Shown here in pieces: positions 1-64,000 of a DNA stretch of 64,000 nt (positions are counted from its first letter, which is position 1; each line of letters starts with the position of its first letter). The notes beneath the pieces were generated by a model. It was not told where the DNA came from. It saw only the letters and a list, made by a program, of their open reading frames with translations, and made no database searches. The stretch lies in assembly GCA_017441005.1 (NCBI GenBank), contig JAFSAM010000082.1, positions 8,656 to 72,655 on the forward strand, in the 5' to 3' direction. The stretch is from Clostridia bacterium (GTDB lineage Bacteria > Bacillota > Clostridia > Oscillospirales > CAG-272). The translations under genes were made by a program, and so were the position numbers.

Positions 1-2776
<2,776 letters not shown>

Positions 2777-2869
2777 TTAAAAATATACAATATACAAATA
2801 AATATACACAAAATTAAAGTTTTCATCTAAAAATACGTTATTTTGATGTATTTTATTTCCGAACACGTG

Positions 2870-3904
2870 TTATTCCGATAATGCGATCACCCTTTTGCAG
2901 CCGATTATGGTATAGTCCACGTCGTCCTTATAAAGCGGCAGATATTCCACGTCGGAATACAAAGCCTCGATACATTCGCCGTCGCCTAAATATATCGCAA
3001 CGTGGCATACGCTCCACGACCACGGGCGACGGTAAAACACAAGATCTCCGGGTAACAGTTCTCCTATCGGAACATCCTTGAATTTCGGGTCGGCATACAT
3101 CAGTCTTGAATTATATTCCTCCATTGTAGAGTGCTGTACGGGGTCAAGTCCGTCGGGATAAATGCCTATCGTATAAAGGCACTGGAGCACCAGTCCGGAG
3201 CAGTCCACTCCCTCGCCCGGCTTGCCCGACGCACCCACGACAAAGGGTGTTTTCAGATACTCCTTCGCGCGGGAAATGAATACGTCTATTATTTCGTCAC
3301 GTGTGCTTTGCTTTGTTATTCTGACGGGTGAAACATACGTGCCGAGGTTGTACCACTCGTCCTCGGTAAAGCCCATACTGAGCCAGGTCTCAAGATCGAC
3401 GTTGCCCGTATAATCAAGCGCGTTCTTACCCTGATAAAATGCAACCTCGTCCTCCAATCTTTCAGTGTAATACCCCCACGTATACGGTCTCATACCAAGC
3501 TTTTTCTCGACATAATAGACTTTCAGTCCCATTATCCCCTGCTTCAGCTTATAGCCTCCGCCGTCTACACTACCCGTCTCGTATCTCGGGCTGTACCAGC
3601 CCTCCGGGGCGGTGTAGCCCAAAGACAACTCTTCGTTTTTGAGAGAAGATGTCTCCTCGGTGAAAGCTTCGGTTTCGGGCAGAAAAAAAGTCTCATCCGA
3701 CTCGATTTCGGTTTTCGGGACGGTGGGCGTATCCTCGGGAGAGCGTGTTATTTTCGAGGAAACGGTCCTTCTTTCTTCGGTAAATAAAACGGTTTCCGTT
3801 TGCCCGCCTGATATTTGTTCTACATTATCCTCTGTACCGTTGCATCCCACAATGTAAAACAGAAGCAACAAGCACAAAAAAACGAGTTTTTTTCTTTTTA
3901 TCAT
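2870..3904 (-). CDS. NlpC/P60 cell-wall peptidase with PG-binding domain, probable lipoprotein
   Basis: GVDCSGLV and HVAIYLG catalytic motifs, PG_binding_1-like segment, signal peptide ending IVGC; start set to MIKRKK. Confidence 0.85.
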   Translation of the reverse strand: MIKRKKLVFLCLLLLFYIVGCNGTEDNVEQISGGQTETVLFTEERRTVSSKITRSPEDTPTVPKTEIESDETFFLPETEAFTEETSSLKNEELSLGYTAPEGWYSPRYETGSVDGGGYKLKQGIMGLKVYYVEKKLGMRPYTWGYYTERLEDEVAFYQGKNALDYTGNVDLETWLSMGFTEDEWYNLGTYVSPVRITKQSTRDEIIDVFISRAKEYLKTPFVVGASGKPGEGVDCSGLVLQCLYTIGIYPDGLDPVQHSTMEEYNSRLMYADPKFKDVPIGELLPGDLVFYRRPWSWSVCHVAIYLGDGECIEALYSDVEYLPLYKDDVDYTIIGCKRVIALSE

Positions 3905-4094
3905 TTCGGTCGTTTCTCCAACATGATCATTACGTATTAATTCTAACATTTTTGCAGGGCTTTATCAAGGTTTTGTCAAAAACTGTTGAAAAAAATTATT
4001 ATTTATGATAAAATAAGCCGTTCTTGGTTTTTTGTATACTAAAAAAAGATAGATGGAATACTAACCTCAAAAAAAGAGGTGCTTTTTGCGGTTT

Positions 4095-4190
4095 ATGAAA
4101 AATTTTTTTGAAAATCTCGGTATAGGATTCCTGCTCGGGATCATGCTTTTCGGCATTATTGCCGTTATGATCGCTTCGTATATTTATTAA
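4095..4190 (+). CDS. Putative 31-aa single-TM small protein
   Basis: MKNFFENLGIGFLLGIMLFGIIAVMIASYIY*; AAGAGGTG about 13 nt upstream; ends 22 nt before rsuA. Confidence 0.5.
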   Translation: MKNFFENLGIGFLLGIMLFGIIAVMIASYIY

Positions 4191-4212
4191 TTGAAGAAAG
4201 GCGGTATTTTTT

Positions 4213-4926
4213 ATGAAAATGAGAATAGACAAGCTGCTCACCTCTATGGGTCTTGCAACCCGTACTGAAGCGGCTAAAGCCGCCAGGCAGGGGCTTATCA
4301 GGCTCAACGGTAAAGTCATTTCCAAGGCAGACGAAAAGATCGACCCCGAAATCGATTCCGTCGAATATTTGGGCAAAAAGGTCGAATACAAAAAATACGT
4401 ATATATAATGATGAACAAGCCCTCGGGCGTCGTATCGTCCACCGACGGAAAGGACGGCGATACCGTCATATCACTTTTGCCGGACGAGCTTCAAAGATGC
4501 GGTCTTTTTCCCTGCGGAAGACTCGACAAGGATACCGTGGGTCTTCTCATTGTCACAAACGACGGAAGCACTGCCCACTACCTGCTCTCGCCCAAAAGAC
4601 ACGTAAGCAAGATCTATCATCTGAAAACTCTCTGTCCCGTTACACAAAACGACATAGATATTTTGCAAAGCGGTGTAAAATTAGACCACGGAGACATCGC
4701 CCGCCCCGCAAAGGTTGAAGTCATCAATGAAAACGAGCTCAACATCACCATCGTCGAGGGAATGTATCACCAGATCAAACGAATGCTCGAAGCGGTAAAC
4801 AATAAAGTCATCTTCCTCGAAAGGATCGAATTCGGCACTATTCCGCTCGACAGGTCGCTCGAACGCGGTCAGTGGCGTTATCTTACAAAAGAAGAAACAG
4901 ACATACTTTTGAATCAGACCAGATAA
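4213..4926 (+). CDS. rsuA: RsuA-family rRNA pseudouridine synthase
   Basis: S4 domain MRIDKLL, GRLDKDT catalytic motif, EGMYHQIKRM. Confidence 0.9.
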   Translation: MKMRIDKLLTSMGLATRTEAAKAARQGLIRLNGKVISKADEKIDPEIDSVEYLGKKVEYKKYVYIMMNKPSGVVSSTDGKDGDTVISLLPDELQRCGLFPCGRLDKDTVGLLIVTNDGSTAHYLLSPKRHVSKIYHLKTLCPVTQNDIDILQSGVKLDHGDIARPAKVEVINENELNITIVEGMYHQIKRMLEAVNNKVIFLERIEFGTIPLDRSLERGQWRYLTKEETDILLNQTR

Positions 4927-4940
4927 AGGAGTAAAAATAT

Positions 4941-7097
4941 ATGGATATCAATCAAACACTTGCCGAAGAGTTCGGCATTAAGCAAACACAGGTAGACAAT
5001 ACGGTCAAGCTGATCGACGAGGGTAACACCATTCCCTTTATCGCACGATACAGAAAAGAGCTTACGGGCTCGCTCGACGACGAGATACTCCGCGATCTTT
5101 TCGACAGACTGAACTATCTCCGTAACCTCCAAAAGAGAAAAGAAGAGGTATTCAACCTCATTTCCGAGCAGGGCAAGATGACCCCGGAGATCGAAAAGGC
5201 ACTCGCCGATGCAAAAATACTCACCGAGGTCGAGGATATCTACCGCCCCTACAAGCCCCACAGAAAAACAAGGGCTTCCGTCGCAAGAGAAAAGGGGCTT
5301 GAACCCCTTTCGGCACTCATTATCGAGCAGAGGGCAACCTACGATAAAGCTATTGAGGACTACGCCGCAGAATACATAAACGAAGAAAAGGGCGTTAAAT
5401 CGGCAGAAGAGGCAATTTCAGGTGCCTGCGACATCATTGCCGAGGATATTTCCGACAACGCCGAATACAGAAAGAGTATCAGAAGTCTCACATTCGGATA
5501 CGGCAAGATCAAAACCAAGCAGACAAAGGACGAGGACTCGGTCTATGCGCAGTATTACGATTTCAGCGGAAGCATCAAAGATCTTCCCGGTCACAGAATA
5601 CTTGCCATCAACAGAGCCGAAAAAGAGGAATACATCAAAGCAGATATCGATATCGACAGCGATATCATTCTTAACTTCCTGTTCAGCAAGGTAGTTACCG
5701 ATACAAACAGTCCCGCTAAAAAGTACGTTTCTTCCGCCATCGTAGACAGCTACGACAGGCTTATCGCCCCCTCTATCGAGCGCGAGATCCGCTCTGCCCT
5801 CTTTGACGACGCGAGCGAGGGCGCGATCAAGCTCTTCGAGGAAAACCTCAAAAACCTGCTTATGTCAGCTCCCTTGAAGGGTAAGACGGTCATGGGTTAC
5901 GACCCCGGTTACCGTACGGGCTGTAAGCTTGCGGTCGTAGATAAAACGGGTAAGGTGCTCGACACCGCCGTTATCTACCCCACAAAGCCTCAGGAAAGAA
6001 TTGCGGAGTCATCGGCTACTGTCAAAAGGCTCATCAAAAAATACGGCGTCGACACCATCGCCATCGGCAACGGCACGGCATCCAAAGAAAGCGAGATCTT
6101 TATTGCGAACGTGCTTAAAGAGGTTGACGGTGACGTTAAATATACAATGGTAAGTGAGGCAGGTGCTTCCGTTTATTCGGCATCAAAGCTCGGCACGGAG
6201 GAGTTCCCCGATTTTGACGTTACACAGAGAAGTGCCGTTTCCATTGCAAGGAGACTTCAAGACCCATTGGCAGAGCTTGTAAAGATCGATCCAAAGTCCA
6301 TCGGTGTCGGTCAGTATCAGCACGATATGAAGCCCGCAAGACTCGATGCTGCATTGACGGGCGTCGTCGAGGACTGTGTAAACACCGTCGGCGTCGACGT
6401 CAACACCGCAAGCTATTCCTTGCTTTCTTATATCTCGGGCATCAATATGACCTCGGCTAAAAATATCGTTAAATACAGAGAAGAAAACGGCGAATTCACA
6501 AACCGCAAGCAGATACTTAAAGTGCCTAAGATAGGTGCAAAAGCCTACGAGCAGTGCGCGGGCTTCCTTCGTGTATCGGGCTCCGACGAGATCCTTGACA
6601 ATACGGGAGTGCACCCTGAATCGTACTCTGTCGCAAGAAAACTGCTCAAAAAATACGAGCTTGACGAAAATGATATCGGAAACGAGAAGATCAAGATCCT
6701 CCGTTTGAAGATCGACCTTGAGGGTACGAAAAAGGTCTGCGAGGAGCTTGAAGTCGGAGAGCCTACGCTCAACGATATCGTAAACGAGCTCGAAAAGCCC
6801 GGACGTGACGTCCGTGACAGCCTCCCACTCCCCGTGCTCCGCACAGACGTTATGGATATGAGTGACCTCACACCCGGTATGCAGCTTACCGGCACTGTCA
6901 GAAATGTTATCGACTTCGGCGCATTCGTGGATATCGGCGTTCACCAGGACGGCCTTGTGCATATCTCCGAAATATCCGACAGATTCATTAAGCATCCCTC
7001 CGAGGTATTATCGGTCGGAGACGTGGTTACAGTCAAGGTCAAGGGTGTTGACCTCAACAAAAAGCGAATTTCTCTAACCATGAAGGGCAATATCTAA
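4941..7097 (+). CDS. tex: Tex-family RNA-binding transcription accessory protein
   Basis: TIPFIARYRKE, DPGYRTGCK, SIGVGQYQHD, C-terminal S1 domain. Confidence 0.95.
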   Translation: MDINQTLAEEFGIKQTQVDNTVKLIDEGNTIPFIARYRKELTGSLDDEILRDLFDRLNYLRNLQKRKEEVFNLISEQGKMTPEIEKALADAKILTEVEDIYRPYKPHRKTRASVAREKGLEPLSALIIEQRATYDKAIEDYAAEYINEEKGVKSAEEAISGACDIIAEDISDNAEYRKSIRSLTFGYGKIKTKQTKDEDSVYAQYYDFSGSIKDLPGHRILAINRAEKEEYIKADIDIDSDIILNFLFSKVVTDTNSPAKKYVSSAIVDSYDRLIAPSIEREIRSALFDDASEGAIKLFEENLKNLLMSAPLKGKTVMGYDPGYRTGCKLAVVDKTGKVLDTAVIYPTKPQERIAESSATVKRLIKKYGVDTIAIGNGTASKESEIFIANVLKEVDGDVKYTMVSEAGASVYSASKLGTEEFPDFDVTQRSAVSIARRLQDPLAELVKIDPKSIGVGQYQHDMKPARLDAALTGVVEDCVNTVGVDVNTASYSLLSYISGINMTSAKNIVKYREENGEFTNRKQILKVPKIGAKAYEQCAGFLRVSGSDEILDNTGVHPESYSVARKLLKKYELDENDIGNEKIKILRLKIDLEGTKKVCEELEVGEPTLNDIVNELEKPGRDVRDSLPLPVLRTDVMDMSDLTPGMQLTGTVRNVIDFGAFVDIGVHQDGLVHISEISDRFIKHPSEVLSVGDVVTVKVKGVDLNKKRISLTMKGNI

Positions 7098-7163
7098 CAT
7101 TCTAATATATTAGAATTTGTCAACATATACTTCATCGTCGCATTCACAGTTTATTATTTTAAA

Positions 7164-7180
7164 TTGTGCAATATACACAA
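7164..7180. promoter_or_regulatory. Imperfect palindrome upstream of sugar ABC ATPase, candidate operator
   Basis: TTGTGCAATATACACAA. Confidence 0.3.
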
Positions 7181-7318
7181 ATGATTTGATGTAAATTTGG
7201 GGAAATAACATCTTTAAAAATCCGATGAAATTTGTTAGAATATTGTAGATAAAAAATGTATGTTTTCAGGTGCGGTCAAGAACGCCCGTGCTTCGAATTA
7301 ATTAGGAGGATTTTATAA

Positions 7319-8437
7319 ATGGCAAGTTTATCTTTCAGACACATTTACAAAAAGTATCCCGGCGGCGTTACTGCTGTTTCGGATTTCTGCCTTGAAGTTA
7401 AGGACAAAGAGTTTATCATCTTCGTTGGTCCTTCCGGTTGCGGTAAGTCCACAACTCTCCGTATGGTTGCAGGTCTCGAAGAAATCACTGAAGGCGAGCT
7501 CTTTATCGGCGATAAGCTGGTAAACGATATCGCTCCTAAGGACAGAGATATCGCGATGGTTTTCCAGAACTACGCTCTTTATCCTCACATGACAGTTTTC
7601 GATAACATGGCTTTCGGTCTTAAGCTCAGAAAGACATCCAAAGAAGAAATCAAGCGCCGCGTTGAAGAGGCTGCTCGTATCCTCGACATCAGCCACCTTC
7701 TCGACAGACGTCCTAAGGCTTTGTCCGGTGGTCAGAAGCAGCGTGTTGCGTTGGGTCGTGCAATCGTTCGTGAACCCCGCGTATTCCTTCTTGACGAGCC
7801 TCTTTCCAACCTCGATGCTAAGCTCCGTGCTACCATGAGAACCGAGATCACAAAGATCCACCAGAAGCTCGGTACTACATTTATCTACGTAACTCACGAC
7901 CAGGTAGAGGCTATGACCATGGCTACCAGAATCGTTGTTATGAAGGACGGTATCATTCAGCAGGTTGATACTCCTCAGAACCTCTACGATATCCCCGTAA
8001 ACCTCTTCGTTGCAGGCTTTATCGGTACACCTCCTATGAACTTCATCGAAGGTACTCTCGAAAAGAAGAAGAGCGAAGAAGACGTTTACTTCGTATTCGG
8101 CGAAAACAGACTCAAGGTTCCTGCAGCTAAGTTCGAAGACTCCAACCTCGATGAGTACATCGGCAAGGAAGTTATCGCAGGTATCCGTCCTGAGTGCTTG
8201 TACGATGATGAAGAACACCTCGAAAAGTTCTCTTCCACTGTTATCGAAACAGACGTTGAAGTTACAGAGCTTATGGGTGCTGAAATCTACCTTTACCTCA
8301 CCTCCTTCGAACAGAAGCTTACCGCTCGTGTATCCTCCCGTTCCAAGGTTAGAGCAGGCGACAAGGTTAAGATCGCTATCGAAATCGACAGAATGCACTT
8401 CTTTGACAAAGACACAGAAAAGTGCATCGTTCATTAA
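7319..8437 (+). CDS. msmK: Multiple-sugar ABC transporter ATPase (MsmK/MalK type), standalone
   Basis: Walker A GPSGCGKS, LSGGQKQR, LLDEPLSNLD, TOBE C-terminus; strong AGGAGG RBS. Confidence 0.92.
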   Translation: MASLSFRHIYKKYPGGVTAVSDFCLEVKDKEFIIFVGPSGCGKSTTLRMVAGLEEITEGELFIGDKLVNDIAPKDRDIAMVFQNYALYPHMTVFDNMAFGLKLRKTSKEEIKRRVEEAARILDISHLLDRRPKALSGGQKQRVALGRAIVREPRVFLLDEPLSNLDAKLRATMRTEITKIHQKLGTTFIYVTHDQVEAMTMATRIVVMKDGIIQQVDTPQNLYDIPVNLFVAGFIGTPPMNFIEGTLEKKKSEEDVYFVFGENRLKVPAAKFEDSNLDEYIGKEVIAGIRPECLYDDEEHLEKFSSTVIETDVEVTELMGAEIYLYLTSFEQKLTARVSSRSKVRAGDKVKIAIEIDRMHFFDKDTEKCIVH

Positions 8438-8458
8438 TCTGAATACAGGAAACAATTT

Positions 8459-8489
8459 CACCCTCGGATCTTTCCGAGGGTGTTTTTTT
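8459..8489 (+). terminator. Intrinsic terminator of msmK
   Basis: CACCCTCGGA-tctt-TCCGAGGGTG followed by T7. Confidence 0.85.
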
Positions 8490-8495
8490 GGGTAT

Positions 8496-8531
8496 AAGAA
8501 AAGAACCGTCGGGGGAAAACCCGACGGTTCT
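8496..8531 (-). terminator. Intrinsic terminator of DegT gene
   Basis: AGAACCGTCGGG...CCCGACGGTTCT hairpin with A-run on the left. Confidence 0.75.
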
Positions 8532-8573
8532 AATATTATGCTTTGTACGGTTTAATTACCTTTTTATCGGAAA

Positions 8574-9893
8574 TTAAAGACCCTTCTGCATTTCTTCAAC
8601 TGCTTCGAGAACAGCATTTGCCATGTATTCTACCTGCTCATCATCGATACCGTAGAGAGGAAGGTGTGTGAATCTGTGGTCAAATACTTCGTTAGCTACA
8701 GGACAAGAAGCGGACATAGCCTCTACGTCGTAGCCGAGCTGCTTGAGAATGTTGAATCTGTAAAGAGGACCGAAGTGAGGAAGGTTTGTAACGCCCTTTG
8801 CTTCGAGCTTCTTTCTGAGTACCTGTACGTCGCCGCCGGCCTTTGCAGGGTCGATCTGGAGGAGGTAGAGGTGGAATGTAGGATGTACATCGTCGCCGCC
8901 GATATCCTGAGGAATGATAGCGTCGTTAGCCTTGAACTTCTCTGTGAGGTATGCAGCGTTCTTACGTCTCTTAGCGATGATCTCTTCGTTACGAGCAACC
9001 TGGAGCTTGAGACCGATAGCCTGGATCTCTGTTGTAGAGCTGTTGAGCGCTACGAAAGGACCGTACTTACCGGGCATTGCATCTACGTTGTAGAACCAGT
9101 TGTCGATAGGCTTTGCACCAAAGTCGGAACCGAAGAATCTGCAACGAGGCATCAAAGGACGCATTTCCTGAACGTTTGTGCAAACGATACCGCCCTCACC
9201 GAAGGATGTAACGTTCTTAACCTCGTGGAAGGAGAAAGAACCGAAGTCACCGATAGTACCGATTCTCTTGCCCTTGTAGATAGCACCGAATGCGTGAGCT
9301 GCGTCCTCGAGAACTACGATGTCCTTGTTATATTCCTTTGTAACCTTCATGATCTCTTCCATGTTACAGGGGTAGCCGCCGATGTGTACGGGTACAACCA
9401 TCTTTGTCTTGGGAGAGAGCTTCTTCTTGAGGTCTTCGGGGTCCATGTTAATTGTGTTGGGAGCAACGTCACAGATAACGATCTTTGCACCAACGGAAAG
9501 GGGGTATGCCATTGTAGCGATAAATGTGATCGCAGGAACGATTACTTCGTCGCCGGGGCCGATATTTGCATACTTATATGCAATTTCAAAGCCTGCTGTA
9601 GCGTTTGTTACGAAGAGAGAGTTCTCTGTGCCGAGGTACTTGTCACAAGCTTCTTCTGCAGCCTGAACGTTTACGTCGAGAGAGAGCTTACCGGGAGCTC
9701 TGGATACCTTGTCGAGGTCGTATACCTTGTCAGCAACTGCCTTGAGTGCTGCGTCGTATTCTTCGCCCTGACCCTGCATCATAAATTCAATAACCTTCAT
9801 AAGGTCAGCCGCATTGTAGTTTTCACCTACTGCAGGCCACGGAACTCTGGTTTCACCAGTGTTATAACGGAAATCCGATGCTTTCTTTTTCAT
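8574..9893 (-). CDS. DegT/DnrJ/EryC1/StrS PLP-dependent sugar aminotransferase
   Basis: GPGDEVIVPAITF, VLEDAAHAFG, SFSFHEVKN (PLP lysine), GEGG. Confidence 0.88.
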   Translation of the reverse strand: MKKKASDFRYNTGETRVPWPAVGENYNAADLMKVIEFMMQGQGEEYDAALKAVADKVYDLDKVSRAPGKLSLDVNVQAAEEACDKYLGTENSLFVTNATAGFEIAYKYANIGPGDEVIVPAITFIATMAYPLSVGAKIVICDVAPNTINMDPEDLKKKLSPKTKMVVPVHIGGYPCNMEEIMKVTKEYNKDIVVLEDAAHAFGAIYKGKRIGTIGDFGSFSFHEVKNVTSFGEGGIVCTNVQEMRPLMPRCRFFGSDFGAKPIDNWFYNVDAMPGKYGPFVALNSSTTEIQAIGLKLQVARNEEIIAKRRKNAAYLTEKFKANDAIIPQDIGGDDVHPTFHLYLLQIDPAKAGGDVQVLRKKLEAKGVTNLPHFGPLYRFNILKQLGYDVEAMSASCPVANEVFDHRFTHLPLYGIDDEQVEYMANAVLEAVEEMQKGL

Positions 9894-9978
9894 TGTAAAA
9901 ATCTCCTTTAATAAAAGAAATTAAATTTTTCTATCTGTATCAATTATACCATTACGAAATAACCTTGTCAATAAATTT

Positions 9979-9997
9979 TTCCCAATTATTTTGGGAA
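9979..9997. promoter_or_regulatory. Palindrome just upstream of the -35 of the DegT promoter
   Basis: TTCCCAA-ttatt-TTGGGAA; minus-strand TTGACA (9966-9971) and TATAAT (about 9943-9948). Confidence 0.35.
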
Positions 9998-10082
9998 CAA
10001 AACACATAAAACTATGTTTTTTTCACAAAAAAATGTACAATATAACCCCCACTGGACAAAACAACTTTTTTGTCCGTCATCC

Positions 10083-11573
10083 CTATGCAGCATACCCTGC
10101 AGGGAACTTATCACTGAAGGACAAATATTCATAGCACGCGGGTACAAGTATTCCGTCTGCCCTTGTAAACGTATATTTCACCCTCGGGCCATGGGTCAGA
10201 TAACCGTGGTCTGCATAAAACTGCACCACAACGTAATCCTCTCCCGACTCGACAAAATCAAACCAATATCCGAATCCGCCGTGGGGATATTTGATCTCTG
10301 CCTTTCCGCCGTTTTCAAAAGTCAGGTGCGCATCAAGCTCAAAGGTAGCATCTCTGCCGTACAAGGTCTTAAAGTACTTTTCATACTCCGCCTTCGTGCC
10401 GCCCTCTCCGAAAAGTGATTGATAATAAATATGGACAAACCAAACATAGCTTTCTGTATAACCGGTATTGTACTCTCTGTCAAATTTGTATCCGTTTGTC
10501 GCAAACCATGCAGAAATAAATTTTTCGGTTTCGGTCTTTGGCGTATTATTATTACCCGATTTCCTGTCGACCTCTTCAAAGCATCCTCTGTGGTCTCCGA
10601 TCTTCAAGGTATGATTGCCGACGGTAAGTGTAGTTGCGTGTTCGTTTCCGACACTTGAAATGTTTACATTCATAAAAACATCGTTATCGATACTGTTCTG
10701 TGATTTTTCTGCCCACACCTCAAAGCTTTCTATCTCGATTCCCGACAAGCCGCTGTATACGCCCGCCTCATAATAGCAAAGCTCTTCCAGCTTTTTTACG
10801 TCGTTTGTCAGGAATGCCTTTACCCTTTCGATCCTGTCGTTTGTCAGATCAAGTTTATCGAGGTCTTCAAAAGAAGTAACCTTTTGTCCAAGCGGTATTT
10901 TGGGGGTGTCGGGAGCTCCGGCTTCACTGTTTTTTGAAGTCTCGGGCTCTGTTTCATCCTCTATATAAGGGGCAGATTCGGGTAACACCTCTCTCTCTGT
11001 GAACACGAAGTCTATTACGGTGTTTTCGGTACAGTATTCTTTCGGTAGCTTCAAAGCAAGGCAGATCGAATAGTCTTCCTTCAGTTTATTCGGTACAGCT
11101 CCCCAATATTCAAACCTGACCTCAAGTCTGTCTTCTCCGACAGAAACGCTGTCAACGTATCCGTCATATTTTAAATCGCCCTTTTTGGGGATAAACAAAG
11201 CGAGGTTATAATCCACGAAATCCGCCTCGGTGCAATATTTCAGCAATTCGCCAAAGGTTTTTGAATCGCCCACGGAAATATTTTTTACAAATCCGCCCTC
11301 GTTTACAAGCTTTTCAAACTCGGCATAAGAAGTAAAAATATAGTGCTCGTCATTTTCCGACACGGTCGATACCGTTTCATAATGTATATGTCTCTCTAAA
11401 ACTAACTTACCGTCATTAAGCTCGGGGAGCCGAACGGGAGAAGCCGTTTCGATCGGCTCTTCGGTCTCGTGCTTTTCGGGAGCAGTTTCGATCGTGCTCG
11501 GTGTTTTTTCACCGCAGCTCACAAAAACACTCAGGCACAGCAACAGCGCCGTCAACAAAAATAACCTCTTCAT
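10083..11573 (-). CDS. Hypothetical lipoprotein, two domains with E/T/P-rich linkers
   Basis: Signal peptide ending FVSC, AAAGGAG RBS, 496 aa ORF. Confidence 0.75.
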   Translation of the reverse strand: MKRLFLLTALLLCLSVFVSCGEKTPSTIETAPEKHETEEPIETASPVRLPELNDGKLVLERHIHYETVSTVSENDEHYIFTSYAEFEKLVNEGGFVKNISVGDSKTFGELLKYCTEADFVDYNLALFIPKKGDLKYDGYVDSVSVGEDRLEVRFEYWGAVPNKLKEDYSICLALKLPKEYCTENTVIDFVFTEREVLPESAPYIEDETEPETSKNSEAGAPDTPKIPLGQKVTSFEDLDKLDLTNDRIERVKAFLTNDVKKLEELCYYEAGVYSGLSGIEIESFEVWAEKSQNSIDNDVFMNVNISSVGNEHATTLTVGNHTLKIGDHRGCFEEVDRKSGNNNTPKTETEKFISAWFATNGYKFDREYNTGYTESYVWFVHIYYQSLFGEGGTKAEYEKYFKTLYGRDATFELDAHLTFENGGKAEIKYPHGGFGYWFDFVESGEDYVVVQFYADHGYLTHGPRVKYTFTRADGILVPACYEYLSFSDKFPAGYAA

Positions 11574-11617
11574 ACATTCTACTCCTTTCGTGTTTTACGG
11601 TATAATTATATCAAAAT

Positions 11618-11651
11618 AAAAAACAGAAGGCAAGGAATATTTCCTTGCCCT
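11618..11651 (-). terminator. Intrinsic terminator after nagB
   Basis: GGCAAGGAA-tat-TTCCTTGCC hairpin, U-rich tail on minus strand. Confidence 0.65.
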
Positions 11652-11714
11652 CGCCTAAATCTGCATTTTCAACAAACCGCTACAAAAAAACGTAACAATC
11701 TGCACAAAATCACA

Positions 11715-12470
11715 TTACTTCAAAAGGGATGCCGCATCCTTGTCGAGGATCATTGTAACGTCCTTGTGATACTGGAGAACAGAACACTGGTTGTTAGGAG
11801 TAACGTCACAGCAAAGCGCCTCGTAAAGTGCCTGAGCCTTGTTCTTGCCGTTTGCAACGAGAACGATCTTCTTTGCGTTCATAATTGTGCCGACACCCAT
11901 GGTGATCGCCTTCTTGGGAACGAGGTCTGCGGATTCAAAGAATCTGGAGTTTGCTTCGATGGTGTTTTCGGTAAGCTCAACAACGTGAGTTATGTTGTAG
12001 AACTTGTCGCAGGGCTCGTTAAAGCCGATGTGGCCGTTGTTACCGATGCCGAGGACCTGGAGGTCTACGCCGCCCGCTGCCTTGATATCATCCTCGTAGC
12101 TCTGACAGAACTTGTCTGTGTCAGCAGCAGTACCGTCGGGTACTCTTGTATTCTCGAGCTTGATGTTTGTCTTGTTGAACAGGTTTTTGTTCATAAAGTA
12201 ACGGTAGCTCTGGTCGTTTGTGGGATCAATAGGATAGTATTCGTCGAGGTTAAAGGTGCGAACGTTTGCAAAGTCGATCTCCCCTGCCCGGTTCTTTTCA
12301 GCAAGCTTGGTGTAAAGACCTACGGGAGACGAGCCTGTTGCAAGACCCAATACGAAGTCGGGCTTTTTCTTCATTTCAGCGGCAACGATCTCTGCTGCCT
12401 CTGCGCTGAGCTCATCGTAAGTGTCGCATACGATTACTTTGATCTGATTAAACTGCATTTCTTTTTTCAT
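11715..12470 (-). CDS. nagB: Glucosamine-6-phosphate deaminase
   Basis: LGLATGSSP, TFNLDEY, LGIGNNGHIGFNEP. Confidence 0.95.
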   Translation of the reverse strand: MKKEMQFNQIKVIVCDTYDELSAEAAEIVAAEMKKKPDFVLGLATGSSPVGLYTKLAEKNRAGEIDFANVRTFNLDEYYPIDPTNDQSYRYFMNKNLFNKTNIKLENTRVPDGTAADTDKFCQSYEDDIKAAGGVDLQVLGIGNNGHIGFNEPCDKFYNITHVVELTENTIEANSRFFESADLVPKKAITMGVGTIMNAKKIVLVANGKNKAQALYEALCCDVTPNNQCSVLQYHKDVTMILDKDAASLLK

Positions 12471-12499
12471 TTTTCATTTCCCCTATATTATAATGTTTT

Positions 12500-13630
12500 T
12501 TATATTTCTTTGCCTTTTACAAAGGTCTTCTTTACGTTATATTCTCTGTCGAAAATAACTATGTCGGCATTCTTACCCTTCTCGAGCGAGCCTCTTGTAT
12601 TATCGCCCAAAAGCTTTGCGGGACCTAAAGTTGAGAGAGCTATTACCTGATAATCCTCGAGTCCTGTATGATTCTTGAAATTATAAAGTGCCTTATTGAG
12701 TGTAAGCACGCTTCCCGCAATCGTTCCGTCGGGAAGTCGGCACTCGATTCCCTTCTTTGTGAGAAGCTGACCGCCGAGATCGTATTCGCCGTCCTCAAGT
12801 CCGCCGGCACGCGTGCAGTCGGTTATGAGGATCAGCTTATCCTTCTTGATGCCGTAGATAAGCTTGAAAAGTCCGGGATTTATATGGAAGGTATCCGCGA
12901 TAAGCTCGCAGGTGACGTTTTCGCTGACAAGACAGGCGCCGACAGTTCCCGGCTCTCTGTGGTTCAAAGGAGTCATTGCGTTAAAAAGATGCGTTGCGTG
13001 GCTGATGCCCGCATCGATCCCCGCCATTGCCTGCGCAAAGGTTGCCGATGTATGACCTATCGACATCACGATGTCGGTCTTTGCCTTTACCTCTTTGATG
13101 GCATCCAAAGCGCCCTCGGTCTCGGGAGCTACCGTCGTAAGCTTTATCACGTCGGAATTTCTTATCAGAAAATCAACGTCTATGTTCTTGATGTTCTCTT
13201 CTTTTTGTGCGCCCTTGTATTTAGGAGAGATGAAAGGTCCTTCTGCGTTTACACCAAGTATCTGTGCACCGTCAACACCGTTTGCCATCAGCTTTCTCAC
13301 GATGTCGAACACCTTTTCCAGCTGTTCAAACGGAACCGTCATTGTTGTGGGAAGCCATGACGTAACACCGTTTTTGGTTACTGCCTCGGACATTTCCAAA
13401 AGACCTTTTTCTATTCCGTCGGAGGAGTCCTCGCCCATATATCCGTGAATATGCAGATCGATCAGTCCCGGGGCTATTATTCCGCCCTCGGCATCATATA
13501 CGTCGCCAAAGCCGAAGCTTCCTATCTGCTCTTCATCAATAATATCAACGATCTCTCTTGAAAAAACAAGCACCTTGCCTGTTATTTCGCCGTCGGGCAT
13601 TATTATTTTTCCGTTCTTTATGTACTTCAC
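12500..13630 (-). CDS. nagA: N-acetylglucosamine-6-phosphate deacetylase
   Basis: PGLIDLHIHG, EGPFI, HLFNAM, GTIAGS; likely GTG start at 13630 with GGAGG. Confidence 0.93.
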   Translation of the reverse strand: MKYIKNGKIIMPDGEITGKVLVFSREIVDIIDEEQIGSFGFGDVYDAEGGIIAPGLIDLHIHGYMGEDSSDGIEKGLLEMSEAVTKNGVTSWLPTTMTVPFEQLEKVFDIVRKLMANGVDGAQILGVNAEGPFISPKYKGAQKEENIKNIDVDFLIRNSDVIKLTTVAPETEGALDAIKEVKAKTDIVMSIGHTSATFAQAMAGIDAGISHATHLFNAMTPLNHREPGTVGACLVSENVTCELIADTFHINPGLFKLIYGIKKDKLILITDCTRAGGLEDGEYDLGGQLLTKKGIECRLPDGTIAGSVLTLNKALYNFKNHTGLEDYQVIALSTLGPAKLLGDNTRGSLEKGKNADIVIFDREYNVKKTFVKGKEI

Positions 13631-13787
13631 AAGCCGGTCCTCCAAAAAAGACATTTCTTCCCTATTTACTATTATAAATATCCTACCACTATTTTACATT
13701 GATTTTTGTTGCTTGTTAATGTAATTATGTATCTTTTTTTAAAACCTGTCTTTCGTTTCCAAATGCGACAAAATCCTTACAAGCTTT

Positions 13788-14702
13788 ATGATAACATATT
13801 TAATGAAAAATTCAATAGATCGGGGGGATTTTGCTATTGAAAGAGTTATTTACGGCGACGTATTGATGGTAATCAACTTCAGTATGGATTTTCTTGCACT
13901 CTACATAACGGGTAAAATTATGCACAACCGACAAAGACCCTTTTTTCTCACCCTTTCCGCAGTCATCGGAGCAGTATATTCACTTGTAATTCTGTCGCTT
14001 GACTCTGACGGCATCGTCGGGGGAACGGTAAGTATTTTGGCTGCCTTCCTGCTTACGTTTGTAGCCTACGGAAAGCAAAAAATTTCCGTACTGATAAAAA
14101 ATACGGCAGTTTTTTACATAGTAAATTTTGCTTTGGGAGGTGGCATCACCGCACTTTGTAACCTGCTGAACATGTGGCAAAACAAGCAAAATGTTATGAT
14201 CAACGGTACGTTCGACGTGGTATACGGCGATATACCTCTGGGTCTTCTTGTTATCTTAGGACCTCTTTGCGGTCTGTTTTCTCTTGTTTCGGGCAAGCTC
14301 ATCAAAAAGAAAACCGCACAAAGGAAGTGCTCTCTGTCAATAACCCTTGATCAAACATCGGTTTGTATCGACGCTCTTGTGGATTCGGGAAACTTGCTCA
14401 CCGAGCCCATAAGCGGAAAGCCGGTCATAATAACAGCCTTCGAAGCCGTGAGAAGGCTTATTCCGCTTGAGCTCTTCTCGCTGTTCAAAAGCCGTGATAC
14501 GTCCTGTCTCGGAATCTGTACCTACGCATCAAGGGTCAGGGTCATACCTACTTCTACCGTTAACGGAAAGGGTATTCTCTATGCCCTTTTTCCCGATAGA
14601 GTCACAGTCGACGGCAAAGAAGTCGACGTCTATATTGCCATATCGCCCGACACAGAAAGTTTCGACGGCTTTACGGCTATTGTTCCCAACACAGTTATTT
14701 AA
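13788..14702 (+). CDS. spoIIGA: Pro-sigmaE processing aspartic peptidase (start uncertain, possibly ATT 13836)
   Basis: IYGDVLMVINFSMD N-terminus, multiple TM segments, catalytic LVDSGN, directly upstream of sigE. Confidence 0.9.
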   Translation: MITYLMKNSIDRGDFAIERVIYGDVLMVINFSMDFLALYITGKIMHNRQRPFFLTLSAVIGAVYSLVILSLDSDGIVGGTVSILAAFLLTFVAYGKQKISVLIKNTAVFYIVNFALGGGITALCNLLNMWQNKQNVMINGTFDVVYGDIPLGLLVILGPLCGLFSLVSGKLIKKKTAQRKCSLSITLDQTSVCIDALVDSGNLLTEPISGKPVIITAFEAVRRLIPLELFSLFKSRDTSCLGICTYASRVRVIPTSTVNGKGILYALFPDRVTVDGKEVDVYIAISPDTESFDGFTAIVPNTVI

Positions 14703-14733
14703 CGCAACTACTCGAAAGAAAAGGTGAAAACAA

Positions 14734-15444
14734 ATGCTTAAACATCTATCTGCACTCATCCGTCTGGCTAAAAAACTTATACTGAAAAAACAAAACGGAG
14801 TCTTTTACATAAACGGCCCCGAAACACTCCCTCCTCCTCTTGATACCGAAGAAGAAAACAGGTGCCTTGAGGGGCTTCTCGTCAACGACTCGGTCGCAAA
14901 AAACACTCTTGTTGAACACAATCTGCGGCTTGTAGTCTATATTGCAAAAAAATTCGAAAATACCGGCATCGGTCTTGAGGACCTTATATCGATCGGGACT
15001 ATCGGACTTATAAAAGCGATCAACACCTTTAATCCGCAAAAAAATATTAAGCTTGCGACGTACGCAAGCCGTTGCATCGAAAACGAGATTCTTATGTATA
15101 TCCGCAAGACAAACAACCAAAAGCTTGAAATTTCAATAGATGAACCCATCAACATTGACTGGGACGGAAACGAGCTCCTTCTTTCAGATATCTTGGGCTC
15201 CGACGGCGACTCGGTCTACAGTGACCTTGAGTCGGACGAGGACAGGAAAATTGTAAAAAAAGCGATATCAGAGTTAAATGACCGAGATCGGCTAATCATC
15301 ACCCTGCGCTTCGGCCTTGAAACGGGTAACGAAAAAACACAGAAAGAGGTTGCCGACCTCCTCGGCATTTCTCAATCATACATTTCCCGCCTTGAAAAAC
15401 GCATCATCGAAAAACTCAAAAGGGAGATCGGCAACAAGATCTGA
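14734..15444 (+). CDS. sigE: Mother-cell sporulation sigma factor E
   Basis: Pro-sequence then [46 protein letters not shown]. Confidence 0.95.
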
Positions 15445-15449
15445 TCATC

Positions 15450-16058
15450 TTATTTAAAAAGCTCGGCAATATCGCTGAACCATTCGAGTATACGAAATCT
15501 TATCACGTACTTCGGTTTGTCGGCATCGGTCAGCACCTTGACTTGATTGGGAGTAAACCCAGTCTCCACAAGCGCCTCCTCCATATCCGCCTCTGCCGCC
15601 TTAGTGCACAGAGGCGGAAAAAGCACACACCACCAGTTTTGTCCTGTGCTCTGTCCAATGTTCACCCGCAGCGATTTGTATCTGCCCGACGGCAGTCTGA
15701 CCTCACCGTATTCCCTCTCGGGATAATATTCCTCGGTAAAGCTTACTGTTACGTCATAATCAAAGCCGTTTTCTTCGACGGTCTTCACCGCTGTATTCTT
15801 CAACGTATCAAGGTTGTCCGTAAGCAATCTTTCTGCCGCATCCTTGTCTGTACATCCGTCTAATATACGACAGGTCTCTTCGACTACGGCATCCCGAACC
15901 AACAGCTTCAGCGACTGGTCCTCGGTGCTGTCGGAGTTTGCAAGCACGTGAAGCCGCAAGGTCTTTTCATACACCTCTCCCTCTCCCCTTACGGGAAGAA
16001 AGGGCATAATCAGCATAAGTAAAACAACAGACACACAAAATGTAATTCTTTTTTTCAT
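15450..16058 (-). CDS. spoIIR: Stage II sporulation protein R
   Basis: LRLHVLANSDSTEDQSLKLLVRD and GQNWWCVLFPPLC signatures, signal peptide. Confidence 0.93.
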   Translation of the reverse strand: MKKRITFCVSVVLLMLIMPFLPVRGEGEVYEKTLRLHVLANSDSTEDQSLKLLVRDAVVEETCRILDGCTDKDAAERLLTDNLDTLKNTAVKTVEENGFDYDVTVSFTEEYYPEREYGEVRLPSGRYKSLRVNIGQSTGQNWWCVLFPPLCTKAAEADMEEALVETGFTPNQVKVLTDADKPKYVIRFRILEWFSDIAELFK

Positions 16059-16084
16059 ATTTCAAAACCACCTTTCTATGCTTT

Positions 16085-16113
16085 GAGTATGGACGTTTTT
16101 TCGAAGTTTATTC
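16085..16113 (-). promoter_or_regulatory. Candidate forespore sigmaF/sigmaG promoter of spoIIR
   Basis: GAATA-N17-CATACTC on minus strand. Confidence 0.5.
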
Positions 16114-16190
16114 AAAGATCACAAAATTTGTTTTTTTTGATTATTTCATTCTTTTAAAAACAATAATCACAAAAAAGGAGGTTTTAAAAT

Positions 16191-16472
16191 ATGTACAAAG
16201 GAATACAGAAAAGAGCCGTGGTCCTGCGTCCCGGCGCAAACAGTATTATCGAAGAGGCCTATTTTATCTTAAAGGATGATTTTTCAAGCATCAAAGAGTC
16301 GGAAATGATACGCGAGGCAAACAAGATCTTAAAAAACAACATCGTGGCGGGGTATTTTTTCGAGGCTGAAAAAACACCTACTCCCCCTAAGAAAAACGGT
16401 ATGGTAAGCTTTCTTGCCGGGGGATTACTGTCATTCGTTCTTTCTACCGTACTGTTTCTTTTGATAAAATAA
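16191..16472 (+). CDS. Hypothetical protein with C-terminal TM helix
   Basis: AAGGAGG RBS, 93 aa, IEEAYFILKD core. Confidence 0.7.
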   Translation: MYKGIQKRAVVLRPGANSIIEEAYFILKDDFSSIKESEMIREANKILKNNIVAGYFFEAEKTPTPPKKNGMVSFLAGGLLSFVLSTVLFLLIK

Positions 16473-16552
16473 TACGTTTTTTCATTTCGTCACAAAATAT
16501 TCATATATTTGTGTTATACTATCGCTTGAATTAAACGGTACGTTTTAAAAAA

Positions 16553-16698
16553 ATCATAAAAACAGCGCCGCTTTCTGCGTTTTTCAAGAAAGCTATGTGC
16601 AAGATCGCCCGGCACGGCTCTGTTCTTTATGATACATATCTATCCTATGCAAAGCATGCTGAACGTTACATGCTTTGTCTTTTCGTTTTGTTTTTTTA
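16553..16698 (+). ncRNA. Candidate structured leader RNA (3-way junction plus terminator-like hairpin) upstream of rnj
   Basis: P1 16553-16569/16616-16633, P2 GCTTTCT/AGAAAGC, P3 GTGC/GCAC, then GCAAAGCATG/CATGCTTTGT plus U-rich tail; extended -10 TGtTATACT at 16512-16520. Confidence 0.45.
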
Positions 16699-16724
16699 AT
16701 TTTTAATTTCAGAAAGGATTTTTT

Positions 16725-18398
16725 ATGCCTAAAAAGAACACACCAAAGCTTCGTGTGATCAGCCTCGGCGGTCTCAACGAAGTGGGTAAAAATATTACGG
16801 TATTTGAATATCAGGACGATATCATAATCGTAGACTGCGGTCTCGGCTTCCCCGACAACGAAATGCTTGGAGTCGACCTTGTCATTCCGGATATTTCTTA
16901 CCTCGAAAAAAACAGCTCAAAAATCAAGGGGATTTTTCTCACCCACGGTCACGAGGACCATATCGGTGCTATTCCCTACGTTCTGCGCACCATTAATCCC
17001 CCTATCTACGGTACAAAACTTACTCTGGGTATCATCGAAAATAAATTGACCGAGCACGTGCTCGATTCCAAGCCTCAGCTCATCTGCGTAAAACCCGGAG
17101 ATACCGTCAAGGCGGGTGTATTCTCTGTTGAATTCATCCACGTTAACCACTCGATCGCCGATGCCTGCTGTCTTGCGATCAAAACTCCCGTCGGTATGGT
17201 CATCCACTCCGGCGACTTCAAGCTCGACCTCACCCCCGTCGACGGCGACATCATGAACATCACAAAGCTCGGAGAGTTGGGCAACAAGGGTGTTACCCTC
17301 CTCCTCTGCGAATCCACCAACGCCGAAGAGCCCGGATATACCATGTCCGAAAAGACCGTCGGTGCATCACTCGAAAACATTTTTATGCACCATACGGACA
17401 AGCGTATCGTAATTGCCACCTTCTCTTCAAACGTGCACAGAGTTCAGCAGATCATTAACACGAGCGAAAAATACGGCAGAAAGGTCGCAGTGCTCGGCAG
17501 AAGCATGCAGAATATCGTAAGAGCTGCACACGAACTCGGTTATATGAACATTCCCGAAGGCACTCTTATTGATATAAATGAAATAAAACGCTTCCGTCCC
17601 GATCAGCTCACGTTGGTCACAACCGGAAGTCAGGGCGAGCCTATGTCCGCCCTCTACAGAATGGCATTTTCGGATCACGATAAGGTTATACTCGACTCCA
17701 ACGACCTGGTCGTTATAAGTGCACACCCCATCCCGGGCAACGAAAAGCTTGTCAACAAGATCATAAACGAGCTCATGAAAAAAGGTGTATCCGTCTTTCA
17801 GGACAACCTCATCGAGGTTCACGTATCGGGTCACGGCTGTCAGGAAGAGCTTAAGCTTATGCACGCACTTACAAAACCAAAGTATTTCGTCCCAATTCAC
17901 GGCGAGTGCAGACATCTTATGCAACACAGAGACCTTGCCCTTCAAATGGGTATGTCGCCCGAAAACATTCTGGTCAGCGACATCGGTAAAGTGATCGAGG
18001 TCGACAAAAACGGTATTCGATTCAACGGCACGGTTCCCGCAGGTAAGGTGCTCGTCGACGGCTACGGAGTCGGCGACGTCGGAAACATAGTCCTCCGCGA
18101 CAGACGTCATCTCGCCCTCGACGGTCTTATTGTCGTGGTTGCAACGGTCGATATAGAAGAACGTACCGTCATTTCCGGGCCCGATATCATTTCGAGAGGC
18201 TTTGTCTACGTCAGAGAAGCAGAAGAATTACTCTGCACCGTCAAAGAGATCGCGACAGACGCACTCTGGGATTGCCTTGAAGACGATATCACCGATTGGA
18301 CACATATAAAAAACAGAGTCAAGGATAAGGTGAGCAGATATCTGGTCGACAAAACCAACCGCAAACCCATGATTTTGCCCCTCATTATGAACGTTTAA
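16725..18398 (+). CDS. rnj: Ribonuclease J
   Basis: LGGLNEVGKN, THGHEDHIG, GSQGEPM, HVSGH. Confidence 0.95.
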   Translation: MPKKNTPKLRVISLGGLNEVGKNITVFEYQDDIIIVDCGLGFPDNEMLGVDLVIPDISYLEKNSSKIKGIFLTHGHEDHIGAIPYVLRTINPPIYGTKLTLGIIENKLTEHVLDSKPQLICVKPGDTVKAGVFSVEFIHVNHSIADACCLAIKTPVGMVIHSGDFKLDLTPVDGDIMNITKLGELGNKGVTLLLCESTNAEEPGYTMSEKTVGASLENIFMHHTDKRIVIATFSSNVHRVQQIINTSEKYGRKVAVLGRSMQNIVRAAHELGYMNIPEGTLIDINEIKRFRPDQLTLVTTGSQGEPMSALYRMAFSDHDKVILDSNDLVVISAHPIPGNEKLVNKIINELMKKGVSVFQDNLIEVHVSGHGCQEELKLMHALTKPKYFVPIHGECRHLMQHRDLALQMGMSPENILVSDIGKVIEVDKNGIRFNGTVPAGKVLVDGYGVGDVGNIVLRDRRHLALDGLIVVVATVDIEERTVISGPDIISRGFVYVREAEELLCTVKEIATDALWDCLEDDITDWTHIKNRVKDKVSRYLVDKTNRKPMILPLIMNV

Positions 18399-18450
18399 AA
18401 AAATTGTACAAAAAATTTCGTCTTTTTTTGAAAAAAAGTTAAAAATACTA

Positions 18451-18479
18451 TTGCAATTGCAGATTTTTTGTGGTATTAT
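18451..18479 (+). promoter_or_regulatory. SigmaA promoter of secG
   Basis: TTGCAA-N17-TATTAT with TG extension. Confidence 0.55.
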
Positions 18480-18535
18480 ATTCCTACTGTCTAAAAATAT
18501 GTTTAAAAATAGTATTCTTTCCGGAGGTTATATAA

Positions 18536-18985
18536 ATGGAAACATTGGGAACTATATTAGGCGTTATACTTTTGGTATTGGCCGTATTTATCATCGTTGC
18601 TGTGCTTATGCAGCAGGGTAAATCCAAGGGTATGGGTGCTGTCGGCGGCGGATCCGGCGCAGACTCCTTCTACGGTAAAAACAAGGGTAATACCTGGGAT
18701 AAAAAGCTTGCAAAGATTACTACTATTTGCGGTATCGTTTTCGTCGTGATCGTTCTTTTGGTATACATCATCCAAAAGGATATTAACGCAGACGATTACT
18801 TCGATGATAACATCGGACAGGGCGAGACCACAGCAGCCGCAACAACTGCTCCTTCGACTCCCGAAGGTGAAACAGAGCCCGCTGCTACAGATGCAGCTAC
18901 AGATCCTGTTTCTTCGGAAGGTACGACCGAGCCCGCCACAGGGGCAACGACAGAACCTGAAACATCAGCTCCCGCAAACACCTAA
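18536..18985 (+). CDS. secG: Preprotein translocase subunit SecG with long C-terminal tail
   Basis: VLMQQGKSKGMGAVGGG, two TM helices, synteny with rnr. Confidence 0.88.
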   Translation: METLGTILGVILLVLAVFIIVAVLMQQGKSKGMGAVGGGSGADSFYGKNKGNTWDKKLAKITTICGIVFVVIVLLVYIIQKDINADDYFDDNIGQGETTAAATTAPSTPEGETEPAATDAATDPVSSEGTTEPATGATTEPETSAPANT

Positions 18986-18996
18986 ACACAAAGCAT

Positions 18997-19030
18997 ATCC
19001 GCCTTTTGATCAAGGCGGATTATTTTTTTT
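18997..19030 (+). terminator. Intrinsic terminator between secG and rnr
   Basis: ATCCGCCTT...AAGGCGGAT plus T-run. Confidence 0.75.
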
Positions 19031-19049
19031 AGAAATCTCAGGAGAATAA

Positions 19050-21194
19050 ATGGAATTAAAAGAAATAATTAAAGAATATTTAAATGAAGAAGACCTGTCA
19101 TACAAGCCTTACGAGCTTTATACGGCAATATGCGGAGATGCTACCGATCAATACGATGCCTTTTACAAAGCACTGGGCGCTCTCGAAAAGGAGGGCGAAA
19201 TAGTTTATACGAAAAAGGGCAAAATCATGGCGATCAGATTCTCCGGTGTCGTAAGGGGGACTTTCCGTGCCTCGGCAAAGGGCTTCGGCTTTGTCACTCC
19301 CGACGGACAGGACGTAAAGAAGTGTGATATCTTCATTCCCCGCGATAACACATTCGACGCCATTGAGGGCGACACGGTCCTTGTAAGCCTTTCTAAACCC
19401 AAAAACAGGACTTCGGTCGGTCAGAGCGACGAGGGAAAAGTCATAAAGATCGTCTCCCACAGTCTTAAGACCCTTGTGGGTACCCTTCTTGTCGCAAAAG
19501 GCCGGAATCACCGTAAGCCGCTTTTCTACATTGTTCCCGACAACAAGCGACACAATCTTGATATTACCGTCGAACGCGCTGACCTCAACGGTGCTGACGT
19601 GGGCGACAAGGTGGAAATCGAGATCACAAAATATCCTACAGGCAGAAATGCGGGTAAAGGAAAGGTCACCACCGTATTCGGTGAAAGCGATTCTCTGCTT
19701 GCAAACTATAATGCGGTCTTACACAGCCACAACATCAAAACGCTGTTCCCGAAGAACGTGCTCGACGATGCCGACAGCTTATCACGCAGCGACATCACTC
19801 CCGACGGCAGACTCGATCTCAGGGATAGGCTCATATTCACGATCGACGGAATCGATGCAAAAGACCTCGACGATGCCATCTCTGTAGAAAAGACAGATAA
19901 CGGCTATATTCTCGGAGTTCACATTGCCGACGTTTCGCACTATGTCACAGAAAACACTCCTCTTGACGAAGAGGCATTTACGCGCGGCACAAGCGTTTAC
20001 TTTGCCGACAAGGTCGTGCCCATGCTCCCCAAAGCATTGTCCAACGGCATTTGCTCGCTTAATAAGGGTGTCGACAGGTATACGCTGTCCGCCTTCGTTA
20101 CCCTTGATAAAAAGGGCGAAATTATTGATGTCGATATTAAAGAGTCCATCATCAACTCGAAGATACGCGGTGTATACTCGGAATTAAACGACGTTATCGA
20201 ATACGGAGACGGCTCCGAATATTATGAAAAATACAGTCCCGTGCTCGGAAAAACGCTTGACACAATGCTTGAGCTTTATGATATTCTGGCAAAAAAATCT
20301 GCCAAAAGAGGTGCTCTCGACATTGAAACGAGCGAAGCCAAGATCATCGTAAACGAATTCAATGAGCCTACCGACATCATCAAGATCGAACGCGGTATTT
20401 CCGAAATGCTCATCGAACAATTTATGCTCTGTGCAAACGAGGGTGTGGCAAACTGGCTTTCGTGGCGCGATATGCCGTGCGTTTACAGGATACACGAAAA
20501 TCCCGATCCCGAAAAGATCAGGACCTTTGATCTTTTCGCCCACAACCTCGGCATCAACACAAATCCGTTGCACACCAAGACCCTGCATCCCACAGCCCTC
20601 CGCCGTGTTCTCGGTGAAGCGAAGGAAAAGCAGCTCGACAGCATTCTTTCAAAAATTCTGCTCCGCTGCCTTATGAAGGCTAAATATTCGTCTAACTGCT
20701 CTCCACACTTTGGTCTCGCAATCGACAAATACTGCCACTTCACATCGCCCATCCGGCGTTATCCCGACCTTGCGACTCACAGGATCATAAAAAAGGTGCT
20801 GAAAAACGAGATAACCGAAAAGAACATCGGCAAATACACCGCCTTTGCGACACAAGCGGCAATAGCCTCCAGCGAAAACGAGGTCAAAGCACAAATGGCG
20901 GAAAGGGATATCGAAGATCTTTACAAGACCGTATATATGCTTGACTATATCGGAGAGACATTTAGGGGCGTTATCACAAGCGTAACGTCATTCGGATTCT
21001 TTGTAGAACTGCCGAACACCTGCGAGGGCCTTGTTCCGATATCCTCACTCGACGGCTACTATGACTTTGACGAAAGAAGCTTCACCCTTTCAAACGGCAG
21101 AGATATTTTTTCTCTCGGTATGGAGGTCGAGGTCATCATCGAGGACGTCGACATTATCACAAGAAAGACCGATATGCGCGTAATTATGCAGTAA
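19050..21194 (+). CDS. rnr: Ribonuclease R
   Basis: TIDGIDAKDLDDA, HFTSPIRRYPDL, CSD and S1 domains. Confidence 0.95.
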   Translation: MELKEIIKEYLNEEDLSYKPYELYTAICGDATDQYDAFYKALGALEKEGEIVYTKKGKIMAIRFSGVVRGTFRASAKGFGFVTPDGQDVKKCDIFIPRDNTFDAIEGDTVLVSLSKPKNRTSVGQSDEGKVIKIVSHSLKTLVGTLLVAKGRNHRKPLFYIVPDNKRHNLDITVERADLNGADVGDKVEIEITKYPTGRNAGKGKVTTVFGESDSLLANYNAVLHSHNIKTLFPKNVLDDADSLSRSDITPDGRLDLRDRLIFTIDGIDAKDLDDAISVEKTDNGYILGVHIADVSHYVTENTPLDEEAFTRGTSVYFADKVVPMLPKALSNGICSLNKGVDRYTLSAFVTLDKKGEIIDVDIKESIINSKIRGVYSELNDVIEYGDGSEYYEKYSPVLGKTLDTMLELYDILAKKSAKRGALDIETSEAKIIVNEFNEPTDIIKIERGISEMLIEQFMLCANEGVANWLSWRDMPCVYRIHENPDPEKIRTFDLFAHNLGINTNPLHTKTLHPTALRRVLGEAKEKQLDSILSKILLRCLMKAKYSSNCSPHFGLAIDKYCHFTSPIRRYPDLATHRIIKKVLKNEITEKNIGKYTAFATQAAIASSENEVKAQMAERDIEDLYKTVYMLDYIGETFRGVITSVTSFGFFVELPNTCEGLVPISSLDGYYDFDERSFTLSNGRDIFSLGMEVEVIIEDVDIITRKTDMRVIMQ

Positions 21195-21205
21195 CCGCAA
21201 AACAC

Positions 21206-21238
21206 AAAGAATCCGTTGTAAAAACAACGGATTCTTTT
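21206..21238. terminator. Bidirectional terminator rnr/sleB
   Basis: AAAGAATCCGTTG...CAACGGATTCTTTT. Confidence 0.8.
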
Positions 21239-21240
21239 AT

Positions 21241-21894
21241 TCATCTGCAAAAATATATGTCACCGCTTTGAAAAGTAACTATCCTGCCTTGACTTCCGCC
21301 GTGTAGGATATACAGTGCACCGTCGGTTGGATCGTATCCCATCAATGCATCCTCCGCCGCTCTGTAGGCGAGCTCCGACGGCTTAACATCGTTGATGCTC
21401 CCGTCAACGATCGAATCAAATGAGCCGCCCGAATACACTACCTGCAAAACCGTATCGGGAAACCCGTTATTATTCACTCTGTTCATTACAACGGCTCCGA
21501 CAGCCGTCATTGTCTGCAGATCTGTCCCCTTCGCCTCTGCCTCAATAAGACTCGCCATTACGTCTACCTCAAAATCGCTATAGGTATATATGTTAAGACC
21601 CATTGCCTGCAAAGTCTCGTTTCCGCACACTCCGTCGGCATAAATCCCGTTGTATTCCTGAAAACGTCTGACTGCATCTGCCGTATCAACGTCATATATT
21701 CCGTCGCACTTTCCATCATATATTCCGAGTTCCTTCAGCCTTTTTTGGACCAATACAACCCTTTCTCCCTCTTCGCCGCTCTTCACCCTCGTTTCGATCG
21801 CCCTGTTAAACACACTTGTATACACGCCCATCACGACCACCATCACAAGCACGGTTATTGCACTTACCTTGATTCCGTATAAGATCTTCTTCAT
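21241..21894 (-). CDS. sleB: SleB-like spore cortex-lytic enzyme (PG-binding plus Hydrolase_2)
   Basis: VQKRLKELG..DGIYDVDTADAVRRFQ, LIEAEA, VGAVVMNRV, GYDPTDGALY; start MKKILYG with AAGGAG. Confidence 0.8.
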   Translation of the reverse strand: MKKILYGIKVSAITVLVMVVVMGVYTSVFNRAIETRVKSGEEGERVVLVQKRLKELGIYDGKCDGIYDVDTADAVRRFQEYNGIYADGVCGNETLQAMGLNIYTYSDFEVDVMASLIEAEAKGTDLQTMTAVGAVVMNRVNNNGFPDTVLQVVYSGGSFDSIVDGSINDVKPSELAYRAAEDALMGYDPTDGALYILHGGSQGRIVTFQSGDIYFCR

Positions 21895-21917
21895 TTTTTC
21901 AGTCTCCTTTTTTATTC

Positions 21918-21947
21918 TATTGTTGCCGTTATTTTTCCTTTGCATTC
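21918..21947 (-). promoter_or_regulatory. Candidate sigmaF/sigmaG promoter of sleB-like gene
   Basis: GAATG-N15-GGCAACAATA on minus strand. Confidence 0.5.
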
Positions 21948-22029
21948 GCTTTTTTACTTAAATTTATTTGTTGACACTTATTTTGCTTTATGATAAAATA
22001 GAAATGTATGTCATTATGGGAGGTATAAT

Positions 22030-22740
22030 ATGATTTTCCGAAAAAACAAAAACCCCGAGTCTTCACAAAAATCGGGAAAAACATATATTAAAAAAACAAT
22101 CATCATACTTCTTATTCTATGCATACTCGCGGCACTTGCCGTCTTTTCTCTTGATCTTATAGTTACTCGATCCACAAAGGATCAGATCGTAACCGAGTTT
22201 CATGATACCTACGACTGCATACTCGTTCTCGGAGCGGGCGTAAGAAACGGAAGTCCACGACCTATGCTTAAGGACAGGCTCGACTATGCCATCAAACTCT
22301 ATAAAAACGGAGTTGCTCCAAAGCTTCTTATGAGCGGTGACCACGGCAGGCAGGAGTATGACGAAGTCAACATAATGAAGGAATACGCCATCAATGCGGG
22401 TGTCCCCTCCGAAGATATATTTATGGACCACGCGGGATTTTCCACCTACGAAAGTATATACCGTGCAAAAGAGGTGTTCCTTGCACAAAAGATCGTCATC
22501 GTCACACAGGAATACCACCTCTACAGAGCTTTGTATATTGCAAACCGTCTTGACCTTGTGGCTGTAGGTTACGCCTCAGATCCACGTGAATACGCAGGGC
22601 AGCTATACCGCGATCTGAGAGAAATACTCGCAAGAGACAAGGACTTCTTATATTGCCTCTTTAAACCGTCGCCCAAATATCTCGGAGATGCCATTCCCGT
22701 AAGCGGCAACGGCGATATCACAAACGATAAAACAAAATAA
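22030..22740 (+). CDS. SanA/YdcF (DUF218) family protein
   Basis: LVLGAG, LLMSGDHG, DHAGFSTYES, VTQEYHLYRA. Confidence 0.88.
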   Translation: MIFRKNKNPESSQKSGKTYIKKTIIILLILCILAALAVFSLDLIVTRSTKDQIVTEFHDTYDCILVLGAGVRNGSPRPMLKDRLDYAIKLYKNGVAPKLLMSGDHGRQEYDEVNIMKEYAINAGVPSEDIFMDHAGFSTYESIYRAKEVFLAQKIVIVTQEYHLYRALYIANRLDLVAVGYASDPREYAGQLYRDLREILARDKDFLYCLFKPSPKYLGDAIPVSGNGDITNDKTK

Positions 22741-22757
22741 CGGAAGTACATACATAT

Positions 22758-23282
22758 ATGAAAAACGATTTGATCAAAAAAAGAATTGCAATTAATATCC
22801 GCAGTCTTATTACTGACCTCGAAAATTCAGAATTTGACCCTATGGCACAAAAGGGCTGTGCGCCCTTTGTAGATAACATACCCGAGGGAGATGACTGCAC
22901 CGAAACTATTGAGTTTTCCACAGAGGGCACTCTTACGGTCAAGGAAAACGTAGTCGAGATCACCTACAAGGAAAATGAAGCCCTCGGAATGGGTGACGTC
23001 GAATCTACCCTTCGCTTTAAGATCAGCCGCCCCACTATGATCAACCTCATTAGAAGGGGGGCTGCTCCCGCTTCACTCCTTTTTGATACGGAGTTTCCAC
23101 GCCGCAACTGCACCTACTGCATCGGCAATCTGCCCTTTTCGTTCTGTATCTGCACAAATGAAGTGATCAACGATTTTTCTCCCGAAAGAGGATCCATCGT
23201 CCTGGATTACGATATCGAAATGCACGGTGTCAACACCGAGCACAACGTTTATACCCTTGAATACAAAGAATTAAGAGGATAA
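22758..23282 (+). CDS. DUF1934-family protein
   Basis: IEFSTEGTL...ITYKENEALGM...GSIVLDYDIE beta-rich pattern. Confidence 0.65.
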   Translation: MKNDLIKKRIAINIRSLITDLENSEFDPMAQKGCAPFVDNIPEGDDCTETIEFSTEGTLTVKENVVEITYKENEALGMGDVESTLRFKISRPTMINLIRRGAAPASLLFDTEFPRRNCTYCIGNLPFSFCICTNEVINDFSPERGSIVLDYDIEMHGVNTEHNVYTLEYKELRG

Positions 23283-23287
23283 ATAAC

Positions 23288-24355
23288 ATGACGCCGACAG
23301 AATTCGGAAAGCTTATAAAAGAGGATATGCACGGAGTCTTTCTGTTTTACGGAGAGGAGCAGTACCTTAAGCAGCACTACCTCTCTATGCTAAAAAAGAA
23401 GATCAATCCCGATAATGACGATTCGGTCAGCATTTCGGGCGAGGATCTTGCCCTGACCGAGCTCGGTCAACGTATTATGGATATTGCCTCTATGCCCTCT
23501 ATGGATATGAACACGAGGCTCGTCATTGTCTACGACGTCGACTGGAGTTATGCCAAAATCGATAAAGAAAAAGAAAAAGACAACGAGGATCTTGCCTTTT
23601 TCGAATCCTGCATCTCCGAGCTTTCTTCATTTGACGACACGGTGGTCATCATAGATACGAGACCCGAGCATTTCAATGCAGGTACAGAAAAAAAGCCGTC
23701 GAAGCTCCTGGATCGGCTGAACAAGGTGCTTTCCTCTGTAGCCTTCGCAAAAGAAACTCCCGCCAAGCTTGCCGTATGGGTGCAAAAGCATTTTTCGGCA
23801 CACAAACTCAATGCAAGTCCTGTTGTTTGCAATTACATTATCACCTACTGCGGCAGAGATATGACCACTCTCAGTCACGAGATCACAAAGCTTTCTGCCT
23901 ACGTTTTGCAGAATGGTCGCGATACGGTTACAGAAAACGACGTTCGCACAGTATCGTCCTCTGTCAACGAGATCGAAACATTTGACTTCTCCAATGCTAT
24001 TCTGAAGGGTAATTCCGAAAGAGCCTTTTCCATTCTCAGCGATATGAGACTGCATAAAGAAAAGCCCGAATTGATCATGGGCAGCATAATAAGCGTATAC
24101 AACAATCTTTTTACGGTCAAGACCCTGCTCGACTCCGGAATGCTCCTTCCCGAAATCATCAAAACCACCGGAATGCGAGAATATCAAGCCCAGCTCTATA
24201 CAAGCAGGGCAAGCCGCCTCAGCAAAAAGGGTCTTGAAAAAGCTATGGAGCTTTGTCATGAGGCAGATATAAAAATCAAATCAAGAAGCATTGACTGCTA
24301 TGATATCATTGATATACTTCTCATCAAGCTGTCAATGACGGACAAAATACGATGA
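23288..24355 (+). CDS. holA: DNA polymerase III delta subunit
   Basis: FLFYGEEQYL N-terminus, LSHEITKL, FDFSNAI, ADIKIKS. Confidence 0.88.
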   Translation: MTPTEFGKLIKEDMHGVFLFYGEEQYLKQHYLSMLKKKINPDNDDSVSISGEDLALTELGQRIMDIASMPSMDMNTRLVIVYDVDWSYAKIDKEKEKDNEDLAFFESCISELSSFDDTVVIIDTRPEHFNAGTEKKPSKLLDRLNKVLSSVAFAKETPAKLAVWVQKHFSAHKLNASPVVCNYIITYCGRDMTTLSHEITKLSAYVLQNGRDTVTENDVRTVSSSVNEIETFDFSNAILKGNSERAFSILSDMRLHKEKPELIMGSIISVYNNLFTVKTLLDSGMLLPEIIKTTGMREYQAQLYTSRASRLSKKGLEKAMELCHEADIKIKSRSIDCYDIIDILLIKLSMTDKIR

Positions 24356-24942
24356 ACAAAATCAAAATCGATATTCCCGTTATAGTCGAAGGAAAATACG
24401 ACGTCATCAAGCTTAACTCGATCATTGACGGGCAAATAATAAAAACCGACGGTTTTTCTCTCTTCAACTCGCCCGAAACAAAAGACTTTATCGCAAAGCT
24501 CGCCTCGAAAAAAGGCGTTATCGTCCTTACCGACAGCGACGGGGCGGGGCTTGTTATCCGCAATCATCTTAATTCGTTTCTTCCTAAAGATAAGATCTTC
24601 CACCTATACCCTCCCATGATCGAGGGTAAGGAAAAAAGGAAAAGCGCGCCTTCAAAGGAGGGGCTTCTGGGAGTCGAGGGCATTTCTGCAGACGTCCTGC
24701 GTTCACTCTTTGTGCCGTTTGAATCGAATACCCCAAAAAATGACCGACCAAAAGTCACAAAGCTCGATTTCTATCAGGATGGGCTGACGGGACAGACCGA
24801 CAGCAAACAAAAGAGGGATAAGCTAAAAAAAATGCTCAACCTCCCCTCCAACATCTCGACAAATGCTCTGCTTGACAGTATAAACCTTCTCTATTCCTAC
24901 GATGAATACAAACAATTTCTGAAAGAAAGCGAAAAAATATAA
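24352..24942 (+). CDS. rnmV: Ribonuclease M5-like TOPRIM/DUF4093 protein
   Basis: IVEGKYD, LTDSDGAG, LGVEG. Confidence 0.8.
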   Translation: MNKIKIDIPVIVEGKYDVIKLNSIIDGQIIKTDGFSLFNSPETKDFIAKLASKKGVIVLTDSDGAGLVIRNHLNSFLPKDKIFHLYPPMIEGKEKRKSAPSKEGLLGVEGISADVLRSLFVPFESNTPKNDRPKVTKLDFYQDGLTGQTDSKQKRDKLKKMLNLPSNISTNALLDSINLLYSYDEYKQFLKESEKI

Positions 24943-25379
24943 TGATCACCAAAATCAAAGAACTGTTCACAAAATACAAAGAAGCAATCGCGTATATTTT
25001 TTTCGGTGTATTAACTACCGCAGTCGATTTTGTCGCGTACTGGCTATTCACAAGGCTTCTTCACATCGACGAAACGCTCTCAAACGTGCTTTCGCAGGCG
25101 GTCGCAATCTTGTTTGCCTACGTCACAAACAAGATCTTTGTTTTCGAGGATAAAACGGATACCTTCAAGCTGCTCATTATTCAGTTTGCAAAATTCGTTT
25201 CCTTCAGATTGGTCACTCTTGTGCTCAACACCGCACTTTTCTTCCTTATGCACGATATCTGCAACATAAATGATATTATAACTAAGACTTCCGTTTCTGT
25301 TATAGTAATCATTCTAAACTACGTTTTCAGTAAACTTTTCGTTTTTAAAAAAGGAGACAAAAATGAATCCAATATATGA
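24942..25379 (+). CDS. GtrA-family flippase-like membrane protein
   Basis: YIFFGVLTT, AYVTNKIFVF, LNYVFSKLFVF. Confidence 0.88.
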   Translation: MITKIKELFTKYKEAIAYIFFGVLTTAVDFVAYWLFTRLLHIDETLSNVLSQAVAILFAYVTNKIFVFEDKTDTFKLLIIQFAKFVSFRLVTLVLNTALFFLMHDICNINDIITKTSVSVIVIILNYVFSKLFVFKKGDKNESNI

Positions 25380-26196
25380 TAAGCTTATTAATTGCCTCGA
25401 TCAAATACACAAAATCACAGACTTTCAGCCTGAAGTAGGTCTTGTCCTCGGCTCCGGTCTCGGCGGATTCGGTGAAAAAATAAAAATCTCGTCTACGGTC
25501 GACTATTCCTCGATCGACGGCTTCCCCGTATCTACGGTTGCCGGCCACGCGGGGCGTTTCATCTTCGGATACGTCGGTGACGTGCCCGTTGTCGCAATGC
25601 AAGGCAGAGTACACTACTACGAGGGATACAAGATGACCGACGTTGTATTACCGGTCAGACTTATGTGTATGCTCGGCGCTAAAAAGATCATCCTCACCAA
25701 TGCTGCCGGCGGTATCAACACCACCTTTAAGCCCGGCACTCTTATGTCTCTTACCGACCATATCACCTCCTTTGTTCCATCCCCGCTTATCGGGCAGAAC
25801 ATCGACGAGCTTGGTGTGAGATTTCCCGATATGACGACCGTATACGACGAAAAGCTCCGCAAGATTTTGAAGGATACTGCAAAATCGCTTGACATCCCGC
25901 TTAAAGAGGGAGTATATATTCAGTTCACAGGTCCCGCCTACGAAACTCCCGCTGAAATCCGTGCGGCAAGGACGCTCGGCGCTGATGCTGTCGGCATGAG
26001 CACGGCTGTAGAGGCTATGGCACTCCGCCACATGGGTGCAAGAGTATGCGCCGTAAGCTGTATCTCCAACCCCGCCGCCGGTCTAAACAAAAAGCCTCTC
26101 ACCCACGAAGAAGTAAAAGAAACTGCCGATATGGTATCGGACCAATTCCAAAAGCTTATCTACAACTCTATTATTAATATGGGCAAAGAAGAATGA
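25363..26196 (+). CDS. punA: Purine-nucleoside phosphorylase (trimeric type)
   Basis: [32 protein letters not shown]. Confidence 0.92.
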
Positions 26197-26654
26197 AAAA
26201 ACACGTTGATATATATACCGACGGTGCCTGCAAGGGCAATCCCGGTCCCGGTGGATACGGAATCGTGCTCGTCTATCGCCAAACCGAAAAAAGAATGAGC
26301 CGCGGCTTTAAGTGCACCACAAACAACAGAATGGAGCTTCTCGCAGCCATAACCGCACTTGAAGCTCTCAATGAAAGCTGTGACGTCACCCTATATTCCG
26401 ACTCAAAGTATCTTATCGATGCAATGACGAAGGGTTGGGCAAGATCGTGGCAGGCAAAGAATTGGATAAAAAGCGATAAGAAAAAGGCATTGAACGTCGA
26501 TCTCTGGGAAAAAATGCTCCTTCTTGACTCTCAACACACAATACAATACGTTTGGGTCAAGGGGCACAACGGTCACGAATACAACGAGATATGTGACACC
26601 CTTGCGGTCGAGGCCGCAGAAAACCCTCAATATGAAGATGTACACGGAGAGTAA
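26193..26654 (+). CDS. rnhA: Ribonuclease HI
   Basis: [32 protein letters not shown]. Confidence 0.95.
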
Positions 26655-26657
26655 AAT

Positions 26658-27683
26658 ATGAAAATTCTCGTTGGACTGAGCGGAGGCCTTGACAGCACCT
26701 ACACTGCATATAAGCTCCTTAAAGAAGGTCACTCCGTCGAGGGGCTTGTGCTCATAATGCACGATCATACCGACGTGTCCTCCGCAAAAAAGATTGCCGA
26801 TACACTGAATATCAAGCTCCACACGCTTGACTGCCGCGATATTTTTAAGCAATACGTGATCAGCAACTTTATTTCCGAATACTCGTCGGGACACACACCA
26901 AATCCCTGCACCGTATGCAACAGATACGTTAAAATCGCTCAGCTCTGCAAATATGCCGTCGAAAACGGCTTCGACAAAGCCGCTACCGGTCACTACGCAA
27001 GCATCGGCTTCGATGAAGTATCAAACAGATATTATATAGAAAAAGGGGCAGACGAAAAAAAAGACCAAAGCTATATGCTTTGGTATCTGACGCAGGAACA
27101 GCTTAAAACCCTTTATTTCCCGCTTTCCGATGTCACAAAGGAACAGATACGCGAGGAAATAAAAAACACAGAGTTTGCCTATCTTGTCTCTGCAAAGGAG
27201 AGCCAGGAGATATGCTTCATCCCCGACAACGACTATGCGTCCTATATTGAAAAACAAACGGGTACCTTCCCCGAGGGTGATTTTGTCGATGCTGCAGGAA
27301 GGGTGATCGGCCGTCACAAGGGTATCATTCACTATACCATCGGTCAGCGGAAGGGCCTCGGCCTTAGCCTCGGTGCGCCCGCCTACATCACAAAGATCGA
27401 CCCTCAAAACAACACGGTTACCGTAGAAAAGCAGAGTGACGTTAAATGTAACATGCTTAAAGCAAATTCTCTTAACGGTCAGCTTTTGTCAATTGATGAT
27501 GGAAGCAAATACACGCTTGACGTGAAGATCAGATATGCCGCAAAGCCGATGAAGGCTGACGTTTCTATAGAAAACGGCGTTGCTACGGTTACCTTTTCAG
27601 ACTCTGTTCGTGCCGTGACCCCCGGTCAAAGTGCGGTGTTCTATCTTGAAAACCGACTTGCGTTCGGCGGAGTTATTATCTGA
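26658..27683 (+). CDS. mnmA: tRNA 2-thiouridylase
   Basis: SGGLDS, TPNPC, ATGHY, KDQSY, ESQEICF, YTIGQRKG. Confidence 0.95.
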   Translation: MKILVGLSGGLDSTYTAYKLLKEGHSVEGLVLIMHDHTDVSSAKKIADTLNIKLHTLDCRDIFKQYVISNFISEYSSGHTPNPCTVCNRYVKIAQLCKYAVENGFDKAATGHYASIGFDEVSNRYYIEKGADEKKDQSYMLWYLTQEQLKTLYFPLSDVTKEQIREEIKNTEFAYLVSAKESQEICFIPDNDYASYIEKQTGTFPEGDFVDAAGRVIGRHKGIIHYTIGQRKGLGLSLGAPAYITKIDPQNNTVTVEKQSDVKCNMLKANSLNGQLLSIDDGSKYTLDVKIRYAAKPMKADVSIENGVATVTFSDSVRAVTPGQSAVFYLENRLAFGGVII

Positions 27684-27749
27684 TCATTTCCACTTTTTTG
27701 AAAGGGATGCAAATTTTGGGCATAGAAAATGTTATGATCCTGTCCCGAA

Positions 27750-28631
27750 ATGCGCTTGACCAATATGAGTAAATGTAATCTTTGTCCGAGAAAATGCAAC
27801 GTCGACCGTGATATTTCGCTCGGATTTTGCCAATGCAGATCTTTGCCTATTGTTTCAAAAACAATGCTCCACAGGTGGGAGGAGCCGCCCATCAGCGGCA
27901 TAAACGGAAGCGGAGCGGTCTTCTTTTCGGGCTGTACGCTTCAATGTGTATTCTGCCAGAATAAAGCCATCAGCCGCGCTCCTGTCGGCAGGATCACCAC
28001 TCCAAAAGAGCTTGCGAGTATTTTTCTTGAGCTTCAATCACGTGGAGCACACAATATAAACCTTGTCACTCCGACCCACTTCACCGACAGCATTATTGAG
28101 GCACTCGACATTGCAAAACCTACGCTCCATATTCCCATCGTATACAATACAAGCGGATATGAGCTTGCAGAAACGCTGAAAAAGCTGCGGGGCTATGTTG
28201 ACGTTTTCCTGCCCGATTTCAAATATTATGACACTGCCCTCTCGGCGAAATATTCAAAAGCTCCCGACTATTTCTCGGTTGCAATCAAAGCTTTGTCGGA
28301 AATGTATTCTCAGGTAGGACAATACACTGAGGATGAAAATGGGATAGCCAAAAAAGGGGTTATCATACGTCATCTTGTATTGCCCGGATGCCGAAAAGAC
28401 TCGGTAAGAATTTTGGAGGAAATAAAAAACACCCTCCCCGTTTCTGATATCAGGCTCAGCCTTATGAGTCAATTCACCCCCGACTTCGTTCCAACGGAGT
28501 GTAAAGAGCTTTCAAGGAAAATTACTACCTTCGAATACGATTTCGTTCTCAAAAAAGCAATCGAATTGGGATATGACGGTTTCTTTCAACAAAAGGAATC
28601 CGCCTCGGCAAAGTATACCCCCGATTTTTGA
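27750..28631 (+). CDS. Radical SAM protein, PflX-like (start may be 27765)
   Basis: CNLCPRKC, CTLQCVFCQN, NINLVTPTH. Confidence 0.85.
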   Translation: MRLTNMSKCNLCPRKCNVDRDISLGFCQCRSLPIVSKTMLHRWEEPPISGINGSGAVFFSGCTLQCVFCQNKAISRAPVGRITTPKELASIFLELQSRGAHNINLVTPTHFTDSIIEALDIAKPTLHIPIVYNTSGYELAETLKKLRGYVDVFLPDFKYYDTALSAKYSKAPDYFSVAIKALSEMYSQVGQYTEDENGIAKKGVIIRHLVLPGCRKDSVRILEEIKNTLPVSDIRLSLMSQFTPDFVPTECKELSRKITTFEYDFVLKKAIELGYDGFFQQKESASAKYTPDF

Positions 28632-28639
28632 AAAGCATC

Positions 28640-28668
28640 AAAAAAACTCCGATTTTTCGGAGTTTTTT
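28640..28668. terminator. Bidirectional terminator
   Basis: AAAAAACTCCGA...TCGGAGTTTTTT. Confidence 0.75.
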
Positions 28669-29185
28669 ATTTTGAATATTCGTTTATATACTTCATTACT
28701 TCGTTTTTAGGTACACCCAAGGCGTACGCAAAATCACCCGAAAGTATGCTTTCTGCCATAGAAAGATACCTAAGATCCATTGCCCTCATTTTCTTCTTTG
28801 CCTTCTCCATCTCATCTTTATAAGCGCTGACAGCTCTTACGATCCAAAGCATCTTGACCTTGTCGCCGCTGTTTATTATTTCCTCAAAAAGCGCAGTTCG
28901 CGATTTGCAGTCATCAAGCCACAAACCGTCGATATTTTTCGATTCTTCGATTATACTATGTATCTCTTCAACGGTAAGAGCACGTCTTATCTCCTTTTCA
29001 AGCTCTGAGCCTATCGGAACGAACACCCTTGTATTTTCATCATATACGGAAGTAAGAACGTAATACTCCTTCTTTCCTTGACCTCCGAAATTCTGTACGG
29101 AAATTTCCGTTATTTTACACACGCCGGTCTTTCGGTACGTTACATAATCATTCACCGTATATGCCGTTTTGTCCTTTTTATCCAC
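28667..29185 (-). CDS. CarD-family transcription regulator
   Basis: DYVTYRKTGVCKITEI, VFVP, conserved Trp; GTG start with AAGGGG. Confidence 0.82.
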   Translation of the reverse strand: MDKKDKTAYTVNDYVTYRKTGVCKITEISVQNFGGQGKKEYYVLTSVYDENTRVFVPIGSELEKEIRRALTVEEIHSIIEESKNIDGLWLDDCKSRTALFEEIINSGDKVKMLWIVRAVSAYKDEMEKAKKKMRAMDLRYLSMAESILSGDFAYALGVPKNEVMKYINEYSK

Positions 29186-29299
29186 TGTTTGCGCCCCCTT
29201 TTGCCCATTCTATATTACTATTATAACATATTTTTAAAAAAATTTCAAAGCTAATTTTCAAAAAAATTTTATTTTTTCCTGACTTTTATACACAATAAG

Positions 29300-29334
29300 A
29301 AAGGATGCGGTTCAATGTTAAACCGCATCCTTTT
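29300..29334 (-). terminator. Terminator of glyA
   Basis: AAAGGATGCGGTT...AACCGCATCCTTT. Confidence 0.75.
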
Positions 29335-29343
29335 GGGATTTTT

Positions 29344-30585
29344 TTAATAAAGGGGATATTTCTTACAGAGCTTTGCTACCTCTGCCTTGATGTATTCTGC
29401 CTGTGCATCGAAATCGGATGCCGCAAGCTTGATGAGCTTGCCGATCACCTTCATATCGTCCTCCTTCATACCTCTTGTGGTAACGGCGGGAGTACCGATT
29501 CTTACGCCGCTTGTAATGAAGGGACTCTGCGGATCGTTGGGGATAGCATTCTTGTTAAGTGTAATGCCAACCTGATCAAGCTTATTCTCAAGCTCCTTAC
29601 CTGTAATATTGAAGTTACGGAGGTCAACGAGCATTAAGTGGTTATCGGTTCCGCCCGATACGAGGTCGAAGCCCTCGGCTACCAGCGTTTCTGCCAAAGC
29701 CTTTGCATTCTTGATTACCTGTGTCTGGTATTCCTTGAATTCGGGCTTAAGCGCCTCGCCGAAGCATACTGCCTTCGCAGAAATTGTATGCATCAAAGGA
29801 CCGCCCTGCATTCCGGGGAATATGCCCTTGTCGATCTTCTTCGCAAGCTCTTCCTTACAGAGGATGAGACCGCCTCTCGGACCGCGAAGTGTCTTGTGTG
29901 TAGTTGAAGTTACAACGTCCGCATAAGGCACGGGGCTGGGATGAAGTCCTGCCGCAACAAGACCTGCTATATGCGCCATATCTACCATAAGATATGCGCC
30001 GACCTTTTTTGCTATTGCCGCAAAGCGTTCAAAATCAATTATTCTGGGATATGCCGATGCGCCCGCAACGATAAGCTTGGGCTTATGCTGAACTGCAAGC
30101 TCCTCTACCTTATCGTAGTCAATTCTGTGTGTTACATCATCGATTCCGTAAGGAACGAAGTTATATACAAGACCGCTCATATTTACGGGGCTTCCGTGTG
30201 TAAGGTGACCGCCGCAAGCAAGGCTCATACCGAGTACGGTATCGCCCGGCTGGAGAAGTGCAATGTATACTGCAGAGTTAGCCTGCGCACCGCTATGCGC
30301 CTGTACGTTTGCGTGCTCTGCACCAAAAAGTTTCTTTGCTCTTTCTCTTGCTATATTTTCTGTAATATCTACGCATTCGCATCCGCCGTAGTATCTCTTT
30401 CCGGGGTAGCCCTCTGCATATTTATTGGTAAGTACAGTTCCCATTGCGCTCATTACCGGCTCGGAAACGATGTTCTCCGACGCGATAAGCTCAATGCAAT
30501 TCTTCTGTCGGTTAAGCTCAAGCTCAATAGCCTTCGCAACCTCTTCGTCATACTTGTAAAGATAATCCAAATTTTCTCTAATCAT
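29344..30585 (-). CDS. glyA: Serine hydroxymethyltransferase
   Basis: [33 protein letters not shown]. Confidence 0.97.
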
Positions 30586-30754
30586 ATTCTTTACGTTCCC
30601 TTTCTGTATTATAACATCCCTATTATACTATCTTTTTCTCACTATTTCAACTATATTCGCAAAAGAATTAAAAAAATTTAAAATTTACCCGTTTACTTTT
30701 ATACTGATTTGTGGTATACTATACACAAATAAAAAATTTGGGAGGTACTATATC

Positions 30755-31024
30755 ATGCCAGAAAACAAAAAAGATTACGAAAAAAATGATGGCCTTAGTT
30801 TGATTCTCAAGCTGGTTCTCATCTTTGGTGCTATTATTGCCGCTGTTGTAGTGGGAATTAAGGTTTACGAAAAGATCCAGGCAAGACGTATCTGCAAGAT
30901 ATGCGACTGCGCTGACGAAGAAGACTATTTCAACGATGACGACGATTTCTGCGATTGCGACGAATGCGACGATGATATTACCATCGCCAAGGTTACCGAA
31001 AAGGAAATCAATCCCACAGAATAA
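30755..31024 (+). CDS. Small membrane protein with acidic Cys-rich tail
   Basis: GGAGG RBS, own TGgTATACT -10 and terminator, TM helix then CKICDC...CDCDEC. Confidence 0.75.
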   Translation: MPENKKDYEKNDGLSLILKLVLIFGAIIAAVVVGIKVYEKIQARRICKICDCADEEDYFNDDDDFCDCDECDDDITIAKVTEKEINPTE

Positions 31025-31045
31025 TTATTGACCGTCACACATCGA

Positions 31046-31075
31046 AAAGCTTGTCATTTATGACAGGCTTTTTTA
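31046..31075 (+). terminator. Intrinsic terminator
   Basis: AAAGCTTGTCAT..ATGACAGGCTTTTT. Confidence 0.7.
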
Positions 31076-31166
31076 TTTTCTGTATATCCTTATTTTTTAC
31101 TTGAAAAAACTGTAATACTGTGTTATAATAGCCCTAATGAAAAATCCCCATAAAGGATGTGAATAT

Positions 31167-31532
31167 ATGCTTCTGCAAGAATCAGGCGAAATGTACCTCG
31201 AAACAATATACGTCCTTACCAAAGAGAGAGACAACATACGTTCGATCGATATTTGCGAATACATGGGCTACTCGAAGCCAAGCATCAGCCGCGCCGTGGG
31301 AATACTCAAAAATGCCGGCTATATCAATGTCGACCAAAACGGCTATATCACCCTGACCGACAGCGGTCTTCTGATCGCAGAAAAGACCTATGAAAGGCAT
31401 CACGTCCTGACAAGTCTGTTTATCAAAATGGGAGTCAGTGAAAAGACCGCATCCGAGGATGCCTGCAAGATCGAGCACGTCATAAGCGACGAGGTCTTTG
31501 AGGCAATAAAAAAATACTTTGTTAAAATGTAA
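31167..31532 (+). CDS. DtxR/MntR-family metal-dependent regulator
   Basis: ESGEMYLETIY, SKPSISRAV, YERH, DACKIEHVIS. Confidence 0.9.
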   Translation: MLLQESGEMYLETIYVLTKERDNIRSIDICEYMGYSKPSISRAVGILKNAGYINVDQNGYITLTDSGLLIAEKTYERHHVLTSLFIKMGVSEKTASEDACKIEHVISDEVFEAIKKYFVKM

Positions 31533-31544
31533 AAGGGGAATATT

Positions 31545-32408
31545 ATGAAAATTTCAACAGAAATCGCTTCCATTGCCAAAATCGTCGGCGAGGAAAAAGC
31601 TATAGAATACGTTGCAAAAGCGGGTTTTGACCACTGGGATTTCTCGATGTTCGAAATGGCGCGCTTCAACAAAGCGACAGGCAAGCTTTTTGAAACGGGT
31701 CATCCCCTTATGGGCAATGAACGCCTTGCCTTTGCAAGGAAGCTCAAGCAGATCGGGCTTGACTTTGGAATTACCTGCAACCAGGCACACGCGCCCTTCC
31801 CGGTGAGAATTCCCGAGATATTGGATGCGCAGAAATATGCGCTCGAATGTGCCGCCGAAGCGGGAGCTAAAATTTGTGTCGTACACCCAGACAACTTTAA
31901 GTCCCCCGAGGAAAACGCGGAAATGTATTTTGAGCTCCTTCCCTTTGCCAAGGAATACGGCGTCAAGATTGCAACAGAGAATATGTGGAACTGGGATACC
32001 GAAAAGCTCGAAGCTCTCCCCGCTGCCTGCTCGGATGCAAAAAACTTCCTCGATCATATTCTCGCTGTAAATGATCCATACTTCGTAGCCTGCCTCGACA
32101 TCGGTCACGCGGAAATGCGCGGACTCAACACAACTGCCGTCGAATGCATACATACCCTCGGTGATCACCTTCAGGCTCTCCATATTCACGACAACGATAA
32201 GTGGCACGACAGCCACATGCTTCCCTTCTCTATGGACATCGACTTTGACGCTATACTCAAGGCTTTGAAGGACATCGGATACAACGGCGATTTCACACTC
32301 GAGGCCGATAGACATATCGGAAACAGACCTGCAGAAGAGGTATTCAGCGGTGTTTGCGAAATGGCAAAATCCACAAGAAAGCTTGCAGATATGTTTGAAG
32401 CTCTTTAA
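31545..32408 (+). CDS. Sugar phosphate isomerase/epimerase (xylose-isomerase-like TIM barrel)
   Basis: IATEN, CLDIGH, LHIHDND, FTLE metal motifs. Confidence 0.82.
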   Translation: MKISTEIASIAKIVGEEKAIEYVAKAGFDHWDFSMFEMARFNKATGKLFETGHPLMGNERLAFARKLKQIGLDFGITCNQAHAPFPVRIPEILDAQKYALECAAEAGAKICVVHPDNFKSPEENAEMYFELLPFAKEYGVKIATENMWNWDTEKLEALPAACSDAKNFLDHILAVNDPYFVACLDIGHAEMRGLNTTAVECIHTLGDHLQALHIHDNDKWHDSHMLPFSMDIDFDAILKALKDIGYNGDFTLEADRHIGNRPAEEVFSGVCEMAKSTRKLADMFEAL

Positions 32409-32425
32409 ATTTCTTTTTAAATTAT

Positions 32426-32460
32426 AATGGGATAGGCTAAAATGCCTATCCCGTTTTTTT
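32426..32460. terminator. Terminator between convergent genes
   Basis: GGGATAGGC...GCCTATCCC plus T-run. Confidence 0.75.
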
Positions 32461-32462
32461 AA

Positions 32463-33515
32463 TCAGAGCCTTACCTTGCCAAGCAGATTCTTTTCAAAAA
32501 TCATATTTTCCTGCAAGTATGAACGTGTACCTACACCCGCATCGACAGCCCTTTTGTACATTTCCTTTGCAATCGATACATCGACATAAGCAAGTCCTAC
32601 GGCATTGAAGTAAATGAATTCCTCGTCATTCTCTCTGCCCTTCTTTTCGCCCGAAAGAACGTCGATGAGATTGCCGTATATATCACTGTCGGTGATGACG
32701 CCGTCCTTGTAGCAGCGAGATACCGTCTGCGTGCGGTGCTTTACGGTCTCCCAGTCATCGCATACGATCTTATCCGCCATCTTTACAACGGCATACTCAT
32801 CCTCCCAGCCGCCTATGTGGCTGTAGAATGCGCCCTTCTTGATCCATTCCGCCTTCAAAAGCGGTGCCTGTGCGCTTGTGGCTGTTACGATTATATCCGA
32901 ATCGACTATTGCATCCTTCAATACAGTCTTGCATCCAATAAAGGTCATATCGGGGAGAATGGGCGAAAGGTCTCTTATGAAAGCATCCTCCTCTGCCTCG
33001 GAAACGGCGGCAACCTTGCACACCTTGAGCGATGGTCTGACACATTTCATACCAAGCAAATGCATCTTTGCCTGCTCGCCCGCACCTATAAAGCCTATTG
33101 TTTCGGAGTTCTCACGCGACAAAGCCTCGGCGGCGGTAGCGCCCATAGCCGCAACACGCATATTCGAGCAAAGGGTACCCTCCATTACGCATACGGGAAA
33201 TCCCTTTTCGATTTCGGACAAAACGATTATTGCAGATAAATTCTGCACACCGTAGCGACGGGGATTTGGGGGGAATACAGATACCCACTTTACACCGCAT
33301 ATCTTTTCGTCAAGCAGTGTTGCGGGAAGGCAGTTTATTCTCTCCTGTGTCTCCTGATTAAAGATCTGTACTATCTTATCGGGGAAAAGTATTCTTTCCT
33401 CCTTAAACTTGAATAAGCCTTCTTTTAATGCACTTATAGCAAGCCTCATATCGAATGCGCCCGCATTTATAAGATCCTCCTGGGATAAAGTCAAATAGCT
33501 GATCTCTGTACTCAT
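32463..33515 (-). CDS. Ornithine cyclodeaminase/mu-crystallin family protein
   Basis: GVKWVSVFPPN, SNMRVAA, GFIGAGEQA, IVTATSA, FNAVGLAYVDV. Confidence 0.85.
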   Translation of the reverse strand: MSTEISYLTLSQEDLINAGAFDMRLAISALKEGLFKFKEERILFPDKIVQIFNQETQERINCLPATLLDEKICGVKWVSVFPPNPRRYGVQNLSAIIVLSEIEKGFPVCVMEGTLCSNMRVAAMGATAAEALSRENSETIGFIGAGEQAKMHLLGMKCVRPSLKVCKVAAVSEAEEDAFIRDLSPILPDMTFIGCKTVLKDAIVDSDIIVTATSAQAPLLKAEWIKKGAFYSHIGGWEDEYAVVKMADKIVCDDWETVKHRTQTVSRCYKDGVITDSDIYGNLIDVLSGEKKGRENDEEFIYFNAVGLAYVDVSIAKEMYKRAVDAGVGTRSYLQENMIFEKNLLGKVRL

Positions 33516-33648
33516 TGTGTATTCTCCTCTTTTGTTTTCTATCCCATTATATCAATTGTTTAGATGATTGTAAATAATTAGATAGTATGGTCTTGCATCA
33601 TCATAAATTGTGTGGTACAATATAAAAAAACAAAAAGGAGCATTTTTT

Positions 33649-34497
33649 ATGGAAATATTACAGCTCAAATATTTTTTTGAAAGCGCAAAAGCTGAAAGCT
33701 TTACATACACGGCAAAAAAGTATCAGGTGCCGACGACCGCAGTCTCCTCATCGATCAGAAGACTTGAAGATGAGCTTGGATGCAAGCTCTTTGAAAGAAC
33801 GGCAAACCGTATATTTTTGAACGAAAAAGGAAAAAGGCTGGAGCAAGCACTTTGCACCGTCTTTGACGAGCTTGACCAAGCTATCGAAGACATTTCGACG
33901 GACTATAATGACCGCCGCGAAATAAAGCTTCTTGTCAGGGGAATGCGGCGTAAGATCACGAATTTGCTGAGCGAATTCAGCCGAAAGCACCCGAATATTA
34001 TGTTTAAAATAGTATTCAACGAGGCCGATTCCGATGATTACGACATCATTATAGACGACGAAAAGGACATCTACAGAGGCTACAAAAAATTCAAGCTTTA
34101 CAGTATGCGTCTTCACCTGAAATGCGCATCGGACAACCCGATCAGCAAAATGAAGCTCTCTCTCGTTCAGCTCTGTGACCAGCCTTTCGTTTCTATGGAG
34201 GCAAATAGCAATATGCACAGAATCCTCACAAAGGCGTGCAACAAGGTGGGCTTCCACCCGAAAATATCCGCATTTTGCAACGATATCGAATGTTACGAAA
34301 AGCTGATCGCAAGCGGTATGGGTATCGGCATCGGACGGGAGGACTATGCCTCCGAGACAAATAACTCAAACATATCCGACCTTGACGTTACAGATTTCAA
34401 CGAAAGCTACACCGTCTACGTCTACTACAAAGAAAAAGAAAACTACGGAAACGTAAAAAACCTCATCGACTTTCTGAAAAAAGAAAGTGACAAATAA
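33649..34497 (+). CDS. LysR-family regulator, divergent from OCD gene
   Basis: MEILQLKYF...SIRRLEDELGCKLFER; AAGGAG RBS. Confidence 0.88.
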   Translation: MEILQLKYFFESAKAESFTYTAKKYQVPTTAVSSSIRRLEDELGCKLFERTANRIFLNEKGKRLEQALCTVFDELDQAIEDISTDYNDRREIKLLVRGMRRKITNLLSEFSRKHPNIMFKIVFNEADSDDYDIIIDDEKDIYRGYKKFKLYSMRLHLKCASDNPISKMKLSLVQLCDQPFVSMEANSNMHRILTKACNKVGFHPKISAFCNDIECYEKLIASGMGIGIGREDYASETNNSNISDLDVTDFNESYTVYVYYKEKENYGNVKNLIDFLKKESDK

Positions 34498-34573
34498 TTT
34501 TTTATATTAAACAGAATTTTTTGCACCCAAATTCAAAAACGCCACACTATATGATCGGAAGGAGGGAAAATGT

Positions 34574-36232
34574 ATGCAACAAGCCAAAACAAGTGATGAG
34601 CTTATTAAAAACCTTACCGAGAACTATATGGAAAAGCTGTTTTACTTTTGTTTGAAAAAAACAGGCAACCGCACCGAGGCAGAAGATCTGACACAAGATA
34701 TTGCCCTCTGTGTGATCACTTCCCTAAACAAAGGTACGTTTCCGGTATCATTTTCGGCTTGGGTATGGCAAATTGCGCGGAACCGTTACTCCGTATGGGC
34801 AAAAAACAAGCGCAAAAAAAACGAAGCCCTAAGCAGTAACGATATCGGCAATTTCGAAATTGAAGATACCCAAAAAGACATACTTGAAAAAATTGTAAAC
34901 GAAGAACAAGTGGCCTTGCTACGTCGGGAGCTGGCATTTATCAAAAGTGATTACCGTAATATAATCGTAGAATACTACATAAAAAACAAAAGCTTGCGCG
35001 AGATCGCATCACACCTCTCCCTTCCGACAAACACGGTCAAGTCTCGGCTTTTCCGAGCAAGAGAAATATTGAAAGAAGGTATGACTATGGCGCGAGAATT
35101 CGGAAAACTAAGCTACAAGCCCGAAAACATTTATTTTATTAACAACGGACTGCACGGCACAAACGGTGAACCGTGGAACTACATTTCACGGTCGCTGTGC
35201 AAAAATATTATGCTTGCAGCCTACAGAACGCCGTCAACAGCAGAAGAACTTGCCGTGGAGCTCGGAGTCGCACTCCCCTATATGGAAGAAGAGCTGTCTT
35301 CACTTGTCAGTGCCACTTTAATGAAGAAGAATAAAAACAAGTACGAAACAAACTTTTTTATCGTAAGCGCAGAAGCTCAAGAAAAGATCTATGCACATTT
35401 GCGCAGTATTGCTCCCATACTTACTAATGCCGTAATAGCCGCAATGGAATATGATATTAAGTGGAAAAACTTGAATTCACCCAATTGGCACGAAAATTAT
35501 CAGTCGTTTGAGGATATGAAATGGGCTCTGCTTATGATGGAAACAGATGCTGTAAACACCTACACACTAAACCTATTCAATAAAGATGAGCCTTCCTCCA
35601 GTATAGGGCCTTGGGGACATACTCTTCGCCCAAACGGCGGAGAATGGGATCTGCTCGGAATGGAGAGTAATCACGGCAATGAACCCTGTTTTGTAGGACT
35701 TAGCGGGTGTGTATCAAACCCAAACGAAAAGGATCTTCCGGAAATAACGTTTCGTCAATTCCGCTTTAAATACGGCGGGCTTGAAAAACGCACTCCTCCC
35801 CCTCTTTCGTACGCTGACGGGAAAGCTTTGGTTGAAGTTGCAAGCGGCAATGCTCAAGAAGCGGACATTGCAATTTTGAAGCGGTTGGAATCATACGGAT
35901 ATATTCAAAATACATCTGCGGGATATGCTCCGACAATTATGGTCATTTGCAAAAATAAAGCTCATAAAATGCCAAAAAAAGTACGGGACGAGTTTGAGGC
36001 TCTTCGCTTCAAAGCCCGAGACATTGCCGCAAAGCATTATTTATTCTGTCGCGAGCTGATATACAAAGAAATTCCCGAGTTTTTGAAGGATGATGCTTTT
36101 CAGATCGATCACGCCTGTGCAAATATTTTTTCAATGCGCGGTGCAGTTCTTGAAGAGGCAATTAAGCAAGGCTACTTGACCTTTGATAGTAATAATGATA
36201 AACAGATACTTGGAGCATTCCTTGTGATATAA
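34574..36232 (+). CDS. ECF sigma factor with about 380-aa C-terminal extension
   Basis: Region 2 AEDLTQDI..AWVWQIARN, region 4 SLREIA..TVKSRLFRAR, continuous ORF to 552 aa. Confidence 0.85.
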   Translation: MQQAKTSDELIKNLTENYMEKLFYFCLKKTGNRTEAEDLTQDIALCVITSLNKGTFPVSFSAWVWQIARNRYSVWAKNKRKKNEALSSNDIGNFEIEDTQKDILEKIVNEEQVALLRRELAFIKSDYRNIIVEYYIKNKSLREIASHLSLPTNTVKSRLFRAREILKEGMTMAREFGKLSYKPENIYFINNGLHGTNGEPWNYISRSLCKNIMLAAYRTPSTAEELAVELGVALPYMEEELSSLVSATLMKKNKNKYETNFFIVSAEAQEKIYAHLRSIAPILTNAVIAAMEYDIKWKNLNSPNWHENYQSFEDMKWALLMMETDAVNTYTLNLFNKDEPSSSIGPWGHTLRPNGGEWDLLGMESNHGNEPCFVGLSGCVSNPNEKDLPEITFRQFRFKYGGLEKRTPPPLSYADGKALVEVASGNAQEADIAILKRLESYGYIQNTSAGYAPTIMVICKNKAHKMPKKVRDEFEALRFKARDIAAKHYLFCRELIYKEIPEFLKDDAFQIDHACANIFSMRGAVLEEAIKQGYLTFDSNNDKQILGAFLVI

Positions 36233-36403
36233 TCATAACCACCCTATAAGGGTATGTTACAAGCAGGCGCCGAATCCTACCGAAACATTTGTCACATGCA
36301 ATCTTGCCCTACAGCCACTGATGTGGCGAATATTCTAAGCCTTCCTCCGAGAGGTAGCGAAGCGGCGGCGAGGGAGTGAATGACAGTCCGGTGGACTGGA
36401 AAA

Positions 36404-36590
36404 AGGGTTCCCCGAAACGCACAAAGTAAGTTTTTTGGGGGCCCGTGGTAGGGGTTCCACGAAACGCACGAAGTAAGTTTTTTGGGGGCCCGTGGTAGGG
36501 GTTCCACGAAACGCACGAAGTAAGTTTTTGGGGTTCCCGTGGTAGGGGTTCCCCGAACCGAGCTTGTCGAGTTTTTGGGGGTCCCGTGTA
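36404..36590. repeat. Four tandem 47-bp imperfect-hairpin units (REP-like)
   Basis: Units at 36404, 36451, 36498, 36545; consensus GGGGTTCC(A/C)CGAAACGCACGAAGTAAGTTTTTTGGGGGCCCGTGGTA. Confidence 0.9.
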
Positions 36591-36669
36591 GAGCCTTAAG
36601 ATGCGCGGATCACTCAACGGCAAAAGTCTCTTTTTAACCACTTAGCTTAGAATGTTAGTTTCGGGATAC

Positions 36670-36707
36670 AAAAAAGGGATATGGGCAAATGCCCATATCC
36701 CTTTTTT
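36670..36707. terminator. Terminator at end of GH2 gene
   Basis: AAAAAGGGATATGGGCA-aa-TGCCCATATCCCTTTTT. Confidence 0.85.
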
Positions 36708-39094
36708 TACTTTTCTACTTCTACTTTTATAACAGCCATTCCGAGATCGTCGTTCATTGCATAGAGCTTCATTTCTTTTGGTGTCGGCAATATCGTTAAA
36801 GGTGCCGAAGTCGAGCTTGAAGCAACAGCCTCGCCCTTTGAACGTACTGCAATCGTAATCTTACCCTCATACATCTTTCTTTCGGGAAGTGTTACTTTAT
36901 TGTGGTCGCAGTTATCGGAACCGGTTCCGACAATTTCAAACTCTTCGTTTACAGAAAACTTAACGAAGGGGGATGCATTCGGAACAACAAGTCCGTCTTC
37001 ATCGACACATTCGCAAGTAAACAAGCCAACTTCACTGCCGTCAGCCTTAAATTTAAGATCCTGACGCAATACAAGTCTGTAAGGTTTCTTTGTTGTTTTT
37101 CTTACGTGTTCAACAACATCTTTTCCGCCTTTTCTGCCGATAACCTTGAGTTCACCGGGCTCGTATGCTACGTTCCACTCACCGTGGCCGTATTTTTCAA
37201 TTTCCTGCTTGCCGAGAGAAACGCCGTTCAAGTAAAGCTCAAGCTCTTCACAGTTCGTATAAACTGTTACAACCACCTCTTCGCCCTCAAGCCCCTTTAA
37301 GTTCCAGTGAGGAACAATGTGAGCCATAGGCTCGTCGGTCCAGTGCGAAACGTTTTGATAGAAAGCGCCCTTCTTTTGCAAGAATAAGTCGATAGCTCCC
37401 GACTTTGAGCAAAGCTGAGGCCACACAGCTTCTCCTCTGTGCTCGATACTATCCCACTGATATCCGCCCATGATGTAAGATCTTTCGGTAAAGAACTTCC
37501 AGTTCTTTTCGCGTCCCAAGAACCAATGGTTTGTATCTCTGTCTTTATCTCTAACTCTACCATAGTTATTCGATTCAATAAGCCAATCTCTCGTCGTACC
37601 GGTAGCGCAGTTTTCAGATGAAAGAACGGGCTTGTCGGGATACATTTCGTGAATTTCATCATAAAAACGATGATTGTAGTTAATTGAAATTACATCACAA
37701 TACGGGAATACAGTTGAAAGATGGGGATCGTTTGATTGAGCGCTCGTAATAAATCTTGTATTATCAAGTTTACGAATAAGCGCTGCCATTCTTTTATGAA
37801 TACGAGGACCTTCTGCAGTCTTCTGATAATATTCTTCGTTACCTGTTGACCAGAACACAACCGAAGGTCTGTTTCTGTCGCGCACAACAAGTACACGAAG
37901 CTGCTCAAGGCTTTCTTCCGTCGACTCAAACCATCTTGTTTCGTCGAATACAATCATACCCATTTCATCGAGAAGATCCATTGTTCTTTCACAGTGCATA
38001 TAGTGGCAAAGTCTTACCCCGTTTGAACCCATTTGCTTAATAAGGTCAAGTTTGTATTTTGCAACGTTATCGGGAAGAACAAGACCTGTCAAGCCAAAGT
38101 CTTGGTGCATACAAACGCCCTTTATAAGTACTTTTCTACCGTTAAGAATAAATCCATCCTTTGCATCAACAGCAATAGTACGGAAACCTATTCTTGTGTA
38201 ATCTTCGTCAGAAAGAACACCATCTACATAAACACGGGTTACAACCTTGTAAAGATTAGGTGTTTCTGTATCCCAAATTTTTGGATCGTTTACTTCGGCT
38301 AAATATTTAAGAGTTGTCTTGCTTCTGAATTCTGCTTTACCTTCAGCTTTAGCCGTAGCAACTACTGTTCCGTCAACATCAACAATATCACTTTCAACAG
38401 CAATATTCTTATCTTCGTCATAGTCGTTTACAACTGTTGACTGAAAATCAACTCTCCAAAGTTTATCATTTACCTTTGTTGCAGGTGCATATACACCATA
38501 ACGGTCAAGCGCTACGGGTTCGGTAACAACCAAATTTACATTCCTGTAAATACCTGCGCCCTGATACCACCAACCTTCAAAACGTTTGCCAAATACGTAA
38601 ATAGCAAGTACGTTTTCTCTATCAAAGTAAATATTATCTGTTATATCTACGTCAAATTCGTTAAAAGCTGAAAAGTTATGCTTCATCAAACAACCGTTAA
38701 GATAAATAGTTGCATCACCCGCGATACCACCAAACTGAAGAATAACTCTCTTTCCCTTCCATTCCTGATCAGGTTCAAAGTGCTTTCTGTACCAAGCGTT
38801 ATCATAAATAAAATAACCTGTCGCACAGTTCCCTTCCTCTGTGGGAGTTTGACCTATTATGTAATCGTGAGGAACGTTAACATGCTTCCAGTTACCTGAT
38901 CTCATATCAATGTCTTTGAAGCGATAGTAAGGATTAAATGCATCGTAATAACCGTATGCTGCAGGTCCTGTATGTTTTCTGATAGTCTTTGACTGTGAAT
39001 ATACGGGGCCCTTATCGTCGTTTACCGGATAGTTTACTTCAATATCACCTTTGTGAAACATCCAGCCCTTATTTAATGATATAACCTTGCGCAT
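36707..39094 (-). CDS. GH2 glycoside hydrolase, no signal peptide
   Basis: WWYQGAGIYR, KGVCMHQDFG, RDRNRPSVVFWSTGNEE, HIVPHWN; start MRKVISLN with GAGAGGT. Confidence 0.9.
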   Translation of the reverse strand: MRKVISLNKGWMFHKGDIEVNYPVNDDKGPVYSQSKTIRKHTGPAAYGYYDAFNPYYRFKDIDMRSGNWKHVNVPHDYIIGQTPTEEGNCATGYFIYDNAWYRKHFEPDQEWKGKRVILQFGGIAGDATIYLNGCLMKHNFSAFNEFDVDITDNIYFDRENVLAIYVFGKRFEGWWYQGAGIYRNVNLVVTEPVALDRYGVYAPATKVNDKLWRVDFQSTVVNDYDEDKNIAVESDIVDVDGTVVATAKAEGKAEFRSKTTLKYLAEVNDPKIWDTETPNLYKVVTRVYVDGVLSDEDYTRIGFRTIAVDAKDGFILNGRKVLIKGVCMHQDFGLTGLVLPDNVAKYKLDLIKQMGSNGVRLCHYMHCERTMDLLDEMGMIVFDETRWFESTEESLEQLRVLVVRDRNRPSVVFWSTGNEEYYQKTAEGPRIHKRMAALIRKLDNTRFITSAQSNDPHLSTVFPYCDVISINYNHRFYDEIHEMYPDKPVLSSENCATGTTRDWLIESNNYGRVRDKDRDTNHWFLGREKNWKFFTERSYIMGGYQWDSIEHRGEAVWPQLCSKSGAIDLFLQKKGAFYQNVSHWTDEPMAHIVPHWNLKGLEGEEVVVTVYTNCEELELYLNGVSLGKQEIEKYGHGEWNVAYEPGELKVIGRKGGKDVVEHVRKTTKKPYRLVLRQDLKFKADGSEVGLFTCECVDEDGLVVPNASPFVKFSVNEEFEIVGTGSDNCDHNKVTLPERKMYEGKITIAVRSKGEAVASSSTSAPLTILPTPKEMKLYAMNDDLGMAVIKVEVEK

Positions 39095-39131
39095 AAATAA
39101 TACCTCTCTTTTGTCAGTATATATTTTATTG

Positions 39132-40520
39132 TTAAATCTCAAGTTCTTCCGCCGACATAACGAAGCCGTAATCGGCATATTCGAATATATCGGCTTTTTT
39201 GTCTGTGTTAATTGCAATTACAGTTCTTGAGTTCTGCATACCCGCCAGATGCTGTACAGCACCCGAAATGCCTATCGCAATATATATTTCGGGGGCGATC
39301 ACCTTGCCCGTCAGTCCTATCTGCGTATCGTAGCCTATAAGTCCCCCGTCGACGACCTTACGCGACGAGCCTATCCCCGCACCTATCTTTTCGGCAAAAG
39401 CCTTTACCCTGTCAATACATCCGACAGCTCCGTGGCCGAACGATACGACGATTCTTTCCTTTGTGTCTTCCTCGGTTCTTACCGTCGCCATAACGGGAAG
39501 AGTCAGGCTCTTTATTTTTGCAATAACCTTTCCCGAGAGGGCGGGACGGACCATAAACAGTGTTTCGCCGTCCGTCTCGAGGCTCGTGCAATCGGCACAA
39601 AGTCCGATCCTCAGCCTTGCCGCTACCCTTCCCGCCAACCTTTTGCTTTCGGCATCGGTCGCAAAAAGCACGGCATTCGGCTTTTCTGTAGTGATCCTTT
39701 GAGCGATCTCTTCCTCATCGGCTGAGTCGATGACCGTTATATCGTCGGAAACCGATCTTGCAAACTCAATAGGCTTTTTGCCGACGATCCATACCTTGTC
39801 TATCTTTTTATCTGACGTTTCGGTCTTTTCTGTAGCTAAGACCTCTGTATTCAGCACTCTTTCGATGGTGTCATAAAGCGCATCTTTGTCAAGAAAAACG
39901 CATTTTCTCTTGCCGGACTGATTTTCAAAAGTCTGTATGACCCTTGTAGGCGAGCCGCGAAGTCCGCATTTTTCGGTGTCGGCACCGATATCCTCGGCGT
40001 TCCATATTTCGACCTCCCCCATCTTCGAAAAAAGGCTGGGAAGTCTTAAATCACATATTCTTTCAAACGTGAGAAGCGAAGGTGCTTTTACGGTGCACTC
40101 TCCCTCGCGCCTTGTCATACATTGAGCAGATTCTTCGGTTATGTTTTTTATAGCCATAACCTCGGTCATAAGGCTGTATCCCAATAATTCCGACGTCATA
40201 GGACCCGTCTGTCCGGTATCGCCCTCCATAGTCTGCCTTCCGCAGAAAACGTAGTCGGGAGATAATTTTTTCAGCGCAAGAGACAGCGCATAAGCCGTAG
40301 CCAACGTATCCGCTCCCGCAAAGCGCGTGTCGGAAAGCAGTATTGCCTTTTTTGCACCCAGTCTTGTTAGGCTTTTCAAATAATCAGCCGTCGACGGTAT
40401 GCCCATAGACAACAGAATTACCTCTGCCCCGCCGATCCGCAATGCGCTCTCGTAAGCACTTGCCTCGAACGGGCTCATCTCGCCGTTTCTGCCCTGTCTT
40501 ATACAAACTACTATCTTCAT
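39132..40520 (-). CDS. Fused electron transfer flavoprotein beta/alpha
   Basis: Beta motifs GADTLATA, CGRQTMEGDTGQ, GLRGSPTRV followed in frame by alpha motifs GLCADC, QIGLTG, GISGAVQHLAGM. Confidence 0.9.
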   Translation of the reverse strand: MKIVVCIRQGRNGEMSPFEASAYESALRIGGAEVILLSMGIPSTADYLKSLTRLGAKKAILLSDTRFAGADTLATAYALSLALKKLSPDYVFCGRQTMEGDTGQTGPMTSELLGYSLMTEVMAIKNITEESAQCMTRREGECTVKAPSLLTFERICDLRLPSLFSKMGEVEIWNAEDIGADTEKCGLRGSPTRVIQTFENQSGKRKCVFLDKDALYDTIERVLNTEVLATEKTETSDKKIDKVWIVGKKPIEFARSVSDDITVIDSADEEEIAQRITTEKPNAVLFATDAESKRLAGRVAARLRIGLCADCTSLETDGETLFMVRPALSGKVIAKIKSLTLPVMATVRTEEDTKERIVVSFGHGAVGCIDRVKAFAEKIGAGIGSSRKVVDGGLIGYDTQIGLTGKVIAPEIYIAIGISGAVQHLAGMQNSRTVIAINTDKKADIFEYADYGFVMSAEELEI

Positions 40521-40526
40521 AAGCAC

Positions 40527-41996
40527 TTATCTCTCTCTGTAAATGGGAGCTAATGCATCGTGTATCTTCTTATATTCTTTATATACCTTCTTGTATTTTT
40601 CGGTGTTTTCGGGGTTTGGTACTACCGTATCAACCTCTTTTATACAAACCTTAACAGCTTCTTCGGCACTCTTGAACACACCGCAGGCAATACCTGCAAG
40701 CATTGCCGAGCCGAGCGAGGAATCGGCACTCTCGGTTATGCGAAGCTCGATTCCGAGCATATCGGCGGTTATCTGCGCCCAAAGTCTGCCCTTGCCGCCG
40801 CCTCCGATGAGGGTCGCCTTCTTGTTGTATTCCATTCCGAGCGAGTCAAGATAATTCTTACTGTCAAGAAGTGACAGCGATACGCCCTCGAGCACCGCTC
40901 TTGTAAAATGCGCCTTTGTATGTGTCGATCTTACACCGGTAAAGCTTCCGCAAAGCATAGGATCGGCATAAGGGGTTAGCTCGCCGTTGAGGTGGGGGAG
41001 GAATATCAGTCCCTCGCAGCCGAGAGGTATCTCGGATGCACCTTTGTCAAGCTCCTTGTAGCTTCCGCCGAATGAATCTCTGTACCAGCGATAGCTTGCC
41101 GCCGCAGATTTGGTTGCCGTACCGGGATACCAAAGTCCGCCTGTAATATGCGAGTAGTTTACAAGATGTCTGTCGGGATATGGCTTGTCTGTGATGACAC
41201 AAATCCTGCCCGCCGTCGCAAGCTTGACGGTTATATCGCCCTTGCTTACAGCTCCCGAGGCAAACACCTCCATTACGGTATCTGTCGTTCCGCAAACTAC
41301 GGGAAGTCCCTCGGGAAGTCCAAACCTTTCCTCCGCCTCTTTTGTTACCTTGCCGATGATGTCGGTGGGGGCGACTACTGGAGGAAGCATATCAACGGTT
41401 ATTCCCGCCAAATTGCAAAGCTCTTCGTCCCAAGCCATCTTGTTGCAATCGAAAAGCATACTGCCCTCTGCCTCGATATAGTCGGTGCAGTATACGCCGG
41501 TCAGTGCAAATCTTATATAATCCTTTTCGAAGAATATGTATCTTATTCTCTCAAAGTTGTCTTTTTCGTTTTCATTTAACCACATAAGCTGAGGAAGTGT
41601 CCATATCGTATCGGGCTTGTGGTAGGTCTTTTTGAATATTTCTTCAGCCATCGATGCGTAAACTCTGTCAGCCTGCTCCCTGCTTCTTGTGTCCGTCCAA
41701 TGCATTGCAGGTCTTATGGGGTTATAGTCCTTGTCGCAGACAAGGCTTGTATGTGTGGCAGAATCGATTGCAACACACAACACGTCCTTCATATCTATTC
41801 CGCTTTTTTCGGTGAGTCCCTTTACGTTTTCAGCCAAGGCAAAAAGCCAGTCCTCCGCCTTTTGCTCACAAGCCGCGGGCGTGGGATGGTAGGTAGGATA
41901 TTCAACGTTGTTTTCGGCAACTATTCTGCCGTCAGTATCTATCAGCGTTGCCTTTGTGGAGCCGCCGCCGAAATCTATTCCAAGTAAGTATTTCAT
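40527..41996 (-). CDS. FGGY-family carbohydrate kinase (xylulokinase-like)
   Basis: LLGIDFGG, HWTDTRS, FLPHLNGELTP, RAVLEGV. Confidence 0.9.
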   Translation of the reverse strand: MKYLLGIDFGGGSTKATLIDTDGRIVAENNVEYPTYHPTPAACEQKAEDWLFALAENVKGLTEKSGIDMKDVLCVAIDSATHTSLVCDKDYNPIRPAMHWTDTRSREQADRVYASMAEEIFKKTYHKPDTIWTLPQLMWLNENEKDNFERIRYIFFEKDYIRFALTGVYCTDYIEAEGSMLFDCNKMAWDEELCNLAGITVDMLPPVVAPTDIIGKVTKEAEERFGLPEGLPVVCGTTDTVMEVFASGAVSKGDITVKLATAGRICVITDKPYPDRHLVNYSHITGGLWYPGTATKSAAASYRWYRDSFGGSYKELDKGASEIPLGCEGLIFLPHLNGELTPYADPMLCGSFTGVRSTHTKAHFTRAVLEGVSLSLLDSKNYLDSLGMEYNKKATLIGGGGKGRLWAQITADMLGIELRITESADSSLGSAMLAGIACGVFKSAEEAVKVCIKEVDTVVPNPENTEKYKKVYKEYKKIHDALAPIYRER

Positions 41997-42017
41997 ATTC
42001 TCACCTTAATTCTCACC

Positions 42018-42665
42018 TTAATATTTAAGTTCAAAGTTTGTACCGGAAATGCCGCCGCACACTCCGCGTGCAAGCAATCCCTCGTTGTCATTGTGGCAAA
42101 GTATCCATTTGTTCTTTCTGAAAAGAAAAGCATCGTCTACAGTTTTTTCAAGGGGTACGTTTGTTCCTGTCGGCAAGCATACGACACAGCCGAAGCCTTT
42201 TTCGCTTACCTCGCAAGGACAGAAGTGGAGAGAAGTTGCATAAACCTCGATCACGGTACCCTTCGGAACGTAAAAAGCTCTGAACACCGAGGTGTCAAGC
42301 TTTCCGTCCTCTATCTCATAAGTATGGGCAAGAAACAAAACCAAATCGGTAATCGCTATATTAATCTCGCTTGAAGTATGCCATTCAGCCGCATTCAAAA
42401 AATTGGAATGACCGTAGCAGTACCCCGTCTGCATCGGAAGTGTGCCGAAATATTTATCTTCCAATATCTTCTTGATCATAAGGCACTCAAAAGTAGACTC
42501 GCTTGCAACGTATACCGATCCCTCTTTAGGCAACTCGATTTTTTCCGCTGCTTCAATTATCTCTTTTGCATCAACATTATTGATGATTCTTCCGTAACTT
42601 CTAAACTCTTCGTCTGTTACCGAATAGATTTTATAGTCATTTTTGTTATTTAAAACGTTAAGCAT
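42018..42665 (-). CDS. DUF4867-family cupin-like protein
   Basis: GYCYGH, LNAAEWHTSSEIN, EVYATSLHFCPC, NKWILCH. Confidence 0.75.
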   Translation of the reverse strand: MLNVLNNKNDYKIYSVTDEEFRSYGRIINNVDAKEIIEAAEKIELPKEGSVYVASESTFECLMIKKILEDKYFGTLPMQTGYCYGHSNFLNAAEWHTSSEINIAITDLVLFLAHTYEIEDGKLDTSVFRAFYVPKGTVIEVYATSLHFCPCEVSEKGFGCVVCLPTGTNVPLEKTVDDAFLFRKNKWILCHNDNEGLLARGVCGGISGTNFELKY

Positions 42666-42699
42666 TTTCTTACCTCTGTTTTGTCAAAATGCAAAGACG

Positions 42700-42729
42700 G
42701 AGATATGCGTAAAATCTTACGCATATCTC
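42700..42729 (-). terminator. Intra-operon hairpin (partial terminator or mRNA stabiliser)
   Basis: GAGATATGCGTAA/TTACGCATATCTC 13-bp stem; weak U tail. Confidence 0.55.
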
Positions 42730-42742
42730 TATCTTACAAAAA

Positions 42743-43537
42743 TTATCTGTGTGCGATCCAATCGTGCTCGGGATCGTTGCTTCTGTTAAAGCCCTGGTAG
42801 TCGCCTGCCATAAGCCACAGGAAGTAAGTCTTGTATCCGGGAGTGGATACTGTCGTGTGGAAGCCGTAGGGGAATTCTACGAGTTCATCGTTCTTTACTC
42901 TGTAAGCCTCGTCAATGCTACCGTCGGAGGTGTAGAGACACTGAACGCCAAAGCCCTGCTTAGGCTCGAAGAGGAAGTAGTAGATCTCCTCTGCTATGCA
43001 TTCTGTGGGCATATTGTCCTCGTCGTGCTTGTGAGGGGGGAAACCTGCCCAGTTACCTTCTGTGGTATATGCTTCACCGATGGTAAGTATCTTGGCATTG
43101 GAGTTGCCGTCGATGAGAAAACTGGTCTCTCTCTGGAAAGGAACCTCTCCGAGAAGCTTCAAAACAACGTGATCCTCTCTGAGGACCTGGGGCTCTGTCT
43201 TTTCGGTAACGGGGGTTGCGCAGACAGCGATCTTGATCTTGTCGATAGCCTCGATCACGCACTCCTGCTCTCTCGGCATATAAAAGCTTTCTGCCTTACG
43301 GTTTTCGAAAACAGACATTCTGTTTCCGATGTTTTCCCACTTTTCACCGTTGACCTCAACGTTTACGTGACCCTCAAGCATAATAAACGCAGTTTCTTTG
43401 TCCTCGGTATTGTATGTAAGTCTCTCGCCTGGATCAAGCTCGATTATTCCGAATTCAAGCTTCTTGAGCGAGCATTCGCCGATCTTGCAAAGGGGAGTAT
43501 ATCCCTTCGCGGGCACATAAGTCTTCTTAAAGTTCAT
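42743..43537 (-). CDS. IolB/KduI-family isomerase (5-deoxy-glucuronate isomerase-like)
   Basis: GNWAGFPPHKHD, EEIYYF, PYGFH, YFLWLMAG. Confidence 0.85.
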   Translation of the reverse strand: MNFKKTYVPAKGYTPLCKIGECSLKKLEFGIIELDPGERLTYNTEDKETAFIMLEGHVNVEVNGEKWENIGNRMSVFENRKAESFYMPREQECVIEAIDKIKIAVCATPVTEKTEPQVLREDHVVLKLLGEVPFQRETSFLIDGNSNAKILTIGEAYTTEGNWAGFPPHKHDEDNMPTECIAEEIYYFLFEPKQGFGVQCLYTSDGSIDEAYRVKNDELVEFPYGFHTTVSTPGYKTYFLWLMAGDYQGFNRSNDPEHDWIAHR

Positions 43538-44438
43538 AGCCGTTCTCCTTCAGATATTTTTTTACTGTTTCAAAGTCGGGTACGCTTTCTCTCGCGCCTA
43601 TTCCGGTACATTTAAGTCCCGATACGGCGCTTGAAAAATGACAGCACTTTGTGTAGTCGTATCCGTTTGTTACCGCAAACGCAAACGCACCGTGGAACAC
43701 GTCTCCCGCGCCGTTTGAGTCAACGACCTCTGCGGGATAAATGGGATACGTCGTGAGCTTTTCGCCGTCATACATCACTCCGCCGTTTTTGCCGCAGGTG
43801 ATGACAACGATCTCGGGATTGTATTTGTCATACAACACCTTTGCCGCCTCCTCGGGCGTCTTGCATCCCGTCGCTCCGAGCGAATACTCCTTCGAGGGGA
43901 TCAGTATGTCTACATAAGGCAAAAGTCTTTCGTATCCGGGATAAAGACCGCCTGCATCGTAAAGCACCTTTACACCGTTTTCGCGTGCAAGCTTTGCACC
44001 CTCGATAGCCGCCTCAAGCTCGTTTCCGTCAACCATAAGGAGCTTCGCGTTCTTTATGGCATCCTTCTGTTTCTCGTTAAGCTTGAGAGGGGGCAAATTA
44101 CCTCTGTCGAAAACACAGGTACGGCTTGTTGTTTCGGCACTCAGCCAGATAACCGAAGTGAAGGAGCGATAACCGCTTTCCGTGGTAACAAGCTCATTTG
44201 TCATACCGTATTTTTCGAAATCTGCCTTCAGAAATGCACCGCCGTTATCGTCGGACAATACACCGATGTATCCGCATTTCTGACCTAACTTCGATGCCGC
44301 AACAAGCCCTGTCGCAACGGGACCGCCACCCGCAAGTCGGGTGCTGTCGGCACGAAGCTTTGTATCCTCTTCGGGGTAGCGGGGGACACTCACAAGAGTG
44401 TCCATTACACATGCCCCGATACCTACTATATTAATCAT
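43527..44438 (-). CDS. PfkB-family kinase, YihV/ketohexokinase-like
   Basis: GACVMD, GGGPVATGLVAASKLG, VVDSNGAGDVFHGAF. Confidence 0.88.
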   Translation of the reverse strand: MINIVGIGACVMDTLVSVPRYPEEDTKLRADSTRLAGGGPVATGLVAASKLGQKCGYIGVLSDDNGGAFLKADFEKYGMTNELVTTESGYRSFTSVIWLSAETTSRTCVFDRGNLPPLKLNEKQKDAIKNAKLLMVDGNELEAAIEGAKLARENGVKVLYDAGGLYPGYERLLPYVDILIPSKEYSLGATGCKTPEEAAKVLYDKYNPEIVVITCGKNGGVMYDGEKLTTYPIYPAEVVDSNGAGDVFHGAFAFAVTNGYDYTKCCHFSSAVSGLKCTGIGARESVPDFETVKKYLKENGYEL

Positions 44439-44440
44439 AA

Positions 44441-45283
44441 TTATTCAGCCTTTCCGTCTGCACCGACAAGCTTGATTCTGGAAATGCAGAATTCCTTAAC
44501 TGCTTCGATAGGTCTCTTCATAAACGTATCGACCGCAACCGCTCTGTCGGGTTTTACAGCATCCTCGGCAAGACAATCGATGAAGGCATAGCAGAGGTCG
44601 GTCGCAAAGTTCATCTTTCTGATACCCGCCTTGACTGCCTTCTTGATCTCCTCATCGGGAACGCCCGAGCCGCCGTGGAGCACGAGGGCTGTATTGTTCG
44701 TTGCTTCTCTGATCTCCTTGATCCTCTCGATGTCAAGCTTGGGAGGCTTCTTGTATCTGCCGTGCGCTGTACCTACCGCTACGGCAAGACAGACAACGCC
44801 CGTCTCTTCAACGAAACGCTTTGCATCTGAAGCAGTCGTAAACTCGTCCATGGAATCGTCAGCCGTCGTTCCGACGTGACCGAGCTCGCCCTCTACCTGA
44901 ACGTCAACGTGCTTACAGAAGTCAACGATCTTCTTGGTAAGAGCAATGTTTTCCTCAAAAGGAAGGGTCGAGCCGTCAAGCATAACGCCTGTTGCACCGT
45001 ATCTGATCGAACGTGTCGCCTCAAGCTCGGAGGGACCGTGGTCAAGGTTGAAGCATACGGGAACTGTAGCTCTCTTTGCCGCCGCAAGAATAACGGGAGA
45101 TAAGAAATATCCAGTTTCCTCCTTCATAAGGCGGGGGTATACCTGGAGAATTACTGGGGCTCTCATTTCCTCGGCTGCATGGAGTGCACCGATAACGTTT
45201 TCCATATTGTAAACGTTGAATGCGGGAATGCAATAACCGCCCTTTTCCGCCATATCAAGTATTTCTTTAAGATTAACTAACAT
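44441..45283 (-). CDS. Class II fructose/tagatose-bisphosphate aldolase family
   Basis: PAFNVYN, LDHG, EGELG, GTAHG, LVLHGGSG. Confidence 0.9.
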   Translation of the reverse strand: MLVNLKEILDMAEKGGYCIPAFNVYNMENVIGALHAAEEMRAPVILQVYPRLMKEETGYFLSPVILAAAKRATVPVCFNLDHGPSELEATRSIRYGATGVMLDGSTLPFEENIALTKKIVDFCKHVDVQVEGELGHVGTTADDSMDEFTTASDAKRFVEETGVVCLAVAVGTAHGRYKKPPKLDIERIKEIREATNNTALVLHGGSGVPDEEIKKAVKAGIRKMNFATDLCYAFIDCLAEDAVKPDRAVAVDTFMKRPIEAVKEFCISRIKLVGADGKAE

Positions 45284-45300
45284 TTTTTGTTCTCCCTTTC

Positions 45301-46386
45301 TTATGCAAGGATAAGATCCTCGATCGAAAGAACCTCAACCTCGTTCTGCTCAATGCTCTTGAGGGATACGTATTCGGAAACGCAAGCGGTTACGATAGTG
45401 TTCTGTCCGATGGAGGTCACGTTGTAAAGACGGCGCTCTGCAACCTTCTTCATAACGTCGGGAATGTACTGAGCCATAAGAATGTTACCTGCCCATACGG
45501 TCTCCTTGCGGTTGAGAAGCATTTCGGTAAGGTCTGCATAAGACATTACGACACGTCTTGCCTCTTCTGTCTCTTCAAGGTCACGTGCAAGCTGGAAGGG
45601 ATCCTGGAATACAACGGTCTTGCCCTTGTTTTCTGCTATAAGCTTGCCCGTTGCCAAAAGCTGATCGAGGAATGCTGTATATGTAACTACCTTTGCCTTG
45701 ACCTCAACGCCGTTTTCGCCGTATACTCTCTTGATTGCCTTTGCATCGAAGGGATCGTATACAACTACTGTTTCAAAGCCGTTCATTACCTCTGCCATCT
45801 CAGCCATCTGAGCCTTTGTTTCGTTTGCCGCACCGATGAGGAAGTCGAGCTGTGCGCCCGTTGCCTTTTCATCGAGGGCTACGGTAAATTCAACGTTTGC
45901 CTTTTCAAGCACCTTGATCGCCTTTACTGCCTGGCAGGGTGCCATATATCTTGCATCCGCACCGAGCACGAGAAGTGTATCGGTCTTTGCGGAATGCTCC
46001 TTGATCTTTGCTGTAAGCTCTTCTATAAGCTCTGTCTTGCCGTATGCGTTGCCGCTTTCAAGGCAGTTCATAACGAGCTTCTGAATGTACTCGGGAAGCT
46101 CTCCCTCGAGTGCCGCCTGGAGTCTTACCTCCTTTGTGAACATAACGGGATCCCAGCCTGTTACGCAAACGCTTACACAGCCGCCGCAGCCCGCACATTC
46201 GTATACGTTGTCGATAACCTCACTGAGCTTGATAGCACCTCTGTTTACAAGTGAAAGACCAAGTGCTCTTGCTCTTGCTGTATTTCTTTCAAGACCTGTT
46301 GCATTGCCGATAGGGCAGATGTGATGGCACATCCAGCAGAAACGGCAGGAATCTATATGCTGTTTACTTTTTTCGGATATAATCAT
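45301..46386 (-). CDS. GlcF/GlpC-like 2x[4Fe-4S] protein with degenerate CCG domains
   Basis: CRFCWMCHHICP and CAGCGGCVSVC; FQDPFQLAR where YHDPC is typical. Confidence 0.8.
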   Translation of the reverse strand: MIISEKSKQHIDSCRFCWMCHHICPIGNATGLERNTARARALGLSLVNRGAIKLSEVIDNVYECAGCGGCVSVCVTGWDPVMFTKEVRLQAALEGELPEYIQKLVMNCLESGNAYGKTELIEELTAKIKEHSAKTDTLLVLGADARYMAPCQAVKAIKVLEKANVEFTVALDEKATGAQLDFLIGAANETKAQMAEMAEVMNGFETVVVYDPFDAKAIKRVYGENGVEVKAKVVTYTAFLDQLLATGKLIAENKGKTVVFQDPFQLARDLEETEEARRVVMSYADLTEMLLNRKETVWAGNILMAQYIPDVMKKVAERRLYNVTSIGQNTIVTACVSEYVSLKSIEQNEVEVLSIEDLILA

Positions 46387-46419
46387 TATTCTTTCCTCCT
46401 ATTATCTTTGTTCGGCAAA

Positions 46420-47850
46420 TTAAAGACCCAATTTAAAGGGGTTCATAATGCCATTGGGGTCAAGGCTCTTCTTGAGGCCTTCAAACACCTGCATTGCAGG
46501 TCCGTACTGCTCTTTCATAAGTCTGCCGAGCTTGATGCCTACACCGTGGTGGTCGTTTACAACGCCGCCGTGTGCAAGTGCGGTTCTGACACCGCAGGTC
46601 CAGATCGCCTGGTGAAGTCTCAATGCTTCAACGGGATCCTGAGGAACGTCTTTGCCGTCTACAATGAATCTGTCGTAGATCATTGAGCCCCATTCATACC
46701 AGTGGCTGAAGTGAGCGATAAACTTTGCCTGAGGGAAGTTTGTCTCAATAGCTTCCTTCATTGCCCAGTAGATCTCTTCGATCTTGCCGTAAGGAGCGAT
46801 CGTATCCATTGTACCGAACATCTGAGGAATATCCATCATGTGACCGGGATAGAAGAACGTGATCTTCTCTTCCCACCACTTTTCGCCGTATTCACTGCCA
46901 AGGTCCTCAGCACCGTACTTTGCAAAGGTCTCGAGAAGGATCTTTTCTTCAACCTCTACCATTTCCTTAACACCCTCGTAAGCGATGTTCATGAATGCGC
47001 CCTTGCGCTCAACACCGACGATCTTCTTGATGAGAGATGCCGTTTCTGCCTCGTCATAAAGACGCATAACGGAGGGCTTGAACTTCTGGAGAAGCTCCTT
47101 GGACGCCTTGAATGCACCCGACATATCCTGGAACAGGAAGCCGCGGAATCTTCTTTCCTCGGGCTGATCGTAAATACGCATCTGTGCCTTTGTGATGATA
47201 CCGAGTGTACCCTCGGAGCCGATAAAGATCTGGTTTAAGTCGGGACCTGCCGCATGCTTGGGGGCACTTGCAGTATTGATAATATCACCGTTCGGAAGTA
47301 CAACCTCCATCTGGAGTACCATATCGTCGATCTTGCCGTACTTTGTGGAGCATACGCCGATGCCTCTGTGTGCAAGGAAGCCGCCTACAGTAGAGCAGGT
47401 GAGCGAAGAGGGATAGTGCATAGTTGCCTTGCCTACCTCGTTTGCCGCCCATTCGATGTGCTTGTAAATAGCACCCGTGCCGCACTCGATGTACATTGCG
47501 TCTGTATTTACTTCGTAGATCTTGTTCATTCTCTTTGTGTCAAGCAAGATGCCGCCGCAGACGGGAAGCGCACCGCCCTGTGTGCCGCCGCCGGCACCCC
47601 AAGGTGTTACGGGGAGCTTATAGTAGTTTGCGATCTTCATGACCTTGGATGTCTCCTGTGCATCCTTAGGTGCTACGATGAAATCAGCCTCGGGCATTCT
47701 CTCGCCTCTGTCTGCCCACATTCTGGACAGCCAGTAATAGTCAACGCTGTGTGTAAGCTTGTCGATCTCTCTGATAGAGCAATTTTCGCGACCTACCGCA
47801 TCCTCAAGCTCGGTAAGTATCATTGCATCCAAAAATTTGTTTCTCTGCAT
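46420..47850 (-). CDS. FAD-binding oxidoreductase, VAO/PCMH family, alkyl-DHAP-synthase/YgcU-like
   Basis: HYPSS..STVGG, STKYGKIDDMV, AAGPDL, GSEGTLGIIT, DHHGVG, LDPNGIMNP. Confidence 0.88.
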   Translation of the reverse strand: MQRNKFLDAMILTELEDAVGRENCSIREIDKLTHSVDYYWLSRMWADRGERMPEADFIVAPKDAQETSKVMKIANYYKLPVTPWGAGGGTQGGALPVCGGILLDTKRMNKIYEVNTDAMYIECGTGAIYKHIEWAANEVGKATMHYPSSLTCSTVGGFLAHRGIGVCSTKYGKIDDMVLQMEVVLPNGDIINTASAPKHAAGPDLNQIFIGSEGTLGIITKAQMRIYDQPEERRFRGFLFQDMSGAFKASKELLQKFKPSVMRLYDEAETASLIKKIVGVERKGAFMNIAYEGVKEMVEVEEKILLETFAKYGAEDLGSEYGEKWWEEKITFFYPGHMMDIPQMFGTMDTIAPYGKIEEIYWAMKEAIETNFPQAKFIAHFSHWYEWGSMIYDRFIVDGKDVPQDPVEALRLHQAIWTCGVRTALAHGGVVNDHHGVGIKLGRLMKEQYGPAMQVFEGLKKSLDPNGIMNPFKLGL

Positions 47851-47876
47851 AATTCTTTTCTCCTGTTTATATGTAA

Positions 47877-49286
47877 TTATTTATTTTTTACGGATCTGTC
47901 TACTGTCAGATTGGGTACGAACTTACAGAAGGTTTCGATCTCCTTTGTGTAGTCGCCCTCGATCTCTACAAAGTGGTGAATATAGGGTCCTTCAAGGAGT
48001 CTGTCCTCCCAAGCCTGAAGGTTATCGAACTCGCCCCAGATATAAGTGCCGTGTGTCTGCGGTCCCTTTGCGGTGTTTATTGCACCCGCAAGGATCATAT
48101 AGTTACCGTCATCCTGGTCGAGTCTTGCAACTGTGTACTGACCGTCCTTCGCTCTGAACCATTCTCTTTGGTTTACGAGGCGGGCTGTGCTGTCGGGAGC
48201 TTTGACAGACAGCGGGAAGGGTCCGCAATGCCAGAGGAGCTCGGCATTCTTGTTTTCGGGATGACGCACCGTGAATTCTCCGAGGAAGGGCTTGCCCTCT
48301 CCGAGAGATGCGGCTCTGAGCATGACCATCGTCATTGCGCAGTGCATATCGCTTTCACAGCTGATGGTGTATCCGAGATCGTTGAGCACACCGTATACGG
48401 CACAGGGAGCAAGGCCGTCGAACAGCTGAGGTGTCGCCGTCCAGCACTCTGCCGAAATAACGTCGAGCTTGAATTCCTCGAAAATGCCTATATATGTAAC
48501 TACCAGACAAGCCATTCTCTCAAGATATGCGGGAGTCAGGTCGTCCATCTGATAATTGTCTTTGAAATACTGAATATACTTTGCGATCTCTTCCTTCTTG
48601 CTCTCCATTGCCGCATTGAAGCGATCCTGAAGTATTGCAAGGTTAATGGGGATGATACGGAGTCCGAACTTGGACATAAGCTCGCCCTCGTTCCATATTA
48701 CCGAATAGAAGGGTGCGGGACGGATACCGACCTGACCGATCCTCAGTCCGTCGAAATTCTTAAGCATACAAGCAACTCTCACAAGGCTTGTAAAGCTTTC
48801 GGCAAACGTATCCTCCTCTACTCTGCAGCAGGGGATGTGCGCAAAAGGAATATGGTATCTCTGGAGCTGACGGGAGAGTCCGAAAAGTCCGCACTGTGAG
48901 TCGGTGGGTCTCATTCCGTCTACGTAATATTCGTCATCGAGGGGTGCCCAGATGAATAAAGGCTTTCCGACCTTTCTTGCAAGGTCTGCGGCTGCCTCCT
49001 CGTTACCGAAGTTTGCGTTTATTATAAGTACGGCATCAACGCCTGCCTCGGTAAAACGCTTTGCTGCGGCATCTACCGAATCGTCATCAAAAATAAGATC
49101 GTTGCAGCCGAGTCCCTTTGTATCAACAAAGGTCACTTTATCGGTGGTGAAGTTCTTTTCGATATACTCTACGTTCTTCTTACCTCTTTCCTCGGCGGAG
49201 ACCCAGGTCAAAAAGGTCTTTGCAGGACGCGGAGTGGTATTTCTTCTCATGGGACAAAGTCCGATCTTTACATTGTAATTCAGCAT
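47877..49286 (-). CDS. L-fucose/L-arabinose isomerase-like protein
   Basis: NFGNE, DSQCG, ECW, CESD, HCGPFP, GPYIHH; start MLNYNV with AGGAGG. Confidence 0.82.
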   Translation of the reverse strand: MLNYNVKIGLCPMRRNTTPRPAKTFLTWVSAEERGKKNVEYIEKNFTTDKVTFVDTKGLGCNDLIFDDDSVDAAAKRFTEAGVDAVLIINANFGNEEAAADLARKVGKPLFIWAPLDDEYYVDGMRPTDSQCGLFGLSRQLQRYHIPFAHIPCCRVEEDTFAESFTSLVRVACMLKNFDGLRIGQVGIRPAPFYSVIWNEGELMSKFGLRIIPINLAILQDRFNAAMESKKEEIAKYIQYFKDNYQMDDLTPAYLERMACLVVTYIGIFEEFKLDVISAECWTATPQLFDGLAPCAVYGVLNDLGYTISCESDMHCAMTMVMLRAASLGEGKPFLGEFTVRHPENKNAELLWHCGPFPLSVKAPDSTARLVNQREWFRAKDGQYTVARLDQDDGNYMILAGAINTAKGPQTHGTYIWGEFDNLQAWEDRLLEGPYIHHFVEIEGDYTKEIETFCKFVPNLTVDRSVKNK

Positions 49287-49297
49287 ATATATCCTCC

Positions 49298-49312
49298 TGA
49301 AAAATATTTTCA
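49298..49312. promoter_or_regulatory. Candidate RpiR operator 1
   Basis: Palindrome TGAAAAATATTTTCA between minus-strand promoter (TTGACA 49348-53, TACAAT 49324-29) and RBS. Confidence 0.65.
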
Positions 49313-49380
49313 TTCCAAATTATATTGTACTACTTTTTTGTGATATGTGTCAACATTTTTCAGAACTTTTTTTCGTTTAA

Positions 49381-49426
49381 TTGACTTTTTTTCGTATCTA
49401 TGATAGAATAGTGAAAATAATTTCCA
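49381..49426 (+). promoter_or_regulatory. rpiR sigmaA promoter with candidate operator 2
   Basis: TTGACT-N17-TAGAAT, then TGAAAATAATTTCCA at 49412-49426. Confidence 0.6.
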
Positions 49427-49440
49427 AAGCGAGGTCCGAA

Positions 49441-50280
49441 ATGGAATCTGTGATGCATAAAATCAGATCTGCCTACGACGAAATGGGGCGGAGCGAAAAA
49501 AGAATTGCCGACTATATGATAAAAAATCCGCAAAAGCTCATCGGTCTTTCCATAAGTGAGCTTGCGCAAAGCTGCGGAAGCGGTGACGCTACGGTAGTAA
49601 GATTTGCCAGAAGACTCGGTTTTTCGGGATATCAGGAGCTGAAGCTTCGCCTGGCATCCGAATTCAACTCCACATCAGCTCTCGACAACACCATCGAAAA
49701 GACAGACTCCTGCTACGATATATTTATAAAAAGGATAAACGACATTTCGGTCTCGCTCAAAAATACCGAGTCCGTGCTCGACACCGAGCAGCTCGATATG
49801 GCGGCAAAAAAAATCATGCAGGCAGGAAGGATAGTCATCTTTGGGCTGGGTAACTCGGCGGCGGTGGCTATGGATGCCTCGCACAAGTTTCTCAGGATCG
49901 GGCTTAACGCACAGGCGATCTGCGACAATCACATGCAATCGATAGTCGCCTCCCACCTCGATGAAAATACGGTTGTAATCGGCGTTTCGCACTCGGGCAG
50001 CTCAAAAGATATCGTCGAAGCAATGCAACTTGCAAAAACAAAAAATGCCACCACAATATGCGTTACAAACTACGGTAACTCGCCCATTCTCGCGGTTTCC
50101 GACATACGTCTTTTTACCCAGGCGGAAGAAACGAAGAGGTCTATTCTCGCAATGAGTTCACGAATCGCCCAGCTTGCAATTTTCGACGCTATCTATTCAT
50201 ACATTGTAATAAATCAAGACAAGCAATCGCTCAGCGCGATCTACAACACGGAAACGGCACTCAAAAACAAGAAATACTGA
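49441..50280 (+). CDS. RpiR/MurR-family regulator (HTH plus SIS)
   Basis: SEKRIADY, ATVVRFARRLGFSGYQELK, FGLGNS, SHSGSS. Confidence 0.92.
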   Translation: MESVMHKIRSAYDEMGRSEKRIADYMIKNPQKLIGLSISELAQSCGSGDATVVRFARRLGFSGYQELKLRLASEFNSTSALDNTIEKTDSCYDIFIKRINDISVSLKNTESVLDTEQLDMAAKKIMQAGRIVIFGLGNSAAVAMDASHKFLRIGLNAQAICDNHMQSIVASHLDENTVVIGVSHSGSSKDIVEAMQLAKTKNATTICVTNYGNSPILAVSDIRLFTQAEETKRSILAMSSRIAQLAIFDAIYSYIVINQDKQSLSAIYNTETALKNKKY

Positions 50281-50287
50281 TAACAAC

Positions 50288-50324
50288 AAAAATGGCGGAC
50301 ACCGAGAAAGTGTCCGCCGTTTTT
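50288..50324. terminator. Bidirectional terminator
   Basis: AAAATGGCGGACAC...GTGTCCGCCGTTTTT. Confidence 0.8.
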
Positions 50325-50341
50325 GTTGTTTTTAATCAATT

Positions 50342-53300
50342 TTATTTTGCCGTGAATTCGTAGCCTTTTACAAGGTGGATCTCTTCGCCGTCCATACCTG
50401 CTATGCAAGCGTAAAGATCGAAAGTATAGTTTTCGCCGGAATTCAAGGTGATTTCGCTGAGGTCGATGCCAGAAATGGTATATTCACTCAATTGTACAGT
50501 TCCGTAAGTAGGTGATGTAATCTCTTTTCTCTCACCGACAACCTGTCCGTTTTGGCTGAATACCGCTCTTACGGACATCATATGCTTATTCGATTTTACA
50601 ATACCGCTCAAGGTCTTGTAAGGCAAAGTTTCGTCGAGGTGTGCACCGGATACGATCGCCGTCGGAGTATCAACAAGTCCTGTCATAAGCTCGGGAATAG
50701 ATATAGGCAAGCTTCCCTCTTCCATAAGCTGTCTGAAGGTATAGCTTACTTCTTTGAGAGATCTGTCGTTTTCGTTATAAATATATACGCTTGTCGCGCC
50801 GCCAGCTTGATGTATAAAGTTAACCTTACTTGCATTCAGGTCTATTTGGTTGTTTGCTTTGCGTACAACTTCAACGCTTGATACGATTCGTACGTGTCTT
50901 GCATTTGAAGTATATTTTTGCTGTGCATCATTGTATATCTGAGTCGAATGCGCCGTTGCATCACCGGGCTGCAGTTTTGCATAAGCTTCAGCCATTACCA
51001 TTTTGTCTATTTTTGCTACTACCGCCTTTGTGTTGTTTCTGTCCTTAACGATATAACGCTCGTCGATCTCGTAATCGCCAACCTTAACCGTTCCGTAGTC
51101 CAATGTAAGCATATTATCAATGTTGATAAGACCTTTTGTTTCCGGACGGCTGTTTATTACAGTGTTCCAACCGTAAATCATACCGCCCCAACAGTCGTTT
51201 CCGGGGAAGTTCTTTGCGTTTTGAAGTCCTGCCTCCTTTTGTGCGGGAGTAAGCTTATCAAAATCACTTGTGCCGTTGTTCCTATTGAAAACCAAATTAG
51301 GCTTGTCCAAGGGAACAATATCCGTTCTGTCTATCATATCGAGGAAGGTCTCGTGCTGTGTCAATGTTTTGTTTACATAAGGAATACCGTGATACGTCTT
51401 GCCCGCATAGAATACGGCATACATCTTGGTCGAGCCCGTGCTTACCGAGTATTGGTTGTAAGTACCCTCGTTGTAGAGTATAAACGTCTCTTTGGGAGTC
51501 CACTCGATGTTGCTCATTTTGTACATATAGTCGACAACCTGTTTTCTTGCCGCCTCTGCGCCCGCGGGATCGTAAAGATACGTCGGGTCATAGTTTTCGT
51601 GTACGCTTATTACTTTTTCTTCCAAAATCGCCTTTGTTTCATCAGCCTCGACGTTACCCTCTACGGCAGTTTTCGCAATGTCGTAAAGGCTGCCTGATAC
51701 TACGTCGGAATACAAATACTGCTCCTGACCGTCGCACTCGACCTTGACGTAAGCTCTGAAACTGTAATTCTTATCGTAATTATTCTCTCTGACAATGTCG
51801 GTATCAATTACAACCGCACCGAAGAGAATGTCAGAATCATCCTTGCACTTGCCGTCGGATACAACGTCACATAGACCGAAGGTGTTGCTGTGTGTAAACG
51901 GCTCGTCTGACTTCAACAGATCCTGCGGAGCCGATATAATCCCGCACTCTTTTATTGTTACGTCGGTGTATTCTTCATCGGCGTATCCACCCCAGGCATA
52001 AACCGTCTGCTTATCGGAATCAGCCTTTACCTGAACGCCCTTAAAAGTAACCGTGGGGACTTTCAACACCTTGACGTCTGCCTCGTGGTATTTCCAGTCG
52101 CCGAAATAATATTCAGCCTTAACCGTACCTTCAGCCGAGGTATCGCACTTTACCGAGAAAGATTCGGGGTTTTTATCGTATTCAACCGTTTGGGTGAATT
52201 TTTGATTGTTCAATACGGGATTCTTATATTCAACTTCGACTACCGAACCTTTTGCGGAAAGCTCCTCGCCGCAGAATACGTATTTAACCGCAGGTGTCTC
52301 TTTAACTGTTCTGTTTTCGGTAATCCAACCCGAGGGATAAACAACCGAAGTACCGTCTGCAAGCTTACCGACCATAGTCGACAAATGAGTCTTGTTTACA
52401 TCATTGGCACCGCCCAAATCTACCGTTACGTTTTTGGACTCAACACCTGTCTTTGTAGAGTTTGCATTCCTGCTCATTATTTTGAAGTTCGGGGAGAAAA
52501 TTCCGCCCGAGATCTTTACGTTTACAGCGTTACTTTCGGACTTGAATCCGCCGGCTCCGGTACAAGCGATCGAGCCTGTTAAAGTGCCGCCCGTTATTTG
52601 AATGTCAACATTGCCCTGATGAATGGCGTTAGGTGCTGCGTTACGTGTATTTCCGTATATATTGCTGACCGTACCGCCCTCAAGCTTGATGTTGACGTTA
52701 CAGTTGGATATACTTTCGCTTCCCGGATTAGTCCAAGTGGTTCCCAAAAGCTTGTAGAAAGTACCGCTCTTAACCGTTATATTTACGTTTTTGTTGGTAG
52801 ATTTGTATCTTTCGCCGCCCGCGATGGAAAGATAGTAAGATTCACTGTCAGACTTTGCTCTCGTACACTCCAAGCCCTCGCCGAACACCGTCTCGTTTCC
52901 GTTACAACAAATAACTCTATCAGTAGCAAGATTGGTATAAATCTTCATATTTTCCCAAACAGTGGGACCATTCAAAATAGTGTGAACATATCCCGAAAGT
53001 TTTAGTCTCGCCTTGCTTCTGTAGTCCTCGTCACCGTAAACGCTTGTTATCGTTACGGGACACTTCGTTTCGGGGAGATGATACTCCATAACCGAATAAT
53101 AGTTGGAATGACGTGCATCGTCTTCGCAGATGGTATAGTCGCCGCATATTACGACGGTTCCGCCCGTTTCGGACAGCTTTTCAACCGCCTGATACAATGC
53201 CGTATTCTTATAATATGAGTATATGGTTACAGACTTTTTGCTTCCGTCAGACTGAGTCTGTTCAAGTGTCTGGGGCTCCAGTTCATTATCGGGATGTATG

Positions 53301-53518
53301 ATAGGATAAAGCGGATCGTCCGCAGAGGTTCCCATTCCGCCCGGCTTTGCGCTGTCGCTTATATAGATAGCATATTCATCTTTTTCAATATCAAAGATAT
53401 TGGTAGGTGCATCAGCAAAGGTATCATTCTGTGTCTCGCCGTCACTTGAGTCGGAGCAACCGACAACCATACCAAAAACCAACAGCACCATTGTTAAAAG
53501 TAATATCGCTTTTTTCAT
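50342..53518 (-). CDS. Large multidomain lipoprotein with probable NlpC/P60-like Cys-His domain
   Basis: Lipobox VVGC; Gly/Asn-rich beta-repeat region; GIPY...GNDC...LQPGD...HVRIV pattern. Confidence 0.7.
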   Translation of the reverse strand: MKKAILLLTMVLLVFGMVVGCSDSSDGETQNDTFADAPTNIFDIEKDEYAIYISDSAKPGGMGTSADDPLYPIIHPDNELEPQTLEQTQSDGSKKSVTIYSYYKNTALYQAVEKLSETGGTVVICGDYTICEDDARHSNYYSVMEYHLPETKCPVTITSVYGDEDYRSKARLKLSGYVHTILNGPTVWENMKIYTNLATDRVICCNGNETVFGEGLECTRAKSDSESYYLSIAGGERYKSTNKNVNITVKSGTFYKLLGTTWTNPGSESISNCNVNIKLEGGTVSNIYGNTRNAAPNAIHQGNVDIQITGGTLTGSIACTGAGGFKSESNAVNVKISGGIFSPNFKIMSRNANSTKTGVESKNVTVDLGGANDVNKTHLSTMVGKLADGTSVVYPSGWITENRTVKETPAVKYVFCGEELSAKGSVVEVEYKNPVLNNQKFTQTVEYDKNPESFSVKCDTSAEGTVKAEYYFGDWKYHEADVKVLKVPTVTFKGVQVKADSDKQTVYAWGGYADEEYTDVTIKECGIISAPQDLLKSDEPFTHSNTFGLCDVVSDGKCKDDSDILFGAVVIDTDIVRENNYDKNYSFRAYVKVECDGQEQYLYSDVVSGSLYDIAKTAVEGNVEADETKAILEEKVISVHENYDPTYLYDPAGAEAARKQVVDYMYKMSNIEWTPKETFILYNEGTYNQYSVSTGSTKMYAVFYAGKTYHGIPYVNKTLTQHETFLDMIDRTDIVPLDKPNLVFNRNNGTSDFDKLTPAQKEAGLQNAKNFPGNDCWGGMIYGWNTVINSRPETKGLINIDNMLTLDYGTVKVGDYEIDERYIVKDRNNTKAVVAKIDKMVMAEAYAKLQPGDATAHSTQIYNDAQQKYTSNARHVRIVSSVEVVRKANNQIDLNASKVNFIHQAGGATSVYIYNENDRSLKEVSYTFRQLMEEGSLPISIPELMTGLVDTPTAIVSGAHLDETLPYKTLSGIVKSNKHMMSVRAVFSQNGQVVGERKEITSPTYGTVQLSEYTISGIDLSEITLNSGENYTFDLYACIAGMDGEEIHLVKGYEFTAK

Positions 53519-53644
53519 ATTCCAACCGCCTTTTTTTAAAATAGTGATAGGGATAAATGCACACTTTCATTATAAACTGCCGTATTAAGGTTTGTAAATG
53601 AATTTTTTTAACTGTTTATTACGAAAAATTAGCACAAAAACGAC

Positions 53645-55216
53645 TCAATTACCAACTGCATTTTTCAGTATTCCCTTCGCATCCAACGCATCTGCATTGC
53701 CGTCTCTGTTTATGTCAGCGGCAAGTTTTTCAATTTCTCTGTCTTTGTTGAAGCGGTTGTCTTCATCGGTTGAATTAACAGCCTTTTTCACAAAAAGGGC
53801 ATCAAAAACCGTCACTATTCCGTCTCCGTCTATATCTCCCGCTACCGCAACGGTCGCCTCCTCGTCACCGAATTTGATCTTGCTTCCCGTTTCGAGATAG
53901 CCGTCCTTTTTGCTTACAAACTCGATCCTCTCGTTGTTTAAAATATCGTATACAACGGACGCTGCAAGCTGCTTTCCGCATTCGGGCATCGGACAGAGTG
54001 CCAAGGCTCCGCTGTTCTGTGTGGCAATTACGGATATTGCCGTGTCTATTGCTATCGCCGTAAGTCGGGGGGCAAATTCGACCTCGGGAAGAGGAAGCAG
54101 GGTATTACCCTCGCATATCAGACCGAACTCATTTCCAAAGCTGTAGGTGGAAAGACCTTCTCCGCCCACTGCCGCATAAATCGTATTTACATTTTGAGTG
54201 CACCATTCCCTGAACTGTGCATAAGTGTAAGTACCCTCTCCGTTGTAGGCAAATCTTGCCACACCGTAATATTTGATCTGGGTTATGGCATTTTGAACAG
54301 AGGGCTGATCCTTGAAGTATCTGCCTCCGTAGAAGGAGTTATTGAAATAGCTTGCCCGTGTGGCAATGCATAAGGGCAATGAGTAGCCGTAATCGTTGAT
54401 GGTTCTTCCCGAGGATATCAAAACCTCGGTGGTTACGTTATAAAATCCGTATGATTCGGGTTCTTGATCAGACCACGTGGGATCGCACATATAATACTCA
54501 TTGTCTATCCTTACAAGATTCCAAGCGTGAGCCTCACCTGCATTTCCCGTCACTATATGCGACTGCATACCGCAGAGATACAGCAGATACTGATACAATT
54601 CCGCATATCCCTCGCATACAGCCTGCCCTTCTATCAGAGCACCGTAGGCATTGTGGGCATTTCCTGCCTCCAGCACGTATTCGATGTGCTCTACCACAGC
54701 ATCGTGGAGCAACAAAGCCTTATCGTATTCGTCGGTTTCCGAGGTCACTCCGGCATCGGCTATAAACTGCAAAGCCCTATTTTTGAATGCCTCGCGCTTC
54801 TCGGGAGTAATAAGCTCGGCTATATAATTTACCTCTAAGACTGCAACCGTACCGTCACTGTATCCCTTTCCTCCGTATTGGTCTACCCAAAACTGCTGGG
54901 GATTGTCAAACCTGTGTGCCGCCCATATCATTTGCAATTCTTCTACGGTTATCACTATATCGTCTACACTCTGCTTTGTGTTTATAGTCAGGCTCTCCGT
55001 TCCCTCCTCGACCATTGTATAAAGCAGGTCGTATACCTCGACGAGTGTTTCTCCGTTTTCCATCATACCCAGCGCATTTCTTCCGTAAAGAAGATCCTTG
55101 CTGTACGGAAGAGTCTCGTCATACACATCTGCCGATACCCCAAAAGCTCCGATACACGCCACTGTTATGCATAATGCAATTACGAGCGATAAAAGCCTTT
55201 TTGTTTTTCTCTTCAT
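53645..55216 (-). CDS. Secreted transglutaminase-like protein with C-terminal dockerin
   Basis: AVCEGYA, HAWNLV, YMCDPTW triad; GDIDGDGIVTVFDA and ADINRDGNADALDA repeats; signal peptide. Confidence 0.85.
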   Translation of the reverse strand: MKRKTKRLLSLVIALCITVACIGAFGVSADVYDETLPYSKDLLYGRNALGMMENGETLVEVYDLLYTMVEEGTESLTINTKQSVDDIVITVEELQMIWAAHRFDNPQQFWVDQYGGKGYSDGTVAVLEVNYIAELITPEKREAFKNRALQFIADAGVTSETDEYDKALLLHDAVVEHIEYVLEAGNAHNAYGALIEGQAVCEGYAELYQYLLYLCGMQSHIVTGNAGEAHAWNLVRIDNEYYMCDPTWSDQEPESYGFYNVTTEVLISSGRTINDYGYSLPLCIATRASYFNNSFYGGRYFKDQPSVQNAITQIKYYGVARFAYNGEGTYTYAQFREWCTQNVNTIYAAVGGEGLSTYSFGNEFGLICEGNTLLPLPEVEFAPRLTAIAIDTAISVIATQNSGALALCPMPECGKQLAASVVYDILNNERIEFVSKKDGYLETGSKIKFGDEEATVAVAGDIDGDGIVTVFDALFVKKAVNSTDEDNRFNKDREIEKLAADINRDGNADALDAKGILKNAVGN

Positions 55217-55227
55217 CTGAATATACC

Positions 55228-56307
55228 TCACTTTTCCATAAAACATTGAAGTGCCGTCTGTGCATACATTCTGCACAGAAAATCGTTCGGATGGTTAATG
55301 TTATTACCCGTCATATCTTTATATGCTTTTCTCTTTAAAAGGCGGGTATGCACGCTCGTTACGTCCATCACAGCGACACCATCACCCTTAAAACCGTTCA
55401 ACACTTCTATAAAACGGTATTGAAGCCGATAATAACCGTCTGCCTCTTTGTTGGCAAGCATGGGAGACGTCAGAATAAACTCAATATCGGGATTCCTTCG
55501 TCTGATCTTTTGCATCATTTTCTTTATATTCTCTGAGTATTCGTCAAGCGAGGTCTCCCGATCGTTCATTCCGTAGCCTATCCATGCTATATCTGCAGCC
55601 AGTCCATCGAATAATTCGTCCGGTGCCTCATTTACCCAAAAGCTTTTTCTGCCCCCGCGCGAATGGTTTACGTATTCGATCTCACCGCCGTATATTTTCT
55701 TTAGCTTTTCGGTCACCATATCGAACCACGACGGCATAAACGGCGGCTGATCTCCTCCGAACGGAGTTCCGCTTGCATTGCATCCCGTATAAATGCTGTC
55801 ACCGAAAAATGCCATTCTGACCTTCTCTTTGTTCTTTAGCTTTTGTACGGTTTTCGGTATCAGCTCAGCCTGCGCCTCGGGTATCTTATCTCCCCACACG
55901 TCGCTGTGTGTATAAGTTACAGACAGCTGCTTTGTGTGGAAAAAGCCGCCCTCTACAAACAATATGCCTCCGCCGCCCGTCTTATTTTTTGCGTTTTCGT
56001 TCTTTATATCGGGATAATACTCGGTGCAGGTCATAACGGGGATCCTGCCATCGGGGGATATGCAAAGCTTACCGTCCATCAGCCAATAGTCTCTTCCCTC
56101 TTCATACAAAACGGAAAGGTCTGACGAGCGCACCTCGCAAATCCTGTCGGCAACATAAGCCAGTTCAAGAACAGTAATCGAACCGTCCTTGCCCTTAAGC
56201 GGTAAGACAGACTCGTTGTATACCGTATTCCCCTGCCAGATCGGTATCATATATCTGTCTAAGTTGTAAGATGATCTCTCTTCTTCACAACATTTTTTAT
56301 CTTGCAT
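55228..56307 (-). CDS. SGNH/GDSL hydrolase
   Basis: FFGDSI, GYGMND, NINHPND. Confidence 0.85.
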   Translation of the reverse strand: MQDKKCCEEERSSYNLDRYMIPIWQGNTVYNESVLPLKGKDGSITVLELAYVADRICEVRSSDLSVLYEEGRDYWLMDGKLCISPDGRIPVMTCTEYYPDIKNENAKNKTGGGGILFVEGGFFHTKQLSVTYTHSDVWGDKIPEAQAELIPKTVQKLKNKEKVRMAFFGDSIYTGCNASGTPFGGDQPPFMPSWFDMVTEKLKKIYGGEIEYVNHSRGGRKSFWVNEAPDELFDGLAADIAWIGYGMNDRETSLDEYSENIKKMMQKIRRRNPDIEFILTSPMLANKEADGYYRLQYRFIEVLNGFKGDGVAVMDVTSVHTRLLKRKAYKDMTGNNINHPNDFLCRMYAQTALQCFMEK

Positions 56308-56509
56308 GGCAATCCTCCGACACATTATATCACTATATTTATTATAAAACTATAAACGAGTTTGTCAACAGCCCCCTCAAATATAAAACTTTTTTAAATA
56401 AAACTGCAAATATCCTTGATAAAACTCAAATAATGTGATAAGATAAATATGTATGCATATTTTTGTCACCCAAGTAATCATTTACCCCAATCAAGGAGGT
56501 TTTTCCATA

Positions 56510-58102
56510 ATGAAAAAAATCAAAAAGAGCGGAGTCTTCAAATATTCGCTTATTGCATTTGTGACAATACTGACGATCTTGGTCGGACTTGCTCTCAGCT
56601 ACGTTAATTCGGTAATTAACGATTACGAAAAGCATCACTACAAAAATCATCTCAACGAAGCGGTCGAGCTCCTTAAAAGCGAAGCTCAAAGCGGTGAGCT
56701 TTGGACAAAAGAAGGAGTCCCTTCAATGGAGTGCAGCCCCTTTGAGGGCACCTTGATCGATCAGAAGGCCGCTTTCCTGACAAAGCTGAACGGCGATATA
56801 AAATTCTCGCCCGGAGAAGCGATCGGCAATAACGAATACGTCTACTACGTAATTCACAATAATCCCCACACCGCTGATACCAACATCGCTAAGATCGTTC
56901 TTCGCGCAAAGGGCGAGATGGTTCAGAAGCTTGTCGTTATCGGTATTCAGGAATATGAGCTCGTATCATATATTCCGCTCAGCCATACCTACACCATGAA
57001 GCTTCCCGCTGACGTCGCCCTCAATTCAGACGTCACAATTACCGTAAACGGCTACACGTTGCAGGATGAGCACGGTACAAAAAATGAAGACGGATCGACC
57101 ACCTTCACCTTTGCCGAGCTTTATAACACCCCGATCGTAACGGTAACCGACGCCTTCGGCAATCAGGCTAAGGTCAAGCTTCCCGATTCCGGAAACGGTG
57201 AAATAGAATTCGATCACACCTTCTATACGCTCACTCTGCCCGAATCTCTCTCGGTCAAAGTAGACGGAAACGATCAAGCCGGCGTCAAGCAGTCGGACGG
57301 AAGAATGCTTTACAGAATACGCCTTGCAAAAAAAGCCGAGGTCATTTTGTCCGATAAGTTTAACAATACCTACAAATACATCGGTAAAGATGTTCCGATA
57401 TCTTTCCATGCATTTACACTCAGAGACGACTACACAGTAAAATACACCACTCCCGATCACCCCGACGGACTCGACGTTCCCGATAACTGTATAGAAAAAG
57501 TCGAATATACCGAATTCAAAAACTTCTCCGAGCTTGCGGAAGGTCTGCCCGGTCTTTTGAAATACGAGATCGTCATTCTTAAAAATGACGTGGACGTAAA
57601 TATCACAGACCAAAACGGTCAGTCGATAACCCTCGATCCCGAAATGTCGTCGAAGGATATCTTCTTCGGCCCCGTGCTTGACACTGTTCCCGACGACGTG
57701 GCAAAGGAGGTCAACGTGCTTAAGGTACTCGAAGACTGGAGTCTCTTTATGTCCTGCGACCTTAACTTCTACTCACTCTCCAAGCACCTCATCAAAAACT
57801 CCTATCAATACAACGTTGCTTGGAAATACAACAACAGTATCGACCGTACCTTTACAAGCTATCACAGTCTCGGTAATCCTCCCTTTGAACAGGAATCCGT
57901 CACAAACTTCGTTTGGATCACCGATAACTGCTTTGCTGTCGACATCCGCTTTGTTAAGCACATGATCGTCCTCGGAGACAGACTTGACGACGAAATGAAC
58001 GAAAGATGCTACTTCGTTAAATATGACGACACCAACGACGGCAGAAGCAATCCCCAGTGGAAGCTTGTCGCTATGAAGGAGATAGTAAAAGATGCAGAAT
58101 AA
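56510..58102 (+). CDS. Hypothetical membrane-anchored protein
   Basis: AAGGAGG RBS, N-terminal TM, overlaps next gene by 11 nt. Confidence 0.75.
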   Translation: MKKIKKSGVFKYSLIAFVTILTILVGLALSYVNSVINDYEKHHYKNHLNEAVELLKSEAQSGELWTKEGVPSMECSPFEGTLIDQKAAFLTKLNGDIKFSPGEAIGNNEYVYYVIHNNPHTADTNIAKIVLRAKGEMVQKLVVIGIQEYELVSYIPLSHTYTMKLPADVALNSDVTITVNGYTLQDEHGTKNEDGSTTFTFAELYNTPIVTVTDAFGNQAKVKLPDSGNGEIEFDHTFYTLTLPESLSVKVDGNDQAGVKQSDGRMLYRIRLAKKAEVILSDKFNNTYKYIGKDVPISFHAFTLRDDYTVKYTTPDHPDGLDVPDNCIEKVEYTEFKNFSELAEGLPGLLKYEIVILKNDVDVNITDQNGQSITLDPEMSSKDIFFGPVLDTVPDDVAKEVNVLKVLEDWSLFMSCDLNFYSLSKHLIKNSYQYNVAWKYNNSIDRTFTSYHSLGNPPFEQESVTNFVWITDNCFAVDIRFVKHMIVLGDRLDDEMNERCYFVKYDDTNDGRSNPQWKLVAMKEIVKDAE

Positions 58103-59279
58103 TATGATTCCCCAAAAAACAAACAAAGCACCGAACACACGGGTGCCAAGCGGAAAAAAACGCCGTCCGCAAAAAAGCAACGGCAAGAGCAAGGTGGGAA
58201 GTATAATTCTCAAGGTTCTCGCCTTTATATTGATCACCGTGCTTGCAATTGCACTCCTTGCCTACTTCGGTCTCGGAATGCTTATGTCAGACTCTAACCC
58301 CGAAATACAGTCTATGACTGTCACGACCTTCCTCGAAACGGGCGCATTTAAGTTTATTCCCCACCTCTATCTGTCCGATTCCGAGATCCAGAGGATCGTC
58401 GACGGAAACAAAATGAAGGATATGGATGCCGACGTGGACGAAGGCCTGATCAATCTTGAGGGCATCGTCTATGAGGGTACACTTAACGTCAGCACGTCCA
58501 CTTCTGCCGAAAGTGACGATTCACAGAACAACAGCTCCGCTCCCATCGAGATCCATGAGGTATCGGGATCGACCTACTATGGCACGATGATGATCGTTAA
58601 AGACCCGTCCCGTGTCAGCCTCGCGACAATTTATCCCTGGCGCGATCTCGGCGTTACACTCGACCAGCTCGTCAAGGATAACGGTGCTGTCGCAGGTATA
58701 AACGGAGGTCTCTACAACTCCTACAACAACACGGGCGGCTCGCCCTACGGCGTCATTGTCTCAAACGGTCAGATCCAGTACAATCAACCACAGCAGTGGC
58801 CCGGTCTTGTTCTTGTTGGCTTTACCGAAAACAATATTCTTCAAATTATCGATATTTCACAAATGACGCCCAAGCAGGTCGAACACCTTGTTAAAGACAG
58901 AAAGATCAGGGATGCCGTCACCTTCCAGGATGAGGCATCCGACTCAAACAACCACTTCGTACAGCTCATCATCAACGATGAAGCAAGAGAATTGCACGGA
59001 ATGGGAAGCGGTCTTAACCCCAGAACGGCTATCGGTCAGCGTGCCGACGGTGCGGTGCTGATGTTTGTTACCGACGGACGAGGCAAAAACGGTCACCTCG
59101 GTGCATCCGCCTCCGACCTCATCGAAGTCATGCGCCGTTTTGATGCCGTTAACGCGGCAAACCTTGACGGCGGCTCATCCTCCTGTATGTACTACGGTGA
59201 CGAGTATCTTATGACAAGCGTTACCTTCTATAACGCAAACTCCTCATGGAGACTGCCTGCGGGCTTTGTGGTTAAATAA
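58092..59279 (+). CDS. Phosphodiester glycosidase (NAGPA) family protein
   Basis: AGINGG, NPRTAIGQRADG, DGR, AANLDGGSSS. Confidence 0.88.
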   Translation: MQNNMIPQKTNKAPNTRVPSGKKRRPQKSNGKSKVGSIILKVLAFILITVLAIALLAYFGLGMLMSDSNPEIQSMTVTTFLETGAFKFIPHLYLSDSEIQRIVDGNKMKDMDADVDEGLINLEGIVYEGTLNVSTSTSAESDDSQNNSSAPIEIHEVSGSTYYGTMMIVKDPSRVSLATIYPWRDLGVTLDQLVKDNGAVAGINGGLYNSYNNTGGSPYGVIVSNGQIQYNQPQQWPGLVLVGFTENNILQIIDISQMTPKQVEHLVKDRKIRDAVTFQDEASDSNNHFVQLIINDEARELHGMGSGLNPRTAIGQRADGAVLMFVTDGRGKNGHLGASASDLIEVMRRFDAVNAANLDGGSSSCMYYGDEYLMTSVTFYNANSSWRLPAGFVVK

Positions 59280-59301
59280 CGGCAAGAAATGATATAATGA
59301 T

Positions 59302-59356
59302 AAAAAAACGTAATACCGCCTGTAAATATGTTTACCGGTTGGTATTACGTTTTTTT
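59302..59356. terminator. Bidirectional terminator
   Basis: AAAAAACGTAATACC...GGTATTACGTTTTTT. Confidence 0.75.
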
Positions 59357-59363
59357 AGTATTT

Positions 59364-60242
59364 TCATTCAAATATATTGCGGCGGGATAAATAGTCCTTA
59401 AAGCGTTGCATTGCGCTGAAAAAGTATTTATCCTTCTTCCAGATCAGACTGATGTTTACACAAATCGGCGGGTCCATTGACACATAAGCTATATTGGCAT
59501 TTTTCTCTATCAGCTTCTTGAATGCAAAGCCGACAGCCGTCCCCTCGGAAATTATAGTCATCATTGTCGACAGCTGTGAAGTTTGCATCAGTATATCGGG
59601 GTTAGTCTCTCCCTTGATGAACCATTTTTTGATTTCAGACGTTTGAAAAAAACCGTCCTCAAACATAACGAGCGGCACGTTGTTCAGCTGTTTTGGGGTA
59701 ACCTTCCCTCTCTTTGAAAGCTCGTTTTCGGGAGTCGATCCGCAAACTATTTCAAGCCGTCCGACCGGTAATGACGATAACCCGGAATCTATGTGCTGAC
59801 CGTGAGAAACGAACGCTATGTCAAGCTGATCCTCCAGTATCTTTCGGTTCATGTCCTTCCATCCGCACTCCACCGTTTCGAGCTCAATATCCTTGTTCTG
59901 TGCCAAAAAATCTCCGTATATCGTGGGCATTATCAAAGAACCCGTCATCGGAGGTACACCAAGCTTCAAGGTCTTTTTTTCCTTGCCCATATCCTTCATC
60001 ATCTTTTCGGTCCTTTCGGCACGCTCGAGGATATCAAGGCTCATTTTCAACAATATCTCGCCCGCCTCGGTCAACACCATTCCCCTGTGCTGTCGATTAA
60101 AAAGAGTTACACCAAACTCATTTTCAAGCTCCTTTATTGAGTTGGACAGCGACGGCTGTGCTATATGCAGATACTCTGCCGCCCCCGATACCGTTCCGTA
60201 TGTACAAACGGCATTAAAATACTTAAGCTGCATTAAGTTCAT
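59364..60242 (-). CDS. LysR-family regulator, divergent from tartrate dehydrogenase
   Basis: LHIAQPSLSNSIKELENEFGVTLF. Confidence 0.92.
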   Translation of the reverse strand: MNLMQLKYFNAVCTYGTVSGAAEYLHIAQPSLSNSIKELENEFGVTLFNRQHRGMVLTEAGEILLKMSLDILERAERTEKMMKDMGKEKKTLKLGVPPMTGSLIMPTIYGDFLAQNKDIELETVECGWKDMNRKILEDQLDIAFVSHGQHIDSGLSSLPVGRLEIVCGSTPENELSKRGKVTPKQLNNVPLVMFEDGFFQTSEIKKWFIKGETNPDILMQTSQLSTMMTIISEGTAVGFAFKKLIEKNANIAYVSMDPPICVNISLIWKKDKYFFSAMQRFKDYLSRRNIFE

Positions 60243-60283
60243 AGTGTAATCCCTCTTTTTTTTCCGTGATGCTTTCCTATATT

Positions 60284-60302
60284 ATATAGTTTTAAACTAT
60301 AT
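60284..60302. promoter_or_regulatory. LysR T-N11-A box
   Basis: Palindrome ATATAGTTT-T-AAACTATAT in divergent intergenic region. Confidence 0.65.
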
Positions 60303-60402
60303 TTGTCAACATAATATATATTTTACAAATATCAATATCGGTGCTATAATTACCTTTGGAGAAGGTTATCTCCGAAATACACATTACGTAGGAAGAATAA
60401 TT

Positions 60403-61482
60403 ATGAAAACTTACAAAATTGCGGTGATCGCCGGTGACGGAATCGGTCCCGAGGTTATAGACGAGGGTGTCAAGGTCTTAAAAGCGGCGGCAAAGCTCGA
60501 CGGCGGCTTTGACTTTGAATTTACTTACTTTCCCTGGGGCTGTGAATTCTATAAAAAGCACGGTAAAATGATGGACGATGACGGAATCGAGCAGCTCAAA
60601 AAATTTGATGCTATTTTCCTCGGTGCTGTCGGTGCTCCCGGTGTGCCCGATCACATATCCCTCTGGGGGCTTTTGCTCGCAATACGAAAAGGCTTTGATC
60701 AATACATAAATCTGCGTCCCGTCAAGCTTTTGAAGGGCGCGCCCACACCTATCAAGGATGCCACTCCCGAAAACGTGGATATGGTCTTCGTCAGAGAAAA
60801 CAGCGAGGGCGAATACGCCGGAAGCGGTGCCTGGCTCTTCAAAAACAAGCCCAACGAGGTCGTTATTCAGGACGGCGTTTTCTCCCGCCATGGCTGTGAA
60901 AGGGTCATCCGATATGCCTACGAGCTTGCAAGATCGCAGAAAAAATCGCTTACAAGCATAAGCAAAGCAAATGCACTCAACTACTCTATGGTATTCTGGG
61001 ATCAGATCTTTGCCGAGGTGGGCAAGGAGTATCCCGAGGTCGAGACTCACTCCTACCTCGTCGATGCCGCAAGTATGTTTATGGTTAAAGACCCCGGAAG
61101 ATTTGAAATCGTCGTTACGTCAAACCTCTTCGGCGATATCTTGACAGACCTCGGTGCCGCTATTGCGGGCGGTATGGGTCTTGCGGCAGGTGCAAACCTC
61201 AATCCCGAAAGAGAATTCCCGTCTATGTTCGAGCCCATCCACGGCTCTGCCCCCGACATTGCGGGCAAGGGCGAGGCTGACCCGCTCGCTACAGTCTGGT
61301 CGGCATCGCAGATGCTCGACTTCTTCGGTCACACGGACCTCGGCAAGCTGCTTATCGACTGTATCGAGTCACTTCTTGTCGAAAGAAAAACACTTACTCC
61401 CGATCTATGCGGTAATGCTACCACCTCGGAGGTCGGAGATGCTATCGTAGAAAAAATGAAATCGCTCTACAATGGCAACTAA
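60403..61482 (+). CDS. Tartrate/D-malate dehydrogenase (decarboxylating)
   Basis: GDGIGPEV, PDHISLWG, FDQYINLRPV, SMVFWD, FEPIHGSAPDIAG; closer to DmlA/TtuC than LeuB. Confidence 0.85.
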   Translation: MKTYKIAVIAGDGIGPEVIDEGVKVLKAAAKLDGGFDFEFTYFPWGCEFYKKHGKMMDDDGIEQLKKFDAIFLGAVGAPGVPDHISLWGLLLAIRKGFDQYINLRPVKLLKGAPTPIKDATPENVDMVFVRENSEGEYAGSGAWLFKNKPNEVVIQDGVFSRHGCERVIRYAYELARSQKKSLTSISKANALNYSMVFWDQIFAEVGKEYPEVETHSYLVDAASMFMVKDPGRFEIVVTSNLFGDILTDLGAAIAGGMGLAAGANLNPEREFPSMFEPIHGSAPDIAGKGEADPLATVWSASQMLDFFGHTDLGKLLIDCIESLLVERKTLTPDLCGNATTSEVGDAIVEKMKSLYNGN

Positions 61483-61490
61483 GGACCATC

Positions 61491-61578
61491 GCGCATTTAA
61501 AATGCACAACATTCTTTACTTCATTCCGTTTATCTTATCAGTACAAAAGAGGGCTTGATCATTCTTGCTTCGGGCTTT
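61491..61578 (+). pseudogene. Decayed 5' fragment of a paralog of the downstream MBL gene
   Basis: GCGCATTTAAAATGCAC and CTTTACTTCAT identical to the start of 61836 gene; translates AFKMHNILYF/SVYLISTKEGLIILASGF versus AFKMHEGLYF..SVHLISTEEGIIILDTGY. Confidence 0.75.
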
Positions 61579-61579
61579 C

Positions 61580-61680
61580 TGTTCCGTGTTTTCCGCGAGG
61601 TACTTAAAATAGGTCAAAAACTCAAAAAAATAGTCAATCTTGTTCCTTGAAATGCTTTTACTGAACGAATATAATATTAT
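61580..61680 (+). promoter_or_regulatory. Duplicated promoter copy 1
   Basis: TTGAAA-N17-TATAAT (61647-61675) with upstream direct repeats; homologous to 62710-62810. Confidence 0.75.
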
Positions 61681-61835
61681 TATTGGGCGGAATAACCGTT
61701 TTTTGAGGAAACTAACGATGAATTCCCCCACAAGCTCGCTTATACAGCGACGATATAAAAAATACAGTAGATTTTTTTGGGGGATCACAGTCCCTTGAAT
61801 TAATCGCTCTGCAAGGTACTAAGGAGGATATATTT

Positions 61836-62621
61836 ATGGACAACAATCAAACAATTGAGCTTTGCGCATTTAAAATGCACGAAGGACTTTACTTCATCGG
61901 ACACGAGGAGGTATCCGTCCACCTTATCAGCACCGAGGAAGGTATAATCATACTTGATACCGGTTATCCCTTCATGCAACAGCTCATCATTGACAACATA
62001 TACAAAATGGGATTTGACCCCAAAAACATCATAGCGATCTTCCACACCCACGGTCACGTCGACCACTTTGCAAACACACAAAAGCTTGTGGAACTGTCGG
62101 GCGCTAAAACCTACATCAGCAGGATCGACAACGATATTCTGAACGGCAAAGTCGACCTTTCGTGGGCAAACGAGTTGGGATGGGAGCATCTTCCCTATTT
62201 TGACTGTGACGTTTTGCTTGAAGACGGAGACGAATTCACCTTCGGCAGTACAAAGATCAAATGCATTCTCACTCCCGGTCATACCGCAGGTGTAATGTCA
62301 TACGTGATCACTCTTGCCGACGGTACGGTTGCCGCAATGCACGGCGGAATCGGCTCAAACAGCATGCTCTCCTCCTTCCTTAGAAAATACGGACTTTCGT
62401 CAGACTGCCGTATTCAGTTCAAAGAGGGACTGACAAAGCTTGCAAAAGAAAAGGTAGACATCGTTTTGGGTAACCACCCCGAGCAGAGCAAGACCCTTGA
62501 AAAGCTCATACGTGTGCTTAACGGTGATACTGATCTTCGCGATCCCGAGGAATGGGATAGATTCCTCGCATGGAATCACAGAAGGATCGACAAGCTTATG
62601 AGAGAAGAAGAGCCCGTCTGA
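61836..62621 (+). CDS. MBL-fold metallo-hydrolase, subclass B3-like, no signal peptide
   Basis: ILDTG, HTHGHVDH, TPGHTAG, LGNHP. Confidence 0.85.
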   Translation: MDNNQTIELCAFKMHEGLYFIGHEEVSVHLISTEEGIIILDTGYPFMQQLIIDNIYKMGFDPKNIIAIFHTHGHVDHFANTQKLVELSGAKTYISRIDNDILNGKVDLSWANELGWEHLPYFDCDVLLEDGDEFTFGSTKIKCILTPGHTAGVMSYVITLADGTVAAMHGGIGSNSMLSSFLRKYGLSSDCRIQFKEGLTKLAKEKVDIVLGNHPEQSKTLEKLIRVLNGDTDLRDPEEWDRFLAWNHRRIDKLMREEEPV

Positions 62622-62709
62622 TTCTGAGCATATATTCGATTATGGTGTAGACTATACCAATATGTACTTTACAAATACACAAAAAGATATTATTCTGTAA
62701 AAGTAATAT

Positions 62710-62810
62710 TGTTCCGTATTTTTATCAAGTGCATAAAATAGGACAAAAACTCAAAAAACTGGTCAATTTTGTGTCTTGAAATGCTTTTACTGCCCGAATA
62801 TAATATAATT
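62710..62810 (+). promoter_or_regulatory. Duplicated promoter copy 2
   Basis: TAAAATAGGACAAAAACTCAAAAAA...CTTGAAATGCTTTTACTG shared with copy 1. Confidence 0.75.
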
Positions 62811-62843
62811 AAAGACACAAAAAACGATTCTGAGGTAAACATT

Positions 62844-64000
62844 ATGAAAGATTCAATCAAAATTCCTACCGCCCTCCAGATCTGCGTCGACGACGTGGGT
62901 TGGTTCATCGGCTCCGATGACAGATATCTGAGCAGACCGTCCCGTACAGGTCTTACCAGACGTCACGCTCCCGAAGACTATATAGCGGTAAACGAGATAG
63001 GTAAAGCTATCGGTCAGAAAATCATGTGCCCACTCGTTCTCGGAGAATGGGACAAAGACAATATTCTCCGCGGAGAAGTCGGTGTTACGTTCGATCCGAA
63101 AAATTGGGACAGAGCATCCCTGCTCGATCTCAAACTTGCACAAAGATGCTTTGAAGCGGCTGAAAGCTCCGAATACATCGAATATGCTGTTCACGGTGTA
63201 CTTCACGGCAACTACGATGCCGAAGGAAAACAGATAACCGAGCTTGAATGCTTTAAATGCATAAATAAAGACATTGACTATTCCGGCTACATAAACAACG
63301 GAGACGGTCTTTTAACAACTCAATCCGAGGAAGAGATAGCGCACCGCTTTGACCTTTTCTTTAAGCTTTACAACACTTGGGGCTTCAAAAAGAAAATACG
63401 CTCGTATGCGGCTCCGAACGGACTCCCGAGAAACTTGAAAAGCAGCGATATGCTTGCTCTTGCATCGGTTTTGAAAAAGAACGGCATTACCTACTGGGCA
63501 AACAGCTGGGGTCAGCCTGTAGGTTATACCGAATTTATAGACGGCATTCTCTATATGGAAAAATGCTGTAACTGCCGTATTCCCTGGAATGCTTGTGACG
63601 TCGACCCCGACTACGTTCAGGACTTTGTAAAGGAATCAGATCCCGGTACAGGCACTGTTATGAGCACTCACTGGCCCAACTTCCTCCGCTTCAATCCCCA
63701 GAACAACCTGCAAAACGTTGATAAATGGGCGGCATTCTTTAAGAGACAGAGCGAAATATTCGGTCTTATGATCTCCAAAGACATCGCCTTCGCGGGTAGC
63801 CAGTGCGTATACCACACATACAGCAAGATCGATTGCTGTGACAAGAAGATCAGAATTGACATTTCCGACTGTATCGCAAAGGGCAAAGACTATTTGTCGG
63901 GTGAATTATACCTCAGCCTCAAGAATGACGTCATTCCCGCAAGCGTAAACGGCGGCAATATTGAGCTCTACGAGACTCACAACGAATTCAAAACCTATAA
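62844..64000 (+). CDS. Hypothetical protein, possible polysaccharide-deacetylase-like fold, 3' end outside window
   Basis: GAGGT RBS, ATG 62844 MKDSIKIPTALQICVDDVGW...EYAVHGVLH; DD and HGxxH resemble NodB/CE4 metal motifs. Confidence 0.65.
   Translation, partial: MKDSIKIPTALQICVDDVGWFIGSDDRYLSRPSRTGLTRRHAPEDYIAVNEIGKAIGQKIMCPLVLGEWDKDNILRGEVGVTFDPKNWDRASLLDLKLAQRCFEAAESSEYIEYAVHGVLHGNYDAEGKQITELECFKCINKDIDYSGYINNGDGLLTTQSEEEIAHRFDLFFKLYNTWGFKKKIRSYAAPNGLPRNLKSSDMLALASVLKKNGITYWANSWGQPVGYTEFIDGILYMEKCCNCRIPWNACDVDPDYVQDFVKESDPGTGTVMSTHWPNFLRFNPQNNLQNVDKWAAFFKRQSEIFGLMISKDIAFAGSQCVYHTYSKIDCCDKKIRIDISDCIAKGKDYLSGELYLSLKNDVIPASVNGGNIELYETHNEFKTY

Follow-up and report, generated by a model that had tools for sequence, protein, structure and literature searches.

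Which carbohydrate is broken down, and by which route, is the question raised by a ten-gene operon of a Clostridia bacterium (CAG-272, Oscillospirales; GCA_017441005.1, JAFSAM010000082.1, positions 8,656-72,655 of the forward strand); the whole 64,000-nt stretch is referred to here as the window. The ORF list of the window contains ten minus-strand ORFs between 36707 and 49286, all in the same direction and divergent from the regulator gene rpiR, in the order isoF, FAD enzyme, FeS protein, aldolase, PfkB kinase, IolB, DUF4867 protein, FGGY kinase, ETF and GH2 (Table 1). According to the ORF coordinates, the intergenic gaps from isoF to the ETF are 26, 33, 17, 2, -11 (an overlap), 77, 21 and 0 nt, and the ETF-GH2 gap is 37 nt if GH2 starts at ATG 39094; the terminator scan detected no strong internal terminator inside the operon. 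The ORFs and gaps thus bear out the co-oriented, closely packed arrangement that had been described from the sequence alone. The operon is located where it had been placed, whereas three start codons were revised: isoF most likely starts at 49286 (MLNYN...) rather than 49313, GH2 at ATG 39094 rather than TTG 39217, and rpiR at ATG 49442. It can be said with high confidence that the locus forms one catabolic operon for a carbohydrate and includes a step linked to the ETF, and one transcription unit for carbohydrate breakdown is the best explanation of the ten genes, an overall reading that is probable rather than assured. Literature searches returned no description of the gene set or of a matching pathway, which agrees, as far as searched, with the original prediction that no known pathway corresponds to it; on balance, the operon appears to encode a route absent from print.

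Table 1 Features of the operon and its regulator, with positions in the window
Feature	Positions	Strand	Basis
Terminator-like hairpin at operon end	36670..36707		17 pairs
GH2 glycosidase, GalA-like, final operon gene	36707..39094	-	GH2 domains; GalA model 672.8, below cut-off of 900
Fused EtfB-EtfA electron transfer flavoprotein, one 464-aa chain	39132..40526	-	PF01012 + PF00766 (ETF + ETF_alpha)
FGGY kinase, xylulokinase-like	40527..41996	-	TIGR01312 380.6 vs cut-off 380.25
DUF4867 cupin metalloprotein (SftX/SqvB family)	42018..42665	-	PF16161 237.9 bits
IolB/KduI-family cupin isomerase; 11-nt overlap with pfkB stop	42743..43537	-	PF04962 241 bits
PfkB-family sugar kinase, ribokinase/YihV/ketohexokinase/IolC-like group	43527..44438	-	PF00294
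Class II ketose-phosphate aldolase, FBA/TBP/IolJ family	44441..45283	-	PF01116 295 bits (F_bP_aldolase)
EtfD-like soluble FeS protein, two CxxCxxCxxxC motifs	45301..46386	-	Fer4_8
AGPS/YgcU-like FAD enzyme, VAO family	46420..47850	-	PF01565 + PF02913 (FAD_binding_4 + FAD-oxidase_C)
isoF, aldose-ketose isomerase, L-arabinose/L-fucose isomerase fold	47877..49286	-	Foldseek on AF2 model
Palindrome TGAAAAATATTTTCA, candidate RpiR operator, between operon -10 box and first start codon	49298..49312		One-mismatch script
Operon promoter-like site TTGACA-18-TACAAT	49324..49353	-	11/12 consensus match; called strong
rpiR promoter-like site TTGACT-17-TAGAAT, TG ahead of -10	49381..49409	+	Consensus match only
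Palindrome TGAAAATAATTTCCA, candidate RpiR operator, immediately past rpiR -10 box	49412..49426		One-mismatch script
rpiR, RpiR/MurR-family regulator, HTH_6 + SIS	49442..50280	+	Pfam HTH_6 89 bits, SIS 82 bits
Second terminator-like hairpin	50283..50329		Signal scan

The rpiR product scores 192.6 with PRK11337 and 190.7 with AlsR, both under the cut-offs of these NCBIfam models, and TTG 49381 is the -35 box of the gene's own promoter-like site. One copy of a palindrome of the form TGAAAA-N3-TTTTCA lies right downstream of each -10 box. A repeat search with seed 6 gave no palindromes; both operators named in the original prediction were recovered by a script tolerating one mismatch. In the cross-locus count, which tolerates up to two mismatches, 26 of 27 RpiR-type loci have the motif between regulator and operon, 13 of the 26 with two copies, versus 3 of 19 AraC-type loci; the operator motif goes with the regulator type. 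The divergent RpiR/SIS regulator probably represses the operon by binding both palindromes. Control by RpiR, claimed without restriction at the outset, stands for the host lineage but is not a general trait, since the regulator is of the RpiR class in 33 and of the AraC type in 24 of the 65 loci that make up the wider main set (used for regulator and accessory-gene counts).

Conservation was assessed in a full-length set of 49 loci with sufficient flanking DNA, one per species and other than the host's. The original prediction had staked itself on the genes being found together in other genomes, and in 47 of these species the core FAD-FeS-aldolase-PfkB-IolB-FGGY-ETF keeps the same gene order, all on a single strand; the seven-gene core is conserved. 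The FeS protein, IolB (with a homologue just 37-40% identical in some loci) and the FGGY kinase are present in all 49, and the aldolase, PfkB and the ETF in 48 each. isoF is present in 42 loci and missing in 7, and DUF4867 is present in 29 and missing in 20, so that both may serve a side entry. The operon includes GH2 at only three loci (L001, L002, L011), which makes this glycosidase a lineage-specific add-on outside the pathway core; the earlier proposal of a sugar released by the GH2 is not supported. The enzyme is predicted to be intracellular, a reading of its N-terminus MRKVISLNKGWMFHKGD only. The operon carriers are gut and rumen Clostridia with a tightly conserved gene set, and the 92% median identity of the FAD enzyme across species, with third codon positions 53% identical, points to purifying selection and not to recent transfer.

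For isoF there is no Pfam match and no PDB match by sequence, and the sole NCBIfam match is weak (SftI, 92.7 bits versus a cut-off of 700). Its AlphaFold model (pLDDT 88.7) gives Foldseek TM-scores of 0.79-0.81 to L-arabinose isomerases and 0.71-0.76 to L-fucose isomerases, and its cluster is named L-fucose/L-arabinose isomerase family in the Atlas; the 'FucI-like' label used earlier is thus upheld at the level of the AraA/FucI fold, nearer to AraA by TM-score. The DUF4867 protein matches 9gyy with 185.7 bits and retains the E-x-H-x3-E and His ligand positions of the metal site as listed in PMC11968277. According to section 6 of that paper, the largest DUF4867 network cluster (434 of 557 sequences) adjoins FucI-family and FGGY genes, and FGGY-DUF4867 fusions are on record.

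The remaining sugar enzymes are assigned by profile and PDB matches, and together with the isoF fold these matches sustain the earlier family calls, the FGGY kinase being xylulokinase-like. The latter scores 237.8 with gntK and 154 with GlpK, matches PDB xylulokinases with 188.6 and 181.9 bits, and is 25% identical to E. coli YgcE. IolB passes the TIGR04378 equivalog cut-off (227.8 versus 205) and matches 2qjv with 122.7 bits. The aldolase passes TIGR00167 (249.3 versus 215.6) and has a 59%-identical paralogue elsewhere in the host genome; alternatively, it may have epimerase activity or use a bisphosphate substrate. NCBIfam scores of the PfkB protein are 127.8 for ribokinase, 95.8 for IolC_N (cut-off 300) and 43.7 bits for the 1-PFK/LacC group (TIGR03168), and its best PDB match is the sulfofructose kinase 7ag6 (102.7 bits), in agreement with the YihV likeness noted before. 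Its substrate is best read as a free keto-sugar, its scores with YihV, ribokinase, ketohexokinase and IolC exceeding those with the LacC/FruK group.

The redox module consists of the FAD enzyme, the FeS protein and the fused ETF, and tblastn of the host genome revealed no second homologue of any of them. The FAD enzyme had been called AGPS/YgcU-like, and its best PDB match is indeed AGPS (2uuu, 4bby; 148.9 bits versus 127 for LDHD), with 29% identity and 187 bits to E. coli YgcU. Its NDHHGVG segment aligns with SHHHGVG in AGPS and TGEHGIG in LDHD, and of the three His in this loop it has kept two. Also kept are the AGPS Arg and Tyr changed by mutation in entries 4bc7 and 4bca; the enzyme differs from AGPS in that the first His is Asp and the N-terminal region is absent (the alignment begins at AGPS residue 132 or 203). 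Assignment as a 2-hydroxyacid dehydrogenase was rejected, since D-H-H stands in place of the LDHD G-E-H and the AGPS Arg and Tyr positions are kept. AGPS is not known to perform net electron transfer, whereas the ETF partner of the operon's enzyme implies that here electrons are transferred; the module's dehydrogenase is probably this FAD enzyme.

The ETF had been described as fused, and its EtfB and EtfA domains do lie in one chain. The EtfB half scores 91-101 bits with CarD, 4kpu_B, LctB and 5ol2_B versus 38.5 bits with Paracoccus EtfB, and the EtfA half 113.9 bits with LctC; by similarity the ETF would be of the bifurcating kind, an addition to the original description that leans also on a motif which we take to belong to such ETFs. 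A related pairing is found in LctBCD, the lactate dehydrogenase-EtfAB complex of Acetobacterium woodii (PDB 7qh2), with a VAO-family FAD dehydrogenase and a bifurcating-type ETF, and for the two halves of the operon's ETF its LctC and LctB rank among the closest proteins of solved structure; here, however, the dehydrogenase is AGPS/YgcU-like and without the E-H metal motif, the ETF is a fused chain, and there is a separate EtfD-like FeS protein. The latter has eight invariant Cys (14, 17, 20, 24, 64, 67, 70 and 74), and its AF2 model (pLDDT 89.5) is matched best by M. smegmatis EtfD (TMq 0.76), followed by LutA and HdrB; mycobacterial EtfD (9ojn) is also its only real PDB sequence match. The plain 'Fe-S protein' of the original prediction stands and is narrowed by the fold match to an EtfD-like ETF partner. 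EtfD is described in PMC8593149 and PMC13083937 as an iron-sulfur protein that reoxidises ETF. The operon's protein differs from it in length (361 residues versus 742 modelled in 9ojn and 1042 in the deposited chain), gives no Pfam CCG match and has just two 4Fe-4S motifs; it appears soluble, in which case its acceptor could not be a quinone.

Our best reading, which we consider probable, has a free aldose, or else a related polyol or acid, pass through an isomerase-kinase-aldolase route; one redox step, acting on a DHAP-like phosphorylated intermediate, would be coupled to the bifurcating-type ETF. The free aldose would be opened and isomerised to a 2-ketose by the AraA/FucI-fold isomerase and/or the IolB-type cupin, helped in certain species by an aldose 1-epimerase and DUF4867. 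The YihV/ketohexokinase/IolC-like PfkB kinase would then place a phosphate on the CH2OH adjoining the keto group, and the class II aldolase would yield DHAP and a second fragment. The xylulokinase-like FGGY kinase would supply a keto- or polyol phosphate, one end of which resembles DHAP. On this intermediate the AGPS/YgcU-like flavoenzyme would perform a single redox step, with the fused ETF and the EtfD-like 2x[4Fe-4S] protein relaying electrons to or from NAD(H) and ferredoxin; both sugar halves would thereby reach triose-level phosphates. In the host lineage only, GH2 would supply a glycoside to the route. Entry of a free aldose is suggested by the AraA/FucI fold, by aldose 1-epimerase genes within the operon in 15 of the 65 loci, by the retained DUF4867 metal ligands and by the association of DUF4867 with FucI and FGGY genes (PMC11968277). 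That FGGY feeds the FAD enzyme is suggested by the recurrence of this pair both in a sister clade and at the ygc locus of E. coli, and the redox partnership by the proximity of EtfB to bifurcating ETFs, the likeness of the FeS protein to EtfD and the lack of other homologues of the three in the genome. The exact order of steps is tentative: we found no single chemically forced order that accommodates both isomerases and both kinases together with the aldolase and the redox step, and the coupling of the isoF/DUF4867/FGGY module to the IolB/PfkB/aldolase module is a guess. Candidate substrates are an aldose (of arabino or galacto configuration, or modified in some other way), the matching alditol, or a sugar acid. 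Uronates and rhamnose are unlikely, since most carriers own the classical uronate pathway (Eda in 36 and UxaC in 32 of 42 other carriers, often adjoining) and the host has canonical rhamnose genes. There is no transporter within the window, and a genome-wide operator-motif search found no convincing sugar transporter.

Of the other ways to connect these enzymes, one with a limited chance of being right starts from a polyol: FGGY would phosphorylate an alditol, the AGPS/YgcU-like enzyme and the ETF would oxidise the alditol phosphate, IolB would isomerise the product, PfkB would add a second phosphate and the aldolase would cut the ketose bisphosphate into two triose phosphates, with isoF and a mutarotase only feeding in the matching aldose. 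This places all five core activities in a single line and is consistent with an aldolase above the 'ketose-bisphosphate aldolase' subfamily cut-off and with the seven loci that lack isoF. The kinase-FAD enzyme pair also recurs in a sister clade, where 5 of 8 loci have GlpK and G3P-dehydrogenase-like genes alongside, and in E. coli ygc (ygcE, ygcU, ygcQR, ygcNO, ygcP), which has a GlpP-like antiterminator. The ygc locus, on whose function our literature search found no paper, likewise unites a YgcU-type FAD enzyme, an FGGY kinase and an ETF, but its ETF is split, it has FixC/FixX-like partners, an SDR and MFS carriers, and it is without isomerases, PfkB kinase and aldolase. Against the polyol scheme, PfkB is weak versus the ketose-6-phosphate 1-kinase group, the aldose 1-epimerase genes favour a free aldose, known polyol-phosphate dehydrogenases are NAD-dependent and work without an IolB step, and the sister clade, with a DAGK/YegS kinase in 4 of 8 loci, may equally mean lipid/AGPS-type chemistry. 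An improbable alternative is another route for L-arabinose or some other pentose, with L-ribulose formed by isoF and phosphorylated by the XylB-like FGGY kinase, while the rest replace the missing AraD step or cleave a pentulose. The isoF fold, the FGGY score at the xylulokinase cut-off and a host genome with neither XylA nor AraA agree with it, as does a strong canonical AraA_N match in 0 of 47 carriers (42 and 5 further) versus 21 of 194 non-carriers from the same order sample (Fisher p 0.017, ignoring kinship). However, AraA occurs in only about one tenth of the order, which makes this a weak contrast, and XylA gives no clear one (4 of 47 versus 35 of 194, p 0.13); one kinase suffices for a pentose, isoF is not universal among the loci, and we could assign no sound role to IolB, PfkB and the redox module.

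The IolB-PfkB-aldolase adjacency, with its overlap, and the IolB score above the equivalog cut-off recall IolB-IolC-IolJ of the Bacillus subtilis type, with the same logic from aldehyde to hydroxy-ketone, phosphate ester and DHAP plus aldehyde. We regard it as rather improbable that a lower myo-inositol-type module here acts on 5-deoxy-glucuronate or a close deoxy-uronate, with FAD/ETF replacing IolG, IolE and IolD upstream, even though upstream in the variant locus L116 lie an oxidoreductase of the IolG family and a TIM barrel resembling xylose isomerase, and the AEC/TRAP carriers of variants suit an acid. The absence of iolD and iolE, noted earlier for the locus, extends to the genome (0 matches for iolD and a best match of only 30 bits for iolE, at 94.35% completeness), PfkB is far under the IolC cut-off, malonate-semialdehyde dehydrogenase is not in the operon, IolB homologues diverge strongly at some loci, and the operon has three added modules (AraA/FucI-fold isomerase, FGGY kinase, FAD/FeS/ETF). 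About as doubtful is a mosaic of two or three independent co-transcribed modules, namely isomerase, DUF4867 and FGGY, then IolB, PfkB and aldolase, and a dehydrogenase that balances redox through the ETF. Each has a precedent (DUF4867 with FucI-family/FGGY genes in PMC11968277, IolBCJ, and YgcU with an ETF), isoF and DUF4867 are variably present, and accessory genes are lodged between modules in some loci; on the other side stand the conserved order of the seven core genes despite saturated third codon positions, the single regulator and promoter, and the absence from the genome of a second ETF that could serve redox needs in general. Highly improbable, finally, is a sulfo-EMP-like variant that takes sulfoquinovose or some other glucose analogue with an anionic C6, hexuronates among them. 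As in the sulfo-EMP/EMP2 and sulfo-SFT sets, SftI, SftX (DUF4867), YihV and class II aldolase families meet in one cluster, with SftI (sulfoquinovose isomerase) the only curated match of isoF and sulfofructose kinase the best solved relative of PfkB; sulfo-EMP2 employs PF02952 and PF01116 proteins (PMC11968277), and the host has UxaC, with Eda, UxuA and altronate dehydratase not found in its genome. However, isoF is remote from SftI, the flavoenzyme and ETF are extra, the operon is without GH31 sulfoquinovosidase, sulfolactaldehyde reductase/dehydrogenase and sulfonate exporter, and for plain hexuronates most carriers already own the classical route.

Set against our preferred reading, the isomerase-kinase-aldolase route, are the distant variants L116 and L117, which have no ETF. 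NagA-like and NagB-like genes in four main loci and L116, and AEC or TRAP transporters in variant loci, hint at amino-sugar or acidic substrates that a simple aldose model does not explain.

Ten open reading frames lie on the minus strand, nearly unspaced, within positions 36707–49313; the intergenic gaps from gene 1 on are 26, 33, 17, 2, −11, 77, 21 and 0 nt, and 37 nt separate the last gene, GH2, from its neighbor if GH2 begins at the ATG at 39094. A hairpin scan of the operon found no internal terminator comparable to the one at its end. The family assignments of the original prediction are borne out by domain and profile matches and, for the isomerase isoF (gene 1), by the fold of an AlphaFold model and the naming of its clusters in a protein atlas. 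Three of its gene starts, however, call for revision: reading of the sequence places the likely start of gene 1 at 49286, that of GH2 at the ATG mentioned and that of rpiR at 49442.

Features of the operon region (window positions) and presence of operon genes at the 49 of 80 related loci whose sequence extends 1.6 kb or more upstream from the FAD gene and 9 kb or more downstream
Feature	Position	Strand	Description	Loci with gene
rpiR terminator	50283-50329		3' of rpiR	
rpiR			regulator on the plus strand, divergent from the operon, with HTH_6 and SIS domains	
Near-palindrome TGAAAATAATTTCCA	49412-49426		candidate operator in the 155-nt spacer, directly downstream of the rpiR -10 box	
rpiR promoter-like site	49381-49409	+		
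Operon promoter-like site	49353-49324	-	TTGACA-18-TACAAT, near-consensus, 5' of gene 1	
Near-palindrome TGAAAAATATTTTCA	49298-49312		candidate operator in the 155-nt spacer, directly downstream of the operon -10 box	
Gene 1, isoF	47877-49286	-	469 aa; no Pfam match, weak whole-length match to SftI model	42/49
Gene 2, FAD enzyme	46420-47850	-	VAO-type FAD enzyme	
Gene 3, FeS protein		-	two CxxCxxCxxxC motifs	49/49
Gene 4, aldolase		-	class II, over the 'ketose-bisphosphate aldolase' subfamily cut-off	48/49
Gene 5, PfkB kinase		-	PfkB family	48/49
Gene 6, IolB		-	IolB/KduI cupin, over the IolB equivalog cut-off	49/49
Gene 7, DUF4867		-	DUF4867 protein	29/49
Gene 8, FGGY kinase		-	right at the xylulokinase cut-off	49/49
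Gene 9, ETF		-	one chain, EtfB-like half and EtfA-like half	48/49
Gene 10, GH2		-	nearest to a beta-galactosidase model, score under its cut-off	4/49 (3 of these in operon)
Terminator-like hairpin	36670-36707		17 pairs and T run, 3' of GH2, the last gene	

A one-genome-per-species collection holds at least 560 relatives of the FAD enzyme, the best 80 of which (loci L001–L080) are all 90–98% identical and come nearly all from uncultured gut, caecum, colon and rumen Clostridia of people and herbivores; at least 80 species own the core operon (the FAD gene with those of the FeS protein, aldolase, PfkB kinase, IolB, FGGY kinase and ETF) with a FAD enzyme that is 90% identical or more. Partner genes were sought at the 80 loci by tblastn with the window proteins, and at 47 of the 49 loci with sufficient flanks the FAD gene and all six core partners share a strand and a common order, in agreement with the expectation that the gene set is conserved together in other genomes. 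Median identity to the window proteins is 92% for the FAD enzyme, 83% for IolB, 65–70% for most others and 55% for ETF. Across L001–L080 the neighboring operon proteins are only 46–85% identical, and third codon positions, just 35–53% identical, are near saturation. Protein identities set against those of third codon positions indicate that the cluster is old, and not merely a recent spread, and that purifying selection on the FAD enzyme is unusually strong. Relatives at 83–85% identity also carry the labels Bacilli and Thermoguttaceae. In even samples, 7 of 201 genomes from one order had the FAD orthologue, and so did, at 58–86% identity, 4 of 400 genomes from the phylum; a sister clade (31–36% identity) occurs in 8 of these 400, and the remaining matches there are GlcD-like, at 190 bits or less. 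The carriers counted, i.e., genomes with the operon, are mostly MAGs of completeness not known, and their genomes are small (about 1.0–3.2 Mb), yet retain 10–12 kb for the operon.

The best solved relatives of the FAD enzyme are alkyl-DHAP synthases (AGPS; 148.9 and 132.1 bits), with D-lactate dehydrogenase (127 bits), glycolate oxidase and LctD behind them, and E. coli YgcU is nearer than the solved AGPS (29% identity, 187 bits). VAO-type FAD domains are present as in AGPS, and the AGPS N-terminal region is missing, the alignments beginning at AGPS residue 132 (2uuu) or 203 (4bby) and query residues 49–50. The segment NDHHGVG aligns with SHHHGVG in AGPS and TGEHGIG in LDHD; two of the three histidines of the AGPS His-His-His loop are kept, the first being Asp, and the Arg and Tyr that 4bc7 and 4bca carry in mutated form are retained. 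The G-E-H-G motif of GlcD/LDHD/LctD-type D-2-hydroxyacid dehydrogenases does not occur (N-D-H-H-G vs T-G-E-H-G), and the GlcD model TIGR00387 scores 187.6 bits against a cut-off of 567.9. In VAO-family 2-hydroxyacid dehydrogenases the Glu-His pair holds metal and substrate, and its absence from the FAD enzyme disfavors a lactate- or glycolate-type substrate and argues for a DHAP-like one. AGPS itself is not known to perform net redox. The clusters to which the FAD enzyme belongs are named only 'FAD-binding oxidoreductase' or 'alkyldihydroxyacetonephosphate synthase', with every member from MAGs, and a search for fused forms returned, among longer proteins, only distant relatives (27–41% identity).

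The FeS protein has eight invariant cysteines, and mycobacterial EtfD is both its sole meaningful PDB sequence match and the best match of its AlphaFold model (pLDDT 89.5; 9ojn, E 1.8e-13, TMq 0.76), followed in Foldseek by LutA and HdrB; the model points to an iron-sulfur/CCG-fold cytoplasmic module of EtfD type. EtfD is described, in the available parts of two reports, as a membrane oxidoreductase that joins ETF to the respiratory chain (PMC8593149, PMC13083937). Compared with EtfD, the FeS protein (361 residues) lacks the membrane domain and the CCG cysteine clusters, and Pfam sees only Fer4 domains in it; a CCG domain is present in L117 and L124, both of them distant variants. The EtfB half of the fused ETF scores 91.5–101.1 bits with the bifurcating-type CarD, 4kpu_B, 7koe_A, LctB and 5ol2_B (the bifurcating ETFs compared include CarCDE, Acidaminococcus, LctBCD and C. 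difficile) vs 38.5 bits with Paracoccus EtfB (1efp_B), and by this similarity the ETF is probably of the FAD-binding (bifurcating) rather than the AMP-binding EtfB type. By tblastn, the host genome has no second ETF, FAD-enzyme, FeS, isoF, IolB or DUF4867 homologue; since there is no second ETF, that of the operon is dedicated to it.

No Pfam family matches isoF at E ≤ 0.001, which places it outside the AraA/FucI Pfam families; it scores 92.7 bits with the SftI equivalog NF048012 against a cut-off of 700, and a profile search for AraA_N gave zero matches in the host genome. The AlphaFold model of isoF, built from 31 homologues (pLDDT 88.7), is matched by Foldseek with L-arabinose isomerases (TM 0.79–0.81) and L-fucose isomerases (0.71–0.76) at probability 1.00, which is consistent with the three-domain AraA/FucI fold, and the protein atlas groups isoF among 'L-fucose/L-arabinose isomerase family' clusters. 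E311, E337, H353 and H437 are invariant among the 31 homologues; by their spacing, they may correspond to the Glu/Glu/His/His metal ligands of AraA. The DUF4867 protein scores 237.9 bits with PF16161 and, when aligned to 9gyy, keeps the metal-site positions E-x-H-x3-E and His.

The relatives of the FAD enzyme show it in other company. In the sister clade (loci L118–L125, of genomes G104, G243, G320, G013, G019, G371, G268 and G209) the FAD gene is followed by one for a CCG iron-sulfur protein. At five of the eight loci this protein is a neighbor of, or fused with, a DAO+BFD protein resembling glycerol-3-phosphate dehydrogenase, and Pyr_redox_2 and DUF1667 are there too; four loci have a gene for a lipid kinase of the DAGK/YegS kind and one has GlpK. 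Bacteria may here have a separate system of AGPS type or for glycerol phosphate. In E. coli, the ygc locus encodes, besides YgcU, an ETF, an FGGY kinase and an antiterminator resembling GlpP. The flavoenzyme clade is paired with FGGY kinases and triose- or polyol-phosphate metabolism in three separate contexts, and for this reason the FGGY product is placed before the flavoenzyme in our model.

PfkB kinase resembles YihV, ketohexokinase and IolC in profile and PDB matches, enzymes that phosphorylate a CH2OH adjoining a keto group. IolB-type and AraA/FucI-type enzymes convert aldehydes to hydroxy-ketones with a CH2OH beside the keto group, and class II aldolases cleave phosphate esters of hydroxy-ketones to DHAP and an aldehyde. 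This likeness and this chemistry lead to a reading in the style of the Fuc, Rha, sulfo-EMP and IolBCJ pathways, in which an isomerase, a kinase and an aldolase would form the base route. To this would be added a second kinase and the AGPS/YgcU-like dehydrogenase, acting on a DHAP-like phosphorylated intermediate and exchanging electrons, in either direction, with NAD(H) and ferredoxin via ETF and the EtfD-like protein. We class the operon as sugar catabolism of the isomerase-kinase-aldolase kind to which a new step, coupled to ETF, is added, widespread and strongly constrained. The data show the identities of the genes, their conservation and the operator motif; the order of steps, the redox direction and the substrate are what we infer. 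A more specific version, in which the AGPS-type flavoenzyme performs novel sugar-metabolism chemistry on a DHAP-ended phospho-keto sugar and is linked with NAD(H) and ferredoxin by way of the EtfD-like protein and the bifurcating ETF, is put forward tentatively, as rather unlikely; possibilities for this chemistry are an oxidation, or the reductive or hydrolytic loss of a substituent on the carbon beside the keto group.

Two isomerases and two kinases give no single forced order, and rival routes are therefore kept. One is a true deoxy-uronate route of the IolBCJ kind. Gene 6 scores above the cut-off of the IolB equivalog (TIGR04378, 227.8 vs 205 bits), and the PfkB kinase stays below that of the IolC equivalog (TIGR04382, 95.8 vs 300 bits). 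The upper-pathway genes iolD and iolE are lacking: in the 94.35%-complete host genome iolD (TIGR04377) has zero matches and iolE (TIGR04379) reaches 30 bits against 290, on which ground myo-inositol is rejected as the substrate. UxaC is present in the host, and Eda, UxuA and altronate dehydratase were not found in this 94%-complete genome, a pattern that at first raised the suspicion of a new uronate route; most other carriers, however, own Eda (36 of 42) and UxaC (32 of 42), often adjacent, and plain hexuronates are rejected as a general substrate. G401, the closest relative, likewise has no Eda. In host contig C46 (18776-24116; L131, L132), UxaC has as neighbors two oxidoreductases of the GFO/IDH/MocA family, a TIM-barrel protein resembling xylose isomerase and an AraC regulator, which together appear to be an unusual cluster for uronates or keto acids.

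A pentose route is a further rival. A strong canonical AraA domain occurs in 0 of 47 carriers vs 21 of 194 non-carriers in the same order sample (p 0.017, genomes being treated as independent of kinship), a weak positive signal on the substrate and the one such signal we have; XylA gives no clear contrast between carriers and non-carriers (p 0.13). Sulfoquinovose is rejected, as neither a GH31 sulfoquinovosidase nor a sulfolactaldehyde reductase or dehydrogenase nor a sulfonate exporter is among the ten operon proteins, and a GH31 gene was seen at one related locus alone, upstream of L019. Rhamnose is unlikely because the host has canonical rhamnose genes (rhaB, rhaA, rhaD and fucO, as equivalogs or near-equivalogs), and galactose because it has GalT and a weak GalK-like gene (136 bits vs a cut-off of 226.65). 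A polyol route and a mosaic of modules are the other rivals. The variant L117 (58% identical) carries genes for RpiR, the FAD enzyme and a CCG FeS protein, and further for an enzyme of the glycerol dehydrogenase family, a TRAP carrier, a TIM-barrel protein and IolB; kinase genes are missing from its vicinity. The variant L116 (71%) has AraC, NagA-like, IolG-family oxidoreductase, NagB-like and TIM-barrel genes upstream, and a PF12831 protein in place of the ETF. Across loci and variants the tightest trio is FAD, FeS and IolB. Accessory genes, counted by clustering with only representatives annotated, lie inside the operon for an aldose 1-epimerase at 15 of 65 loci, an AEC-family carrier at 12 of 65, a NagA-equivalog and NagB-like pair at 6 and a PF12831 flavoprotein at 2; no glycoside hydrolase, ABC carrier or PTS carrier recurs at the related loci. 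A canonical NagB/NagA pair with a DegT-family aminotransferase, unrelated to the operon, lies in the window at 11715-13654 (-) and 8574-9893 (-), and the host thus already owns standard GlcNAc-6-phosphate enzymes.

Two operator palindromes had been proposed between rpiR and the operon, and both were recovered as near-palindromes when one mismatch was allowed, an exact seed of 6 giving no inverted repeat in the spacer. The HTH_6 and SIS domains of rpiR and a palindromic candidate operator near the promoter are consistent with a regulator of the RpiR/MurR type. Among 65 related loci of at least 12 kb, whose upstream genes were clustered and representatives of both clusters checked with Pfam, the gene upstream of the operon belongs to an RpiR cluster at 33 and to an AraC cluster at 24. 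The motif (at most two mismatches) is observed in the spacer of 26 of 27 scorable RpiR-type loci, in two copies at 13 of them, mostly 51–53 nt apart, vs 3 of 19 AraC-type spacers, which served as internal control in place of a shuffle test. That the motif tracks RpiR-type loci supports the predicted RpiR control for the operon in the window; as a property of the pathway it does not hold, since other loci have an AraC-type regulator. A search of the whole host genome with the operator gave 50 sites at no more than one mismatch, three of them exact. Intergenic candidates lie near the paired genes of a nucleoside phosphorylase and a PAP2 protein, near a gene for DUF6873 and near an ABC system of the Pot-like kind; the search brought up no convincing sugar carrier.

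A precedent for part of the set is found in the available part of a network analysis, which places DUF4867 beside FucI-family and FGGY genes (PMC11968277). Other partial precedents are IolBCJ, E. coli YgcU with ETF, and Ldh-EtfAB, and all families are known. Our literature search, which covered subscription journals thinly, found no account of the gene combination or its function, and for ygcU no functional study by title or abstract. If the reading of the FAD enzyme as a novel flavoenzyme were true, the operon would encode an energy-conserving route that textbooks lack, by which hundreds of species of fiber-associated gut and rumen Clostridia would use an abundant plant sugar or a modified sugar. 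Identification of the substrate would reveal what DUF4867 does and which role the YgcU/AGPS-like clade has in bacteria, the ygc locus of E. coli included, add a new class of ETF-dependent dehydrogenase and close a gap in fiber-fermentation models; the RpiR operator would then serve as a handle for reporter screens.

A few other loci deserve mention. In host contig C46, positions 1455-7533 (L131) hold another odd sugar cluster, with a DeoR regulator, SIS and TIM-like proteins, UPF0047, YhcH/YiaL (DUF386), a second xylulokinase-like FGGY kinase (350 bits, under the cut-off) and an amidohydrolase resembling NagA; genes similar to those of ceramidases come next. In the window, an ECF-type sigma factor domain forms residues 1–175 of the protein encoded at 34574-36232 (+), whose C-terminal extension of about 380 residues matches no known family. 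Next to the operon region, a 1058-aa protein of no Pfam or NCBIfam family adjoins a transglutaminase-core protein (50342-53518 and 53645-55276, both on the minus strand); the latter carries a type I dockerin, a hint that the host has a surface system resembling a cellulosome.
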